From positions 434,001 through 498,000 of the forward strand of contig OZ374559.1 in NCBI GenBank assembly GCA_977862235.1: a stretch of DNA of 64,000 nucleotides. Direction: 5' to 3'. Every line of letters starts with the position of its first letter. The stretch's first letter is position 1. This document shows positions 1 to 64,000 of the stretch, one piece after another. Source of the DNA: Dudresnaya verticillata (lineage: Eukaryota). Made by a program: the position numbers and the translations under genes. Below the pieces are notes generated by a model. That model saw only the letters and a list, made by a program, of their open reading frames with translations. It was not told where the DNA came from and did no database searches.

Positions 1-296
1 GCAGCCGCGACAAGCGGACTCGCACAGGCGGTGGCGCTTGTCGAACCGTATGCCGCGCGAGGTGGAGGCGGCGCTTTGCCGCACAGCTGAGGCTCTGCTT
101 CGTTCGACGCCAAAGCCCCAAATGTCTCTTCCTGCCCGTGCCGGCACTACTGGTCCAAGTGGCCCAACCAAATCACCCCAAGCACCAAATCAGATCCGGT
201 TCCCCTCAAATCGCGATCCACCCGCTGCGCCCGCCGCTCATCCCGAGCACGTCACCACCCCAACAACCACGAACCGCTGCTTCAACCGCAATCGCT

Positions 297-327
<31 letters not shown>

Positions 328-391
328 AGCCGCAGCCGTCACCATCGCCGGCACCACCGCCGGCTTCCGCCATCACCACGCCTTCCACACC

Positions 392-1375
392 ATGCTCCGC
401 CAGGGAGCGAGAGCCGTAAGGTCGCACACGCGCCCGCTCGCGCACGCAGCGCAGGCGCGCGTCGCGCCGTTGCCGCCGCCGTGCGCCGCGCCGCCACCGC
501 CGCTGCGCCGCGCGCGGCCCGCCGTGCACCGCCAGAGCGCCAAGTGGCGCGGGCCGGCCGCCGCGGCCGCGTCCGCGGCCGCGTCCTCGGCCGCGTCGCC
601 CGCGCCGAGCAACCCGTCGCCGCCGTCGCCGTCGCCGCCGCCGTCCGACCCGCGCACGCGCCTGCTGCTGTCGTACCACGACCTCGAGCGCGCGCTGGAG
701 CGCCGCGGGCTCAACCGCTTTCGCGTCCTCATCGCCGCGGTCCTGGCGTCCGCGGCCGCCGTCGGCCTCGCCTGGCCGCGTATCAAGCAGTGGGGCGCCG
801 TTGAGGGCGCCGAGGTTGCCGCGGCCAGTCTTGAGATGGAGGAGCTGCAGGAGAAGGCTGCCGCCATGGTCGTCGACGTTTTGTCTGATCAGAAGACCGC
901 GCGTCAGGTTGAGACCTTGCTGAAAGATGCTGTATTGGGCCTGTTTCAGGACGAAGAGTTTACAGACAAGGCCGTCGGGTGGACCGCAAAGGTTCTTGCG
1001 GAGGCTGTCACTTGGGATGAGGTCGTGCAGAAGGGCACTCGCTATGTCTCCACTGTGCTTGCGGAATCCGATTCCAAGCGCAGCGCCCAGGTCTACCTCA
1101 CAGAAGCCATTAATAACGTGGTTGAGAACGAGGAGGTGCAGGACACTGTTGCAAAGGTTGGTTGTTGCGTTTCCTTTCTCGAGTGAAACCACTTTGCGGG
1201 TTGCGGCGAAAGCGTCTCTTCGTGGAGCTGACCACTTCTATTGTTTCTGTTTTCATTTGTCTCTGCGTTGTAGGGGTTGTGGTCCGGCGTACGAGCCAGC
1301 TTTGTAGGGAGACGAGCACCTCGCGTGATGCCAAGCACAAACGAAAACCCGACTAGTGCCGAAAGCGCTTCCTGA
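392..1375 (+). CDS. Two-exon hypothetical membrane protein, probably mitochondrion-targeted (exons 392-1156 and 1274-1375)
   Basis: ATG at 392 gives an Arg/Ala-rich presequence-like N-terminus (MLRQGARAVRSH), one hydrophobic segment (VLIAAVLASAAAVGLAW) and an acidic helical region. GT at 1157, branch-like GCTGAC at ~1227 and TAG at 1271-1273 define an intron; splicing continues in frame as VAK/GLWSGVRASF to TGA 1373-1375. Confidence 0.75.
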
Positions 1376-4300
1376 TAATGGTAACATGATGGTCTGTCGT
1401 AAGCATCGTAAGAGCGCTGGCTGTGGTACATCTCGAAGCACAATGGCGTGGCGGGAGATCTTCTCGAGGACACGCGGGCTCGCGCAGAGTAGGTCGAGCA
1501 CGCTTGGTTAGTCTAGCCGACCAAGTCAGAACGGGATGCATTTCTACATTCACCACACGACTTGGTGCAGTTCGCCAAGAGTCTGCCCCGGGCATGGCCA
1601 GACAGGCATCTACGTTCTCGTCAAATCAAGTGTGCACTCCGCAGATACACAAGCTCGTCGTCTTTCCAAAGCGTATGCCAGACTCGATTAGTTCCTGTGT
1701 AGCGAACTAACGGAACAAGCGATTCGCGTCCCACAGTCAATGCTGTACATTGGCGGCGGAATTATAGTTAGAGCTCAAAGGGAACTCAGCTCACGGGTCG
1801 ACTTAACACTACACAATCTGGAGGGGCGCAGCCTGAAAATGGAGAACAACTAGATTCGGGTCAACTTTCTCGGAAGTTGCCGTGGTATGGTTTGGCAGGT
1901 TACTTTCAAGTGCTCGTAGTGAGCTAGATGCCTTGGAAGAGCGAAATTTCCGTTCGGATCCGGAGTACAGGTATTGGAGAAGATACTGGCAGTTGCACGT
2001 ACGCGCGAGGCATTGCGAACGTATGCGGTGACGATGCTGTCTACGGTCGTCGACGGAAGATTGGCAGTGCCAGGATGACACGTATGCACCGTTTGGAGTT
2101 GAGATACGCATACCGGCTGGAGCGGGTGTGGCTTTCCGAGCGGGCTGGGCAATCAGACTGCCGGGGACGTGTTTGCGGGGGGATGCAAGTTGATTTGCAA
2201 GGCCAAGAGGCGGCACAATCCATGTTTGGAGACAATATGACGTCGAGCGCAATCGCGGATCGCCCTCAAACGACTCCCGCACAGATGGAGAACAGTGAGC
2301 GTCTGAGTGGACGAGGATTGATCGTGCGAGGAATCTTGTTCAGAATGGTCGTAACACATTTTGGAGGAGTTGTGCGCAAATTCGACGTACAGGTGCGAGG
2401 AAACAGCGCCGATCTCATGCGTGCGTGGCGAACCGAACAAGAACGTTGCAGAAAGCCATGGCCTCCGGGTAGGTTTTCTTTGCGGCACTTGTCATTGACT
2501 GGAGCGGAGAGCCATGCAACGTACCGTTGGGACCTCCGGTGGATAGGCGATAGCCGAGCAGAGATTTTCAAAGTGTTGCAGTAAACCCGTCAACATGCAC
2601 AGCATGACGACAAGCATGGACCGCATGGCGATAAGCGTATTGGTGTCGGCCTCCAGAACGGTGTGCAGCGGAAACTGCAAGGTCAGGTCGGTGTTGTATT
2701 CGAGTGGTGAATCGCTCCGCCTGGCAAGCGTTTGTGGCTGTTGACTCGTCGGAACAGCCTAACAGAGTAATCGCCAACTTTCGACGAGCCATCCCTCGAC
2801 CGCATTGCGATGAGACAGACGCACCTTCATGAGTAGCCTGTGGCGGCTCCGCGTTACGTCCAGTGGCCATCGGGAGCATTGTGAAGAGCTTGCACGTATC
2901 GGAACCGAGCAGAGTATGCATGGGCAGCGGAGCTCGGCCACACACTCGCATTCAAAGGGGAAGATCTGTGCGTTTCCGGAAAGCCCTGCGGGCTCCGTCG
3001 TCGTCTCGCGATTCCTGCCTCAAGCACGAAGAAGCGCATCTGTTGTGACCTGGGCTCGCCAAACAGGCTCAAATTCCAGATCGCGCTGCGCCGAACGCGA
3101 CGCGTGCAGACAGTCAGCGAGGTAGAAAGCCCGGATGTGTATTGACGGAAGGCCGGGTCGACGAGCGACTACGCGTAGTGACGCAGGAGCAGATGAGGAG
3201 CGCGGTAGCGAGAGTCTGATGACTTGTGTCCGGTGCTGCGTTGCGGTCAGATCAGCCGCGATTGGACCAAGTGGCTCCAGTACTGTGTCAGAGATTGTTA
3301 GCTGGCAGCAGGTCTTGAGAAGATCCGGATGCACGAAACAGCGAATCGCGATGCCGCAGCGTGCGTCACCCCACGACCCACTGGGGCTATTCTCTCAGCC
3401 GCCTTTCGGCTCGAAGAAGAACAATGCTTCTCCTCTGCCTTTGTGCTTGCCCAAAGGGATTCTTTCTTGTGCTTATCCTCTCTCTTCTTTTCTGGCGTAG
3501 GCTCGGTCATCAGTGCCCTGAATAAGTTCCCCGTCTCTCTTTGTCAGTCCAGACGCATTGGCCTGCACAATTTGAGCACAATGCAGGGCGCCGCAAGAAG
3601 CATACCATACCTGTGCACTCTCCACCTCTCCCGGACACAGGCACGACCACACAGCGTCCACACGAATTTTGAGTGCCGTACCCGAGTGCCCGGACCAAGT
3701 GAGGCTGCGAGTGAGACGAGCTGTTCAACATTACACATTGGCCGTGAGGGCCCTCACGAGGGCGCGAGCCGCCGGCTGCCACAGCACTCACGGTACTCGG
3801 AATTAAGTCTAGGAGTTGTCCGCCGAGTAGCATCGCTCTGGTCATCCGATGCGACAGCGGCTGCGACTGCGTTGAGGAAACAATCGAGGCACACGCGTGC
3901 CTCATCATCCGGGTGGATAGGCTAACGTTGTGAATTTCAATGCGTCACGCCCCTGTGCATGAAATGCGTGCGCAGGGGCGCGGCACATGGCACTGGGTGG
4001 AGCCTGGCTTCATCTGCGACTTGATAGGGGAGACTCTCGGGCTTGTAAGAACCATTCATGGTTTCGTCTGGATGCGGGGCTGAATATTGGGATTGTTGAT
4101 AGGGTCGACGGCGTCCGGTTTTGGCTGCAGGCCCAGGAGAGGGGTACCATCCACGTCAAGAAAGTTGTAGTTGCGACATGCGATCATTGTGGGACTCAGT
4201 CTGCCTTTCTGCAACTAACATCTGCGGCCTCTGTGAGAAACGGAAGTCTGGCTGAGGACCTTTGAGAAAGCTTCGAAGACGGTGGCAACTTATCCGACCA

Positions 4301-7300
4301 AGGCCGAGCGATGTGAGATGGTGAGATGGTAATCGAGACTGTTGATGTGTCAACAACACGGGCAATGGATGCCAGATGGTCGGGGCGCGATAGAATGCTG
4401 GCCAGCAGCGCTGTATTTTTATCCATGATGGCGGCCTTGGAACTCAAGGCATACTGTATATCGAAGAGCTCGACTGCACTGTGTGGCGTACAAGGTGCGA
4501 CTCGGCATGTATAATGCGGGTAGCATGACCTTGGCGATTCAAAAAAGCCAGGGAGCTGGCGGAAAAGTTGCCGAACAGCAATGCTCGAATACTCCGCTTG
4601 TCCTAAACCCCAGTCCATCACAATATAAGGCTTCACGTATCAGCAAACCTTCCATTCGGGAACAGACACGCCGGTGTTTTTTGAATGCATGTGCGATAGC
4701 AGGATCGTAGACGGAACGTATGGTCTCAATTGAAAGCAATATTTGAATACAATGCTCGCGAAGAGTAGGCATGTGACGCTTAGAAGGTGCGGTACCAGCC
4801 ACGCGCTCTGCGTGGATGATTGTAACAAGGTTATTGACTGGTCCTACGTGGGCAGCTGGGGCCAGATGTGCACCAATGCCAGAACGGATCGCGTAACAGT
4901 CCTTTCAAAATCATCTCTCTGACACCGCATACCCGAACAAAGGTGAAAAGGCGATGTCGGTTGAGCGGGTAAGGCTTGCTGTGGCGTGGAGCAGAAGGAA
5001 AATCTGCTGAGGATCATGTTGTGCCCGGTAGGATATCTTACGTTGATGTCATGCGCCGTTTGCTCCGATAGAGCCACTGCCATGATCTGTGTCCTTATTG
5101 GCTGCAAATCCAACCTGGTCAACAATTGATCAGCATTTGGAAACGTCCACCCATTACTCCGCGTGCGGCGATGTCACCCTTAACGATCTCGCCCCTCAGA
5201 CAAGTCCGCGTGCAAGGCTCCAAGACCATTGCAAGCAGAGCTCGACAAGCAGATCCTTTACGAGCAAGAGGACAAGGCCCTGTCGGTTGACGAAGCAGCT
5301 TTCGCAGTATCATTCCGTATATATGCTGCTGCTTACAAAAGTTTGTTTGCTTCCCACCTAGTCTTGAAGGAGCAAATTCTGTTGCCTATCTCTGTTCTAA
5401 AGCTAAGTAAGTTTCTCGCGCAACATTTCCTGTACGCGACCTTCTCGGATACCTTCAGTGGGATACCTGCAGACTTCCCTTCAGACCGTGGACCATTCGC
5501 GCATGCTGCCACGTATGCACGCACTCCGTCACTCGCGACGCACTCAACAAAAGCGCTTCACCGTTGCATCTTGACTTGGACACGGAAAGGCTTGAGGGCG
5601 TATCTCCGAAACTCCTCGCGAAGACCCTCAAACAATTCCCCGGCATCTTTGACTCAGCCAAGATCGCCGAGGCCTGCAGCTCATCAAGAGGATGAGGTCA
5701 TGGCCTCGGCCATCTTAGCTGCACGACAGCTGAAGGACCATATGTGGTTTCACGTCGCCCACTACGAGACAGAATTTCCTTCCGGCGATGACAGTTGTGA
5801 GCCAATTTGCCAGCCGATCTCTCGGAAGCAGTAGTCGTAAGCACCTCTCCATTTCTCGTCGTAGTTCCCTCTTCAGCTTTCTTAGAGGTACTCTCGACAT
5901 CTGGAGTTAAATGGGGCTCCAACGCGGCATCCTTAGAGGCCGGCTTTGGTGTCCGATGTTGTACCCGATTCGACACGTTCTGTAGAGCAACTGGGTTCTT
6001 GGTCAGCAGAATCACGATTTGGACACCAATAGCGAAATTGGCCTCGTTGGACTCTACAATCGATATCTAGCTCTTCTTTGCCAGTACGGGGGCGTATATA
6101 TACGAGAAAAGCTGGGTGCAGGTCGCGCCGTCGTGACACCGGCGGAACCTTCATCCGGCTTCGAACTAGGCCTTGTCATTGACACGACGTTGCGACATGC
6201 GAGAAGCATTGAGGCCACCATCTGGCAGCCGATCCAGAACCGGAATGAGAACAACGGCGAACAGCGCTGGATGGGGCTCTGGGTCGGAACTAAGTTGAAG
6301 TCGATAAACATCAGTAGCTGTGGCTGTAGAAACAACCATCGTGAGAGTTTGTGTGCTTCTCTGTGGGAATGGTCTGCGAGAAGGCTGTATTCTTGCCGTG
6401 AAGTTTGGATAAAGTGCCGAGTACAGAACGAGGAGCAGCACGACGCCGTTACTTGTACCGGAATATTCGAGAGGCGTTGATGACAGTCCCGGCAACATGG
6501 GCCAGTGCAGTGTGTGGGCGAGGGCTAGCGAACATAGCCTTTGTGCCAAAAGAGCAGAGCCATGGCCATTTGCGGCCATGGTAGAGATCAGAAGCAGTGC
6601 CAAAAAGGCACTGACAGACTGTCCGGGGCGAATGTTGAAACACGGTAGTGCAAGGCAAAGAAGCCTTTGGCGATACGCATGGGCGAGCAGGGATGATTTT
6701 CCGGCAAGATGACTCTCGAGGCGGCAGCAGTGGATGTTGACCAGCACAGATATGATATTTTTGAGTAAATTTGATCTCTCTCCCCGATAGCTAGTTCTGT
6801 AGACGAAGTTATGATGAAGCAGGAAGGGATCACAAGAGCGTGGACAGGTAAATGCCGAATGGAATTCCTGGGCGGGTTGTTGACACGGGAAAAGCGGATG
6901 TAAGAGTGTCGGGGGAGGGAGGCATCGAAGGCGGGTTGTAGGGATTGTTTCCGGATGGCAACACAGCACAAAACCGTGTACTGCACCTACACAATTCTAA
7001 CAGGGATGTAGTGGGAGCTCAGGCATAGAGGGTTGGGCGGGTAATGGGAGGGAACAAGCACCTCTCAAAGACTTGCCGCGTTGACTGCGATCAGCAAGAA
7101 CATGGCCGACATACCACCACTGCTCTAACCACCCCATGTTCGTAACACAAGTTAATGGTAAACTCTCATCCAACGCCGAATGTCCTTCCTGGATTAACTA
7201 CGCCGTTGTGCCAATTCACAGAACCGCACAGTCCACCATAGATACTGCCCCTATTGTTGGGCGCGTCAGGGATTTACGCTAGCCAGTAAGCACTGGCCAA

Positions 7301-7383
7301 AAGAAACGGTTTACTTTAAGCTTGGATACGAAAGTCTATCGGAAACCGCCACTCGGATTCTCTTCAATGACATCCAGAGTGGT

Positions 7384-7836
7384 TCAGGTATTCCGAGCAG
7401 TCTCGCGATTGAGGGCTTCAACTGCCGTCATGGTCCCGAACAGAGCAAGAGCCTCTTCGACAGCTCCTGGATCCACGTTTTCAATCTCGGCTTCCAGAAC
7501 TCCCATTCCCACGCGGAAGCTGCGCCCAACTTGCTCGTGAAGGTCCCTCTCAGCCCCTGGAGTCATAGCGTTATGCGAGGTAGCACGCATCAGCACAAAG
7601 CGAAGCGCAGTGGTTACATTCGCTACAGTGCGCCTGATTTCGCGGCGGTTGTTGGTTGGCACGTCTCGGGAGCTTCTGTTCCTGTCTTCACGCTCAACGT
7701 TTCGGGAGCTTCTGTTCCTGTCTTCACGTTCACCGTTTCGGGAGCTTCTGTTCCTGTCTTCACGCTCACCGGTCCCGCGGCGCACGTCGCGCGGTCGCGA
7801 CCTATCACGACGCCTAGTCGGGAACGCTCCAGGCAT
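7384..7836 (-). CDS. Orphan protein with Arg-rich repeats, paralog of 11595-12035
   Basis: ATG at 7836 in caacATGCC context; C-terminal block LMRATSHNAMTPGAERDLHEQVGRSFR aligns with the ORF at 11595-12035. Confidence 0.5.
   Translation of the reverse strand: MPGAFPTRRRDRSRPRDVRRGTGEREDRNRSSRNGEREDRNRSSRNVEREDRNRSSRDVPTNNRREIRRTVANVTTALRFVLMRATSHNAMTPGAERDLHEQVGRSFRVGMGVLEAEIENVDPGAVEEALALFGTMTAVEALNRETARNT
7665..7770. repeat. Three tandem 33-bp repeats encoding EREDRNRSSRN on the minus strand
   Basis: cgggagcttctgttcctgtcttcacg recurs three times at 33-bp spacing. Confidence 0.9.
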
Positions 7837-8062
7837 GTTGCTGGGGTGCGGTGTAGCAGTCGAAGGTGGCCAAGCTGGGAATGAATCTCTTCGTGTCGGT
7901 GCGGTGAGCTTGGAGTGGGAGTCAGGTTTGAGTGAGCAGGTGCATCTTGAGGGGTCACGTTCTGGACATTTCATTTCTCGTCGACGACCGGCGTCCAGAG
8001 ACACCAGAACCGAAAACTTTCCTAATTTTCCTTTTTTTTGTTCCTGTATCGACCTTTGCTGT

Positions 8063-8155
8063 CCAGCGACATTGCCGCGTAGTGTCATCGCGAGCAAGTA
8101 ATGCAGAACCAGCGACTTTGCCGCGTAGTGTCATCGCGAGCAAGTAATGCAGAAC
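8063..8155. repeat. Tandem duplication of ~46 bp
   Basis: ccagcgac(a/t)ttgccgcgtagtgtcatcgcgagcaagtaatgcagaa occurs twice back to back. Confidence 0.9.
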
Positions 8156-8514
8156 AATCGCCCATTTTCGTCTTTTTAAACCCTAGCTAGTACCAGTCTT
8201 CTTGGTTTGAACTTAATGTCGAAACCCAGTCCTCGCATCAAAGAACCAACTCCTTGCTTGTCCTTGAGTGTAACATCCAATTTCACAGTTGTTCCCATAA
8301 ACAAATGCACTCAACGTAGTTGAACAAACTTTATCATCATTTCCATGGAGATCAATAGTTGTTGATTTCAAGTCTCGATTCTATATATTATTATGTTGCC
8401 CTTGTTCTACCCCTTTAATAGGTTCTCTCTCTCCCACTCTGCACTTTAGCGGAAGAGGCAATGGCCCCTACCTTCCCATCTCCCTATCCAGCGGAAGAAA
8501 TGCCCATGAGGCTA

Positions 8515-9800
8515 TCGTGATGTTGCAATATTTAATGTTCTTTTTGGTGATCCAGCGCGGGAGACTAGGGCCCATTTGCAGGCACAAAACAAATAGAACA
8601 GTGGATGGTATGGGGACTACTGGGTTGGTTGTGGGTATTCGTAGGAGCTCAGAATCCGGATCTGTGCTACTGAATTGACTATGGCTTGAAGGGTGGATGG
8701 AAACGGGTTGGGTTCACCAAGGGCTTGTAGCTTGGAGGCGTATATACACGTGGATAGTTTCACGGACTGTCGGGCGTTGGGTTGGGACCGGTAAGGTGCC
8801 TAGATGCCAGCGTATTGCTGGTTTCTATCACGATGGTCCTGGAGCTTCAGAGCTGCGGAAACTTGCCGGTTGTCATCCAGAGGGGCTGGGCGATGCCCAG
8901 CAGGTGCGCATCGCCACTGTCTTGCTGCCTTGTCGCCCAGTACCACATCCTAGAGCGCTTCTTAATCGACCGGGAATAGGGCGGAGTCGGGGAGGGCTCG
9001 TATCACGTCATAGTTCACTGAGCCTGGGAAGCCGCAGGTTGTGTACCAAGGCATAGCAGTTGTTTCAAGCTTTTGTTTTTGTTTTGCACGTATCTCTGTC
9101 AGTTACGGGGCTCCTGAAGGCGGAGCAGGGTGCGTAGCTTGCTAACCTGGGATGTAGACATACGGTCAGCTCTTGCGCAATTACCAGTCGGAAGAACATG
9201 CCGTCAAGATGATGAATGGCAACCAGTACGACCTGGCTGTATGGCACCAGTGTGCATCCATACTCGTATACAGGTCTTATGAAGGACTTGTATACAAACT
9301 GCACTCCAGCGAGGACATTTGTGAGAATGAATCCCATTGCAACGAGTGAGCGCAATGCCTTCTTGGCCACTTCGATCCGGCTCAGGGTCGCGGCTATGCC
9401 AACACCTGATTCCAGGAATTACACGCTGAGGTATTTCGCGGTATTGCGGAGCTGGACACGCTGTCCACTGAGCCTGACAACAGATGACGAGGGGCGACTC
9501 GGGTGGCGCTCCTGTAAGTGCAAAGGTTGTGAAAGGACCCTCGCCATAAGTAAGTGTACAACCCTTGCACAGCATTTATGTTTATTGGCACTAGTCGCAA
9601 ACAGGCGTCAAAGGAGTAAAGGGAGAGGAGGCGGAGCGGTGGGGACTTATGATTGCACAGAAGAAAGAAATACTATACTTCGACTGGGGATATAGTATGG
9701 TATGTTGTATGGCTGTCTCAGGAGGTGCACCTATTGCAGTAGAGGACAACATCTCTGGAATGAAGCCAGGATCAGTCTGGTATCTTTGGTTTGACATGTA
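8515..9800 (-). mobile_element. Decayed non-LTR (LINE) retrotransposon 3' part, copy a
   Basis: Minus-strand YKSFIRPVYEYG resembles the conserved post-RT motif of LINE ORF2; LQDHRDR..IRWHLGTLPVP near 8780-8860 and the 3' end atgggcc..gt..ccgcg..gga.cac are shared with copies b and c. Frameshifted; 5' boundary approximate. Confidence 0.65.
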
Positions 9801-9989
9801 AGCTTCTTCTCAAGCGTAGTTGTGGATTTCTTTCGTGGCATTCGATTAAACTTTGTCGAGCTGTTTCAATGTTTTGCCGAGGATGTGTCGCATACTTTCA
9901 TCTTAGCTTACTAAACTTGGCCCTATCAACCGTAACTACAGTAGTAGCAGTAGTAGTAGCGGTGGAAGTTGCAGTAGTAGTTCTTATTC

Positions 9990-10730
9990 GCGGCAGTGGC
10001 AATCAACAGATGCCCCACAGTGAGTTGCCGTGGTACCACATCAATCGCCAGACTCCGAGCATTGTTCAGATTCCCTCCACCGTTGTTCAGACAAGCAGCA
10101 ATACAAACCAAGTGGATCACTGCACTCTCCAAGCTCTCCAGAAGCCATCTTCCATCAGCGTGGCATGCCAAGGAAACTATGCGTGCCTTACGGAGTCTTC
10201 CGAAGATGGAACAAACCCTAACACCCACGCCATATCCTGTCATCCAGGCGCGGATCCTCGCCGCATGGAAGTCGGCCGTCGCAGGCCGGCGGTCTGCTCC
10301 GGTCCAAAATACATCGTCCCTACCCCCCGCGCTCAGGCTTTCTAACCACCGCGACCGTAAGCTTGCGGTTCGGTGGCATCTTGGCACCTTCCCAATTCCA
10401 CCTTCTGCGCAGTCACACGTTCAGAACTTCGTGAACGAGCCGCAGTCCTTCAAAAATTGCCACACCCCGCGAACAGCCCCTCAGACCTTACCGCTATCTC
10501 CACCGCCATTGACAAAATCCGCCGACTATGCGCACAAGATCATTCACCCCCCGTCCCCCACCGCCATCCAGTGCCCTCGTCAAAGATAGCTCATAGTCCC
10601 ATAGCACGCAACAAAACATATATACATAAGTCCACGAGCCCCTTTTTGCGGACCCTCAAGTGCGCCTGCACATGGGCCTAAGTTGCCCGCGTAGGACCAC
10701 TATAAACAACAATTAAAGAACAACATCACA
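9990..10730 (+). mobile_element. Decayed LINE 3' fragment, copy b
   Basis: LPPALRLSNHRDRKLAVRWHLGTFPIPP; ends atgggcctaagttgcccgcgtaggaccac followed by an A/C-rich tail. Confidence 0.6.
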
Positions 10731-11594
10731 TCACGACAGACAAATAGTGTCTGTTGAGTGAGGTCAAAACGAGTACTCGACGAGGTCATTAGACAAACTC
10801 TGATCCTGATCCATCATCGGTGCATTCCACTCGGGTTCTGCTTCGGTCAGCTGTGTTCCCGCAGCTCTCGAAGGGCAAAGCCCTATGGTTCTATACTTCG
10901 AACCTGGCATCCACTCAACAAAATTTGTTACCTTCATTGCTTCTACAAAAGGGACCCATTCTGCATCCTGAGAAGCGCTTCCGCCTTACTCTTTTTGTCC
11001 CTTTTGTCCTACAGTACGTGGCTGTGGTTGTTGGCGAAATCGCTATTACTCCCATATGTTTGCACTCTTCGCCCTGCGCGGGCACATCTGCTTGTACTGC
11101 AACTAGGTTGACCTACTGAGGAGACTGCAGGGAACTACTGCTCGATCTAGATATGTCCAGTCCCCATCGGGTTTGGCTTCTCTTTGAATTGAGTCCACTC
11201 TCCCTCTTCGGGAGTCTGCTGCGAATTTTTCCTACGGGTCAGCCTAGAAGAATATCGAATTTAGTAACTGCCAGCTCTGCCTTGAAAGCTACTTAAGAGG
11301 GGAATCTTTATGCAAAACACATGGTAGCGCTAAGAGTTCTCTCGTTTGCAATACTTTTACGCTCAGCTACAGCATTTCTAGATCATAAGAAGCAACTACA
11401 GATATAAAACAGATATAAAATAGCTCACAGCCAGAACTTTACCTTCGACACAGCTCTGGGCATCGCACATGCGGTCTAGTATTCTTGCTGTGGTTCGTCC
11501 CCTTCCCATACAAATGGACAGTTTTGAAAAATGATTTCACCCGAGTCGGTTGTAGTGTTCCCCCCAGTATCAGAATCCCTGTCAGAAGGTTCAA

Positions 11595-12035
11595 CTATCT
11601 TATAGTTCGAACAATATTGCGAGCCTCCTCTATAATTTCCGGATGATGTCTTTCAATCACCTGCCGGGTGGCTCCCAAGTCCGTCCTCAGTGAACGTGCG
11701 ATTTCTTCCCGAAGGTCACGTGCAGCTCCCTCAGTCATGTAGCGATGCGGAGTAGCTCGTCTGAGCATTTCACGTAGACGTTCAGTTAACTGCAACTGCG
11801 CGGTCATTCCACGGAAAAGGCCTTCGTTTTCTCTCGGTGCTTGTGTTTGTTGGAAGCGATCATGAATATAGTTTGCCTCGCTCATCGGTGCCGGGGGTCC
11901 TGTGGGAGCGCCGTGAAATACCCCCTCACGCACTTCATTGGTGTTTGCATAATTATCTTGAGGAACAGCTGGATTTCCCTCATCCTCTTGCGACCAGTGC
12001 CTTGTCCCAGGCGGGTAGAACATTGGACGAGGCAT
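11595..12035 (-). CDS. Orphan protein, paralog of 7384-7836
   Basis: ATG at 12035 in caacATGCC context; LRRATPHRYMTEGAARDLREEIARSLR aligns with the 7384-7836 product. Confidence 0.5.
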   Translation of the reverse strand: MPRPMFYPPGTRHWSQEDEGNPAVPQDNYANTNEVREGVFHGAPTGPPAPMSEANYIHDRFQQTQAPRENEGLFRGMTAQLQLTERLREMLRRATPHRYMTEGAARDLREEIARSLRTDLGATRQVIERHHPEIIEEARNIVRTIR

Positions 12036-13285
12036 GTTGAAGATCGAAATGTGGGCGTTGGCGGGTATGGAGCGCTCAGGAACTTGGAGACGACCGTCGT
12101 GGGGAATGTGGTTGTGTTTGGGCGCGCGTCGTGACCGAGACCGAAAATCCTGCCTCCGTGTGGAAGGTGTTTCGGTCTGGGCAAGTAGGGCGGAACTAAA
12201 TAGCACAACTCGGCCGCTTGTTCGTCGGGGAAGCTCGGCGGGGAATAGCGCCCGTAATTCTGGCCGACGTTCCCCGAATTTTCGAGTTTGTCATCTCCCG
12301 CAAAAAAAAGAAACAAAACCGAGGGCGGCAAGTTCGGTTCATGTAGACTGCCGACTCTCAGTGCGTCGGCCATGGTGATCCATCATGATGCTCTCAGCGT
12401 TTACATTGATTCCAGTGGGACTGAGACCTTGTCCGTGTAACGCGAATTATCATGTTCCAGTGCCAGTTTATCACGCAATGCTTGTCCGCCTTCAAGAATC
12501 GTTTGCAAAAAAAAAGGCAGTAGAGGCATCAGAGCCAAAAACCGAACTGATGGTCTTGCTAAAAACTTCATTTGCCGCCCAAACTACTAGTTCAAGCCGC
12601 ATGCTAACAAATTGCGATTGTTTCATCACAATAATAATCTAATAATCCACAGATATAATTCTTTAATAGACCGGGTTTGGACTGCGTTGACTGAAAAGGA
12701 GGCTGAGAGAGAGTTTGTAGAATTTTACTGGGAACGTTTGGACGGGGAGCGAGACTATTTCCTTGGATCGCATGTTCGGTGCGTGGCGACACCGTAGGGC
12801 GTTAAGAATGATCTAAAAGACTACAAAGGGTACTGCGTACCTGCCTGGCTGTTATCCAGCCACACTGGCGAGTAGGCAAGCGGCGTTGCGCTTCACTAGG
12901 ACAGCCGGAAGATGCGAGAAGCAACGGCTGGGTGAAACACTCCGCTTTTCGTTAAACCGCGAAGCACGCGCGTCGGCGATTCTCTGCATGTATCGGCGAG
13001 CGCTCCGAAGCCCGCCCCCGGTGCAGTTGAGGGAGAGAGGGAGAGAGAAGGAGAGATAGAAATCAACCTTATACAAAAGAGAGAGCGAGGAACTTTTCTC
13101 AGAAGAGCAAGAGAAGCGCTAGGTCTCCTCGTGGCCAATAGGCTCAAGAGATAGAGCAAGGCGACGGTGGTTGATTGCTAAAGATTGACAAGAGTGATGA
13201 CATTCGGTTTACTCTACTCAGTCTTTGATTGACTTTAGCATTCTCCTTGGTGAATACGGATTTGACACGAATATCAACACTTGTG

Positions 13286-13960
13286 TCAGAGCTCAGAGCT
13301 ATGCGCCCTCGATTGAGGAGGTGTCACTTCAAAGCCCGTAAATGTTGCAACGCAGCCTCCGCCCTTCGTTGGTGACGCTGCGAAAGGCCCAACATGCCAT
13401 AAAGATCCCTCTGGCACATCCAGATAAGAGACGCGCACCATTCTGAACTCTTCCGGGTTCTTTGGGCTGGCGATCTCCATAGCCACGGAGTTTCCAATGA
13501 GATGGACCCGCAGTCGCACTGTCGCGACTCCATTTTGTGAGGAGTCCCATGCTCGTGCCGACCAGTCCGAACGGCTATTTGTCACAACGGCACCGAGAGT
13601 CATTTCGCCGTCTGTAAACTCAAACCCAAACTTGATCCAGTGTTCAGCATCAACGCGAACCAAAAGGCCGGCCTGGTCGAATTGATTTGCGGCAGACAGG
13701 TGCAACGTCGTGGTTACAGTTGCGTCTTTTGAAACTGGCTCCACCATAGCTGGGGCGTTGTCCACGATAAGCTCGGGGGTATAGTACGTTTTCCGCCACA
13801 TGTCGGAGCCGCTGGGTGGAATAACAAGTAACGATGAAGATGTAAGTGAGAAGCCGCCTCCTTGTCCAGCGTTTTCCGCTGGTTTCGCCTTGTGGTCATC
13901 GGTGAGTTCTGGAAGTGGGCCATTTAACCATTGCAGTTTGTGCAAACCTTTGGAAAACAT
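13286..13960 (-). CDS. DUF1349 family (REE1-like, concanavalin-like beta-sandwich) protein
   Basis: Family-like motifs SDMWRKTYY, DNAP, FDQAGLLVRVDAEHWIKFGFEF, GAVVTNSRSDWS, VGPFAASP; first ATG at 13960; single exon. Confidence 0.85.
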   Translation of the reverse strand: MFSKGLHKLQWLNGPLPELTDDHKAKPAENAGQGGGFSLTSSSLLVIPPSGSDMWRKTYYTPELIVDNAPAMVEPVSKDATVTTTLHLSAANQFDQAGLLVRVDAEHWIKFGFEFTDGEMTLGAVVTNSRSDWSARAWDSSQNGVATVRLRVHLIGNSVAMEIASPKNPEEFRMVRVSYLDVPEGSLWHVGPFAASPTKGGGCVATFTGFEVTPPQSRAHSSEL

Positions 13961-15069
13961 CTTGAGGCTGAAGCTGAGTGAAGCCGTATCTCCGTGAGTG
14001 AGACAACAGAGCTGGAGATTGAAACGGGATGTGGTATTTGCTGTTAGCACCGTCGTAAACTTCTCGACTGCCGAGTTAGAAATGTTACCACTTAAGACAC
14101 CTTAATGGGCTTCTTGCGAATCTTCCGAATAACGAGATGCTACAGTACCAGTGGTATTAGAGTGACGCCAATTGTCTCTCGCTCCATGAGAATTCTTTGG
14201 GAGCACCGTAGGCTCTTGTACATTCACACAGTAACATGTCACGTCCTGTCTGCCCCTCGTTAGAGATCGAGGCGTTAATGCAGCCGAATACTCCCTCAAC
14301 TGATAGGTACACGACAGCGAAACGAATGCGGCCTCAGCCCTGTAGATGTTGAGATCTCACGGAGCAATACATTCTGGCACTCGTACGGGAATGTGTCTCA
14401 TCGTCACATGATGCGTAGAGCACGCATCAGCAATATTCTAATGGATGCAAGAGATTGCTTGAAAGCACAAAACGATGACGTCTCCAAATTTTGAACGGCG
14501 GTTCAGCTTCAGCCCTTCAGCGAACCATCAATTTTCTCTTTGAGAGACTCCACCGAGGACCCTGTCAGAAAATAAAGAGGAGGGAAACACAGTAAGAGGA
14601 AGGAAGATATGAATAGAAGAGAGAGAACTGTAGATCAAATAAGAAAGTGTGTTTGAATGTGTTAGACTAATTCTTCTAGTTGTCTTGCCTAACACCAAGA
14701 ATGAATGCACTATTGTGGGTTCTTACAGACTTGATACTTCTCAGCTTGAGATAGTAATAGTACTAGTTCAGAAAGTCTAGAAGACTAGATGTTACTACTG
14801 TATTAGTGAAAGTCCGATATACTCGCAATACAGTATTGGTCTGATACTGCATGCATGTAATGAGCTAAGTAGTATCCATCACGGATACACGTTAGATAGT
14901 CGGACCCTTGTTCGGAATCGGTACGGGTCGTGTCCGGCTCTTCGTAGATAGAAACGGTATCCACTGCCTTAAACTGTCTTCTTAAAGTATGATCATAAAG
15001 TATGCCCTCACCCACTAATGTACCATTAACCGCCGCCTCCTCGACTTGTCTTCTCCTTTGCTTCAGCAA

Positions 15070-15520
15070 CAGTGTTGTTATATTTTATTTGTTGTTTCAC
15101 GTGGTCCTGCGTAGGCGACTTTGGCCCATTTTCTGGCACACGGTCGATTGATGGGCGGGGAGTGATACACTACGGCGTGGGGATGTGGTGGTGGGTGGGC
15201 CTGTCTTCTGGGTGGCATGTGGGTGAGGGGTATTCTTCGAGGCATATACGACGGGTGGCTCGCAGGGCGTCGCAGACGCGGTCGGCAGCGGATGGGTCGG
15301 GGTCTTGGAGTGACAGAAGTGACAGTGTCTGTGCGTGCGGTCCCAGCGCGAGGCGGGCGGCTTGACAGCTGGGTGGGATCGGGAAGGTCCCCAGGTGCCA
15401 GCGTGTGGCTAGCTTCCTGTCTTGATGGTCCGGGAGTTGCAGAGCAAACGGTAGCCGGTAGTGTTTGTAAGCTGGTGCCATCCTTCTTCCTGATAACGCC
15501 ATTGTCCATTCTCTTATAGC
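15070..15520 (-). mobile_element. Decayed LINE 3' fragment, copy c
   Basis: LPFALQLPDHQDRKLATRWHLGTFPIPP and 3' end atgggccaaagtcgcctacgcaggaccac plus A-rich tail match copies a and b. Confidence 0.6.
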
Positions 15521-15683
15521 GAGGGTTGTAGGGGACGTGCGTATTAAGTCCCCTTCAGGGACATACTCTGAATCTTGCGATTAAAGGGATGCTTGCTTGC
15601 TTGCTTCTTCTTGAGGGCATGTCTCAGGCCCTCTTTCATACATGATTAAAGTCCCACTCTTACTACCATAAATCAACACTGCT

Positions 15684-18600
15684 TTACCCTGAGAAGTCTG
15701 CCTCAATCCAAACACGAATCATATGTCGCTGCGAGCCTGATGGAAATGCCTCTCTAGCATGAGCGATGATATGATTGTTTGTAAACATTATATCTCCTCT
15801 TTCCAAACGACACTTCAAGGTTATTCCATGCTCCAGCTCACGATCAAGGGCGTCCATTGCTTGCAGCAGAATCTCTGGGATCTGAACACCAGCTCTTTGA
15901 TGCCCGCTCTCAATCCAGTCTCGCATATACCGAAACCGGGTTGCGCCGCTAGCGGCATCACGAGAGAATATTGGGAAAACGTTGTCTTTAAGACGCAATG
16001 GCAGGATCTTATCAGATCTCATCACCATGTCCCGAATAGTGTTCGCCACATCTTGTGCAGTTTCGCAACTTCGCAGGTCCTGTTCAGACCCTCCAAGGCC
16101 CTTCTCAATCAAATCACGGATAACTGATTCGCGCTCCAGCTCCCCAAGAACAGCTGATGACTCACTAGCTCGCAAAGAATTGTATAAGTTACATGCATTG
16201 GACAGCGATAGCGCACCTCCACTCTCAGCGGGTTTGATGCAATAAAGGCCAACAACGTCTGGGAAAAAGTCGCGCCGTGATCCATCAGTATGAAACGATG
16301 CTGCGTTGCAGGAAACGCTGAACAGCACGTTGTCTTGGGAGGTGCACAGCCCATGGTCCTTGACATGCCACAGGGGACCTCTCTCATTAGAGACATTTCC
16401 CATGCATTTCGACAACAGAAGGTATGCCATTCCCTGCACTTCTTCGGATGCCATTCTAGCTTCACCGTGGTCCAGAATGCCTTGAACCAAAACAGCCCCA
16501 GTGCCTGAAGAGCTAGTCAGATTTCTCATAATGCTGGCTGCAAACTCGTTTGTTTCTGAAAGCCTAACTTCTCTCAAATCAGCAGGACACACATCGATTG
16601 GCTTCATGCCTTTCTCAACCAAGCAGTTTGCAGCTTTGAACAACTCGATGGCACAGCTTCGTGGAGTGTTGGACTGGATGTTCTCCAGAGAGAAATTGTT
16701 TCCGTCTACCCTTGACGGCCAGATGATTTCTGGTGAACGTTTAATCCCACCAACATTGGCAGGCTTTCGGACACAGAAAGCCGCATGTAGCGGAACCCCT
16801 TCAAGAGGGCCAAAGAAATCTTTGTCCATAGCCAGCAGCTCCTCTGTCACTCCTAGCTCTACCAAGTCGGGTGTCTCGGTGAATCCCACCGACTTGAGTG
16901 CACGGAAATAGCTCTCAAATGTTTTGTGCGTGCATCTCACGTTGAGGCTGCGCCCGTCTCGAGTCATGATCCTTCCCTCACTGACAGAGTCAACCCTGTC
17001 AAAATAACCCTTATCTCCTTCGTCCCATTGAAATGGAAGCTCCTTCGGCCGGCCAGTCAAATCCCAGAACGGAAAACATGGGTGCGGAACAGAGAACACA
17101 AACTTTCCTCCTGGACGAAGAGTTTGGAAAACATTGTCCATGATTTCTTGCATGTCCTTTTCCGAGACATAGTTGAATACGAAGCATGCCACTGCAGCAT
17201 CAAACGAGTTGCAGACATCAGCACCAACGATAAGCCCTGGGACAGAGGCCGGCCCACTCTCCCTGATGATATCCAAGAGGCGAGTGGCGTCTCCAACAGC
17301 GTAAGTGAGACCTCCTAGGGGATTGGACTTTTCCTCTTCTATTGCAGCCAATATCATTGAACCGGAAACGTCGACGCCGAAAACAGCATCTACATCGTGG
17401 TGTTGTCGCAATTGTCGGGCGAGGTAGCCTTCCCCACATCCAACGTCTAAAACAGTCTGACCTTCAATGGGCTTGAGAAGATCGACAACGCGAGGCCTTC
17501 CGGTGAAGTCTGAAAGGCATGTCGGCTTTCTGCGAATCCAGTTTGAGGCCTGCTTGTTGTACAAAGCGGCGGTTGTCAACCCCGACTTGGACCGCTGCTC
17601 CTCTTCCGCAGACGCCACCTTGCTGGGATCATTGGGAGATCGCATTTTCAGGGCACTCTCAAGCAACGCGTCCCAGAGCTTTTCACGCTCATCGAGGACT
17701 GTGAGCGCCCCGAAGATCAAGTCACGCTCGGTATTTGAAGGGTCACGGCAGATAACCTCCCTGGCGATGTCCAGCAGCGTGGATGCATGGGCGTCGTCGA
17801 CAGAAACATGCAACGGGAAGAAGACGTAGTGCTGAAGATGCATTTCCGGGACGTGATTTTCGAAGGCCGAGATGAAGTGCGGGTAGATGTGCTTGACAAC
17901 AGCCTCGGTGCCTATGGATAGGGCACCGACTGCCGCGGCCTCGGAGGTATCTGGAGAGGCGATGAAGTGGGCGACGGTGTCGCAAAAGTCGTGGCCAGGG
18001 GCGGTATCATCCGTCTCAGAGCCGATATGGTCACCGGCGGCTTGCAGCACGCTCTCGAGCTCGGTCAGGGTCGAGCGGAAGAGAGAGTCATGTGGGATTC
18101 CGGCGACCCATGCCGGTTGTATGCCGTCCTGGGCGAGCTGATGCAGGTCGTCATCGGCGAGGCTGCCAGTCTCCTCAGCGAGGTCGTGCTGCAGGGCGCG
18201 GATATGGCTGGGCGAGCGGAGCTTTGCGATGGCGGCCTCGAGATTAGATCGAAAGGCGCGGTTGTATGGGACATAGTTGCGCAGCAGGTGGAGCAGGGCC
18301 TGGCGAGGCAGCGGGAGGCACTTGGGCGCAGCGGCGGGGGCTGAGAGAGCGGCGAGGTACGGATGGCGGATGGCGCGGTGCGAGCGCAGGACGGCGGCGA
18401 GGTGGGCGTGGACCAGGGGCGGACCGCTAGGGAGGGCTGGGACACGGAGGAGGAAGGCGACGAGCGCGTCGAAGGGCAGATGTGCGGCGGAAGGGGCCGG
18501 GCGAATGTGGCGCGTGAGCAGGGCATGGGCCGTGGCATGCGGGGAGAGGGACGGCGGCAGGTGCAGGGTGGAGAGGGCGGTGGAGAGGGTGGGGACGGTG

Positions 18601-18707
18601 AGCGGGGTTGTCGGCGGGAGCGAGAAGAGGGCGGTGTAGTGCGCGCGTAGGGCGGCGAGCAGAGCGGCGTGCAGGTCGCGGCGTGGTTGCCGGGGCGGGG
18701 TGGGCAT
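15684..18707 (-). CDS. 1007-aa fusion: heme-oxygenase-like diiron (TenA/PqqC/CADD-like) domain + class I SAM methyltransferase + TauD/TfdA-type Fe(II)/2OG dioxygenase
   Basis: Uninterrupted ORF. Diiron-type ligands: LAEETG...GIPHDSLF, GTE, FFPLHVSVDDAHA (H-x3-D-x2-H), ~18400-17650. SAM motif I VLDVGCGEG plus GVDVS and VGDA, ~17570-16770. 2OG dioxygenase FHTDGS (HxD) and GDIMFTNNHIIAHAREAF..RHMIRVW, ~16700-15690. Confidence 0.9.
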   Translation of the reverse strand: MPTPPRQPRRDLHAALLAALRAHYTALFSLPPTTPLTVPTLSTALSTLHLPPSLSPHATAHALLTRHIRPAPSAAHLPFDALVAFLLRVPALPSGPPLVHAHLAAVLRSHRAIRHPYLAALSAPAAAPKCLPLPRQALLHLLRNYVPYNRAFRSNLEAAIAKLRSPSHIRALQHDLAEETGSLADDDLHQLAQDGIQPAWVAGIPHDSLFRSTLTELESVLQAAGDHIGSETDDTAPGHDFCDTVAHFIASPDTSEAAAVGALSIGTEAVVKHIYPHFISAFENHVPEMHLQHYVFFPLHVSVDDAHASTLLDIAREVICRDPSNTERDLIFGALTVLDEREKLWDALLESALKMRSPNDPSKVASAEEEQRSKSGLTTAALYNKQASNWIRRKPTCLSDFTGRPRVVDLLKPIEGQTVLDVGCGEGYLARQLRQHHDVDAVFGVDVSGSMILAAIEEEKSNPLGGLTYAVGDATRLLDIIRESGPASVPGLIVGADVCNSFDAAVACFVFNYVSEKDMQEIMDNVFQTLRPGGKFVFSVPHPCFPFWDLTGRPKELPFQWDEGDKGYFDRVDSVSEGRIMTRDGRSLNVRCTHKTFESYFRALKSVGFTETPDLVELGVTEELLAMDKDFFGPLEGVPLHAAFCVRKPANVGGIKRSPEIIWPSRVDGNNFSLENIQSNTPRSCAIELFKAANCLVEKGMKPIDVCPADLREVRLSETNEFAASIMRNLTSSSGTGAVLVQGILDHGEARMASEEVQGMAYLLLSKCMGNVSNERGPLWHVKDHGLCTSQDNVLFSVSCNAASFHTDGSRRDFFPDVVGLYCIKPAESGGALSLSNACNLYNSLRASESSAVLGELERESVIRDLIEKGLGGSEQDLRSCETAQDVANTIRDMVMRSDKILPLRLKDNVFPIFSRDAASGATRFRYMRDWIESGHQRAGVQIPEILLQAMDALDRELEHGITLKCRLERGDIMFTNNHIIAHAREAFPSGSQRHMIRVWIEADFSG

Positions 18708-18713
18708 TGTGGC

Positions 18714-18805
18714 GGGGTGGGAGGTGCGGCGCGGTGGGTGGGAGGTGCGGCGCGGTGGGTGGGAGGTGCGGCGCGGTGGGTGGGAGGTGTGGCGCGGGGA
18801 GGTGG
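18714..18805. repeat. About four tandem 21-bp G-rich repeats immediately upstream of the fusion-gene ATG
   Basis: gggaggtgcggcgcggtgggt repeated. Confidence 0.9.
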
Positions 18806-19134
18806 TATCTGTCTTATGTTGAAGGGTATTTATTTGTACTGTACCTTTATACTGTAGCAGTGCGTGGGTGGCGGGGGGAATGATGGGCTCGTCAGGTCGG
18901 AAGCATTCTTGGAGGGGGCGAGCAGGTTTTTGCGAAAAAGGTATGCGTTTCCCCCTACGAGCAGTCTATCGCTACGAACAGAAAATGGACTCATGGACTT
19001 ATATTTTGTTACGTGGTATGGGACGGCGGTGCTACGTACAGTATCAGGCCCTGGTTATTATCGATCAAAATCTAGAATCTGGCGCCCTTGGCCCCAAGGC
19101 TGTGCGCAACCAATCACGCTGAAACTTTGCTGAA

Positions 19135-19257
19135 TGTTACGCCGCTGGAGGATGCGCGGCAAAAGCTGACAAATTTTATTTGTATTTTGCATCTTCGCGC
19201 GAACCCAGACGGGCTCACGCGAAGACCGGCGGCGCACGTATTACAAAGCGACCGCCT

Positions 19258-19294
<37 letters not shown>

Positions 19295-19481
19295 TGGCGA
19301 CCGAGTTAGAACAGTAAACAGCTTGAGATCACTAAGAGTGTGGTCAGGCTACTGCGAGGGTGTTCCGCCCGAGCCCTTGTGGCTGTTCCCCATTATCCCC
19401 GTCCGCCCCGTTAACCCCTTCGCGTCGCGGAAACAAGGTTGCTCTTGTGGCGACCCACGCGCCCCTATGACTCTCACAACA
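19135..19481 (+). repeat. 5' LTR
   Basis: Starts TGTTACGCC, ends CTCTCACAACA; aligns with 27571-27905; contains a long poly-C run. Confidence 0.92.
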
Positions 19482-19569
19482 ATCCAGATTAGAGTGTCGC
19501 AAGACGCGCTCGAGTTCAACAACACAAAGTCCGTCCAAGGTGAAGCGCTGATCTACACCGATCGACACC

Positions 19570-21444
19570 ATGTCCGAGGGCGCAGCTGTACGCACTAAGA
19601 CCCAGGCTAGTACGAAGTATAGCCGTATCAAGAAGAGACTCGACACTGCTGTGGTGAAGGATCCGTTCTTCGAGGAACTGTTCAATGTGAGCCGGTCGAT
19701 CCTTGATACCTACCGACAGACAAGCGCGGGAAACACCGCCGCCGTTTTTTCCCCGGCTGACGTCGTCAAGGAACACATTCAAAGTCTTCTTCCTACCCCA
19801 TCCGTCACCTACACGGAGAAGTTCTTCACCGTTCCGCTCTTCCCGATCGTTCTGCTGCACGATGTTGGGACGTTTTACGGACTTGGTGACATACCATAAG
19901 GTGCCGTTGAGGGAACTGCACTTTCAGATCTTAAGGCTGAAAGTCCCAACCTGCTCACGCATGTTTGGTTCGCGAAACGTCCGGGTTTTAACGCGCGTGA
20001 AGTGAAAGAAGTTCTTGAAACGTATCGTCGCTTCCGTGGAGACTTATCCTTCCTTCGTATGAACAGAGCAAACACCCAGTCTTATGGAAACAGTGTGACT
20101 CTTCCAATGGGTCGTGCGGGAACTGAACCTTCACCCGTCACCGAGAAGGAGGCCAACGCTGAACGCAACAGGTGCCAAGATTCTCCTTCGCCTCGTGATA
20201 TCAATCCGTCGCGCGCTGAGAGACTTTCTGCCCAGCCGGATCGCCGTGCGAATAGTGCTTCGAATGTTTCTGCTGAAGCTCATGGTCAAGATGACTACCG
20301 CCCGGTGCGAGACGAATCTCGTAAGGCAGCTTACGTTCATCTGCACTTCAAGTCACGCAAGTTCACTGGCGATCTTTTTCAGTCCATAGAGTTGTTGCTT
20401 CGTGATTACAATATCTGCGCTCGTCAACATCGTCTTACTCCGGTTCAAAAGGCAGATTACTTCATCAATTTTCTAAAAGGCGCTGCCCGAAACTTCTTCT
20501 TCAACAACGCTCGAGACGATATGTCATTCGATGACATGGCGAGGCTAATGAAGAACGAGTACGACAACGATGCTCGACAGCTCCAAGTTCAGACCTCCTT
20601 GGAAACCCTCAAGCTCCACCGCTTCATGTCCGAGAAGGAGATAACCTCTGTATGTGATGGGCTCACAAAACTTGTCGACCACATCGAATTCATGAGCCCA
20701 CAGTGCGCTACATATTTCCGTAGCGAGCAGCACCATATTCGCTACCTCCGTGGTGCTATCCTGCAGTACTCATGGGCGAAAATTCCAATCAGCCATCTGG
20801 TCACTGCGACGTACAGCTTCAACCAGTTCGTCACTGCTCTCCGCGAGAGCCTGGAACTCGAGGACGAGATCCAGGATCTTCAATCTGGTTCGAATTCTAC
20901 CCGCTATGCGCCATCGCAAGAAACTCACTACGGGCAGTACGGTCGTCACCCGAAATACGTCCGCAAGCATGATGACAATCGCCCGAGGAACAACAAGGCC
21001 CCGAACAAGTTTGGACGTACATTTGATGAGAGCAGACGCCGTAATGAGTGTCACAAATGTGGTTTCTCCCCGTGGAAGCCCAGCCATCGGTGTGCTCCGG
21101 GTTCCATTCGCAGCTCTGTTCGAGAAAAGCTCAGGAATGGGAAATCATCCGTGCATATTGTGTCGGACCTAGTTGTCGGCCTCGAGCAAGAGACCGACCA
21201 GCACCCTGAGGATGACACCGAGGATGGTAATGGCTTGCCAGGAAATCAAAGAATTGAGGAGACTCACCACCAGGCAATTAGTACCGACCTGGATGAGTTT
21301 GATACGCTTACCTCCACTTTTGCGCAACCCGTTGACACTTCCGTAGTCGAAGAAGTCGACAAGGAATGGTTTACCCACCACTTTACTGCCGCGCTCTCGA
21401 ACCAGGGTTCCAAACCTCATGAAGAAACCCAGGCTTTTTGCTAA
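19570..21444 (+). pseudogene. Copia gag with one premature stop
   Basis: ORFs 19570-19899 and 20002-21444 are in the same frame, separated by TAA at 19897-19899; zinc-knuckle-like CHKCGFSPWKPSHRC. Confidence 0.8.
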
Positions 21445-21492
21445 AGCGACGAGGCTCCATGCCTCAGACTCATCTCACTAAGCGTCAGGTGA

Positions 21493-23298
21493 ATGCACAT
21501 CGCACCACCTGTCAGAGGCGCATTTTGGAAGGAAAGATTTCCGTTCCCGCTCCTGTTGACTGCTCAGACATACATGTTGCTCAAATGTCAGGCACGACAA
21601 AACACCGGCTCCATGGGGTTTTGCCTGGATACAGGAGCACCAAGATCTGTAGTTGGAAGGAAACAACTCAATCGGATCATGAATGCTTTGGGAATCCACA
21701 AGTGGAAGTCTCATCGCTCGGAGACCCGGTTTCGTTTTGCAGACAAATGCTACAGTTCACTTAGCAAGGTCTCGTTACCACTGCTAACGCCACCGAGTGT
21801 TCCTAGAGTCGAAATCGAGCTCGACGTAGTGGAGGCAGACATCCCTGCCTTGCTCGGTATGGAAGTCCTAGACAGGGAACAATTACTCGTGGACACGGTT
21901 TGCAACAGACTATCGAAGCGTGTCGAGGTAGAGATAGCAGAAGGAAAGACAGCGTACGTCGATGAGTGGTCTGCCCCTTTAGAAAGATCACAGAGCAGGC
22001 ACATATACGCTCCCATCGACAGCAGCACGCGAGTTCACTTCACCCGAGCACAACTCCAACGCTTGCATCGTCAGTTTTATCACCCATCTGCCGATAAGTT
22101 GTTCAAGTTACTACGTAAGGAGAGACCAGAAGACGTAACACCTGAAGCCCTCAAGATCCTCGAAGACTTGGGAAAGAGGTGCGGTCCATGCCAACGTATC
22201 CAGAACGCTCCAGTGCGTTTCAAGGTGACGTTCGGAGCTGAGAACGTCAGGTTCAATGAGCGAATATTCATCGATGTCATGTACTTGGAAGGAAAACCGG
22301 TACTTACTATCATTGATGAAGGTAACCGCTTTGGTGCAGCTCGCTTACTACCTGATGTTTCGACCAAAACCATCTGGGAAACTTTACTGACCTGCTGGAC
22401 AACCATCTACACAGGATTACCAAACCGCATGCTTGTGGATCAAGGAAGTGCTTTCGCAAATACGTTCGTTGACATGGCTGCTATTTCGAGTGTTAAGGTT
22501 GACCACACCGGCGTCGAGGCTCACTCCAGCCTTGGCCTAACGGAAAGATACCATCAACCCCTCCGTACGACGTTCAGGACGATTATGGCCGACCAACCGC
22601 AAACGGACCGCAACCTAGCGCTCCAGGCTGCGGTCAAAGCCATGAACGATACCTTAGGCCCGGAAGGGCTTGTGCCGTCATCCTTGGTTTTTGGAGAGTA
22701 CCCCAAGGTAACCACGCGAGACGAGCCAGCACCAGTACGAGCCAATCTACGAAGCCGAGCTATAATGGCAGGTACAGCTCGTAAGGAGATGGAGAAAATC
22801 ATGGCAAAGCACAGAGTCGAACGGGCATTGAAGAGGGCAATACCAAGCGCAGTGGATAGAACATTTCAGGCAGGAGACGAAGTATTGGTTTTCAGAGAGA
22901 AGCTCATTGCGAACCGAATTGGAGAATGGGTTGGCCCATTCAAGGTTATAGCAGTGGACTATGAAAAGAAGCTGGTTTATGTTCAGGATGTTCAAGTCGG
23001 AAATGCACGGCCATTTAATATCACGAATGTCAAGAAGTACCAGCAACCCGTGGAAATAGCGAACTCTTTGTTCAGTGATATGCATGATGCTCTGTCGCAT
23101 TACGGATCGCCTCTTGAAGACGATGACATTTTCCTCACGGAAATTCTCGACCCCAGCGATCCGCGAGCCACATCCAAACGCATGGACGAAGCTAAGAGAA
23201 AAGAAGTTCGAGACCTGTTGAACAAGGGAGCATTTAAGGTAATTGTTAGAGAGGATGTACCACCTGGTACCAAGTTCTGCCTGGACGCTTTGTCCTAG
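21493..23298 (+). pseudogene. Copia pol: aspartic protease and integrase
   Basis: LDTGA protease motif; HRQFYH...CGPC zinc-binding motif; IDVMYL, DQGSAF and GLTERYHQPLR DDE core; frameshift near 23272. Confidence 0.9.
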
Positions 23299-24100
23299 CA
23301 ATCAAGTCTACGGAAGATGGCCAGGAAAAGTACAAGGCAAGATACGTCATAGGAGGCCACCGGGACAAGCTGAAACACATGATGGTACACTCAAGTGCCA
23401 CGCTTCAGCCCCAGTTGGTCCGACTACTACTTGCTCTTGCAGCAATGTTCGGGTTCGACATCTGGACTTCCAACGAGAAGCAAGCCTACCTTCAATCTGC
23501 TGAACCGCTTGCCCGGGAGATCTTCATTGACAAGCCAGTTGCAGAGTTCGAACTAGAACGTTCTAGGGTACCCTGGCAATGTCTCCAACTGCTCAAACCA
23601 CTCTACGGTTTATGTGAATCAAGAGACTTATGGCATGCTACGCTGGATAAGCACCATAGGCAAGACCTCGGTATGACGCCGCTCCGGTCAGACCCAGCGC
23701 TATACATCCTCATGGTGAATGGAATCCTTCAGGGGCTTAGCGGGGGCTACGTAGATGACCTACTTCGAGCAGGAAATTCCAAGTTCAAGGAAGTTGCAAG
23801 CGATACCCACAAGAAGTTCGAAATGACCGAGTGCAGCTACTTACCATGTGAGTTTACTGATTTCACTCTGACGAAGGACAAGGATGGCCTAGTCTGTATT
23901 GACCAGCACAAGTACCTACGAAAGTTGGAACAACAAACATGGAATTGCTCTTTCAAGGCATTCCGGTCGATGCGCATGCGACTCGCATGGCTCGCTAACA
24001 CAAGGCCGGACCTGCTGGTACAGATTGGACAGATGGCCCAAGTAACTGAAGAGATGTTCAAACAGAACGCCAAGCTTCATGTCAAGAGATTGAAACGTGT
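23272..24100 (+). pseudogene. Copia reverse transcriptase (frameshifted, 3'-interrupted)
   Basis: VLPGRFVLAIK..KYKARYVIGGHRD, QAYLQS, LLKPLYGL, YVDDLL. Confidence 0.9.
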
Positions 24101-25806
24101 GCTATAACGAAGTCCACGGTGACGCGGGAAGTCTCGCACTGTAAGGAATGGCCTCGGAGCCTAACGAATGGCCTCGAAACCTAACGGAGAAACGAAAAGG
24201 GGTGATAGCGTGGTAGAGCGGAGCGACCAACACGAAGGACCACGGTGTCAACGTATTCGTGTGCGGAAGGGAGAACTCGAGCGATCGATCACCGGGGATG
24301 ACTCCGGGTGCGCGGGGCTATCGAAAGCGAGGCTCGACCGTATCCGCGGTCACGAAGACGAAGACACCGGACTCGAAGAAACAGGCGTTTACCGAAGACT
24401 CCGAGGTCCGGGCGCTAGTCGCTTCCCCGGAAACCCTCGGAGGTTGCGCCAGACGACTGGCTAAGTAATACTACGTGAGCACGAATGCAAGTCAACGCGG
24501 GAGACGATTCGTACTCGAATGATTCGTAACGGCCTCGGTGCCAACGAACGGTCGCCTCACGTATGGTGGCGGTTGCGAAGTGCGCCAGCGATGCATACGG
24601 AGGTGCGCGTGTCTCGTGGGCCCCGGTGCCGTTATGCGCGGGAAACAACGGGAAAGTCACGAAGGTGTCAGTGATTTCGTATCGGGTGCGCACTGTAATG
24701 TGAATGCCATCGTGGCGCGCGCGATCACGAAGTCGGCTCGGAATTCGTCCGGAGGTGTCAGCGATTTCGTATCACGTGCGTGCTGTAATGCGAGTGCCAT
24801 CGTGGCACGCGCACAGTATGCGCTCTGTAATACGTTTGCCATCGTGGCGTGCGCATTCACGGAGTCACTTCGAAATTCGTATTTCTCGATTATTTTCACG
24901 TAGACCAGGGGGGCCCCAGTTTTCGCTTTCAAGCGGGTTGATATGCAGCGTCTACCGACGGACGACCGCCAACGGCGCGCTCAACCCGCCCGCGGCGCAA
25001 AAACGTCACCGACGCATGCCGCTGGCCACTTGGGCCAGAACGGCTCGCTGGGCGTGCAGACCGCACGCCTGAACCCGGCCACTGTACGGCGCCACGCGTA
25101 CGCGCATGGGGCAGTGGCGGGAACGTTCGCTGTAAGCGTGGCCCGAATCCGGATCCAATCGGGATCCCACATCGGGATCCCACATCGGGATTAAGGGGTG
25201 TAAGGCACGCGCCTGTAAGCCTGGCGCATCCGCATCGCTGGCTCGATTCCGGACTGGATCGGGATTGGTGCGGATCGAGATCGCTCGCGCCATGGGGCGC
25301 ATGCGGCTGTAAGGAAGTAATCCACGTGTAAGTGTAAGGACTTGACGGGGAAGCTACGCGTGATCTGTCAGGAGCGCGGCTGCATGACGGACGGATCTGT
25401 CAGACGCGCCTCGGGACAACACGTGTCCCGAGTTCCCGCGTTACGCGTACATCCGCGTCGCCGCCGCTAGGTAATTCTATACTTAGTTGATCCGTCTCAG
25501 ACGTCACAGTAAACCCCGGCAAGCCGGCCTTGGTCCAGACTTCCCCGTTCAGCACGCGCGTACCCTACCGCTGCCTACGGCTAAGCGTCTACCTCCCGTG
25601 CTTCCACGTCTCTACCCGTCTTCGACGTGTTTCCTTTTTGTTCCTTCTGTTCTTCCTTTCCGCCTCGGGCGTTTACAGTCCGCCCAAAGCGAGTCAATTG
25701 CTCTACCACAAGTCGCCCAAGGCGGGGCTACTCACCGCCAAGGGCGTCGCTACCGACCGAGCCCCGAACTTCTCGGCGGTGTTCCGTCAACGACGTTTGC
25801 ACTACA
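24100..25806 (+). mobile_element. ~1.7-kb non-coding LTR-like insertion between RT and RNase H
   Basis: Interrupts pol; ends gacgtttgcactaCA; has internal ~90-bp and 13-bp repeats and recurring ctgtaa(g) motifs; its 3' part resembles the reverse complement of 28748-28920. No TSD found; left edge approximate. Confidence 0.65.
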
Positions 25807-26245
25807 CATCTGCCTGCTATCTGACAAATATAGTAACGTCGTTCCGTTCCACTTTAAGTCTTACAAGTCAAGACGAGTGGTTAGGTCCGCAATGGCAGGC
25901 GAAGTTATCGCATTTAGCGACCTCTTCGATGTCGCGATTACCCTCTCGAAGGAGCTTAAGGCAATCCTAAGGCAAGAAATACCGGTGCAACTCTTTACCG
26001 ATAGCAAATCTCTATTTGAAATCATTTCGAAAGGCTCTCGAACGTCAGAGAAAAGAATGATGCTAGATGTCGCTGCTGCTCGAGAAGCATTCAAGGAGAA
26101 GGCAATCTCAAACATCGGGTTCGTTAGAAGTTCGCAAAATATTGCAGATGGGCTGACAAGGCAGATTTCGCAAGCCGCTGTACAGTAAATTATGGCAACA
26201 GGAATTCTGAAGGTACGAGCCGAGCAGTGGATCATTCGCAAGTAA
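25807..26245 (+). pseudogene. Copia RNase H (partial, premature stop)
   Basis: VVRSAMAGEVIAFSD, LFTDSKSLF, NIADGLTR; TAA at 26186-26188, natural end EQWIIRK* at 26245. Confidence 0.88.
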
Positions 26246-26257
26246 GATTTTCTAAGT

Positions 26258-27275
26258 TTACTTTGAGGCACGGCGGTTTTTCTCCTTGGCTAAGCCAACT
26301 TTACGCACTTCCGCAACGCGACGTTTGGTCGCCCGAATACCTCCGCACATGCGAAGAGTTTGCGAGGACAAGCGTCGCATAAGGCTCCTCGCTGTCAAAT
26401 GTGACACCCCGGAACCCACCCACGCAGACGCAATGATCAACAACGCCGGTTTGCTCAAGGCGGACGATCCAAAGTCCTTCCGTAACCGACCCAAGCCAAG
26501 AGAACGCAGCCCTTTTTTCCTTCCGGTTGATAGTGGACAACTCCCCTTGGTTAAGCCTACAAACCCGCAAACCCTTCTTGAGACGATGTACCACCGTCCC
26601 GACTTGGGACAAGTAGAAGAAGGTGGTAGGCGAAGTCTGGAGATTGCGACGTATCGCGTTTGCTGAACCACATCCAAGAAGTGCGGTTGCGGCATTCAGA
26701 ATAGCCGCTGGCACGCAGTCAGCGAGCATGCTCATTGCTTGCGTACGCCCAAGCTCGCGCATAAAGTGTCTGGATATCCCCACGGGAGCTGCACCTCGTG
26801 CACCAATAGGGGAAACGAAGACGGCGACGCCATTGTTCTTTCGGCAGTACATCACAACTGCGGCACGAACTTGAGCTTCCCGGGACGACTCATATGCTTG
26901 ACGCGTGTGCCGGTATGGCGGGATGAGGCAAGGACGCGCATGATGGCCTTTCTTGCGCTGCAGGCTTCGCGTGAGCAGACGCAGCGCTGTGCGACCGAAG
27001 CCCTTGAAGGAGACACTGGTAATATCGATTGGATGAAAATCGGGATGCACACCGTGTCTTGAGGCGCATCCGTAGAAGCTTCCTAGCAGTAGCTTCTTCG
27101 CATAGCGCGTGGAGCCATCGCCGGGCTGCCACCGTCTCGACGCCGCAGTCCGCAGGGTTTGCGCGCGGGCGATCACCGTCAGAGGAAGACGGTTCGTATT
27201 GAAGGGTCGTTGCGTCGCTTGTCGTATCCGTCGGTGCGTCGCTCTGCTCCATGGTGAACATCCAGCCGATCCCAA
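26258..27275 (-). pseudogene. Extra antisense ORF inside the Copia element, papain-fold-like Cys/His/Asp pattern
   Basis: 324-codon ORF with ADCVPAAILNA, VVDHCVCV and TFDSEEP; a probable frameshift near 26378 continues into RLSSQTLRMCGG... Confidence 0.5.
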
Positions 27276-27570
27276 GCCGTGACCTGCAGGTTACCCCACT
27301 GGGACAAGAAAGGGAAGGACGCACGGCGCGAACACGAGGAGAGAATACCCAACGGTTGAGCGCGATGCAAGTGCGGCGCGTCGTGGTGTACGCGCAGTAG
27401 CGGTGCGAAGCACAATGTGCACGGAGGAGTTGCAGGGCTGATGTGTGTGTGTGCGCGCCAATTCTGCGTGCGGTCGGAAGCAGGGCACTGACCCTAGGGG
27501 TCGCGACGATTATACGTTGCGCGTTCTGTTGTACGATCGCCGTGCACCGCCGTTTGAGGAATGGAAGGAT

Positions 27571-27905
27571 TATTACGCCGGTGGAGGATGCGCGGCAAAA
27601 GCTGGCAAATTTTATTTGTATTTTGCAACTTCGCGCGAGCCCAGACGGACTCAGGCGAAGACCGGCGGCGCACGTATTAAAAAGCGACCGCCTTCCTCTT
27701 CCTTCCCCCCGGCGACCGAGTTAGAACAGTAAACAGCTTGAGATCACTAAGAGTGTGGTCAGGCTACTGCGAGGGTGTTCCGCCCGAGCCCTGTTCCCCA
27801 TTATCCCCGTCCGCCCCGCTAACCCCTTCGCTCGCTAACCCCATCGCGTCGCGGAAACAAGGTTGCTCTTGTTGCGACCCGCGCGCCCCTACGACTCTCA
27901 CCACA
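27571..27905 (+). repeat. 3' LTR
   Basis: Starts TATTACGCC (TG mutated), ends CTCTCACCACA, followed by the CTGAA TSD. Confidence 0.92.
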
Positions 27906-28162
27906 CTGAACGTTTGCTCTGTGTCTACTGTACTGTACACTCTGTGCAGGTACTTTACATTACCTGCACAGAGTGCACAGTACAGTAAATATTGGCTGTT
28001 GAGCTGTGATACGGCGGAGATATGGGAAGCAACGCGCTGTGGTCAGTATCCCTCAAAACAACCCCGATGCGGGCATTACTGGATCACGGAGCATTCTATT
28101 TTGTTCTATTTTCCTTATTTTCGGATGATATCACCCAACGATCCTTGCAAAGTTCTTCCTAA

Positions 28163-28747
28163 GAGCATCTCCACCCGCAAGCCGCAAAACTACAAAACGA
28201 CATGTTTTGTAATTTTTAGCGAGGGGTATATCTCCAACGGTGTTTCGCTAACGGTAACGGCAACGGCATACATGTTCGCTGCGCCATAAATCTCGCCATA
28301 CAAAACTGTTTAGCGCGCATTTTGCAGACGTCGCTATCGCGCTGCCGACCAATCACCGCCCACTGCGAAACCCACCGACACCTGAACTTCACCGCGCACA
28401 AGATATTAGAACCAAGACCATCTTCTCTGCGCTGAACCTCCACGCACCCCGCCCTCATCGTTCTTCTCACACCGCTGTGAATATTCCTCGCTCACCCGTT
28501 TCCCCTCTCCGCTCTCCTGTTCCCCTCTCCGAACGTACGGAATGTCAGCGCCGCCCCTACCGCTACCCAGAACGCCATGTCCGACGCCGCTCCCAGCTTC
28601 TGGCGTTCCTACATCGCGGAAACCGAGTCGCGGCAAGCAACCGCAGTGGCGCGATGTTGATACAATGGCAGCTGCTATGTCCATTATCCATCTGCCCGAT
28701 GCTATCAATGGTGCCAAACAGAAAAAGAGCGATTGGCACGCCCAACG
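28163..28747 (+). mobile_element. Possible PIF/Harbinger left-end remnant
   Basis: TAA followed by GAGCATCTCCA (Tourist/PIF-like TIR); ORF 28542 has QWRDVDTMAAAMSIIHLPDAINGAKQKKSDW, reminiscent of Harbinger Myb/SANT-like ORF N-termini; truncated at 28748. Confidence 0.4.
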
Positions 28748-29782
28748 TGTGGTGCAAACGCGTCTGATTACGGACTGAACCTCCGGACCGATCGTAGTCC
28801 GGTGGGTAGCCGCTGTAAGCAGGTAGGTGTGGTACAGCTATGGGAACTCGACGAGGGCGGACTGTAAACGCACTGGGCGGTGAAAGGAAAACAAGAAAAC
28901 AAAAGGGGATGTGCCATAGCTGTAAGACAAGCTGTGCCACACACGCGCAGCTGTAAGACAAACTAGTTTGTCGCACAGCGGTCTGCACGGGGCGCAGCTG
29001 CGCCCCGTGCAGACCGCTGTGCGCATTCTGTCAGCCGGTGGAGCCGAAGCCCCGCTGAACTGTAAGGAAGTGCGCTGTGGCGCCCACGCGTGCACGTGTA
29101 CGCGTGTGACACTGAAAGGCCCATGTAATTTCTACGTTTATTTTTGTGTAGTGTACAGCACTGTCTAGTGTAAGCGGTGGTCGAACGCCCTGCTGTCCCG
29201 CGCGCCATGCGCACGCACTCTGGTGTAGAGCCGTTGAGTGCGTGAAACGCGGGCGCGTACTCCGGAGTTGAGCCGTTGAGTACGTGTGGACCGTTTCGCC
29301 CACGCGCGCTTCCGGGTTACCGTTACCCGTACGCGTCGATGCTTGTCGGGGCGCGCCGGCGCACCTCCCGAGTCGGTGCTGCCGCAGGCCCTGTAGTCCA
29401 TTTAGTAGTCGCCCCTCTGGGCTAGAGTAAACACGAGGAAGCCAACCTACGACAGGGTTTTTCCTTTCTGCTTTGGGCTTCTTTCCCAATCTTTCACTTT
29501 ACGGCTTCCCCTTCCTCCAGCTGTCTAGGATTTCCCTTTCCTTTCCGACCGTCGGATTCGTGCTACCTCACGACGGGGAGGCAGGGATCCGGCCACTGCC
29601 GCCCGTGTACGGTCCGCCCCGTGCGTGCTCAGGCTTCGACGCCGTAAATACGCGACCGTCGACGGCTCTCGCGGCCGACACCACCGTTCTACCACTACCA
29701 GCTACCCCAGACCGTTGACGGGTCTGATCGCGTCTCCGACCAGCGCACTTAGACATCAGATCCAACCGACCTCTATGCCACA
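28748..29782 (-). mobile_element. Solo-LTR-like element related to the 24100-25806 insert
   Basis: TGTGG...CCACA termini; minus strand shares ttcctttc.ccgcc, gcgtttacagtccgccc and the terminus gtttgcac(c/t)aca with 25620-25806; no TSD seen. Confidence 0.6.
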
Positions 29783-31533
29783 ATAGCAGGACGTCCCAGA
29801 AAAGGACGACGGTCTCTCTGATACCTGATCTTCGCCTCGTGGGCTTAGCCTTCCACGAAAGACTGTTCTACTCCTTGCTCCACGTTCGTTCTAGGTAATA
29901 TGCTAAAGGGGACCGCAAAATTGCAAAATGGCGACTAGCACAGAGATTCGGTCGACAGTCCTGTGTTGGATATGGTATCAGTCATCTGTATTGTGGACGC
30001 AGTTTAGTGACTCAGACACTATTACCGTCCTGACATCATCTGTCAGAATCTGACACATCTGATGACAATTCGAACGACATTGCAAATTATTGTGGGATGG
30101 CGGGGCGGCCACTTGAGTCATGGAGCTCACGGAAGATGGGACTGAGTAGATATCATGAATAGTATAGGTATGCTACTGTAGATGTAGCGGTAGAAGAAAA
30201 TGGGTATCCAGTCTCAGATTGTAAACGGTCACTAGGTGCGGCTTCCGCTGCCCCGTCAAAGACACGTCTACCGCGCAGCGTAGAACTGCGCTTTCGAAGG
30301 ACAGAAGCTCCAACCCGGTACATTACAACTGCGAGTAAGCAGTCGCTTTTCCTTACCCTCTGGTTTCCGATATCGACAACGTTCGTTCTATATTAAACGA
30401 ACATTTTAGTCCTCTTTAAAGGTTACATATAATATCTACCAGTCCCATCCGGACCCTTGGAACTTGTACGGTTTCAGCAACAATCAATGGTCATTGATTC
30501 TGGAAGCGCGACGTCACCCTTCTCAGCGAGGCCACCCACTCGCAAAAGAAAGCAGATTTTCTCCATCTTAGTGCCCCCAAGCCATTGACGCCCCCTCGCG
30601 GATTGTATTTTATGGTTCTTCATACCATCAATATTAAGACAGATAGTATATATAACAGACAACTGTATTGTTACAGGTGCTTCTGATTGCATATCCCCAA
30701 TTTCGTTCTAACCCTACACTCAGCTCTAGCCTACTATACGGTTGCAATCCACCGCTATCCTTTGAGATTAGAGATACCCCAGGAAGAACCCTGGTGGGTG
30801 TGAAGGAAATACCGGTAAAACGGTTGGTGATGTCCGGGAGCTGGTGATATTCTGTGTCATCTTATTGTTTACTTGTGCAAGTCTCGAAGAGACTTATATG
30901 CACTTTTGAGTTCAGCGCAACCTGCTTAAACTGAACTCCCCCTGTCCTCCGCCCCACAAACGTGGCAGGAGACGCGCCAGGAACATAACAAGCGTTCCAC
31001 AGCCACTCTACACTACTGTTAATAAATTAGTAGCTATAGAACGGCTTGATTTCACTAGTCCAGGAGACCTTTACGAGGCTTCTTGACAGACAATTCATTA
31101 CCCAGGTGCTGCCAGCCTGATTTAACGAATCACTTCCTGGTCCCTTCCTGGAAGCTGACATTATGTCTTCATCAAAATCCAGATGCAAAGTTACATCTCT
31201 TGAATGGCTCCTGTCATCTACATCAGTTCCTGACAACTACTGTGGTAGCTGTGCCACTTCTGACACGTACCACCAATTCCTATGCGCGATAACTGCACAT
31301 ACACGTACACCATCAACGCTATCTGTATGAAATCGCTAGATGTTTTTCTATGGCCAACAACGGTATAGTAACCCAAGAAGTTAGTATTGCAACAACTGCA
31401 ATACGCAGTATATAGGCCACTAAAAGGGCAGACTAGAATAGACTGCTCGCTACCGAAGCACTGTAGCTACCTACTGAAGTAGGATCTTAAGTCGGGAGCA
31501 TCACAGTAATACACCAAGCAAATCCACAAGGAA

Positions 31534-31605
31534 GCTGAAATAGCTTCGTGGTTTCTTTTTGCTTGGTCCGCCATGGAGGTCGTGGGATCGAGTCCCGCGG
31601 GTCTG
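31534..31605 (+). other. Degenerate tRNA-like sequence (pseudo-tRNA or SINE head)
   Basis: A-box-like TAGCTTCGTGG (31541) and B-box/T-arm gtggg-atcgagt-cccgc (~31582-31598) at tRNA-like spacing; no acceptor stem. Confidence 0.3.
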
Positions 31606-32593
31606 TGCATGTTCGAGGCTGGAGAGTAGTCTACAGCACGTTCCAAGATCCACGACTATAATGCGGACTAGACGCTACAATCTCGACCTGTCGGACTTTG
31701 AACTTTAATGCTTATCTTTGACCCGCTCGACTCTGTACAACAGTAAAACTGACTATAAGTGGATCACCTGTATGCAGTTTCTATATATTTGGGCCTTGGT
31801 CGTTGATGCCACAAACTTTGCAACGAACGGACAAGCATTGGGAAAGGATCCAACGATGTAGCGCACAAAATGAGCAATACGCCTTATAGTACACTTGAAA
31901 ACCGGTTCAGGAAAAGAGAGGCTTGCAGAGCAAAGCGACTGACGGCCAGTGTTGCTGATATCCATACAAAAAACCAGTATATCCATACAATAAACAACAA
32001 TATCACAGACGAGCGATAAAGGGAAAATGTTTCCGAAACTGGAGACGTATGTTTTTGTCCCTGCAACCAAGTCAGCAATTCAGCCCCGACTGTAACGTAC
32101 TTCCTGCAGTCTCTGGATTTGAAATGGTGGTGGATACGCTTCAGAAAGTAACACGCCGACGACTTTGTGTTTTTGGCCGCGACCGTGCCATGTCGGGAGG
32201 GTGCTTGTTTGTCTACATGCATTCTGTCAAGCAGCGGAGGGAACGGAAACTTTTTTCTTTTAAGAGGCTCTACATAACTAAGTAGTTCGACGAGCAACCA
32301 CAGATATATATACTACACAGTTTATTCTCACAGCTATCTGAAAGACTTGCCCAAGAACTCTTCTATATGCCCTTTTTAAACAAAGCTCCAGTTCTTGAAA
32401 GAAGGGTGAATTGCTATCAGTATTGGCAGTTTAATAGTGTTTATCCTATTCACTGATGATGACATGACTACAGTTACGTAACCAATATCCTGGGAATCTT
32501 GCTAAACAAGTTTTCATCGCACGCATCCAAATTCCAGACCAGATTCGAGTCGAGTGCAGAAAGAACTTCATGTTGAGGGACGCAGTCGGAAAT

Positions 32594-33226
32594 CTAGGTT
32601 ACCCTTTGCCCCAAGACAGCAACACGGTTGTTTCTGACAGACGTGATGACTTCAAAGTCGCCATCAAGAGCCATGCTGACATATGTACGGTTATCCCCAC
32701 AGGGCTCGAAGTATACCTCCCAATCATGCTTAGAAGGGTGTCGGGATTCCCGGCTCGGCAGATGGTGACTCGGCCTGAGCCTGTGTTGTAGCCTGTGTGA
32801 AATCAAGGGGAGCGTGAGCGGCATTACCGCGCGGGAGTGTTTGCGGTTGTCGTGAGAGGTAGAGGTGCTCTTCTTTGACTTGGATCGCCTTGACCACGTG
32901 CTTTTGCGCAGTTGCGAGGAGTCCTGGGGGTGCTCCGTGTCGTAGACTTGCGAAGTCTTGGCGCTTCTCTTTTGGGCTGAGTAGCGCTGCGACCTGCGGC
33001 GCTCGGTTTCGGACTGGACTGGGGCGCATATCTCACCGGGGCCGCATGGCGTCTTCTTGGCCCTACTGTGCGACCGGTGTTTGGAGGAGGGGGAGGACGA
33101 CGAGGACGACGAGGACGACGACGGCGACAACAAAGAAGCGTTTTTGGGGTTTGGCCAGCTGCGGGTGCGCAACGAGGGGTGTAACCAGGATTGGTTCTTG
33201 GGTTGGTACTGGTTTCGTGAAGACAT
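32594..33226 (-). CDS. Hypothetical Ser/Arg/Lys-rich protein
   Basis: ATG-initiated 210-aa ORF, TATA-like ctctatat ~65 bp upstream, low-complexity N-terminus and an ordered-looking C-terminus (WEVYFEPCGDNRTYVSMALDGDFEV). Confidence 0.5.
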   Translation of the reverse strand: MSSRNQYQPKNQSWLHPSLRTRSWPNPKNASLLSPSSSSSSSSSSPSSKHRSHSRAKKTPCGPGEICAPVQSETERRRSQRYSAQKRSAKTSQVYDTEHPQDSSQLRKSTWSRRSKSKKSTSTSHDNRKHSRAVMPLTLPLISHRLQHRLRPSHHLPSRESRHPSKHDWEVYFEPCGDNRTYVSMALDGDFEVITSVRNNRVAVLGQRVT

Positions 33227-34529
33227 TTGTCGAAGTGGGCTGTGCTGTGTTTGTGGGGTGTTGGAGATGAGTTAGGGGTGATGGCGGGGCATATAGAGAG
33301 ATGACTGAGAATGGCGGTGGTTGAGGGAAGGCTGGTCTACTCTAGTACGGAATGAAGCAAGGCTTTAGGGCGTGACTGTCCTGATGGTTAGTTCAGAGCG
33401 TTGCTGGATGCGCTGTGAATCTGAAAGTGGCTTTGTCTTCTTTGTATCCGTGCGTTTCTAGAATGGCTTCCAAGCGGATGTTCCAGCAACGCGATTTCTC
33501 CTGGCCAATCCATTTCTTCCGGTCAGCTGTGACCGTAGTCGTCCTAAAAGGGAGAAAGGGAGACGTTGGTGCTACTAGATATGTAGACCAGGTGGTGCTA
33601 CGGTAGGGACGTTTTCTCGACCTCAAGAGACCTCAAACCTGAGCGCGAAGAACTTGATGCCAAACAACAGTACGTGGTCGCCATCCAATAAGCGATTGGA
33701 TCATAACACCACCGCGCGGTTCTCGCGTGGATGCCTTTAGTGCTGCTACACTGAGATGCCTCGGCCGTCGTCATCAATCTCGCACGATGGACGTACAGTA
33801 TAGTCTGCAGAAAGCTCGTCCGTCGCGGCGAAGGCAACAAGCCTCGCGGAGCAGCATGTCTCGCGGCTTGCCAACTCCCGCACCTCTATTGTCCGGTCAT
33901 GCCAGCCGGTCGCTCCTAAGTTCAGTCAGGTCGAGCCAGATCCTCCTGCCGCACGCCGCACTGATGACGCACTCAACTTGTGCTACGATACGGCGTTAAC
34001 GTTTCGCCGACGACGACGCACGCGCAAGCTCCCACTACGTACTCGCATTCACCGTTCGTTCACCGTCATCGCAACGCGGAGGGCCAGGCACACGGGATGT
34101 GGCCGCGTTGACATGCCGTTCCCACGGCATGAGAAGCCTACGTCTACAGCACCGCGCACACGGCGGCGGCGGCTCTTGCCAGGCGTATTTGTATTAGACC
34201 ATGCATGTCCCCCACAGGTGGAAGGCGTAGCGAAGCCGAAAGCACTGCGCAACGTGCAAAGCCCGGTCAAGCCGCCAGCCGCGACGGTGCGTTTCGTGCC
34301 CGAAGTCCAATCGTGAGACGGGTCTGAGATCGGAATCATAGCGAAACATCTAGCGATAGATCTGCAAGTTTTGGCACAGGCTCTAAGCATTTTGATTGGT
34401 GCAGCTGCCACTTATGTATTGGAAGATGTCCAGAATCAGAGATTTCTATTTGCGGAGAGAGAAGGTGATGTGTTTACTTAAATCTCCAATATAGCAGTAC
34501 TTGTGATTTTATTAATATTATCACTGTTA

Positions 34530-34892
34530 TCAAAGCATCTCTTCCACGTCCTCTTCCAATGCCTTCATTACCCGCTTTAATCGAAGAAGAAATACAAAGG
34601 CTAAATGATCTAGTCCCATACACAAAAATGCTTTCCGTAGTTCTCTTTTCTTTACCATTATCAAGTAATAAAATTTAAGCTCCGCGCACCCTCGCGCAGT
34701 GAGTTCTCGTAACAATTCTTTTTGAGAAGTTGTAATTGAATCGAGCCTCAAAATTGCTTCGGCGCAAACCTCTAACAGAACGTCGGTTCGGTGCCTGTCC
34801 GCAAGCGGAACGGTGAAGCGAGAGAAGGTTAACTTTGTTCTGGTGAAGCTAGGACGGTTCCGGAGATGGGCGAAGCTGTCTTGGATGTACAT
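34530..34892 (-). CDS. Hypothetical 120-aa protein
   Basis: ATG-initiated ORF with helical protein-like composition and AT-rich 3' flank; no motif recognised. Confidence 0.3.
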   Translation of the reverse strand: MYIQDSFAHLRNRPSFTRTKLTFSRFTVPLADRHRTDVLLEVCAEAILRLDSITTSQKELLRELTARGCAELKFYYLIMVKKRELRKAFLCMGLDHLAFVFLLRLKRVMKALEEDVEEML

Positions 34893-35742
34893 GGTACAGC
34901 GTGAGAAGGATCAAGAACAGGCAGGGCGAGCTCAGCCAGGAAGACCACTTTAAAAAAAAGCTAGTACCAATAACTGCTCTGAATGGACGGTCGCACGCCA
35001 CAAGTCTGACCTCCGTCGCCTTTCCTAAGTAGCATTGCACAACACATGGCTCATGTGATGCCACGAAAAGAATCCATCAGCCTCGGACGTAAATTGGACA
35101 CTGATGACATCAAATATCACCTCTTACATGAGTGTTTCGAACAAAAAATGGCTGGTTCGCAGACACATTACCTGTGCCTCAGACCGACACCGATGACCCC
35201 CTGAAGTTCTTCAGGAAGAACCGGACCAGTGAATCTTGATTTACAGCTGTTTATTTGTGGCGGCCTGTGCCGGTGACCTGCCTATTATTAGCTTAGCTGG
35301 CATAATTAACAAGCTTTTCTATGCTGAATGCTGGCGTAGGACCCAAAGCTCCTACAATCGCACCACTCGATTCACCCATGATTCATTCATGATTCATGGA
35401 TGAATCGACACACACGATTCATCCATGATTCATGGATGAATCGTGCGGTGCGGCCATGGACCATGATATCACTCTTGCATTAAAGCAACAACCGTCGCTA
35501 AGATTTTAGACACCTTTGATGAACGCGATACCGAAATGGCCAATGCGAAACTGCGATTTCAGCCGTCTTGTGGCGCTCCCACAAGTTTATGTCGCCGCAC
35601 CCACTTGACGAGTTAGCAGTGCTGACTCAATACAGGAATCTCTCTTGTTATTTACTAAAGTAAGGTCTGGATCGTGCGGGAATATTCTCGATCGACTTCC
35701 GAAGACAAGAAGGCCTCCGGCCTATTCTGTTGCTATTCCGAA

Positions 35743-36264
35743 CTAAACAATCAAAGACCCCGGCGCATGTGCTACAGATGCATATGCTCGGTAACTCATC
35801 CTTGAGAAGCGAGGCATACAGAACATGACTCTCGGCGCCGGGGGTGTCGGCTGTGCCACTTGGTTCAGCCCTCTCGTCGTGATATCTCGGATCTCACCAA
35901 TCAAGTCTTCAATTGGGGTATAGTATTGGTCATTCGGAACAACACGGAATAGACGAGGCTGACCTGCCGGTGCATCAATGGCAGTCTCTATCCTGTTCAC
36001 GAAACCATCCACGGCTCTGAGCTGATCCCCTGTTGCTGTTCTAGCTGCCACCAGATCGTACATGTAGCTTCGAATTGCCCGCAAGTCGTTATGGACTCCC
36101 AAAGACGGCGTGTTATCACGGATCAAAAAGCTCCGATGGTTCACCGTTAGCCTTGCGATTTCGATTCCAGTGGCTTGCCGCATATTGGGGCGTCGTGCAT
36201 TGGTACCCTTAGTTGCCATAAGCATTAAAGCAGCTAGAACAAGCCCATTAACAAATGTTTTCAT
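35743..36264 (-). CDS. Secreted 173-aa protein, family A, copy 1
   Basis: Signal-peptide-like MKTFVNGLVLAALMLMATKGTNA; TATAAAA on the minus strand at 36528-36534; ungapped paralog A' at 41999. Confidence 0.85.
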   Translation of the reverse strand: MKTFVNGLVLAALMLMATKGTNARRPNMRQATGIEIARLTVNHRSFLIRDNTPSLGVHNDLRAIRSYMYDLVAARTATGDQLRAVDGFVNRIETAIDAPAGQPRLFRVVPNDQYYTPIEDLIGEIRDITTRGLNQVAQPTPPAPRVMFCMPRFSRMSYRAYASVAHAPGSLIV

Positions 36265-38156
36265 TGTTCAGAATTTTGCGTTTTGTCCTCCGTTGCAATA
36301 GGCAATAATGACTAAGAGTATCAGACTTCTTGGTGGAGATCGAAGGAAAAGATCTTTTCTGACGGCGGATTCGTGTGGCGTCTTTAGGAAGGCCTCTATT
36401 TCTGGATCTTGGAGACCTGCAAAATGCGTATGTTGTCTCAGAACAAAAGCGGAACTAGGCGCAGGATGTGCAAGCCAAGAAGTATCTATTGTGATAGACA
36501 GGGAAGACTGGAAGAGCGACTTTGGTCTTTTATACCACACAGTCCGAAGAACTTGCATCGGATAATAGCGGTCTTCACCCCTTGTCAATAGCAAACAAGA
36601 CGCGATGAAGCCGTGTTGCTCTAGACTTGCAGGCAGCGCGTTCTCGCTTCTTCTTCTTAAAGGTTATTTTGACACACAACCAAAAATCGATGCCTGCCTC
36701 CCTTTTCCTGTGGTCCGGGTGGATTATTGGGCAGTATTCTTAGCTTCTCAAATTGAGCAAGCATCTTCCCTTTAGTTGAGAAAGAGCCTGAAACCTGTTG
36801 TGTCCTGTGAAGCTTTAGTATCATGTGGCGTTTTCAGGCGTACGAAAACCAGATGCCGCGTGATGTTAAACTGTACTCAACGTGATTTTGAGTTCGCTGG
36901 CTGCCGCCGTTTTGCGTGATGACGGCAACACCCGGCAGTGCCGCGCTGTGCAGCGGCTGGATTCGTTGATGACAGGCTGTATCACTACTGCAAATCTATG
37001 TTTGCTCCTCCATTCCCCCTTGAAACGTTGATGATGTCAACTCTGATCGGAGAGGAGAGGAGACACTCTGATCGGCGTGATAATTTCCCGCTCTGAAACG
37101 CTGCCAATGCAATTTTGACACGTCCGAAAATCTCTCATGCGACAAAATTTGTCATCAATAGACCAGACCAGAAGTAGACCACGTTTCTCGAGTAGCATGA
37201 TCGCAAGGTAAAGTTTATGACGTATCTTGGAAACCCATCTACGGAACTGTCACGAGGGCCTGCGAATCATCTCGTGTGAGAAGAGGCAGTCGCGAGGGGG
37301 CTTTTCAGAGCTATATTCAGAAAATGAATCCAGGGTGCATAATAATGTTATAGCAGAGTATTGTTACCCGCACATTGCAAGCGCGTGCGTTGGCAACAAT
37401 AAAAGCGCTTCTGATGACACCCAGCAGCTTAGTGTCTCAGTGTCAAAAGCAGCTTAAAAGCCCGCCCTCCGAGTTCTAAAATAGATCCGCCAAGGTTGTG
37501 CCAATAAAGCTGCACAAACTGATTCAGTTTCTGCACCCGCAGCGAGGTCCCAGAGAGAGGCTGCGGCCCGTAACAATGAGATTTTTCCAAGCCATAGGAA
37601 CAATGCAGGCCGCAATATGTGATAGTGCCAGTAGGTAGATCGAAGCGTCGGTCAAGCGTGGCACTTTCTTCCTGACCAGATAACGATGAAACATATAGGG
37701 GCGCTATCTTTTCGTACTCGTTGTGCCGAGGTTTTGAACTGGGTAGCGTTGTAACGTCAACGATGCGTTCCACTTCCTTCAGTGTGGCATTGCGAGTCCA
37801 TGCTCTCAATTGCACATTATTCACATAATTCAAAAGAAAGCGTTACAGTTACTGTAGCGCTAAGGTCTAGGCTTGTTGGACGATAGTCATCACTCCATTT
37901 TTAGATATTCATTCGTGAGCGCGACCTGCGTAGTAACCTGTTGGTCAGAATACCGACTGCTTCCTCTCGATCGCTATATAACGCTCTGCTTAGCACGAGC
38001 TTGCCAGCAATTTTCTTTCGACAGACATCTAGTAACGAAAACAGATTCCTACATCGTTTGGGAAACCTTGCCTCAACAGCATTCGACTACGACGCAAAGT
38101 CCTACTACAACGTTCTAAGAAAATTCATTCTCAAGCTCCTTCCACCTTCAAGAAAT

Positions 38157-38606
38157 ATGAATATTCTCTCCATCGCTGTGCTTCTCACTGTTCTGGGTTT
38201 TGTATCAGCTGCACAAGTTTCCCAAGGCCGTGAAGATTCGACTATGAGCTTTCTCCAGAACCCGGTGGAGCGTTGGAGTCCAGGGCGGTGCTTCGGATCT
38301 TCTTCACTTACCCGATGCTGTGAGCACGAAGCGTACTGGTGTGGTTACCACAAGCACACAGCCATATCGCATTGCAAGTATTGCATTAACAACTGTCTCT
38401 CAGTTCCAAACTCCGATAGAGTACATATTAGGCTGGGAAGCTTTTTCGAGACAAAGGCCACGCGCACAGCTACGCAATGGGCTCAGCTCTGTCGACACGT
38501 GGACAGCGAAAGGACTAACACCTGCCCGAGTCCGAAGTCATGTGCCCTAGACGCGTCTTGCAATCAGCATGCGCTCGCAACCCCGCTTCCTACTTGCAAG
38601 GATTAG
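38157..38606 (+). CDS. Secreted 149-aa Cys-rich protein (12 Cys), family B, copy 1
   Basis: ATG 38157, signal peptide MNILSIAVLLTVLGFVSA, TATATAA at 37975; synonymous-only differences from B' in the mature region. Confidence 0.88.
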   Translation: MNILSIAVLLTVLGFVSAAQVSQGREDSTMSFLQNPVERWSPGRCFGSSSLTRCCEHEAYWCGYHKHTAISHCKYCINNCLSVPNSDRVHIRLGSFFETKATRTATQWAQLCRHVDSERTNTCPSPKSCALDASCNQHALATPLPTCKD

Positions 38607-39892
38607 ATTTGAACAGATAGGGACACTACTGATAGCATCCACGAGCATTCCAATGCACAAGAGATGCATAAGTGCAGCTGGTTAGGTATTGGTATAGGAA
38701 GCATGAAGCATAATGGAATGGTGAAAGCTGCATTGAAACTGGTACGGAACGAATCACTCTGTTGGATTTCGACGGATGCTACCTGAGCAAAGTGTAAGAT
38801 TGCTCAGATATGTAGAATCTTTCAAACTTCTCTTCTTTTAAACAATAATCTGAACAGCACTTGTCTTTCTTTTCTCTACTACATCAGCATTTCCCGAAAA
38901 CTACGAGAACGGCTGCCAAGGCGGGAAAGGTTCTAAATGTCAGAATAAGATAGTTTATCCCGCTCCGTGCGCTGCTAGAACTTTGTCGGAAAACGCAAGG
39001 ATGGTGATGCGTTTGTTTTACGAGAGCTATCACATATGGTTTGGGAAGACCTGCCCGGCGGCAGGTGTTTTTCAGAAACGCACTGGGCGCCCGAGCTGGC
39101 GGCAGGAAACCGCCGAGATTACGTGCGCCCACCCCACAGTAGCTCGTCGGGCTGTCCCAGGAACAGCAGCTGGTTTCAGGGTGCGGATTAGTGCTGTGAA
39201 CATCGAACGTAGTAGTAGCATCCTCAACTAAAATAAAGCGGGAACTATGATTCACAAAATGTACTACAGAAAACGGGAGAGGTGGGAGGGATAACAAAAC
39301 AAGTATCGTGACACAGTGTGTGTGTTGAAGATTGAAAGCACAGCGTCCCCGCGAACAAGTTCTTCGACGAAGAGAGGGATATAGAACAGCCCTTCGTGTA
39401 GTTTTCGGACAATGCTGATGTAGTAGAAAAGAGGAGAGATGGAGACCGTTATGCATAGGAAATAATACAGCCCCGTAAGGGGGCTTACCTAAAACTCATC
39501 TGAAAGGCGATGGTCGAAGATTAAACGGCGGTTAACAGCCACCGCGACAGATTGAAGTACAAGATAGGTGAGGTGGGTGAGAATAGATAGTTTTTCAGAT
39601 ATCGGCGAAGTACCCTTCATAGTAGAAAAGAAAGACAAGTGCTGTTCAGATTATTGTTTAAAAGAAGAGAAGTTTGAAAGATTCTACATACCTGAGCAAT
39701 CTTACACTTTGCTCAGGTAGCATCCGTCGAAATCCAACAGAGTGATTCGTTCCGTACCAGTTTCAATGCAGCTTTCACGATTCCATTATGCTTCATGCTT
39801 TCTATACCAATACCTAACCAGCTGCACTTATGCATCTCTTGTGCATTGGAATGCTCTTGGATGCTATCAGTAGTGTCCCTATCTATTCAAAT

Positions 39893-40342
39893 CTAATCCT
39901 TGCAAGTAGGAAGCGGGGTTGCGAGCGCATGCTGATTGCAAGACGCGTCTAGAGCACATGACTTCGGACTCGGACAGGTGTTAGTCCTTTCGCTGTCCAC
40001 GTGTCGACAGAGCTGAGCCCATTGCGTAGCTGTGCGCGTGGCCTTTGTCTCGAAAAAGCTTCCCAGCCTAATATGCACTCTATCGGAGTTTGGAACAGAG
40101 AGACAGTTGTTAATGCAATACTTGCAATGCGATATGGCTGTGTGCTTGTGGTAACCACACCAGTACGCTTCGTGCTCACAGCATCGGGTAAGTGAAGACG
40201 ATCCGAAGCACCGCCCTGGACTCCAACGCTCCACCGGGTTCTGGAGAAAGCTCATAGTCGAGTCTTCACGGCCTTGGGAAACGTGTGCAGCTGATACAAA
40301 ACCCAGGGCAGTGAGAAGCATCGCGATACTGAGAAGAGTCAT
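39893..40342 (-). CDS. Secreted Cys-rich protein B', copy 1
   Basis: ATG 40342, signal peptide MTLLSIAMLLTALGFVSA; same protein as B from VSQGRED onward. Confidence 0.88.
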   Translation of the reverse strand: MTLLSIAMLLTALGFVSAAHVSQGREDSTMSFLQNPVERWSPGRCFGSSSLTRCCEHEAYWCGYHKHTAISHCKYCINNCLSVPNSDRVHIRLGSFFETKATRTATQWAQLCRHVDSERTNTCPSPKSCALDASCNQHALATPLPTCKD

Positions 40343-41998
40343 ATTTCTTGAATGTGGAAAGATAGTTGCTATGCTAGGCAGCGATTGCCCTTGTCGATAG
40401 ATATCTGTGGATGGAAATTCTGAAAGATTTGAGGCGTAAGAAGGTTCGTGCAATATTGGAAGGCCGTGGCGGTTGGTGGGTCGCCAGTACTTGATGAGTC
40501 GTATGTGAAAGACTTTTAAGTGCCCAGTACTTATCACAGGAGATTCTTATATTCTTTGCGAGATGAGGGGTTCAACTGTCTCGTCTGCTTCTACCTCTTC
40601 GGTAACGCGCAGTTGGTGTCAAAGTAACACATTCTGCCCAGAGTTGTTGACGATTCGTCGCGCAATATTCTTCACGCAACTGTAATGTTGCCTCCGGATC
40701 GATTGCAAACCCACGTGCTTTATACAATACTTCCTCTGCAACCTTAAGAAAGAGGATCACATGGATGATGACTATTAAGCTGGTAAGGAAATATTCTAAT
40801 AAGGAGTAAGATCGAAAATGGAGCTTTATCCCGGTTGCCATGCTCCGCTTTTAGCAACAAAGTGCTACGAGAGGTCAGCATGCCAAAATAGCTGCTGTCG
40901 CTCCGGACAGCTTGCAGTTATTTCAACACCGCAAGCACCCTACCCGGTACCTCGTTCCCCTTTTTACCAAGACATGTTCAATCATAGCCCCTACTCGTAG
41001 AGGACCAGAGTACAGTGTGCAGTGTGCGTGCTTTTCAGTACATATGGTGACTCAACAAATATGCCTAGGACTGTTACAAGGAGCATCGGCGCTGCTGCTC
41101 CCAAGTGTTGCAACTTGTTCCAAGAGCATACTCAACAATGAAAAGTGCTGATTCCCACTTGCATGACATGAACATAGCACCGGAGAAAGATGCTGTGAGA
41201 TGCTATTGAAAAGGCGTCAAGCCATTGAAAGTGTCTACAACGTGAAAATCACTTTTAAAAATAGACATTCATATGACGTCATAGTAGAATTAGAAGCACG
41301 TCTAAATTGGTTCGACGAGTCATATCTCCATGGATGCGAACAGAGAGCATGCTTTTAAGTTTTGCTCTTTTTGAAGCACCTTCCTCATTCTTTGATGGTT
41401 AGTTTGTATTCTTGACTTTGGTTGTACTCTCTCTCTTCATTGATGAAGCCAACAGAAAAATTCCGTACTACCTACTCACATCGCGAGAGCTGTAATAGCT
41501 TTGGGTCGCACCAAAAAGTAACCGTACCTTGTGCAAGAGAGTGTTGCACGGACCCGCGGTATTAGACTGAGATCGGTTGTCAAGGGCACGTCCTCCAGGT
41601 CTCAGCAATGATTTCCTAATCCGGCTTGTTGACGCCGCAGTTCTATTTTAGGCTTGCAGTGTCCGAAAACGATAGTGTGTGATCAGAATTGGATAGCAAA
41701 GCACTAGCTGCCGATGCGGCCATGCCAAGAGGCTCCACTCAGCAAGTGCTCAGTCGCAATGTAGATAACCATTTTCGATGGCAATCCTTGGAGTTAGTGT
41801 CTTCGAGGAGCTAGACTGCTGTTGCTTTGCGTTGGCAAAGCTAGCGAGTTCCGCTTTTCAACTCTATATAAGAATCAGGAAACCCACCACCTGTATCTGA
41901 ACCACCCATCAAGATAATTTGCATCTTCCTGTTCTATCCTTTCTTTTAACTTCTCTTCGCTCCTGTTCCCACTCATCGCACTTTGCTTATCCTAAGCC

Positions 41999-42520
41999 AT
42001 GAAGACAGTCGTTAACTCACTCTTCTTTTCCGCTCTGGTCATGACTATCGGGTTGGGGGTCAACGCGTTGCGCCCCGGAGCGCGACAAGCTACCGGGCAA
42101 GAAATTGCAAGAATCACTGCCAACCAACTCACCTATGTGATCCGTGATAACACGCCAGCCCTTGGTGTCCGTAACGACATGCGTTCTCTTCGCAACTTTG
42201 CATACGACAGGGTGGCCGCCAGAACGATCACAGCCGCCCAGCTAAATGATCTCAACACGTTTACGACTAGGGTCGAGGCAGCCCTCAACGCGCCGGCAGG
42301 CCAAACTCGTCTTTACAATGTTCCACATACAGATCCGCTTTCCCAAGAAATTGAAAACTTGATCGGAGAGATTCGCGCACAAATCATTAACGGAAGGGCC
42401 CAGCTGGCGCAGCCGACGCCATCAGTTCCAAGGGCAATGTTTTGCATTCCGCGTGGATCCCGAATGAGCACTGTGGGACATGTCTCTGACATGGGTGTGG
42501 AAGGGATAGCGTCTGCCTGA
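41999..42520 (+). CDS. Secreted 173-aa protein A', copy 1
   Basis: Signal-peptide-like MKTVVNSLFFSALVMTIGLGVNA; TATATAA at 41865; about half of residues identical to A by manual alignment. Confidence 0.85.
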   Translation: MKTVVNSLFFSALVMTIGLGVNALRPGARQATGQEIARITANQLTYVIRDNTPALGVRNDMRSLRNFAYDRVAARTITAAQLNDLNTFTTRVEAALNAPAGQTRLYNVPHTDPLSQEIENLIGEIRAQIINGRAQLAQPTPSVPRAMFCIPRGSRMSTVGHVSDMGVEGIASA

Positions 42521-43359
42521 TTCGGTGGAATGTCAAATGCACTGAGAAGTTGCTAAGACTACGTTGACAACAGCAGTTCGAAGCTAGAGTTCCTCATTCC
42601 CAGATAAGTCGCTTCTTCTAGTCGATATTAAGAGAGAGTATGACAACTATTCTGAGAAATTAATATCTGCTACTTGGTTTCAGTAAAGCAGAAATCAACG
42701 AAATATTAAACTTTTGCTCGCTGTACCAGTTCATGCAGGGGTAGGAGCGAGTTCGAACTGGAAACCCAACGCATTGACTCTTTCAAATATGCTAAGATTG
42801 GCGCCTAATGAACGTAGTCCCGGGCATCGCCGCCTTCCTGCTCGACATGTGCCCAAATTCTCCAAAGCTAGTCCCTTGTTTGTTGCTTCGCACAAACTCT
42901 CCCCTTTCATTATGGGGTTGTATAAAACCACAATCTGTCCCCTCCATCGGAATTCTACCCATGTACAAGAAATGCACTCACACAAGCGCACCACATGATT
43001 CATACTTGAATCATGGATGAATCCTGTGGTGCGGCCATGGACCATGATATCACTCTTGCATTAAAGCAACAATCATCGCTAAGGGTTTAAACGCCTTTGA
43101 TGAAGAGAGAGAGACATTTTTTGAAGAACACTTTGATGAACGCGAAGCCGAAATGGCCAATGGGAAACTACGATTTCAGCCGTCTTGTGGCGCTCCCACA
43201 AGTTTATGTCGCCGCACCCACTTGACGAGTTAGCAGTGCTGACTCAGTACAGGAATCTTTCTTGTTATTTACTAAAGTAAGGTCTGGATCGTGCGGGAAT
43301 ATTCTCGATCGACTTCCGAAGACAAGAAGACCTCCGGCCTATTCTGTTGCTATTCCGAA

Positions 43360-43881
43360 CTAAACAATCAAAGACCTCGGCGCATGTGCTACAGATGCAT
43401 ATGCTCGGTAACTCATCCTTGAGAAGCGAGGCATACAGAACATGACTCTCGGCGCCGGGGGTGTCGGCTGTGCCACTTGGTTCAGCCCTCTCGTCGTGAT
43501 ATCTCGGATCTCTCCAATCAAGTCTTCAATTGGGGTATAGTATTGGTCATTCGGAACAACACGGAATAGACGAGGCTGACCTGCCGGTGCATCAATGGCA
43601 GTCTCTATCCTGTTCACGAAACCATCCACGGCTCTGAGCTGATCTCCTGTTGCTGTTCTAGCTGCCACCAGATCGTACATGTAGCTTCGAATTGCCCGCA
43701 AGTCGTTATGGACTCCCAAAGACGGCGTGTTATCACGGATCAAAAAGCTCCGATGGTTCACCGTTAGCCTTGCGATTTCGATTCCAGTGGCTTGCCGCAT
43801 ATTGGGGCGTCGTGCATTGGTACCCTTAGTTGCCATAAGCATTAAAGCAGCTAGAACAAGCCCATTAACAAATGTTTTCAT
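43360..43881 (-). CDS. Secreted protein A, copy 2
   Basis: Same as copy 1 except G to R near the C-terminus. Confidence 0.85.
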   Translation of the reverse strand: MKTFVNGLVLAALMLMATKGTNARRPNMRQATGIEIARLTVNHRSFLIRDNTPSLGVHNDLRAIRSYMYDLVAARTATGDQLRAVDGFVNRIETAIDAPAGQPRLFRVVPNDQYYTPIEDLIGEIRDITTRGLNQVAQPTPPAPRVMFCMPRFSRMSYRAYASVAHAPRSLIV

Positions 43882-45738
43882 TGTTCAGAATTTTGCGTTT
43901 TGTCCTCCGTTGCAATAAGCAATAATGATGAAGAGTATCAGACTTCTTGGTGGAGATCGAAGGAAAGATCTTTTCCGACGGCGGATTCGTATGGCGTCTT
44001 TAGGAAGGCCTCTATTTCTGGATCTTGGAGACCTGCAAAAATTCGTAAGTTGTCTCAGAACAGAAGCTGGACTAGGCGCAGGATGTGCAAGCCAAGAAGT
44101 ATTTATTGTGATAGACAGGGAAGACTGGAAGAGCGACTTTGGTCTTTTATACCACACAGTCCGAAGAACTTGCATTGGATAATAGCGGTCTTCACCCCTT
44201 GTCAATAGCAAACAAGACGCGATGAAGCCGTGATGCTCTAGACTTGCAAGCGCATTCTCGCTGCTTCTTCGTAAAGGTTATTTTGACACACAACCAAAAA
44301 TCACTGCCTGCCCCCCTCTTCCTGCGGCCCGGGTGGATTATTGGGCAGTATTCTTAGCTGCTCAAATTGAGCAAGCATCTTCCCTTTAGTTGAGAAAGAG
44401 CCTGAAACCTGTTGTGTCCTGTGAAGCTTTAGTATCATGTGGCGTACGAAAACCAGATGCCGCGTGATGTTAAACTTTACTCAACGTGATTTTGAGTTCG
44501 CTGGCTTCCGCCGTTTTGCGTGATAACGGCAACACCCGGCAGTGCTGCGCTATACAGCGGCTGGCTTCGTTGATGACGCGATTCCTCAACCGATGGTGTG
44601 CATACATGTATACCATTTACTGGTGGTGTATCTCTACTGTAAAGCTATGTTTGCTCCTCCATTCCCCCTTAGTCTTGAAACGTTGGTGATGTCAACTCTG
44701 ATGGGCGTAAAGTGATGATTTCCCGCCCTGAAACGCTGCCGATGCATTTTTGACACGTCCGAAAATCTCTCATGCGACAAAATTTGTCATCAATAGACCA
44801 GACCAGAAGTAGACCACATTTCTCGAGTAGCATGATCGCAAGGTATGACGTATCTTGGAAACCCATCTACAGAACTGTCACGAGGGCCTGCGGATCATCT
44901 CGTGTGAGAAGAGGCAGCAGTCGCAAGGGGGCTTGCCAGAGCTATTTTGAGAACATGAATCCAGGGTGCATAATAATGTTATAGCAGAGTATTGTTACCC
45001 GTACATTGCAAGCGCGTGCCTTCGCAACAATAAAAAGCGCTTCTGATGACACTCAGCGGCTTAGTGTCTGAGTGTCAAAAGCAGCTTAAAAGCCCGCCCT
45101 CTGAGTTCTAAAACAGCTCCGCCAAGGTTGTGCCAATAAAGCTGCACAAACTGATACAGTTTCTGCACCCGCAGCGAGGTCCCAGAGAGAGGCTGCGCCC
45201 CGTAACAATGAGACGTGATGTTTTCCAAGTCATAGGAACAATGCAGGCCGCAATGTGTGACAGTGTCCGTAGGTAGATCGAAGCGTCGGATAAGCATGAT
45301 ACTTTCTTCCTGACCGGATAAGGATGAAACTATCGCAGACACATCTAGGGGCGCTATCTTGCAGTCCTCGTTGTGTCTAGTCTTGAAGTGTACAGCGTTG
45401 TACCGTCAACGATGCGTTCCTCTTCCTTCAATGTGGCAGCACAAAGGTCTAGGCTTGTTAGACGATAGTCATCACTCCATTTTTAGATATTCATTCGTGA
45501 GCGCGACCTGCGTAGTAACCTGTTGGTCAGAATACCGACTGCTTCCTCTCGATCGCTATATAACGCTCTGCTTAGCACGAGCTTGCCAGCAATTTTCTTT
45601 CGACAGACATCTAGTAACGAAAACAGATTCCTACATCGTTTGGGAAACCTTGCCTCAACAGCATTCGACTACGACGCAAAGTCCTACTACAACGTTCTAA
45701 GAAAATTCATTCTCAAGCTCCTTCCACCTTCAAGAAAT

Positions 45739-46188
45739 ATGAATATTCTCTCCATCGCTGTGCTTCTCACTGTTCTGGGTTTTGTATCAGCTGCACAAGT
45801 TTCCCAAGGCCGTGAAGATTCGACTATGAGCTTTCTCCAGAACCCGGTGGAGCGTTGGAGTCCAGGGCGGTGCTTCGGATCTTCTTCACTTACCCGATGC
45901 TGTGAGCACGAAGCGTACTGGTGTGGTTACCACAAGCACACAGCCATATCGCATTGCAAGTATTGCATTAACAACTGTCTCTCAGTTCCAAACTCCGATA
46001 GAGTACATATTAGGCTGGGAAGCTTTTTCGAGACAAAGGCCACGCGCACAGCTACGCAATGGGCTCAGCTCTGTCGACACGTGGACAGCGAAAGGACTAA
46101 CACCTGCCCGAGTCCGAAGTCATGTGCCCTAGACGCGTCTTGCAATCAGCATGCGCTCGCAACCCCGCTTCCTACTTGCAAGGATTAG
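45739..46188 (+). CDS. Secreted Cys-rich protein B, copy 2
   Basis: Same translation as copy 1, +7582. Confidence 0.88.
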   Translation: MNILSIAVLLTVLGFVSAAQVSQGREDSTMSFLQNPVERWSPGRCFGSSSLTRCCEHEAYWCGYHKHTAISHCKYCINNCLSVPNSDRVHIRLGSFFETKATRTATQWAQLCRHVDSERTNTCPSPKSCALDASCNQHALATPLPTCKD

Positions 46189-47474
46189 ATTTGAACAGAT
46201 AGGGACACTACTGATAGCATCCACGAGCATTCCAATGCACAAGAGATGCATAAGTGCAGCTGGTTAGGTATTGGTATAGGAAGCATGAAGCATAATGGAA
46301 TGGTGAAAGCTGCATTGAAACTGGTACGGAACGAATCACTCTGTTGGATTTCGACGGATGCTACCTGAGCAAAGTGTAAGATTGCTCAGATATGTAGAAT
46401 CTTTCAAACTTCTCTTCTTTTAAACAATAATCTGAACAGCACTTGTCTTTCTTTTCTCTACTACATCAGCATTTCCCGAAAACTACGAGAACGGCTGCCA
46501 AGGCGGGAAAGGTTCTAAATGTCAGAATAAGATAGTTTATCCCGCTCCGTGCGCTGCTAGAACTTTGTCGGAAAACGCAAGGATGGTGATGCGTTTGTTT
46601 TACGAGAGCTATCACATATGGTTTGGGAAGACCTGCCCGGCGGCAGGTGTTTTTCAGAAACGCACTGGGCGCCCGAGCTGGCGGCAGGAAACCGCCGAGA
46701 TTACGTGCGCCCACCCCACAGTAGCTCGTCGGGCTGTCCCAGGAACAGCAGCTGGTTTCAGGGTGCGGATTAGTGCTGTGAACATCGAACGTAGTAGTAG
46801 CATCCTCAACTAAAATAAAGCGGGAACTATGATTCACAAAATGTACTACAGAAAACGGGAGAGGTGGGAGGGATAACAAAACAAGTATCGTGACACAGTG
46901 TGTGTGTTGAAGATTGAAAGCACAGCGTCCCCGCGAACAAGTTCTTCGACGAAGAGAGGGATATAGAACAGCCCTTCGTGTAGTTTTCGGACAATGCTGA
47001 TGTAGTAGAAAAGAGGAGAGATGGAGACCGTTATGCATAGGAAATAATACAGCCCCGTAAGGGGGCTTACCTAAAACTCATCTGAAAGGCGATGGTCGAA
47101 GATTAAACGGCGGTTAACAGCCACCGCGACAGATTGAAGTACAAGATAGGTGAGGTGGGTGAGAATAGATAGTTTTTCAGATATCGGCGAAGTACCCTTC
47201 ATAGTAGAAAAGAAAGACAAGTGCTGTTCAGATTATTGTTTAAAAGAAGAGAAGTTTGAAAGATTCTACATACCTGAGCAATCTTACACTTTGCTCAGGT
47301 AGCATCCGTCGAAATCCAACAGAGTGATTCGTTCCGTACCAGTTTCAATGCAGCTTTCACGATTCCATTATGCTTCATGCTTTCTATACCAATACCTAAC
47401 CAGCTGCACTTATGCATCTCTTGTGCATTGGAATGCTCTTGGATGCTATCAGTAGTGTCCCTATCTATTCAAAT

Positions 47475-47924
47475 CTAATCCTTGCAAGTAGGAAGCGGGG
47501 TTGCGAGCGCATGCTGATTGCAAGACGCGTCTAGAGCACATGACTTCGGACTCGGACAGGTGTTAGTCCTTTCGCTGTCCACGTGTCGACAGAGCTGAGC
47601 CCATTGCGTAGCTGTGCGCGTGGCCTTTGTCTCGAAAAAGCTTCCCAGCCTAATATGCACTCTATCGGAGTTTGGAACAGAGAGACAGTTGTTAATGCAA
47701 TACTTGCAATGCGATATGGCTGTGTGCTTGTGGTAACCACACCAGTACGCTTCGTGCTCACAGCATCGGGTAAGTGAAGACGATCCGAAGCACCGCCCTG
47801 GACTCCAACGCTCCACCGGGTTCTGGAGAAAGCTCATAGTCGAGTCTTCACGGCCTTGGGAAACGTGTGCAGCTGATACAAAACCCAGGGCAGTGAGAAG
47901 CATCGCGATACTGAGAAGAGTCAT
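47475..47924 (-). CDS. Secreted Cys-rich protein B', copy 2
   Basis: Same translation as copy 1, +7582. Confidence 0.88.
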   Translation of the reverse strand: MTLLSIAMLLTALGFVSAAHVSQGREDSTMSFLQNPVERWSPGRCFGSSSLTRCCEHEAYWCGYHKHTAISHCKYCINNCLSVPNSDRVHIRLGSFFETKATRTATQWAQLCRHVDSERTNTCPSPKSCALDASCNQHALATPLPTCKD

Positions 47925-49580
47925 ATTTCTTGAATGTGGAAAGATAGTTGCTATGCTAGGCAGCGATTGCCCTTGTCGATAGATATCTGTGGATGGAAAT
48001 TCTGAAAGATTTGAGGCGTAAGAAGGTTCGTGCAATATTGGAAGGCCGTGGCGGTTGGTGGGTCGCCAGTACTTGATGAGTCGTATGTGAAAGACTTTTA
48101 AGTGCCCAGTACTTATCACAGGAGATTCTTATATTCTTTGCGAGATGAGGGGTTCAACTGTCTCGTCTGCTTCTACCTCTTCGGTAACGCGCAGTTGGTG
48201 TCAAAGTAACACATTCTGCCCAGAGTTGTTGACGATTCGTCGCGCAATATTCTTCACGCAACTGTAATGTTGCCTCCGGATCGATTGCAAACCCACGTGC
48301 TTTATACAATACTTCCTCTGCAACCTTAAGAAAGAGGATCACATGGATGATGACTATTAAGCTGGTAAGGAAATATTCTAATAAGGAGTAAGATCGAAAA
48401 TGGAGCTTTATCCCGGTTGCCATGCTCCGCTTTTAGCAACAAAGTGCTACGAGAGGTCAGCATGCCAAAATAGCTGCTGTCGCTCCGGACAGCTTGCAGT
48501 TATTTCAACACCGCAAGCACCCTACCCGGTACCTCGTTCCCCTTTTTACCAAGACATGTTCAATCATAGCCCCTACTCGTAGAGGACCAGAGTACAGTGT
48601 GCAGTGTGCGTGCTTTTCAGTACATATGGTGACTCAACAAATATGCCTAGGACTGTTACAAGGAGCATCGGCGCTGCTGCTCCCAAGTGTTGCAACTTGT
48701 TCCAAGAGCATACTCAACAATGAAAAGTGCTGATTCCCACTTGCATGACATGAACATAGCACCGGAGAAAGATGCTGTGAGATGCTATTGAAAAGGCGTC
48801 AAGCCATTGAAAGTGTCTACAACGTGAAAATCACTTTTAAAAATAGACATTCATATGACGTCATAGTAGAATTAGAAGCACGTCTAAATTGGTTCGACGA
48901 GTCATATCTCCATGGATGCGAACAGAGAGCATGCTTTTAAGTTTTGCTCTTTTTGAAGCACCTTCCTCATTCTTTGATGGTTAGTTTGTATTCTTGACTT
49001 TGGTTGTACTCTCTCTCTTCATTGATGAAGCCAACAGAAAAATTCCGTACTACCTACTCACATCGCGAGAGCTGTAATAGCTTTGGGTCGCACCAAAAAG
49101 TAACCGTACCTTGTGCAAGAGAGTGTTGCACGGACCCGCGGTATTAGACTGAGATCGGTTGTCAAGGGCACGTCCTCCAGGTCTCAGCAATGATTTCCTA
49201 ATCCGGCTTGTTGACGCCGCAGTTCTATTTTAGGCTTGCAGTGTCCGAAAACGATAGTGTGTGATCAGAATTGGATAGCAAAGCACTAGCTGCCGATGCG
49301 GCCATGCCAAGAGGCTCCACTCAGCAAGTGCTCAGTCGCAATGTAGATAACCATTTTCGATGGCAATCCTTGGAGTTAGTGTCTTCGAGGAGCTAGACTG
49401 CTGTTGCTTTGCGTTGGCAAAGCTAGCGAGTTCCGCTTTTCAACTCTATATAAGAATCAGGAAACCCACCACCTGTATCTGAACCACCCATCAAGATAAT
49501 TTGCATCTTCCTGTTCTATCCTTTCTTTTAACTTCTCTTCGCTCCTGTTCCCACTCATCGCACTTTGCTTATCCTAAGCC

Positions 49581-50102
49581 ATGAAGACAGTCGTTAACTC
49601 ACTCTTCTTTTCCGCTCTGGTCATGACTATCGGGTTGGGGGTCAACGCGTTGCGCCCCGGAGCGCGACAAGCTACCGGGCAAGAAATTGCAAGAATCACT
49701 GCCAACCAACTCACCTATGTGATCCGTGATAACACGCCAGCCCTTGGTGTCCGTAACGACATGCGTTCTCTTCGCAACTTTGCATACGACAGGGTGGCCG
49801 CCAGAACGATCACAGCCGCCCAGCTAAATGATCTCAACACGTTTACGACTAGGGTCGAGGCAGCCCTCAACGCGCCGGCAGGCCAAACTCGTCTTTACAA
49901 TGTTCCACATACAGATCCGCTTTCCCAAGAAATTGAAAACTTGATCGGAGAGATTCGCGCACAAATCATTAACGGAAGGGCCCAGCTGGCGCAGCCGACG
50001 CCATCAGTTCCAAGGGCAATGTTTTGCATTCCGCGTGGATCCCGAATGAGCACTGTGGGACATGTCTCTGACATGGGTGTGGAAGGGATAGCGTCTGCCT
50101 GA
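49581..50102 (+). CDS. Secreted protein A', copy 2
   Basis: Same translation as copy 1, +7582. Confidence 0.85.
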   Translation: MKTVVNSLFFSALVMTIGLGVNALRPGARQATGQEIARITANQLTYVIRDNTPALGVRNDMRSLRNFAYDRVAARTITAAQLNDLNTFTTRVEAALNAPAGQTRLYNVPHTDPLSQEIENLIGEIRAQIINGRAQLAQPTPSVPRAMFCIPRGSRMSTVGHVSDMGVEGIASA

Positions 50103-50941
50103 TTCGGTGGAATGTCAAATGCACTGAGAAGTTGCTAAGACTACGTTGACAACAGCAGTTCGAAGCTAGAGTTCCTCATTCCCAGATAAGTCGCTTCTTC
50201 TAGTCGATATTAAGAGAGAGTATGACAACTATTCTGAGAAATTAATATCTGCTACTTGGTTTCAGTAAAGCAGAAATCAACGAAATATTAAACTTTTGCT
50301 CGCTGTACCAGTTCATGCAGGGGTAGGAGCGAGTTCGAACTGGAAACCCAACGCATTGACTCTTTCAAATATGCTAAGATTGGCGCCTAATGAACGTAGT
50401 CCCGGGCATCGCCGCCTTCCTGCTCGACATGTGCCCAAATTCTCCAAAGCTAGTCCCTTGTTTGTTGCTTCGCACAAACTCTCCCCTTTCATTATGGGGT
50501 TGTATAAAACCACAATCTGTCCCCTCCATCGGAATTCTACCCATGTACAAGAAATGCACTCACACAAGCGCACCACATGATTCATACTTGAATCATGGAT
50601 GAATCCTGTGGTGCGGCCATGGACCATGATATCACTCTTGCATTAAAGCAACAATCATCGCTAAGGGTTTAAACGCCTTTGATGAAGAGAGAGAGACATT
50701 TTTTGAAGAACACTTTGATGAACGCGAAGCCGAAATGGCCAATGGGAAACTACGATTTCAGCCGTCTTGTGGCGCTCCCACAAGTTTATGTCGCCGCACC
50801 CACTTGACGAGTTAGCAGTGCTGACTCAGTACAGGAATCTTTCTTGTTATTTACTAAAGTAAGGTCTGGATCGTGCGGGAATATTCTCGATCGACTTCCG
50901 AAGACAAGAAGACCTCCGGCCTATTCTGTTGCTATTCCGAA

Positions 50942-51463
50942 CTAAACAATCAAAGACCTCGGCGCATGTGCTACAGATGCATATGCTCGGTAACTCATCC
51001 TTGAGAAGCGAGGCATACAGAACATGACTCTCGGCGCCGGGGGTGTCGGCTGTGCCACTTGGTTCAGCCCTCTCGTCGTGATATCTCGGATCTCTCCAAT
51101 CAAGTCTTCAATTGGGGTATAGTATTGGTCATTCGGAACAACACGGAATAGACGAGGCTGACCTGCCGGTGCATCAATGGCAGTCTCTATCCTGTTCACG
51201 AAACCATCCACGGCTCTGAGCTGATCTCCTGTTGCTGTTCTAGCTGCCACCAGATCGTACATGTAGCTTCGAATTGCCCGCAAGTCGTTATGGACTCCCA
51301 AAGACGGCGTGTTATCACGGATCAAAAAGCTCCGATGGTTCACCGTTAGCCTTGCGATTTCGATTCCAGTGGCTTGCCGCATATTGGGGCGTCGTGCATT
51401 GGTACCCTTAGTTGCCATAAGCATTAAAGCAGCTAGAACAAGCCCATTAACAAATGTTTTCAT
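50942..51463 (-). CDS. Secreted protein A, copy 3
   Basis: Same translation as copy 2, +7582. Confidence 0.85.
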   Translation of the reverse strand: MKTFVNGLVLAALMLMATKGTNARRPNMRQATGIEIARLTVNHRSFLIRDNTPSLGVHNDLRAIRSYMYDLVAARTATGDQLRAVDGFVNRIETAIDAPAGQPRLFRVVPNDQYYTPIEDLIGEIRDITTRGLNQVAQPTPPAPRVMFCMPRFSRMSYRAYASVAHAPRSLIV

Positions 51464-53320
51464 TGTTCAGAATTTTGCGTTTTGTCCTCCGTTGCAATAA
51501 GCAATAATGATGAAGAGTATCAGACTTCTTGGTGGAGATCGAAGGAAAGATCTTTTCCGACGGCGGATTCGTATGGCGTCTTTAGGAAGGCCTCTATTTC
51601 TGGATCTTGGAGACCTGCAAAAATTCGTAAGTTGTCTCAGAACAGAAGCTGGACTAGGCGCAGGATGTGCAAGCCAAGAAGTATTTATTGTGATAGACAG
51701 GGAAGACTGGAAGAGCGACTTTGGTCTTTTATACCACACAGTCCGAAGAACTTGCATTGGATAATAGCGGTCTTCACCCCTTGTCAATAGCAAACAAGAC
51801 GCGATGAAGCCGTGATGCTCTAGACTTGCAAGCGCATTCTCGCTGCTTCTTCGTAAAGGTTATTTTGACACACAACCAAAAATCACTGCCTGCCCCCCTC
51901 TTCCTGCGGCCCGGGTGGATTATTGGGCAGTATTCTTAGCTGCTCAAATTGAGCAAGCATCTTCCCTTTAGTTGAGAAAGAGCCTGAAACCTGTTGTGTC
52001 CTGTGAAGCTTTAGTATCATGTGGCGTACGAAAACCAGATGCCGCGTGATGTTAAACTTTACTCAACGTGATTTTGAGTTCGCTGGCTTCCGCCGTTTTG
52101 CGTGATAACGGCAACACCCGGCAGTGCTGCGCTATACAGCGGCTGGCTTCGTTGATGACGCGATTCCTCAACCGATGGTGTGCATACATGTATACCATTT
52201 ACTGGTGGTGTATCTCTACTGTAAAGCTATGTTTGCTCCTCCATTCCCCCTTAGTCTTGAAACGTTGGTGATGTCAACTCTGATGGGCGTAAAGTGATGA
52301 TTTCCCGCCCTGAAACGCTGCCGATGCATTTTTGACACGTCCGAAAATCTCTCATGCGACAAAATTTGTCATCAATAGACCAGACCAGAAGTAGACCACA
52401 TTTCTCGAGTAGCATGATCGCAAGGTATGACGTATCTTGGAAACCCATCTACAGAACTGTCACGAGGGCCTGCGGATCATCTCGTGTGAGAAGAGGCAGC
52501 AGTCGCAAGGGGGCTTGCCAGAGCTATTTTGAGAACATGAATCCAGGGTGCATAATAATGTTATAGCAGAGTATTGTTACCCGTACATTGCAAGCGCGTG
52601 CCTTCGCAACAATAAAAAGCGCTTCTGATGACACTCAGCGGCTTAGTGTCTGAGTGTCAAAAGCAGCTTAAAAGCCCGCCCTCTGAGTTCTAAAACAGCT
52701 CCGCCAAGGTTGTGCCAATAAAGCTGCACAAACTGATACAGTTTCTGCACCCGCAGCGAGGTCCCAGAGAGAGGCTGCGCCCCGTAACAATGAGACGTGA
52801 TGTTTTCCAAGTCATAGGAACAATGCAGGCCGCAATGTGTGACAGTGTCCGTAGGTAGATCGAAGCGTCGGATAAGCATGATACTTTCTTCCTGACCGGA
52901 TAAGGATGAAACTATCGCAGACACATCTAGGGGCGCTATCTTGCAGTCCTCGTTGTGTCTAGTCTTGAAGTGTACAGCGTTGTACCGTCAACGATGCGTT
53001 CCTCTTCCTTCAATGTGGCAGCACAAAGGTCTAGGCTTGTTAGACGATAGTCATCACTCCATTTTTAGATATTCATTCGTGAGCGCGACCTGCGTAGTAA
53101 CCTGTTGGTCAGAATACCGACTGCTTCCTCTCGATCGCTATATAACGCTCTGCTTAGCACGAGCTTGCCAGCAATTTTCTTTCGACAGACATCTAGTAAC
53201 GAAAACAGATTCCTACATCGTTTGGGAAACCTTGCCTCAACAGCATTCGACTACGACGCAAAGTCCTACTACAACGTTCTAAGAAAATTCATTCTCAAGC
53301 TCCTTCCACCTTCAAGAAAT

Positions 53321-53770
53321 ATGAATATTCTCTCCATCGCTGTGCTTCTCACTGTTCTGGGTTTTGTATCAGCTGCACAAGTTTCCCAAGGCCGTGAAGA
53401 TTCGACTATGAGCTTTCTCCAGAACCCGGTGGAGCGTTGGAGTCCAGGGCGGTGCTTCGGATCTTCTTCACTTACCCGATGCTGTGAGCACGAAGCGTAC
53501 TGGTGTGGTTACCACAAGCACACAGCCATATCGCATTGCAAGTATTGCATTAACAACTGTCTCTCAGTTCCAAACTCCGATAGAGTACATATTAGGCTGG
53601 GAAGCTTTTTCGAGACAAAGGCCACGCGCACAGCTACGCAATGGGCTCAGCTCTGTCGACACGTGGACAGCGAAAGGACTAACACCTGCCCGAGTCCGAA
53701 GTCATGTGCCCTAGACGCGTCTTGCAATCAGCATGCGCTCGCAACCCCGCTTCCTACTTGCAAGGATTAG
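53321..53770 (+). CDS. Secreted Cys-rich protein B, copy 3
   Basis: Same translation as copies 1 and 2. Confidence 0.88.
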   Translation: MNILSIAVLLTVLGFVSAAQVSQGREDSTMSFLQNPVERWSPGRCFGSSSLTRCCEHEAYWCGYHKHTAISHCKYCINNCLSVPNSDRVHIRLGSFFETKATRTATQWAQLCRHVDSERTNTCPSPKSCALDASCNQHALATPLPTCKD

Positions 53771-55056
53771 ATTTGAACAGATAGGGACACTACTGATAGC
53801 ATCCACGAGCATTCCAATGCACAAGAGATGCATAAGTGCAGCTGGTTAGGTATTGGTATAGGAAGCATGAAGCATAATGGAATGGTGAAAGCTGCATTGA
53901 AACTGGTACGGAACGAATCACTCTGTTGGATTTCGACGGATGCTACCTGAGCAAAGTGTAAGATTGCTCAGATATGTAGAATCTTTCAAACTTCTCTTCT
54001 TTTAAACAATAATCTGAACAGCACTTGTCTTTCTTTTCTCTACTACATCAGCATTTCCCGAAAACTACGAGAACGGCTGCCAAGGCGGGAAAGGTTCTAA
54101 ATGTCAGAATAAGATAGTTTATCCCGCTCCGTGCGCTGCTAGAACTTTGTCGGAAAACGCAAGGATGGTGATGCGTTTGTTTTACGAGAGCTATCACATA
54201 TGGTTTGGGAAGACCTGCCCGGCGGCAGGTGTTTTTCAGAAACGCACTGGGCGCCCGAGCTGGCGGCAGGAAACCGCCGAGATTACGTGCGCCCACCCCA
54301 CAGTAGCTCGTCGGGCTGTCCCAGGAACAGCAGCTGGTTTCAGGGTGCGGATTAGTGCTGTGAACATCGAACGTAGTAGTAGCATCCTCAACTAAAATAA
54401 AGCGGGAACTATGATTCACAAAATGTACTACAGAAAACGGGAGAGGTGGGAGGGATAACAAAACAAGTATCGTGACACAGTGTGTGTGTTGAAGATTGAA
54501 AGCACAGCGTCCCCGCGAACAAGTTCTTCGACGAAGAGAGGGATATAGAACAGCCCTTCGTGTAGTTTTCGGACAATGCTGATGTAGTAGAAAAGAGGAG
54601 AGATGGAGACCGTTATGCATAGGAAATAATACAGCCCCGTAAGGGGGCTTACCTAAAACTCATCTGAAAGGCGATGGTCGAAGATTAAACGGCGGTTAAC
54701 AGCCACCGCGACAGATTGAAGTACAAGATAGGTGAGGTGGGTGAGAATAGATAGTTTTTCAGATATCGGCGAAGTACCCTTCATAGTAGAAAAGAAAGAC
54801 AAGTGCTGTTCAGATTATTGTTTAAAAGAAGAGAAGTTTGAAAGATTCTACATACCTGAGCAATCTTACACTTTGCTCAGGTAGCATCCGTCGAAATCCA
54901 ACAGAGTGATTCGTTCCGTACCAGTTTCAATGCAGCTTTCACGATTCCATTATGCTTCATGCTTTCTATACCAATACCTAACCAGCTGCACTTATGCATC
55001 TCTTGTGCATTGGAATGCTCTTGGATGCTATCAGTAGTGTCCCTATCTATTCAAAT

Positions 55057-55506
55057 CTAATCCTTGCAAGTAGGAAGCGGGGTTGCGAGCGCATGCTGAT
55101 TGCAAGACGCGTCTAGAGCACATGACTTCGGACTCGGACAGGTGTTAGTCCTTTCGCTGTCCACGTGTCGACAGAGCTGAGCCCATTGCGTAGCTGTGCG
55201 CGTGGCCTTTGTCTCGAAAAAGCTTCCCAGCCTAATATGCACTCTATCGGAGTTTGGAACAGAGAGACAGTTGTTAATGCAATACTTGCAATGCGATATG
55301 GCTGTGTGCTTGTGGTAACCACACCAGTACGCTTCGTGCTCACAGCATCGGGTAAGTGAAGACGATCCGAAGCACCGCCCTGGACTCCAACGCTCCACCG
55401 GGTTCTGGAGAAAGCTCATAGTCGAGTCTTCACGGCCTTGGGAAACGTGTGCAGCTGATACAAAACCCAGGGCAGTGAGAAGCATCGCGATACTGAGAAG
55501 AGTCAT
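55057..55506 (-). CDS. Secreted Cys-rich protein B', copy 3
   Basis: Same translation as copies 1 and 2. Confidence 0.88.
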   Translation of the reverse strand: MTLLSIAMLLTALGFVSAAHVSQGREDSTMSFLQNPVERWSPGRCFGSSSLTRCCEHEAYWCGYHKHTAISHCKYCINNCLSVPNSDRVHIRLGSFFETKATRTATQWAQLCRHVDSERTNTCPSPKSCALDASCNQHALATPLPTCKD

Positions 55507-57163
55507 ATTTCTTGAATGTGGAAAGATAGTTGCTATGCTAGGCAGCGATTGCCCTTGTCGATAGATATCTGTGGATGGAAATTCTGAAAGATTTGAGGCG
55601 TAAGAAGGTTCGTGCAATATTGGAAGGCCGTGGCGGTTGGTGGGTCGCCAGTACTTGATGAGTCGTATGTGAAAGACTTTTAAGTGCCCAGTACTTATCA
55701 CAGGAGATTCTTATATTCTTTGCGAGATGAGGGGTTCAACTGTCTCGTCTGCTTCTACCTCTTCGGTAACGCGCAGTTGGTGTCAAAGTAACACATTCTG
55801 CCCAGAGTTGTTGACGATTCGTCGCGCAATATTCTTCACGCAACTGTAATGTTGCCTCCGGATCGATTGCAAACCCACGTGCTTTATACAATACTTCCTC
55901 TGCAACCTTAAGAAAGAGGATCACATGGATGATGACTATTAAGCTGGTAAGGAAATATTCTAATAAGGAGTAAGATCGAAAATGGAGCTTTATCCCGGTT
56001 GCCATGCTCCGCTTTTAGCAACAAAGTGCTACGCGAGGTCAGCATGCCGAAACAGCTGCTGTCGCTCCCGACAGCTTGCAGTTATATCAACACCGCAAGC
56101 ACCCTACCCGGTACCTCGTTCCCCTTTTTACCAAGACATGTTCAATCATAGCCCCTACTCGTAGAGGACCAGAGTACAGTGTGCAGTGTGCGTGCTTTTC
56201 AGTACATATGGTGACTCAACAAATATGCCTATTGACTGTTACAAGGAGCATCGGCGCTGCTGCTCCCAAGTGTTGCAACTTGTTCCAAGAGCATACTCAA
56301 CAATGAAAAGTGCTGATTCCCACTTGCATGACATGAACATAGCACCGGAGAAAGATGCTGTGAGATGCTATTGAAAAGGCGTCAAGCCATTGAAAGTGTC
56401 TACAACGTGAAAATCACTTTTAAAAATAGACATTCATATGACGTCATAGTAGAATTAGAAGCACGTCTAAATTGGTTCGACGAGTCATATCTCCATGGAT
56501 GCGAACAGAGAGCATGCTTTTAAGTTTTGCTCTTTTTGAAGCACCTTCCTCATTCTTTGATGGTTAGTTTGTATTCTTGACTTTGGTTGTACTCTCTCTC
56601 TTCATTGATGAAGCCAACAGAAAAATTCCGTACTACCTACTCACATCGCGAGAGCTGTAATAGCTTTGGGTCGCACCAAAAAGTAACCGTACCTTGTGCA
56701 AGAGAGTGTTGCACGGACCCGCGGTATTAGACTGAGATCGGTTGTCAAGGGCACGTCCTCCAGGTCTCAGCAATGATTTCCTAATCCGGCTTGTTGACGC
56801 CGCAGTTCTATTTTAGGCTTGCAGTGTCCGAAAACGATAGTGTGTGATCAGAATTGGATAGCAAAGCACTAGCTGCCGATGCGGCCATGCCAAGAGGCTC
56901 CACTCAGCAAGTGCTCAGTAGCAATGTAGATAACCATTTTCGATGGCAATCCTTGGAGTTAGTGTCTTCGAGGAGCTAGACTGCTGTTGCTTTGCGTTGG
57001 CAAAGCTAGCGAGTTCCGCTTTTCAACTCTATATAAGAATCAGGAAACCCACCACCTGTATCTGAACCACCCATCAAGATAATTTGCATCTTCCTGTTCT
57101 ATCCTTTCTTTTAACTTCTCTTCGCTCCTGTTCCCACTCATCGCACTTTGCTTATCCTAAGCC

Positions 57164-57685
57164 ATGAAGACAGTCGTTAACTCACTCTTCTTTTCCGCTC
57201 TGGTCATGACTATCGGGTTGGGGGTCAACGCGTTGCGCCCCGGAGCGCGACAAGCTACCGGGCAAGAAATTGCAAGAATCACTGCCAACCAACTCACCTA
57301 TGTGATCCGTGATAACACGCCAGCCCTTGGTGTCCGTAACGACATGCGTTCTCTTCGCAACTTTGCATACGACAGGGTGGCCGCCAGAACGATCACAGCC
57401 GCCCAGCTAAATGATCTCAACACGTTTACGACTAGGGTCGAGGCAGCCCTCAACGCGCCGGCAGGCCAAACTCGTCTTTACAATGTTCCACATACAGATC
57501 CGCTTTCCCAAGAAATTGAAAACTTGATCGGAGAGATTCGCGCACAAATCATTAACGGAAGGGCCCAGCTGGCGCAGCCGACGCCATCAGTTCCAAGGGC
57601 AATGTTTTGCATTCCGCGTGGATCCCGAATGAGCACTGTGGGACATGTCTCTGACATGGGTGTGGAAGGGATAGCGTCTGCCTGA
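57164..57685 (+). CDS. Secreted protein A', copy 3
   Basis: Same translation as copies 1 and 2, +7583. Confidence 0.85.
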   Translation: MKTVVNSLFFSALVMTIGLGVNALRPGARQATGQEIARITANQLTYVIRDNTPALGVRNDMRSLRNFAYDRVAARTITAAQLNDLNTFTTRVEAALNAPAGQTRLYNVPHTDPLSQEIENLIGEIRAQIINGRAQLAQPTPSVPRAMFCIPRGSRMSTVGHVSDMGVEGIASA

Positions 57686-59539
57686 TTCGGTGGAATGTCA
57701 AATGCACTGAGAAGTTGCTAAGACTACGTTGACAACAGCAGTTCGAAGCTAGAGTTCCTCATTCCCAGATAAGTCGCTTCTTTTAGTCGATACTAAGAGA
57801 GAGAATATAATACCACAGCGTCTTGTGCCTCGGTTGATCTTTGAAACTGTGCTTTTGACTCGAATCAGCGAGAAGCGAGCACTTTCGTCATTTAAATCGA
57901 TTCAAAACCTAAATCTTGCAACTCGCTCTGCACTAGCACTATTTTCATGCCAATGACCACGTCCGCAAGCAGATCAATTAACTGACATTTCGGTGTCACC
58001 TCGGCACATTCCCGATACCCCCAAATGCCCATCCAAGCGCGCTGCCCTCCGCCAACCCACTGCTACTCTACACAAGGTCGCGATACGCGAACCCACCCCT
58101 CAAGAGGTCCAAGAAATAACGGAAGCCATCTACCTGATCCGAGCGGTCTGCCAAGAATAATTCCCTCTTCCCCTCCCGCACAAGCACTCGACATTGCCTC
58201 AATAGACTACAGCCTGAAAGTGCGCCTACAAACGGGCCATTTCCGCCCGCGCAGGACCACTCGAAACAAAACATCAATAGATCAAACTTCAGATCATCCT
58301 TCAATTTTTTCCTGTCATCACACACCTTTACTATACCATGAGGGGCATGTTCTATTCTTTCCGTGTCAAGCCTTAGAGTTTGGCATTGATGAAGACATGC
58401 AATGCAAAACTATGTTTAACGCAGCGTTGATCATCGACGTAGAAGATTCACTGCACTGTTTATTTACCTGCATAGTAAGCATATAAGTAGTTATGGAACA
58501 TGTAGATTCCGTAAGAAATTGGACACTGAAACACCTCATTATCTAGCAGTATCCAAATTTCTGTTGATGATCGTCTTTACAACAAATTGATTATCCATTA
58601 ATGATGGAGACATTTATGCATAGGAACGTACAACAAGAACAACCTCCCTTGTCGCAAAAGAAATAAATCCCACGTTTCCATCGCAGACTGCAACCTTCAA
58701 TTATCGACAAAACCGTCGATCTTCCTTACAAAGTCCTGTGAATATCCTGCGCCAGCCTTGTTTTTGCATGCAATAGTTAAACGTACCGCAAACATATTTC
58801 TATGCCTTCTCCTTGACAAACAACACTAGCAAATTGTTGTGCACTTCCCAAACAATCCTGGATTAATAAGCCGATATTTCATGTTATTCCTAGCCACTTC
58901 CAATATTATGACACGCATTCTTCTATAAACACAGCCGAAAATAAGACTTTCCTCCATTATCTAGACAGTTTGTGACCGAGATGAACTCTAGCGATGTCGT
59001 TCAACTTGGGTAGGTATAGAGGACTTCCGAGTGAAGTCAATCTGGCCCAGCCTTGGCCGGAGATTATAAATGGGTGGTCAAGATAGAGTAGCATGCAGTG
59101 TCAATTGTCACTGAATATTGTCAGTAGTTGCATTCAATTCCACGTTCGCGTGGAGGATGAAACTCAGTACAAGAACTATTCCGACGTCAGCAACAAAGTA
59201 AAGAAAAGCCAACGATTACAAAACAGAACAACAACCAACCAATCTAGGGAACTAGTCTAGCACACGCTACAGACCGGAGACGGTGCAACGCTTTGCGTTT
59301 GCAACTAATGGAAGACAAGTTCAAAGAACCACGGAACACTCAACTAGTGTCTACGTTTGAATCAACCTCCGCTACCATTGGAATCAATTGCTCCGCCCTC
59401 AGTCAGCTCTTTTGAGAGCCGTTCCGAGCGTGCAGCTCTTACACTCGTGCTAACCGAAGCAGCCCTTTTGAGGGCCGTTCATCGACGAACACGTGTGGAT
59501 CCTAACGGCTACAGTGCCGTAAAGGTCTGTATTTTGACA

Positions 59540-59661
59540 AGCGACAAGCAGACCCTGTCCACATCCAACCGCGGCATCTGCAGGGTCTCTATCTTCGTAC
59601 CCCGTGCATATGCATCTATGGGCGTGGATAATATTACCTCTGGTACTATCACTGGTGCTAA
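59540..59661 (+). pseudogene. Pseudogenised 3' fragment of a paralog of the 61268-61681 peptide gene
   Basis: SDKQTLSTSNRGICR, frameshift, then CICIYGRG*YYLWYYHWC* versus SDKQNLPTSNRGICR...CICVWGRGCYC...WFYYWC*. Confidence 0.85.
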
Positions 59662-60204
59662 GGACGTAACCATAGTGCATGGTATTTTGTTAAAACACTC
59701 TCGTACGTCGACTCATAGATACCATACATCTGATTGATGTCTTTACATGTAGTAGAATGAACCCCCTACAGAAAGTGCTCTCCTAAACGTGACGAGTCAT
59801 TGAAACACGAGCTGCTCCAAATATGCTCTTGAGCAAATGAGGGTTCCTTCCTTCGCACGGGTCCGCACGTGGTCCGAACATTATCGTTCCTACTTTTCCT
59901 TCAGTCGTTCCCAAAACAATTTACTTCTACCGCCAGTACGAAAGCACATAAAGCAGATGCCAATGCTTGTGCAGGCGTCCCAAGCAAGCACCGCTCCATC
60001 TCTCAGCCCATTGAAGACAAGAGCACAACCATTGAAGGCACCAGGACCATCGCGCTCAAGACTACCCGAATACCACACCACCTCGCCCATAGCTCCAATG
60101 CAGCCTGCCGGAATACGTGCGGACCCGTGCAGTTTATGCCTCCAATCGTGAATAAGATATTTTGATAGCGTTTGACTAAGCGCAGTGTCTGGAGTGCTTC
60201 TCTG

Positions 60205-60523
60205 CCCGCGAATTTTCCACTGGTGTGGGATGTGATGTTGTTCTTTGATGTGTGCGAAGCGGTGTGGATGCTATTATCTGATTGGCAGATCTCAGAAAAC
60301 TTTAAACAATGCAATTCCTGTATGCAATTCCATTGACTGTGAAGCTGTCTCAGGTCAGATATTTTACTTATCACAGGAAGGAGGCCTTTTTTCAACCAAT
60401 GGAAATTGCACTCGCGAATTGCATTGTTTCAAGTTTTCTGAAATCTGCCAATCGAAGATTAGTATCCGCACCGCTTCGCACATCCCCTTCCACATCCCAC
60501 CAGTGGACCAGTGGACAATTCGC
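60205..60523. repeat. Imperfect inverted repeat (arms ~60205-60335 and ~60397-60523), MITE- or hairpin-like
   Basis: gcgaagcggtgtggatgct..gattggcagatctcagaaaactttaaacaatgcaatt is the reverse complement of aattgcattgtttcaagttttctgaaatctgccaatc..tatccgcaccgcttcgc. Confidence 0.85.
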
Positions 60524-61267
60524 TCGCACAGAAGAACTGTCCCCAGTCCAACGCTACCGAAAGATCTCGTTCACTTCTAGAAGCATGCGCATCAAAGCTA
60601 CAAGTCGAATCGGCCCTGCAGCTTTTACACGACCACGCAAAGGGAAAGGGAAGAAACTCAAGGATTAGATCTACAAAAAGTGTTGACTTAGCTCATAGGT
60701 GTTCTCAGGAGCCAACTCGGTCGGGAAACACAGCCGTATCGCAAACCTTCGTATTCTGAAGAGTTGACACACCGAGTGCCATCTACCTTCGCCTTGTACG
60801 CCAGTGACACGAGGCAAACTGTCTGGGAACGATTAAGCGAATTATCAGGAACGGAAATGTGTGGACTGAACAATTGAAGCAGAGAGCTGCCCTCATGCTC
60901 GGATATTATATTGTGAAGTGATGATCGTGAAACATCTGTGAATGTTGTAGTAGAGAGGAATGACGTTGTCGTCATACAATACTCGCATATAATAATACAT
61001 TTGAACAAGCAGATTTGAAATTTGAATGCGATCTTTAACGAAACGCTGCTCGTTTGCTGCATTCCACAGTGCTATTCGACCTCTCTGTGCCTAATGAAGC
61101 GAATGTTATAGTATGGCCAAGAAAGCATGGAGTGGCTCTTGATTCAATAACTCGAAGTTTACGAAAGCCGACCTTGCCGCGGGGCCATGACACATTCCAA
61201 TGGTATCTATCTATTTTTGGCATGACCCGAACCGTCCAACACAATATCAACCCCCATGCCTACAACC

Positions 61268-61681
61268 TTAGCACCAGTAATAGAACCAGTAACAATAGCG
61301 GTAGCAGTAGCATCCACGTCCCCAGACACAAATGCACCGGATGCCACACCTGATCCCCCTGCAAATACCACGGTTGGAAGTGGGCAGGTTCTGCTTGTCA
61401 CTAGAGTTCATTTCCGTCACAAACTCCTCCGTATTCTCATTCTTATCCTTTGACAGTCGGCTGACGGCACTTGCCGTGGTGGAGATGGAGCAGCACGTCT
61501 TGCCAAGAGAGTTGTCTTCGGACTCCTCGCAGCTCAGGACCTTGCATGCAGAGTTGGCCGGCTTGGCGCATTCCGTTGTGGCCTTGCCCTCATCATCACC
61601 AGTGTGGCACTTGCACGGGCAAGCGGCAAGGGCAGCGGAGGAGAGGGCCAGGATGACCAGGATGGCAAAAAGCTTGTTCAT
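61268..61681 (-). CDS. Secreted prepropeptide: signal peptide, 8-Cys domain, acidic linker, C-terminal cationic aromatic 8-Cys peptide
   Basis: MNKLFAILVILALSSAALA signal peptide; TATAAATA at 61789-61796 (minus); C-terminus GICRGIRCGIRCICVWGRGCYCYRYCYWFYYWC; decayed paralog at 59540. Confidence 0.88.
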   Translation of the reverse strand: MNKLFAILVILALSSAALAACPCKCHTGDDEGKATTECAKPANSACKVLSCEESEDNSLGKTCCSISTTASAVSRLSKDKNENTEEFVTEMNSSDKQNLPTSNRGICRGIRCGIRCICVWGRGCYCYRYCYWFYYWC

Positions 61682-63451
61682 GACAAGGAATAGGATGAGT
61701 TGAGAAGGGTGACCTGTTCGTTGATGTGATTTGTGTGAGGACTGGCTGGCACTTGATGATGTTGTTGAAGGGAGAGATGGAGATCTTATATTTATACACG
61801 TTGTGTTCTAGTTGGCATATAGGAGAGATATTGTGTGGAGTTAGCCCCTATTGCAACCCTTGCCTACAAGAGAAGTGAATGGATATTGTTTGCAAAAACG
61901 TAGAGTGTATCTCACAGGTTCAGTTGCGACAAACAATGCACATGGCACTGATGGAGGAATGGCGTTTCTTCTGCTGTGTTTATGGAAATCTTCCATACTA
62001 TTGGAAGTGCTTAGGAGTAACATGCAGCATCGGCGTGTTGATCTAGGAGTATTCGCTGCTATTGTTTGCCAAAGAGATGGAGACCTTTATGCATAAGAGA
62101 AAGCATATAAATATATTGGCCATAAGTTTAACCGTTTAATGCACAAACAAGGGTATCACGAAACGTGCTAAGAGAGAGCTTTACTATTACTGGAATGTTG
62201 CCATAGTTGCAGGCTGCAATGGAAGCGGGGATTTTATTTCTATTGCCACAAGGAAGGTTGTTCGTTCTGTAAAGACAATCATCAACGGGAATTATTTGGA
62301 AAGTGCTAGGTGAAGAGGTATTTCGCTGTCTGGTTCTTCTACTTTCCCATGGCAAGGGGATCTGCATTCTATGCAGGCAAGCAAACAGTGCAGTGAATAA
62401 TCTACCTCGATAATCACGTTGCGGTCAACCCAGTTTTGCATTGCATGCCAAACTCTGGGTTTTGGTGCGGAAAGAGGGGAACATGCCCCTCATGGTATTG
62501 AAGGGAACAACATTGGAGGAGGATATGCCTGCGCTCGTGTCCATTGATGTGACCTAGTGCTAGCGCACAGTGAGTCCCAGGTTTCGCCTCGATTTAAAAC
62601 CAGGAGATAGGCATCTTGCGCCCTCGAGTCTAATAATATCTTGTTTCAAACCTCACCTGACAAGGAGGCACTAACACATTGAGGTCTCGCGACGGAAGAA
62701 GGCGAGATTGAAAACAGAACATTGTACCGCCGTGGTCTGCACATTTTGTTACTGCAGTACGCGACGAAGTCGTGATAAAAGCACTTGGCCAAAGGACAAC
62801 AATTATATGTAGTTATCTCGAACTGGCACCATCTGAGGGGCGCGAATTCCTGCTCCGTCGTCCTCGATGGACTGAGTTATACTGGTACCGAGGGCGTGCT
62901 TTTATTCCATGTTGACCGAAGCACAGAATGACGTAACAGGTCATTGCGTTTGCGCACATCTCCAGATCTAAATCGGTCGTGGCGATACACTGAACTCCTG
63001 ACCAGCCGTGCAGCATGCGATGCATAGTCGCCAGAGATGGCCTCTACAACCTTGAGACCCTCATCACGTGGGTTTGTCATTGCATTTTACTCTACGCGCA
63101 GTGCATGTTGTTACTAATCGCCAGAGAAACGATCTAGATACAGAACCATTCTAAGAGGATCGGCTGATCCGAGTTTGAAAGCGGTGAGAATCTGGGAGCC
63201 GCGGATCGACATTTCGCAGGTGCAAGGGGGGAAGCGAGGCGATGACAATGGTATTGTTCGGGTGCAATTGCTTTGTCACCGCCGCTTTCGTCGTCATTCG
63301 TTGCATGCGGGTCGGAGGGGGCACATGTTGTGCTGTTTTGCACTGATTGCGCGTTGAACGAAACTGCGGGTACGTCTAATAGTGTCACACAACACTACTA
63401 AAAGGAATTGTGAGACGATATTTCTGAAGTAACCGCTTTTCGTAAGACCCA

Positions 63452-63546
63452 TCTCTCTCTCTCTCTCTCTCTGTGTCTCTCTCTCTGTCTCTCTCTCTCT
63501 CTCTAGGAACTTCGTAAAATCCACACAAACTCTCTCTCTCTCTCTC
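63452..63546. repeat. (CT)n microsatellite, interrupted
   Basis: Directly visible. Confidence 0.95.
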
Positions 63547-64000
63547 GCACTTTGTCTAATTCTGCCCTCCTCTTGCAGGATCTAAATAAACTCAACAAAC
63601 TTTCGCACTTTTCGTGCACATGCATCCCATCGCTGCGAATTAGCTTCTGCCCAGAAGGCATACGGTGTGGAGCTGCAAAACGTTTTGGCTTCGTGAGTGC
63701 GCTTCTCTTTCTGAGGGGAGCCATTTAACAATTATTTGTTATTCAAAGATCGAAAACGAGTACCTCGTGAGACAGCTAACGGATACACCACATACCAAAA
63801 GAACTAGGAATGCGTTCAAGGCCCAGTTGTACAGCAGCGCACTAGTTGTTTGCCTTGTGCGGAAAACCAGTTCATATCTCCCGCAGACTTACGAAAAGTT
63901 CATGCAAAGCGGTGGAACTGGCGCTTTGAATATGTTTTTAGCACAAGGAACAACTAAACTAATTTCGCCGTAACCGTTTGTAGACAACCAAGTTTTGCCT

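What the first reader, a model, noticed from the sequence alone, without database searches (positions are those of the whole stretch)
15684..18707. One-gene biosynthetic assembly line: diiron HDO + SAM methyltransferase + TauD-type dioxygenase
Seen: one intact intronless 1007-aa ORF with apparently complete catalytic motifs for three tailoring enzymes (diiron ligands E..H, E, H-x3-D-x2-H; SAM motif VLDVGCGEG; HxD...H...R 2OG triad). Established: heme-oxygenase-like diiron oxidases (CADD, UndA, BesC, SznF) perform N-oxygenation, desaturation or C-C cleavage on amino and fatty acids, mostly in bacteria; in streptozotocin synthesis SznF works with a separate methyltransferase. Inference: a bacterial-type three-gene pathway fused into one eukaryotic polypeptide that makes a small methylated, oxidised metabolite (e.g. 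a modified amino acid or osmolyte). I know of no characterised protein with this architecture. The N-terminal ~90 aa may be a degenerate EF-hand pair (weak).
Basis: partly seen in the sequence, partly recalled or inferred. Interest (0 to 1): 0.87.

Follow-up and report, generated by a model that had tools for sequence, protein, structure and literature searches.

The report
Algal three-enzyme fusion, candidate signal synthase
This gene joins three enzymes (a two-iron oxygenase, a methyltransferase and an iron dioxygenase) that many bacteria keep as an operon, often beside a nitric-oxide sensor, so it likely makes a small signalling molecule and could be an unrecognised route to nitric oxide in algae and cyanobacteria.

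Summary
Confirmed: window 15684-18707 (minus strand) is one intact 1007-aa ORF with a heme-oxygenase-like diiron (HDO), a SAM methyltransferase and a TauD-type domain, all metal and SAM ligands present. It is not a one-off. The same fusion occurs in Pyropia, two diatoms and a diplonemid, and in cyanobacteria, where it carries a four-EF-hand calmodulin-like cap. All fusions form one clade (97/99), sister to bacterial operons with the same three genes, often in the same order. The new clue is context: bacterial relatives of the methyltransferase-HDO pair sit next to an H-NOX nitric-oxide sensor in 32 of 119 loci, in eight gene orders, and in 86 of 101 Nostocaceae genomes; the matching Nostoc genes are co-induced on moss contact. 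Best reading: a regulated pathway making a small N-oxygenated, methylated signal that reaches a heme sensor, NO leading. Substrate and product are untested. Against: the one cyanobacterial genome with the fusion has no H-NOX hit, other relatives sit in glycosylation loci, some algal copies lost the diiron site, and this copy's EF-hands are not detectable. No paper on the module was found in ten searches.

The parts
15684..18707 (-). Single ORF, 1007 aa (P0001), HDO-methyltransferase-TauD fusion
   Evidence: full-length homologues
18423..18707 (-). N-terminal ~95 aa helical cap at the position of the EF-hand domain of relatives; no Ca2+-binding loop; vestige by inference only
   Evidence: model helices and two short beta bridges, pLDDT about 40-80; no significant match to the relatives' cap
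17640..18413 (-). Heme-oxygenase-like diiron domain (residues 99-356), ligands E179, H206, E268, H300, D304, H307
   Evidence: Pfam PF14518; profile hits CADD, BesC; fold HrmI Z 24.2, CADD 23.1, BesC 20.4; conservation
16758..17579 (-). Class I SAM methyltransferase (residues 377-650) of a distinct subfamily with W-x-R...LSDFT(G/A)RP
   Evidence: nearest solved relatives XrdM (8rdl) and ToxA
15687..16730 (-). TauD/clavaminate-synthase-like Fe(II)/2-oxoglutarate dioxygenase (residues 660-1007), H806, D808, H983
   Evidence: nearest solved relatives FrbJ (E 3e-42) and TtnM (E 2.5e-34)

Best explanation
The gene encodes three intact enzyme domains fused from a bacterial operon, and the protein likely makes a small diffusible signal by oxygenating and methylating an amino-acid-type substrate, with nitric oxide or an NO-releasing compound as the most likely active product. 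Shown: the three domains and ligands; descent from an HDO-methyltransferase-dioxygenase operon; one fusion clade shared with cyanobacteria; sensor domains (four EF-hands, or a cyclic-nucleotide-binding domain) fused in front of the HDO in relatives; repeated adjacency of bacterial relatives to H-NOX and its kinase or GGDEF-EAL output. Inferred: the methyltransferase and the diiron domain act on the same substrate (they are the constant pair); the diiron site oxygenates a nitrogen; the 2-oxoglutarate dioxygenase adds a hydroxylation that finishes the molecule or triggers its breakdown; the product or by-product binds a heme sensor; Ca2+ switches the enzyme on in members with live EF-hands, a control that this copy has probably lost.
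For: Ligands kept in 26-28 of 28 fusion HDO domains and 26 of 26 operon HDOs, TauD H806/D808 in 29 of 29 fusions. Neighbours of the methyltransferase subfamily: HDO in 31 of 39 genome loci and 60 of 80 metagenome loci, a 2OG enzyme in 30 of 39 and 47 of 80, H-NOX in 12 of 39 and 20 of 80; in 41 control methyltransferase loci of like total length H-NOX 0, TauD 0, HDO 1 (a truncated member). The 32 H-NOX loci show eight gene orders and G+C 0.38-0.72; their H-NOX proteins keep the proximal His and YxSxR motif by eye and lie in several separate lineages. Nostocaceae: 86 of 101 methyltransferase hits within 3 kb of H-NOX. Planctomycetota: 2 of 6. In PMC5702739 supplements the syntenic N. punctiforme genes rise together on moss contact (log2FC 3.0-3.4 for four genes in physical contact) and the paper found no NO synthase in its Nostoc strains. 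No NOS match in G001, G002, G003. Best fold match is the lysine N-oxygenase HrmI (function from the abstract of PMC11611017). Precedent for methyltransferase plus HDO yielding NO from arginine: SznE/SznF (PMC11705231 passages).
Against: No substrate or product was tested. The one searched genome with the fusion (G435) has no H-NOX match, and only 5 of the 51 TauD-type loci among the 119 have H-NOX, so the link is strongest in branches other than the one leading to this gene. 72 of 167 H-NOX-bearing Nostocaceae genomes have no methyltransferase hit; in 8 of these checked the enzymes are absent beside H-NOX. Other relatives sit with an ATP-grasp ligase and sugar aminotransferase or an adenylation-carrier protein, which points to a small acid that is ligated, not a gas. 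The diiron site is lost in P0005 and P0061 and damaged in P0054 while the other domains persist. SznF is only rank 14 by fold (Z 16.7) and is not hit by sequence; HrmI, CADD and BesC do different chemistry and score within about 4 Z units. The Nostoc induction was not seen in the chemical-contact proteome. An operon shared with a sensor may be its target rather than its signal source.
Confidence: 0.4

Rival explanations
1. The fusion makes a stable small metabolite (a methylated, hydroxylated amino-acid-derived acid, defence compound or osmolyte); H-NOX, Ca2+ and cyclic nucleotides merely control when it is made.
For: Relatives next to ATP-grasp ligase, DegT aminotransferase and glycosyltransferases (L018, L023, L028, L036, L081) or adenylation-carrier proteins (L014, L015, L021) imply a ligatable product. 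The third gene is interchangeable: TauD, a PhyH-like dioxygenase, another putative dioxygenase, or a DapA-like aldolase. G435 has the fusion and no H-NOX. Nearest solved relatives XrdM, ToxA, FrbJ and TtnM are natural-product tailoring enzymes.
Against: Does not by itself explain why the same rare sensor is kept beside the pair in eight gene orders and several H-NOX lineages, nor why second-messenger domains are fused directly to the oxygenase; no transporter recurs in the clustered neighbours.
Confidence: 0.38
2. The module makes a different heme ligand (CO, cyanide or an isonitrile) by oxidative carbon cleavage rather than by N-oxygenation.
For: BesC, UndA and FlcD, which cleave carbon, are close by fold (Z 20.4, 19.8, 19.8); an HDO that releases cyanide is described (title and abstract of PMC11869266); an H-NOX binds CO as well as NO (PMC4436077 passage).
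Against: No residue-level test separates this from N-oxygenation; the characterised H-NOX in the passages read is described as a selective NO sensor.
Confidence: 0.08
3. The enzymes break down or detoxify a compound (an NO-derived or methylated amine) instead of making one, and are switched on by the sensor.
For: An aldolase-like third gene in some loci; TauD domain has weak similarity to betaine hydroxylases.
Against: A SAM-consuming methyltransferase is the most constant member, which is costly for catabolism; no dehydrogenase or transporter recurs.
Confidence: 0.07
4. The domains modify a protein (for example the sensor or the enzyme itself) as a methylation/oxidation switch.
For: CADD, a top sequence and fold match, acts on its own side chains (recalled); the enzymes travel with signalling proteins.
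Against: CADD's Tyr27 and Lys152 (roles recalled) align with Leu in this family; the methyltransferase and TauD domains are closest to small-molecule enzymes.
Confidence: 0.05
5. The ORF is an assembly chimera or a bacterial contaminant.
For: No RNA evidence could be obtained; G+C at third positions falls from 0.85 to 0.44 along the gene.
Against: Dozens of independent full-length homologues share the architecture; the gene groups with eukaryote-type sequences at 100/99; it is flanked by an LTR retrotransposon and sparse genes; the G+C change is gradual.
Confidence: 0.02

Closest known systems
SznE/SznF (StzE/StzF) of streptozotocin biosynthesis
   Same: Methyltransferase plus HDO plus a mononuclear-iron domain; can release NO from an arginine-derived intermediate (PMC11705231). 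Some bacterial relatives of this module even have HDO fused to a cupin.
   Different: No sequence match to SznF for the HDO or the cupin; fold Z 16.7, rank 14; the third domain here is TauD-type; substrate unknown; SznE was not compared.
HrmI/BelK with HrmJ-type Fe/2OG partner
   Same: Best fold match of the HDO domain (Z 24.2, rmsd 2.5, 218 aligned, 18% identity); pairing of HDO with an Fe/2OG enzyme (partner recalled).
   Different: Not found by sequence; here a methyltransferase is the constant partner.
CADD (4-aminobenzoate synthase) and BesC
   Same: Top sequence matches of the HDO profile (E 8e-18 and 3e-15); same six-ligand motif.
   Different: CADD's sacrificial Tyr27/Lys152 (recalled) are not conserved; a 27-residue spacing separates the first two ligands; no halogenase among the annotated neighbours.
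FrbJ and TtnM (TauD-type hydroxylases); XrdM and ToxA (methyltransferases)
   Same: Nearest solved relatives of the third and second domains.
   Different: About 17-22% identity by structure; different pathways; none is fused to an HDO.
NO synthase with H-NOX signalling (animal NOS/sGC; Silicibacter NOS/H-NOX)
   Same: Logic only: an O2-using enzyme under calmodulin control paired with an H-NOX receptor (PMC4436077, PMC8728061 passages).
   Different: No heme oxygenase domain of NOS, no flavin reductase, no homology; NO formation untested.

Membership tests
HDO superfamily (PF14518) | Heme-oxygenase-like helical bundle | tested here: met
   (Z 24.2 to HrmI, 23.1 to CADD)
HDO superfamily (PF14518) | E-H-E-H-(D/E)-H dimetal motif (PMC11363339) | tested here: met
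   E179, H206, E268, H300, D304, H307; conserved in 26-28 of 28 fusions and 26 of 26 operon proteins
HDO superfamily (PF14518) | O2 activation at a dimetal centre | not testable with these tools
   needs spectroscopy
CADD-type 4-aminobenzoate synthase | Sacrificial Tyr27 and Lys152 (recalled) | tested here: not met
   both align with Leu in the family profile
SznF-type N-nitrosating enzyme | HDO followed by a three-His cupin in one chain | tested here: not met
   window protein has no cupin; HDO-cupin relatives exist but do not match SznF by sequence
SznF-type N-nitrosating enzyme | Acts on N-methyl-arginine made by a partner methyltransferase | not testable with these tools
   substrate unknown
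Class I SAM methyltransferase | Rossmann fold with DxGxGxG motif I | tested here: met
   D421, G423, G425, G427 in 29 of 29 fusions and 26 of 26 operon proteins; fold matches ToxA, XrdM
TauD/CAS-like Fe(II)/2OG dioxygenase | HxD...H triad and 2OG-binding Arg | tested here: met
   H806, D808, H983, R985/R994/R998; PF02668 above cut-off
EF-hand / calmodulin-like | Ca2+-binding DxDxD...E loops in helix-loop-helix pairs | tested here: not met
   window copy: no Pfam or profile match; met in P0224 (four EF-hands), P0059, P0050
Nitric oxide synthase | NOS oxygenase domain (PF02898) and reductase | tested here: not met
   no such Pfam match in the protein
Nitric oxide synthase | Forms NO from an amino acid and O2 | not testable with these tools
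   needs the enzyme assay

The most novel reading that the evidence does not exclude
This family is a second, non-heme kind of nitric oxide synthase: a diiron oxygenase, methyltransferase and 2OG dioxygenase that release NO from an amino acid, feed H-NOX sensors in bacteria that lack NOS, were put under Ca2+ control by fusion to a calmodulin-like domain, and passed into red algae, diatoms, dinoflagellates and other protists.
Probability: 0.2. Interest if true: 0.93.

Novelty: new variant of a known kind. Interest (0 to 1): 0.72.

Why it matters
The enzymatic source of NO is unresolved in photosynthetic eukaryotes with NOS-like activity (PMC8728061) and in bacteria that carry H-NOX without NOS (PMC4436077; PMC5702739). 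This module gives a named, clonable candidate in a genetically tractable cyanobacterium and in algae. Even if the product is not NO, it is an uncharacterised HDO pathway shared by bacteria and eukaryotes, held in one polypeptide, with second-messenger domains fused to the oxygenase, and it is strongly induced when Nostoc meets its moss host.

Tried and rejected
No RNA holder was listed; this is no evidence on expression. NCBIfam gave no model above cut-off among the 25 of 42 rows shown. Atlas search of P0001 gave only scores of 0.77. Viral contigs gave only remote methyltransferases (21 loci, best E 1e-18). Rfam found nothing in the window. EF-hand tests on the N-terminus were negative; the shuffle control failed because the real sequence was not reported. 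The HDO domain alone does not resolve the fusion clade. The first IQ-TREE run timed out without support values and was replaced on 40 of 55 rows (15 near-duplicates left out). The 2x2 test for methyltransferase and H-NOX in Nostocaceae ignores kinship and is not used as evidence. SznF orthology and CADD-type self-sacrifice were considered and rejected (see membership). A recalled paper on glycine-derived nitronates was not held and is not relied on. Ten literature searches on combinations of heme oxygenase-like/diiron/PF14518, methyltransferase, TauD, H-NOX, nitric oxide, algae, cyanobacteria and the Nostoc locus tags showed, by title and abstract, no paper on this module; most subscription papers are outside the library. 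Four look-ups of earlier scan findings returned nothing. No complex prediction was run.

Full report
Observation. The ORF at 15684-18707 on the minus strand is real and unbroken, 1007 aa. Pfam places a heme-oxygenase-like iron domain at 140-339, a class I methyltransferase at about 413-542 and a TauD domain at 717-1000. AlphaFold2 folds all three with confidence. The HDO model matches HrmI (Z 24.2), CADD (23.1), BesC (20.4) and, further down, SznF (16.7); the other domains are closest to XrdM/ToxA and to FrbJ/TtnM. The six HDO ligands, the SAM motif and the TauD triad are present and conserved. The surroundings look eukaryotic: few long ORFs, and an LTR retrotransposon with protease, integrase and RVT_2 domains starting about 425 bp upstream. 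The host is not identified.

The fusion is a family. Searches returned 10, 19 and 31 long homologues (each scored only about 8000 candidates) and more among the best 150 of 2191 hits. Named eukaryotic members are Pyropia yezoensis, Thalassiosira exigua, Skeletonema marinoi, Lacrimia lanifica and, partial, Prorocentrum cordatum; most others carry no name. A metagenome contig with cyanobacterial neighbours encodes the three domains behind four EF-hands (L167; P0224), and 14 of the 19 hits are of this kind, two named as Brasilonema and Microseira. It is rare in cyanobacterial genomes: 1 of 389 Nostocaceae, and none of the 13 hits among 401 phylum-wide genomes had a long frame. On a concatenated tree of 40 rows all fusions form one clade (97/99), the cyanobacterial type another within it (99/97), and 17 eukaryote-type rows a third (100/99); the Lacrimia protein is unresolved among them. 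Pyropia groups with the diatom, not with the window gene, so the history includes paralogy or transfer; direction was not tested. Several eukaryotic members keep recognisable EF-hands, the window copy does not, although its model has helices and short beta bridges there.

Bacterial origin. In 80 metagenome loci (of 521) the counts are HDO 60, TauD 35, both 24; many contigs are short. The 41 control loci with other methyltransferases have none of these apart from one truncated member. The profiles used were built partly from these loci, so identities were checked with Pfam on examples. The constant pair is methyltransferase plus HDO; the third gene varies: TauD, a PhyH-like protein, another putative dioxygenase with an ATP-grasp protein, an adenylation-carrier protein, a cupin, or a DapA-like aldolase.

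The signalling clue. H-NOX lies beside the pair in 12 of 39 genome loci and 20 of 80 metagenome loci, in eight gene orders, followed by an HNOBA histidine kinase or a GGDEF-EAL-type protein. In Nostocaceae 86 of 101 methyltransferase hits are within 3 kb of H-NOX, 2 are on other contigs, 7 had unprinted coordinates (4 of these fetched, no H-NOX in the stretch) and 6 genomes have none. Across cyanobacteria it is 8 of 13, in Planctomycetota 2 of 6, one being the seed genome. Linked H-NOX proteins fall in several lineages; starred branches force at least three changes. The HDO is fused to a cyclic-nucleotide-binding domain in 3 of 39 and 7 of 80 loci. In PMC5702739 (passages and supplementary tables read) Npun_R4838 (methyltransferase), R4837 (TenA-like), R4836 (H-NOX), R4835 (kinase) and the divergent F4839 match the gene order of L001; their transcripts rise in chemical contact with moss (log2FC 1.96, 2.23, 1.17, 0.68, 1.45) and in physical contact (3.02, 3.04, 3.09, 1.08, 3.39), more so in a second strain, but not in the chemical-contact proteome. 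The authors found no NO synthase in these strains and assumed the host supplies NO.

Mechanism. Shown: three intact active sites, operon ancestry, sensor fusions, sensor adjacency. Inferred: methylation and diiron oxygenation of one amino-acid-type substrate, then hydroxylation, giving a labile product that reaches a heme sensor. NO is the leading candidate because H-NOX proteins are NO sensors, the best fold match is an N-oxygenase and a methyltransferase-HDO pair is known to yield NO from arginine. The evidence against is substantial: the branch leading to this gene is mostly not H-NOX-linked (5 of 51 TauD-type loci; G435 has no H-NOX match), many H-NOX loci lack the enzymes, other relatives sit in glycan or carrier-protein contexts, and the diiron site has decayed in some eukaryotic members. 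A stable metabolite under sensor control is nearly as likely.

Comparison and novelty. Each domain belongs to a known superfamily; the protein is not an SznF, a CADD-type synthase or a NOS by the features tested. Ten searches of the held library showed no description of the module, the fusion or its link to H-NOX; papers were read as passages (PMC11705231, PMC11363339, PMC4436077, PMC8728061, PMC10849742, PMC13755311, PMC12267927, PMC5702739 with supplements), first part of the text (PMC13185094, PMC12522199) or listing and abstract only (PMC11611017, PMC11869266). Supplementary network tables of the HDO surveys were not read and may list these proteins. Verdict: a real, conserved and uncharacterised fusion, a new variant of the HDO biosynthetic cassette, with a directly testable chance of being a new source of NO.

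Noticed in passing
window 19132-27792: LTR retrotransposon (gag-like, protease, integrase, RVT_2 in separate frames) bounded by ~245-nt direct repeats of 90% identity, inserted about 425 bp upstream of the fusion gene.
   Followed up: partly
window 35400-57800: Tandem array of a 7,582-bp unit (three copies, up to 99.9% identical), each with a 739-nt inverted repeat around a 748-nt spacer; no Rfam match and no Pfam match for the three ORFs tested.
   Followed up: partly
window 13286-14050 (-): DUF1349 gene, similar to yeast YJL217W, downstream on the same strand; not seen beside bacterial relatives.
   Followed up: partly
window 18718-18800: About four copies of a 21-nt G-rich unit directly upstream of the start codon; the frame stays open to 18965 without an ATG.
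   Followed up: no
L018, L023, L028, L036, L081: HDO and methyltransferase with an ATP-grasp protein, a putative dioxygenase without Pfam match and often a DegT aminotransferase in glycosylation loci, including a Pelagibacteraceae genome and a flagellin locus.
   Followed up: partly
L014, L015, L021 and six metagenome loci: HDO and methyltransferase followed by a ~900-aa adenylation-carrier protein with an unassigned C-terminal part.
   Followed up: no
L176:5905-7416, L177, L179, L195: HDO fused to a C-terminal cupin, then methyltransferase and TauD: the parts list of SznE/SznF without sequence match to SznF.
   Followed up: partly
L113, L118, L120, L122, L124, L126, L196: A DapA-like aldolase takes the place of the dioxygenase; in L113 the H-NOX output is a GGDEF-EAL-type protein.
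   Followed up: partly
L013:10929-15120: The three-gene module lies directly before hydrogenase maturation genes hypF and hypD; seen once.
   Followed up: no
G435:C64:134178-134408 and C71:6139-6228: Short NO-synthase-like fragments in the genome that carries the calmodulin fusion.
   Followed up: no
L190-L194, L204, L205: H-NOX and kinase next to the allophycocyanin genes as in L001 but without the enzyme genes, so the module is gained or lost as a block.
   Followed up: partly

Follow-up and report, generated by a model that had tools for sequence, protein, structure and literature searches.

In the window analyzed here (the whole stretch of 64,000 nucleotides), positions 35411 to 57806 hold a repeat of three 7.58-kb units, each with the gene order A<- ->B B'<- ->A' (Table 1); the later units are offset from unit 1 by about +7582 and +15164. 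The A-B pair is arranged head to head, its start codons lying 1656 to 1892 bp apart, and all of the 12 genes are full-length single-exon open reading frames with one terminal stop each. An earlier sequence-only reading had proposed a mirror-image quartet in three copies with 12 intact genes; its order, strands, and number were all confirmed, and the extent, given there as 35430..57803, was refined to the borders above. The three units of the proposed amplification also stand, but the copies are unequal, the left part of unit 1 and the right part of unit 3 having diverged. The left 2.47 kb of unit 1 shows 107 mismatches and 231 gap columns against units 2 and 3. No difference is private to unit 2, and identity at offset 7582 covers 10,573 bp (upper 95% bound on divergence, 2.8e-4). 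The 350-bp junction between units has no counterpart in either outer flank of the array, and Rfam gave no match over positions 34000 to 43100.

Table 1. Genes, units, and palindrome elements of the array (window coordinates)
Feature	Position	Strand	Remarks
Unit 1	35411..42641	.	left 2.47 kb (35411-37878) ~4.6% plus indels off units 2/3; remainder equals unit 2
Gene A, unit 1	35743-36264	-	173 aa; 3 bases/1 residue off the two other A copies
Left palindrome arm	38137..38875	+	20 bp upstream of B, B, and 269 bp downstream
Gene B, unit 1	38157-38606	+	149 aa, 12 Cys, signal-peptide-like start
Inner continuation of left arm	38869..38915	+	85% identical to 39387-39433 of the other strand
Central spacer	38916..39386	.	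471 bp; symmetry center 39151
Insertion in right arm	39421..39631	.	about 199 bp, between 12-bp direct repeats (39421, 39620)
Right palindrome arm	39624..40362	-	contains B'
Gene B', unit 1	39893-40342	-	149 aa; 5 residue differences from B, of which 4 lie in the signal-like part
Gene A', unit 1	41999-42520	+	173 aa; 53% identical to A
Junction between units	42642..42991	.	350 bp; identical second copy 50224-50573
Unit 2	42992..50223	.	exact mosaic, matching unit 3 in its left and middle parts and unit 1 in its middle and right parts
Gene A, unit 2	43360..43881	-	
Gene B, unit 2	45739..46188	+	
Gene B', unit 2	47475..47924	-	
Gene A', unit 2	49581..50102	+	
Unit 3	50574..57806	.	differs from unit 2 by 10 mismatches and 1 gap, confined to the right 1.77 kb and sparing the coding sequences
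Gene A, unit 3	50942..51463	-	
Gene B, unit 3	53321..53770	+	
Gene B', unit 3	55057..55506	-	
Gene A', unit 3	57164..57685	+	

The substitution patterns show both families to be genuine genes evolving under purifying selection. Between A and A', 47% of the residues differ, with pS of 0.76 versus pN of 0.29 over codons 1 to 157 (Fisher p 4e-19), a pattern that is absent in shifted frames; their synonymous sites are saturated (dS about 2.5 or saturated), dN/dS of the mature proteins is 0.14, and no homology is left between their flanks. The A copies of units 1 and 2 differ by 0.6% in the coding sequence versus 3.6 to 6.5% in the flanks (p 2e-8). In their mature parts, B and B' share all but 1 of 131 residues, with six synonymous changes and one nonsynonymous change (p 8e-4) and a dN/dS of 0.05; in both families dN/dS is low, not high. 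The absence of relatives in the libraries searched (see below) and a copia-like element at 19.1 to 27.9 kb could suggest reading frames that are open by chance or were carried along in a repeated viral or mobile element. However, frame-specific purifying selection in both families contradicts such an origin, the genes carry TATA boxes and signal-like starts, neither terminal repeats nor a transposase was found around the unit, and there was no PHROG or viral-contig match, which together make it highly improbable.

The TATA boxes claimed for A, B, and A' were found as TATA(A/T)A at -270, -182, and -134 from the ATG, respectively (the value for a chance occurrence in 220 bp is 0.07); B' has none nearby, its closest lying no nearer than -382, as the earlier reading had implied. 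The signal-peptide-like starts described there agree with N-terminal hydropathy peaks of 2.15 to 2.99, computed for A, A', and B, which have no later peak above 1.0, and the small proteins of both families are predicted from hydropathy to be secreted. The A protein is basic (pI about 10) and has a single cysteine in common with A', within a conserved FC motif; B is a predicted disulfide-rich protein. A and B had been taken for unrelated families, and their local alignment score of 27 is indeed at the level of shuffled sequences (24.4±3.7, 500 shuffles, P 0.26).

Neither family had been recognizable from sequence, which still holds: homology searches gave no relative, and the model of A yielded only generic fold matches. 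No relative of A was found in 5.8 billion clusters (forms of near length only, as for B), Pfam, NCBIfam, PHROGs, or PDB sequences, nor in metagenome, viral, and prokaryote contigs; a feature-based search with A' in the ESM Atlas was likewise negative. Two matches of an A profile among 1.84 billion representatives are long repetitive proteins aligned over 27 to 33 positions and were set aside as artifacts. For B, the searches covered the same kind of libraries, including Pfam, NCBIfam, and PHROGs but leaving out the 1.84 billion representatives and the prokaryote contigs, and gave no relative; 22 PDB rows with E values of 0.25 to 1.6 were discarded. B also matched no known cysteine-rich secreted family, such as the defensin-like ones, in Pfam or NCBIfam (best PDB E value 0.25, without a structural model). 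Because the libraries searched are poor in eukaryotic algae, absent relatives are weak evidence. Exact look-up of 10 window proteins in a sequence collection returned none, and none of 64 further stop-to-stop frames matched Pfam (taken from 99, the others overlapping known open reading frames or GC-rich low-complexity stretches). The published literature searched holds no account of such a locus, the search being one of text, blind to unnamed families and to the supplements of algal genome papers. AlphaFold modeled A as a β-hairpin and a three-helix bundle in one of five models at pLDDT 72 (the others at 42 to 43), whereas B reached pLDDT 37 with no usable fold. The predicted fold of A appears to be a generic three-helix bundle: there was no match at E ≤ 0.001 in the PDB and viral fold libraries, and the best VIA match, a BAG domain (Z 8.6, rmsd 3.0, 80 aligned), is equaled by many unrelated helical bundles and falls under the bundle threshold. 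Oomycete RXLR effectors carry an RXLR(-EER) motif after the signal peptide; this class was rejected, since RSLR occurs at residues 62 to 65 of A' only, A has RAIR there in a predicted helix, and no acidic motif follows. We conclude that A and B are new orphan proteins in a known architecture.

That architecture is a palindrome whose B and B' arms are 97% identical (23 mismatches in 739 positions, 11 of which fall within the outermost 56 bp). The outer end of the arm has 11/56 mismatches and the inner piece past the insertion 7/47, versus 12/683 elsewhere (p 1e-7 and 8e-5, respectively), i.e., identities of 80% and 85% versus 98.2% in the core. The inner piece is severed from the main arm by the insertion, and the stem resumes with the insertion looped out; self-complementarity of the central spacer is not above that of shuffles. 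Homology between B and B' stops 20 bp upstream of the ATG, and none is detectable between the intergenic DNA of A-B and A'-B' (z 0.5 and 0.9). Since B and B' are nearly identical, A and A' saturated, and the intergenic regions devoid of homology, conversion must have acted on the inner arms unless B was duplicated in a separate, later event. Measured from the palindrome center, the A and A' start codons are 2852 and 2848 bp away in unit 2 and 2887 and 2848 bp away in unit 1, a near-exact symmetry that owes partly to cancelling indels.

These near-equal distances favor a single inversion; the lack of homology in the intergenic regions and the A/A' flanks counts against it. We lean toward a history of one old inversion, arm conversion, tandem duplication, and crossover, involving lineage-restricted orphan proteins, likely secreted, that would act outside the cell. 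The quartet likely goes back to one old duplication, in inverted orientation, of an A-B pair standing head to head; the inner B copies probably then stayed similar through arm-to-arm conversion, and the outer A copies drifted apart. A tandem duplication of the block would have come next, its outer part still showing about 5% divergence, and an unequal crossover between the two older units is the likely and very recent source of the middle unit. The old inversion followed by recent tandem amplification in the sequence-only reading fits this history but needs an extra step, either B-arm conversion or a separate later B duplication. In the latter case, which we consider rather unlikely, an old head-to-head duplication of A and A' was followed by a local inverted duplication of B with only 20 bp of upstream sequence, so that chance would account for part of the mirror and A-B would never have been duplicated by inversion as a module. 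The missing intergenic homology, the abrupt end of the B/B' homology, and the lack of a near canonical TATA box at B' all agree with these two events, and a younger B duplication explains equally well why even the least converted pieces, the B-arm ends, are only 15 to 25% diverged versus the saturated A/A'. However, two inversions would have to be nearly co-centered, with the A and A' start codons within 4 to 39 bp of symmetry, for which a rough estimate, chosen post hoc, gives a chance of a few percent; moreover, the uneven arm divergence implies that conversion has acted anyway, so that B/B' identity is no clock. A second palindrome next door, at 58271-62550, includes flanks, a short hairpin at its center, and a single gene copy that is broken, which suggests that the region makes such palindromes.

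The mirror with arm conversion near its center fits an old palindrome of the kind seen in Caenorhabditis elegans hsp-16. The genes of an hsp-16 pair are heat-shock paralogs, whereas two unrelated orphan, likely secreted proteins are paired here. According to PMC1803023, hsp-16 forms a four-gene palindrome, and inverted pairs were also duplicated in tandem; arm identity is ascribed there to gene conversion, with partial decay in some lineages, and an arm broken by insertion is described in Caenorhabditis inverted pairs as well. Both loci have a divergent pair in mirror image, with the inner genes converging on a short spacer, but in C. elegans the arms are nearly identical over their full length (PMC1803023), whereas only the inner 0.74 kb is homogenized here. 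Paralogs mirrored in order and orientation around a short spacer were thus found at the present locus, and uneven or excess identity was found for the inner arms but not for A/A' or the intergenic DNA. Sex-chromosome palindromes share inverted arms, a spacer, and conversion; their arms exceed 10 kb at >99% identity, unlike those here, and there is no sign of a sex chromosome. The locus offers a compact example in which conversion is apparently confined to the inner 0.74 kb and halts at the insertion.

Unit 2 either goes back to an unequal crossover that happened very recently or is an artifact of assembly. If the genome held two units and the middle one were a mis-join, only copy number would be affected; the lack of any private base, the long identity, and the two identical 350-bp junctions are what a mis-join would leave, yet unit 1 differs from unit 3, which makes at least two units real, and unequal crossover yields exactly the same mosaic. 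We regard the mis-join as somewhat unlikely and, given a unit 2 that lacks private differences over so long an identical stretch, favor crossover. Having no private change, the third copy is uninformative on selection.

The sequence-only reading had further deduced from the retained pairing that A and B are co-regulated partners under dosage selection. The retained pairing does not warrant this deduction, because block duplication preserves the inner pairs by construction. Divergent effector pairs are known in Fusarium oxysporum, where Avr2-SIX5 and SIX8-PSE1/PSL1 have shared promoters, are co-regulated, and bind, one partner being ToxA-like, and 2319 bp separate the start codons of SIX7-SIX12 (PMC10942635). 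Adjacent head-to-head genes of different families were found here as well, encoding small, predicted secreted proteins and with start codons likewise about 2 kb apart, but in a palindrome and tandem array and with a helical A model. A ToxA-like fold was sought: the A model shows a hairpin and three helices with generic matches, and B gave no usable model. The Dictyostelium tgrB1-tgrC1 allorecognition genes also form head-to-head pairs that, like A-B, were multiplied as pairs, there into clusters; Tgr proteins are large, transmembrane, highly polymorphic, and built of Ig/IPT repeats (PMC13648343), whereas A and B have 149 to 173 aa and are under purifying selection. A pair of the tgrB/tgrC type was rejected, there being no Pfam match and no hydrophobic segment after residue 30.

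It is unlikely that A and B depend on each other as partners in a two-component secreted system (for toxicity, defence, adhesion, or recognition) with co-expression from a shared divergent promoter and dose-selected copy number. The head-to-head arrangement with start codons 1.66 to 1.89 kb apart recalls Avr2-SIX5 and SIX8-PSL1, all four genes are under purifying selection, and the lone cysteine of A/A' would be free for an interchain bond; but pairing outlasts any block duplication, the 12 cysteines of B are an even number, positive selection is absent, and the adjoining palindrome has a single secreted-type gene without a partner. Divergence is also unmatched, 47% for A/A' versus one residue in mature B/B', a pattern that speaks against there being two cognate A-B pairs. 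Quite unlikely, too, is a hitherto undescribed two-component secreted defence or recognition system, probably red algal, in which a constant disulfide-rich B kept by palindrome conversion serves the diverged helical A and A', with copy number set via unequal crossover. A tentative role, plausible but short of probable, is that A and B act extracellularly in defence or surface interaction, singly or side by side. If they were true partners, the locus would be of far greater importance. As things stand, two amplified protein families under selection have no relatives in the libraries searched. Should the host be a red seaweed, a group for which the literature searched describes few secreted defence or surface-recognition systems, the four genes with a Cys/Tyr-rich neighbor would be concrete candidates for such a role. 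A neighboring protein of 1007 aa has its best relatives at 36 to 46%.

Self-comparison of the window resolved a tandem array in which each unit carries two families of small secreted-type proteins, A and B, with their inverted counterparts A' and B' (see the table). The mirror-image quartet of the sequence-only reading is evident in this layout, and each of the 12 frames is full length. The three units carry the same bases in B, B', and A', and the A gene of unit 1 differs by three bases. Residue identity between A and A' is 53%; B and B' show five residue differences, four of them within the first 12 positions. The A and B families are unrelated, scoring no higher than 500 shuffles (P = 0.26 and 0.44). 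The TATA boxes previously noticed for A, B, and A' lie as TATA(A/T)A at –270, –182, and –134, with the nearest to B' at –382 (chance of one such site per 220 bp, P = 0.07), and hydropathy agrees with signal-peptide-like starts, A, A', and B each having a single N-terminal hydrophobic stretch and none later.

Features of the array and of the rest of the window
Feature	Position	Strand	Description
Tandem array	35411-57806		period 7582 bp
Units 1, 2, 3	35411-42641, 42992-50223, 50574-57806		A<- ->B B'<- ->A'
A	per unit	minus	173 aa
B	per unit	plus	149 aa
B'	per unit	minus	149 aa
A'	per unit	plus	173 aa
B arms (unit 1)	38137-38875 and 39624-40362	inverted	23 mismatches/739 bases
Inner stem	38869-38915 pairing 39387-39433		47 bp, 85% identity
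Second palindrome	58271-62550		decayed; arms 66-71% identical, including upstream DNA
Central hairpin	~60200-60500		in second palindrome
Broken gene copy	~59250-59690		left arm of second palindrome
137-aa ORF	61268-61681	minus	intact, right arm of second palindrome
Tyr/Cys-rich frame	9929-10030	minus	
20-26-bp motif	39438, 58603, 62076		
Dispersed repeats	8517, 10660, 15072, 58218		~70 bp
1007-aa fusion	15684-18707	minus	single exon
Copia-like retroelement	19137-27905		broken
LTR-like repeats	19137-19481 and 27573-27905		83% identical
Orphan ORFs	7384-8088 and 11595-12035	minus	
DUF1349 gene	13286-13960	minus	
Gene with GC-rich start	50-1186	plus	

Codon-position and synonymous-site patterns mark both families as genes. 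Over 157 ungapped codons, A and A' differ at 48, 47, and 98 first, second, and third positions (pS = 0.76, pN = 0.29, p = 4e-19), the mature proteins giving a dN/dS of 0.14 at a dS of about 2.5; when the frames are shifted by one or two bases, the pattern is gone and 12 to 13 stops are added. The seven differences between mature B and B' are all at third positions and six are synonymous (dN/dS = 0.05, p = 8e-4). Between units 1 and 2, the A coding sequence diverges by 0.6% and its flanks by 3.6 to 6.5% (p = 2e-8), which reflects selection or conversion; taken alone, its three changes give a nonsignificant dN/dS test (p = 0.17).

Unit 2 is a mosaic of units 1 and 3, since each of its segments is identical to at least one neighbor. 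The left 2.47 kb has 107 mismatches and 231 gap columns between units 1 and 2 and none between units 2 and 3, the middle 2.99 kb has no differences in either comparison, and the right 1.77 kb has none between units 1 and 2 and 10 mismatches with 1 gap between units 2 and 3. No base is private to unit 2, and 10,573 bp match exactly at the unit offset. Unequal crossover between two older units would generate this pattern, as would an assembly mis-join. The 350-bp junction is absent from both outer ends of the array, for which plain tandem duplication does not account.

The A/A' and B/B' portions of the mirror are of unequal apparent age. A/A' synonymous divergence is saturated, and alignments of their flanks and of both intergenic regions score within the shuffled range (z = –0.4 to 0.9). 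In the B arms, the outer 56 bp hold 11 of the 23 mismatches (p = 1e-7), including one Ser codon altered at all three positions, and the stem extends inward in a piece with 7 mismatches in 47 bases versus 12 in 683 in the arm (p = 8e-5); between this piece and the main arm, the right arm carries an insertion of ~199 bp flanked by a 12-bp direct repeat. Because a clean young duplication would diverge evenly, the B/B' likeness is likely due to arm-to-arm conversion, with tracts that would stop at the insertion on one side and close to the B start codon on the other. In unit 2, the mirror center is 2852 bp away from the A start codon and 2848 bp away from that of A' (2887 and 2848 bp in unit 1), and this near-symmetry favors one old inversion over two events. 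B might instead have been duplicated separately and later than A/A': divergence in its least converted pieces is much lower than in A/A', direct homology has been lost from the flanks and intergenic regions, and the symmetry owes something to indels that cancel. A single inversion appears the more probable course, a separate duplication of B the less probable. The proposed old inversion followed by recent tandem amplification is partly supported; the likeness of the B arms calls for a further step, either conversion of the inner arms or a separate, later duplication of B.

The second palindrome, with its upstream DNA, hairpin (score 139 versus 20 in shuffles), and one broken gene copy, shows that whole-block inversions arise in this region. 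A short motif is common to both of its arms and to the insertion start in the B' arm. Its 137-aa ORF has a signal-like start and a TATA box at –115; the protein contains 16 Cys, is acidic in its middle part, and ends in 33 residues rich in Cys, Tyr, Trp, and Arg, a layout reminiscent of an antimicrobial-peptide precursor. It has no match in Pfam, and weak NCBIfam, PHROG, and PDB rows were judged spurious. The frame at 9929 ends in a short Tyr/Cys-rich run resembling this tail, is without a clear start or signal peptide, and is possibly a remnant.

Neither family had been recognizable by eye, and no relatives of A or B were found in cluster, profile, PDB, metagenome, viral, and prokaryote-contig libraries, which are poor in eukaryotic algae (B in a narrower set; similar lengths only). 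The best of five A models (mean pLDDT 71.9, ~77 to 94 over residues 31 to 140; the other four, 42 to 43) is predicted to have a β-hairpin (residues 35 to 49) and three helices (54 to 73, 79 to 96, and 115 to 137), and fold searches with it matched only common three-helix bundles; modeling gave no confident fold for B (pLDDT 37). Mature A, A', and B have pI values of 10.5, 10.2, and 8.3 and no N-glycosylation site; B has 12 Cys, and the C-terminal motif common to A and A' keeps one Cys.

A and B are most likely multicopy secreted extracellular proteins. Being small and basic, one of them disulfide rich, and located beside another secreted-type Cys-rich gene, they may tentatively be assigned a defense or surface role. 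The preserved pairing had been taken as a sign of co-regulated partners under dosage selection; it is a weak one, since block duplication keeps pairs without selection, and the third unit arose too recently to reveal selection. Cognate A-B and A'-B' pairs would be expected to diverge jointly, whereas A and A' are 47% apart and mature B and B' differ at a single residue; a secreted two-part system in which a constant B works with both A variants seems improbable. The four-gene hsp-16 palindrome of Caenorhabditis matches this layout, with conversion, partial decay, arm insertion, and tandem duplication of inverted pairs described (PMC1803023). The unrelated secreted proteins of Fusarium that bind each other and are encoded head to head (PMC10942635) and the gene pairs duplicating as pairs in Dictyostelium (PMC13648343) have only orientation in common with A/B, and the expanded secreted vWA proteins of the Asparagopsis secretome differ from both families (PMC12115072). 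The architecture is of a known kind; A and B are two new orphan families.

Genes in the window are compact and mostly single-exon, and a copia-like element is present, with gag-like, protease, integrase, and RT pieces, broken by other sequence at ~24.1 to 25.9 kb. This eukaryotic genome style is suggestive of florideophyte red algae. The sole sign of splicing is a likely GT-AG intron near 1157-1272, in a gene with an Ala/Pro-rich start. The two orphan ORFs have a common 64-aa C-terminal region (42% identity), the first also bearing short R/E/D/N-rich tandem repeats. The 1007-aa fusion joins a heme-oxygenase-like iron enzyme, a SAM methyltransferase, and a TauD-type dioxygenase; it looks like an enzyme that tailors small molecules in several steps, its origin may be bacterial, and it has seven relatives at E ≤ 1e-20 (30 to 46% identical).

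Follow-up and report, generated by a model that had tools for sequence, protein, structure and literature searches.

The window, by which we mean the whole 64,000-nucleotide stretch of DNA analyzed here, encodes toward its end a small precursor protein, P0001. The gene and its parts, in the direction of transcription, are as follows.

61786 to 61796, minus strand: a TATA-like element visible in the sequence, 105-115 bases 5' of the ATG, the putative promoter.
61268 to 61681, minus strand: the precursor open reading frame P0001, a single uninterrupted exon of 137 codons (137 aa).
61625 to 61681, minus strand: predicted signal peptide, residues 1-19, with Lys3, a hydrophobic core and an A-L-A end.
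61484 to 61624, minus strand: N-terminal Cys-rich domain, residues 20-66, with the pattern C-x-C-x-C-x12-C-x7-C-x4-C-x11-CC.
61370 to 61483, minus strand: linker of variable sequence, residues 67-104, gap-rich and on the whole close to neutral.
61457 to 61465, minus strand: VSR, which may be cleaved as a second monobasic site behind the Cys-rich domain; it is present as [VI]SR in three of four family members.
61370 to 61381, minus strand: TSNR, the predicted monobasic processing site, T-[ST]-[SN]-R in all four members, with T101 and R104 invariant.
61271 to 61369, minus strand: the predicted mature 33-residue Arg/Tyr/Cys beta-hairpin (the tail), with predicted rungs 14-20, 12-22 and 8-26 and an off-register 3-33 clasp.

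Three homologues of P0001 (P0002, P0003 and P0004), all full length, were identified in a search among 1.84 billion representatives, with E values of 4.7e-36, 6.0e-25 and 8.4e-24. They share 49-53% identity with P0001, and each is a single-member cluster from Logan assemblies. A profile search of a larger collection (1871 candidates of 73-268 aa) returned the same three and no further homologues. No related locus was confirmed among 587 pattern matches in metagenome contigs or among 603 in viral contigs. Judged from its sequence, P0001 is a real gene, because it has full-length homologues, a GC3 of 0.70 (versus a local GC of about 0.47) and a TATA-like element upstream. The opposing view is that P0001 is non-functional or read in the wrong frame, a chance open reading frame within low-complexity sequence. 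It could draw on the absence of a Pfam or PDB match, on NCBIfam matches that are not meaningful, on a low Atlas recognition score (1861), and on plus-strand open reading frames that overlap P0001. However, the frames of all three homologues are intact and their Cys residues are conserved. These homologues appear to have largely refuted the chance view already, and we consider it highly improbable.

All four proteins have the same layout: a signal peptide, a Cys-rich domain, a variable linker, T-[ST]-[SN]-R, and an Arg/Tyr/Cys tail of 32-33 residues. The signal peptide was assigned by rule, from hydropathy and alignment; the best 11-residue hydropathy is 3.09 in P0001 and 2.5-3.5 in the homologues, and A17 and A19 are invariant in all four. 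The original prediction of a precursor gains support from these features, which point to a conserved and probably secreted one, and so does its placement of a cleavage site directly before the tail, where T-[ST]-[SN]-R occurs in every member. Mean pairwise identity among the four sequences is 0.65 in the tail (0.85 in its C-terminal strand), a figure inflated by low complexity, 0.45 in the Cys-rich domain, 0.44 in the signal peptide, and 0.26 in the linker (residues 67-100), where 14 columns are gapped and all members agree only in an EE pair and a single Ser. Conservation is highest in the tail, which is not hypervariable.

The separate eight-Cys domain described at the outset is present in P0001. 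P0003 also has eight Cys in this domain, P0004 has seven (C25 alone is missing), and P0002 has six, having neither C21 nor C46. Overall, 14 of its 47 positions are invariant, including the motif GKTCC. The full-length AlphaFold2 model, at low confidence, weakly predicts the order strand-helix-strand-strand, whereas the domain modeled alone (pLDDT 53) contains helix only. The defensin-like (cysteine-stabilized alpha/beta) fold is strand-helix-strand-strand with helix-to-strand disulfides. Structural matches to the domain, sought with VIA-align from low-confidence models, reached a Z of 3.5 at most; designed EHEE mini-proteins scored Z 2.3-3.0.

An acidic linker had been proposed as the propiece. 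We rejected this idea: the net charge of the linker is -1 in P0001 and +1, +1, and +3 in the three homologues. The acidic part is instead the Cys-rich domain, with net charges of -3, -6, and -5 in three of the four proteins and +2 in P0002. Taken together, domain and linker form a pro-region (85 residues in total in P0001) that is net negative in the same proportion (-4, -5, and -2) and net +3 in P0002. The further suggestion of two products per precursor gains a candidate second site, since [VI]SR occurs after the Cys-rich domain in addition to T-[ST]-[SN]-R, so two products are possible; this second site is found in only three of the four proteins. A complex prediction for the Cys-rich domain and the tail, made with the alignment not used, scored 0.00 and is informative neither way.

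The composition of the tail is exactly as first described. In the translated open reading frame, the last 33 residues include eight Cys (positions 3, 8, 12, 14, 20, 22, 26, and 33), five Arg, and 10 aromatic residues (six Tyr, three Trp, and one Phe), with no Asp, Glu, or Lys. Such a composition is rare in the window: only four of 43,053 stop-free 33-mers from the six frames pass a filter that is looser than the tail itself (at least six Cys, at least eight aromatics, and no D or E), and all four come from the P0001 tail. Across the family, the net charge of the tail is +5, +6, +6, and +7, all of it derived from Arg, and Lys, Asp, and Glu are absent from all four proteins. Tyr accounts for 6-13 of the 32-33 residues (13 of 32 in P0003) and aromatics for 30-41%. 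The tail ends in Cys followed by the stop codon, with no following Gly for amidation, and is a linear chain. The calculated monoisotopic mass of the 33-mer with four disulfides is 4134.7.

The Cys pairs 8/26, 12/22, and 14/20 are symmetric around G17, as originally claimed, but the outer pair proposed with them, 3/33, is two residues off register (C3 lies opposite Y31). We rejected the symmetry as proof of a ladder because shuffling the tail's own 33 residues 100,000 times yields three Cys pairs symmetric around some center in 16% of cases (P = 0.16). Modest support for the predicted 8/26, 12/22, and 14/20 ladder comes from the homologues, via the joint loss of one pair, the placement of the only indel, and the structural model. 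In the P0003 tail, positions 8 and 26, partners of one predicted rung, are both Tyr (chance 3 in 28); this covariation is one event among four sequences, and in the Cys-rich domain the loss of C25 from P0004 has no partner loss. Within the tail, the alignment is gapped at a single column, located in the turn (five residues in P0001, four in the homologues), and the register of the arms is thereby kept. The AlphaFold2 model computed from the four-sequence alignment places strands at residues 106-119 and 123-136, with residue 121 (G17) at their center, which agrees with the hairpin first proposed around this Gly. The model is of low confidence, with a mean pLDDT of 47.8 and values of 60-64 in the hairpin blocks.

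All six ladder Cys are at even positions and hence on one face. The opposite face bears C3 and C33, both of which are invariant, and the row Y21, Y23, Y25, Y27, F29, and Y31, which faces R7 and R11. Arg and aromatic residues occur on both faces, and the arrangement is one of a cationic strand and an aromatic strand, not a clean amphipath.

None of the four proteins matches a Pfam family, and the NCBIfam matches are weak and inconsistent, each occurring in one of the four members. Sequence searches of the PDB returned nothing for the tail alone or for the profile of the Cys-rich domain, and four weak, unrelated matches for the full profile. Five PDB matches to full-length P0001, the best of which align residues 56-89 with designed viral heptad constructs, were rejected as short chance similarity, as no stretch passes alone and the Cys residues are unaligned. 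Foldseek, run with the low-confidence model, found no matches at an E value of 0.001 or better. VIA-align found no chains at Z of at least 5 with either model, a result that says nothing about fold novelty as the models are of low confidence. The Atlas provided no usable match for P0001, and Rfam provided none. The literature matches listed (titles and the starts of abstracts, mostly from open-access journals) include no description of this family or of a gene-encoded algal hairpin antimicrobial peptide.

In Cys spacing, the C-x-C-x4-C-x-C core of the three homologues presumably resembles that of protegrins. Each arm of the P0001 tail spaces its rungs x3-x1, in contrast to what we take to be x1-x1 in theta-defensins, and we assume that the Cys patterns of hepcidin, Ib-AMP, and RCB differ from that of the tail. 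Broader comparison is possible with a 2026 review that describes 27 families of beta-hairpin antimicrobial peptides, two of them from flowering plants (PMC13001179, available text). The terms 'alga', 'seaweed', and 'protist' have no instances in that text (term search of the main text). It profiles the class as having a charge of +1 to +8, Arg favored over Lys, few acids, and a length of 11-25 residues, and it states that membership needs experimental evidence beyond modeling (PMC13001179, same portion). In charge, the tails fall within this range in all four proteins (+5 to +7, with no Lys, Asp, or Glu). In length they do not, as the predicted product, if cut at the conserved Arg, has 32-33 residues in all four.

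Like the P0001 tail, protegrins, tachyplesins/polyphemusins, and gomesin are Arg-rich and acid-free, and they are cut from a larger precursor as a single disulfide-stapled hairpin, a release and a structure that are predicted for the tail (PMC13001179, available text). The tails of the P0001 family are longer, at 32-33 residues, than protegrins (16-18) and tachyplesins/polyphemusins (17-18), according to the same text (PMC13001179). They are also predicted to have three to four disulfides (6-8 Cys), versus the two given for protegrins, tachyplesins, and gomesin in the portion available. The P0001 tail further differs from protegrins and tachyplesins in having no amidation Gly, an aromatic content of 30-41% across the family, and no PDB sequence match. 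Theta-defensins are likewise Arg-rich, and the three disulfides predicted for one face of the tail are, as in their ladder, parallel and cross-strand; however, theta-defensins are described as backbone-cyclized primate peptides of 18 residues, whereas the tail is linear and has 33 (PMC13001179, available text). Hepcidin, in the source text available, has four disulfides in a hairpin, the maximum predicted for the tail, but no similarity was detected. The review names no plant members besides Ib-AMP and RCB (PMC13001179, available text), and no similarity between these two and P0001 was detected.

In precursor design there is a parallel with BRICHOS-linked antimicrobial peptides (arenicin, alvinellacin, and capitellacin), which are made with a folded pro-domain ahead of a C-terminal, aggregation-prone hairpin (PMC7761999, portion available), an order that P0001 is predicted to share. 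Capitellacin is also described there as not strongly amphipathic, as is the case for the tail. Yet the P0001 family has no BRICHOS domain (no Pfam match in any of the four), and its Cys-rich pro-domain, 47 residues long, belongs to no known family. Because defining features of each are missing, P0001 is not a member of the protegrins, tachyplesins, theta-defensins, or BRICHOS precursors, but it may work like them.

The surroundings of the gene include a decayed copy of it and several other genes.

58333 to 59691, plus strand: decayed inverted duplicate of the P0001 gene, recognized by sequence homology.
38157 to 38606 (plus strand), 39893 to 40342 (minus strand), and at 45739, 47475, 53321, and 55057: an apparently secreted Cys-rich protein of 149 aa in six copies, as inverted pairs; no Pfam match for the copy scanned.
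35743 to 36264 (minus strand), 41999 to 42520 (plus strand), 43360 to 43881 (minus strand), and at 49581, 50942, and 57164: an apparently secreted protein of 173 aa, two diverged paralogues in six copies of alternating orientation; no Pfam match for the two scanned.
20059 to 24107, plus strand: a broken retrotransposon spread across three open reading frames, in which gag-like, protease, integrase, and RVT_2 reverse transcriptase matches follow the copia order.
15684 to 18707, minus strand: an intronless open reading frame of 1007 aa in which a haem-oxygenase-like domain is joined to a SAM methyltransferase and a TauD dioxygenase.
13286 to 13960, minus strand: a DUF1349 concanavalin-like protein, the closest match to which is a Logan protein at 56% identity.

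In the decayed duplicate, about 600 bases of upstream homology remain (58333-58957), and the promoter, signal peptide, and Cys-rich domain are not recognizable. Remnants persist of the linker (58967-58994) and of the tail (59538-59661); the latter is frameshifted, carries an internal stop, and has lost four codons. Both 8/26 Cys are missing from the tail remnant, but other Cys are gone too. Unrelated sequence of about 545 bases (58995-59540) splits the linker of the duplicate; it is flanked on either side by SD codons and may be an old insertion. An imperfect inverted repeat of about 350 bases (60193-60538), located between the P0001 gene and this duplicate, is 70% identical to its own reverse complement and may be MITE-like.

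A unit of about 7.58 kb is present in about three tandem copies of 99.7-99.9% identity (35411-57806), either a very recent amplification or an assembly artifact. This array lies directly beside the P0001 gene, and each copy encodes inverted pairs of the 149-aa and 173-aa proteins, both apparently secreted orphans. The 149-aa protein has a VER motif ahead of its Cys-rich part that may be a similar monobasic site. Because the repeated units hold inverted pairs of apparently secreted orphans beside P0001, the locus is a group of apparently secreted genes, restricted to their lineage, with a tendency toward inverted duplication. The 1007-aa fusion is possibly a multistep small-molecule biosynthetic enzyme. 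For one neighboring open reading frame, the Atlas look-alikes fall in clusters that are 100% eukaryotic, with no single phylum standing out. Together with the retrotransposon, this supports a eukaryotic origin of the window, though not specifically the algal one first suggested. A homologue search with a neighboring protein returned one unnamed protein and one distant named protein of bacterial type. The compact genes with few introns and the style of the retrotransposon may point to a red alga, which we offer as an impression.

Overall, P0001-P0004 are a real family of four that lacks annotation; its members are likely secreted precursors, each ending in an Arg/Tyr hairpin that is probably stapled by cystines, and this structural reading is fairly well supported. 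The question raised by such a family is what the hairpin does. The explanation that we prefer, with a confidence that falls a little short of even and by analogy with known peptides, is that these proteins are a new family of cationic hairpins, set free by a protease and likely to act in defense. P0001 would be a prepropeptide that is first secreted. A monobasic protease would then cut after TSNR to free a rigid, cationic, aromatic 33-residue hairpin with three predicted cross-strand disulfide staples and perhaps a fourth, off-register 3-33 disulfide. Until release, the folded Cys-rich domain of the pro-region (net acidic in three of the four proteins) would shield the sticky aromatic hairpin, and the domain may itself come off as a second peptide. 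At the surface, the hairpin would bind anionic microbial envelopes, and microbes would be killed or trapped via Arg contacts and the Tyr/Trp face.

For a defense role speak the Arg-only charge and the absence of Lys, Asp, and Glu in all four tails, which agree with the class profile in the available text of PMC13001179, the BRICHOS-like order of a folded pro-domain ahead of a hairpin, the net negative pro-region in three of the four proteins, and the position of the gene next to arrays in which genes for two further, apparently secreted proteins are duplicated. The antimicrobial function may be real but is argued by analogy, and it is weakened by the conservation of the tail and by its content of up to 41% aromatics, mostly Tyr. 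The conservation is the reverse of the conserved-pro, hypervariable-mature pattern reported for the MgCRP-I family, and synthetic mussel MgCRP-I peptides, which are cationic and Cys-rich, had no antimicrobial activity (PMC4558851, available text). The length of the tail relative to the class, the lack of clean amphipathic faces, and the net +3 pro-region of P0002 also argue against defense.

The same precursor and hairpin could instead supply a structural block, in which Arg would bind anionic wall polysaccharide and the Tyr-rich strand would stack and be oxidatively cross-linked (via dityrosine or halotyrosine) into a cuticle, a spore or cyst wall, or an adhesive. Points in favor of this alternative are that the tail is the most conserved part, is too long for the antimicrobial class, and is up to 41% aromatic, and that the MgCRP-I peptides were inactive. 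It also accommodates the abundance of Tyr (6-13 per tail), the location of the highest conservation (0.85) in the Tyr strand, the replacement of both lost Cys by Tyr in P0003, and the Tyr-lined face from Y21 to Y31. There are precedents for such chemistry. Eimeria GAM56 is cut by subtilisins into tyrosine-rich peptides that are cross-linked in the oocyst wall (PMC4345034, available text), and haloperoxidase cross-linking of secreted phenolics has been proposed for brown algal adhesives (PMC2866472, available text). The processing of the secreted GAM56/GAM82 precursors to Tyr-rich peptides is like that envisaged for P0001, but no homology was detected, and a coccidian wall protein is called intrinsically unstructured in a title cited in the available text of PMC4345034, versus the disulfide-braced hairpin predicted here. 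In addition, P0001 has no repeats, no oxidase gene was recognized among the scanned open reading frames of the window, and the strict absence of Lys and acids fits the antimicrobial class profile (PMC13001179, available text). A match to a known structural wall-protein family, which the original prediction had named as evidence against it, was not found in Pfam or NCBIfam for any of the four members. The available text of PMC13518417, PMC2866484, and PMC12404814 yielded neither a gene-encoded algal hairpin peptide nor a composition for the cuticle protein of red algae. We regard wall building as a possible but somewhat doubtful function when taken by itself; set side by side, defense is slightly ahead and a cell-wall role is nearly as plausible. 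Less expected is that activity resides in the Cys-rich domain, or in a protein of two disulfide-linked parts, serving as a ligand, a signal, a gamete-recognition factor, or an inhibitor, with the tail, cleaved or not, as a wall tether. The invariant residues of the domain, with GKTCC among them, and its compact, possibly strand-helix-strand-strand form in the low-confidence model are compatible with this idea. Other pairings are also possible, given that tail residues C3 and C33 are invariant yet off register and that P0004 has an odd number of Cys. However, T-[ST]-[SN]-R is kept precisely where the tail begins, behind a linker rich in gaps, and conservation is higher in the tail than in the domain; we consider an active Cys-rich domain unlikely.

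Returning to the protease-released defense hairpin, its most far-reaching form is that P0001 represents the first gene-encoded cystine-ladder beta-hairpin defense family from an algal or protist lineage. Such a family would have evolved independently of the animal peptides and would exceed all 27 reviewed families in length and in disulfide stapling, with a novel Cys-rich pro-domain released as a second product. We offer this extended version tentatively and hold it doubtful. Beta-hairpin antimicrobial peptides are rare, and if the P0001 tail is antimicrobial, the design would have been invented independently and the tail would add a natural scaffold to those known. In the case of a wall or adhesive function, the tail would supply tyrosine cross-linked marine materials with a small, defined building unit. 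Either outcome would give a function to a family that has no annotation in the libraries searched.
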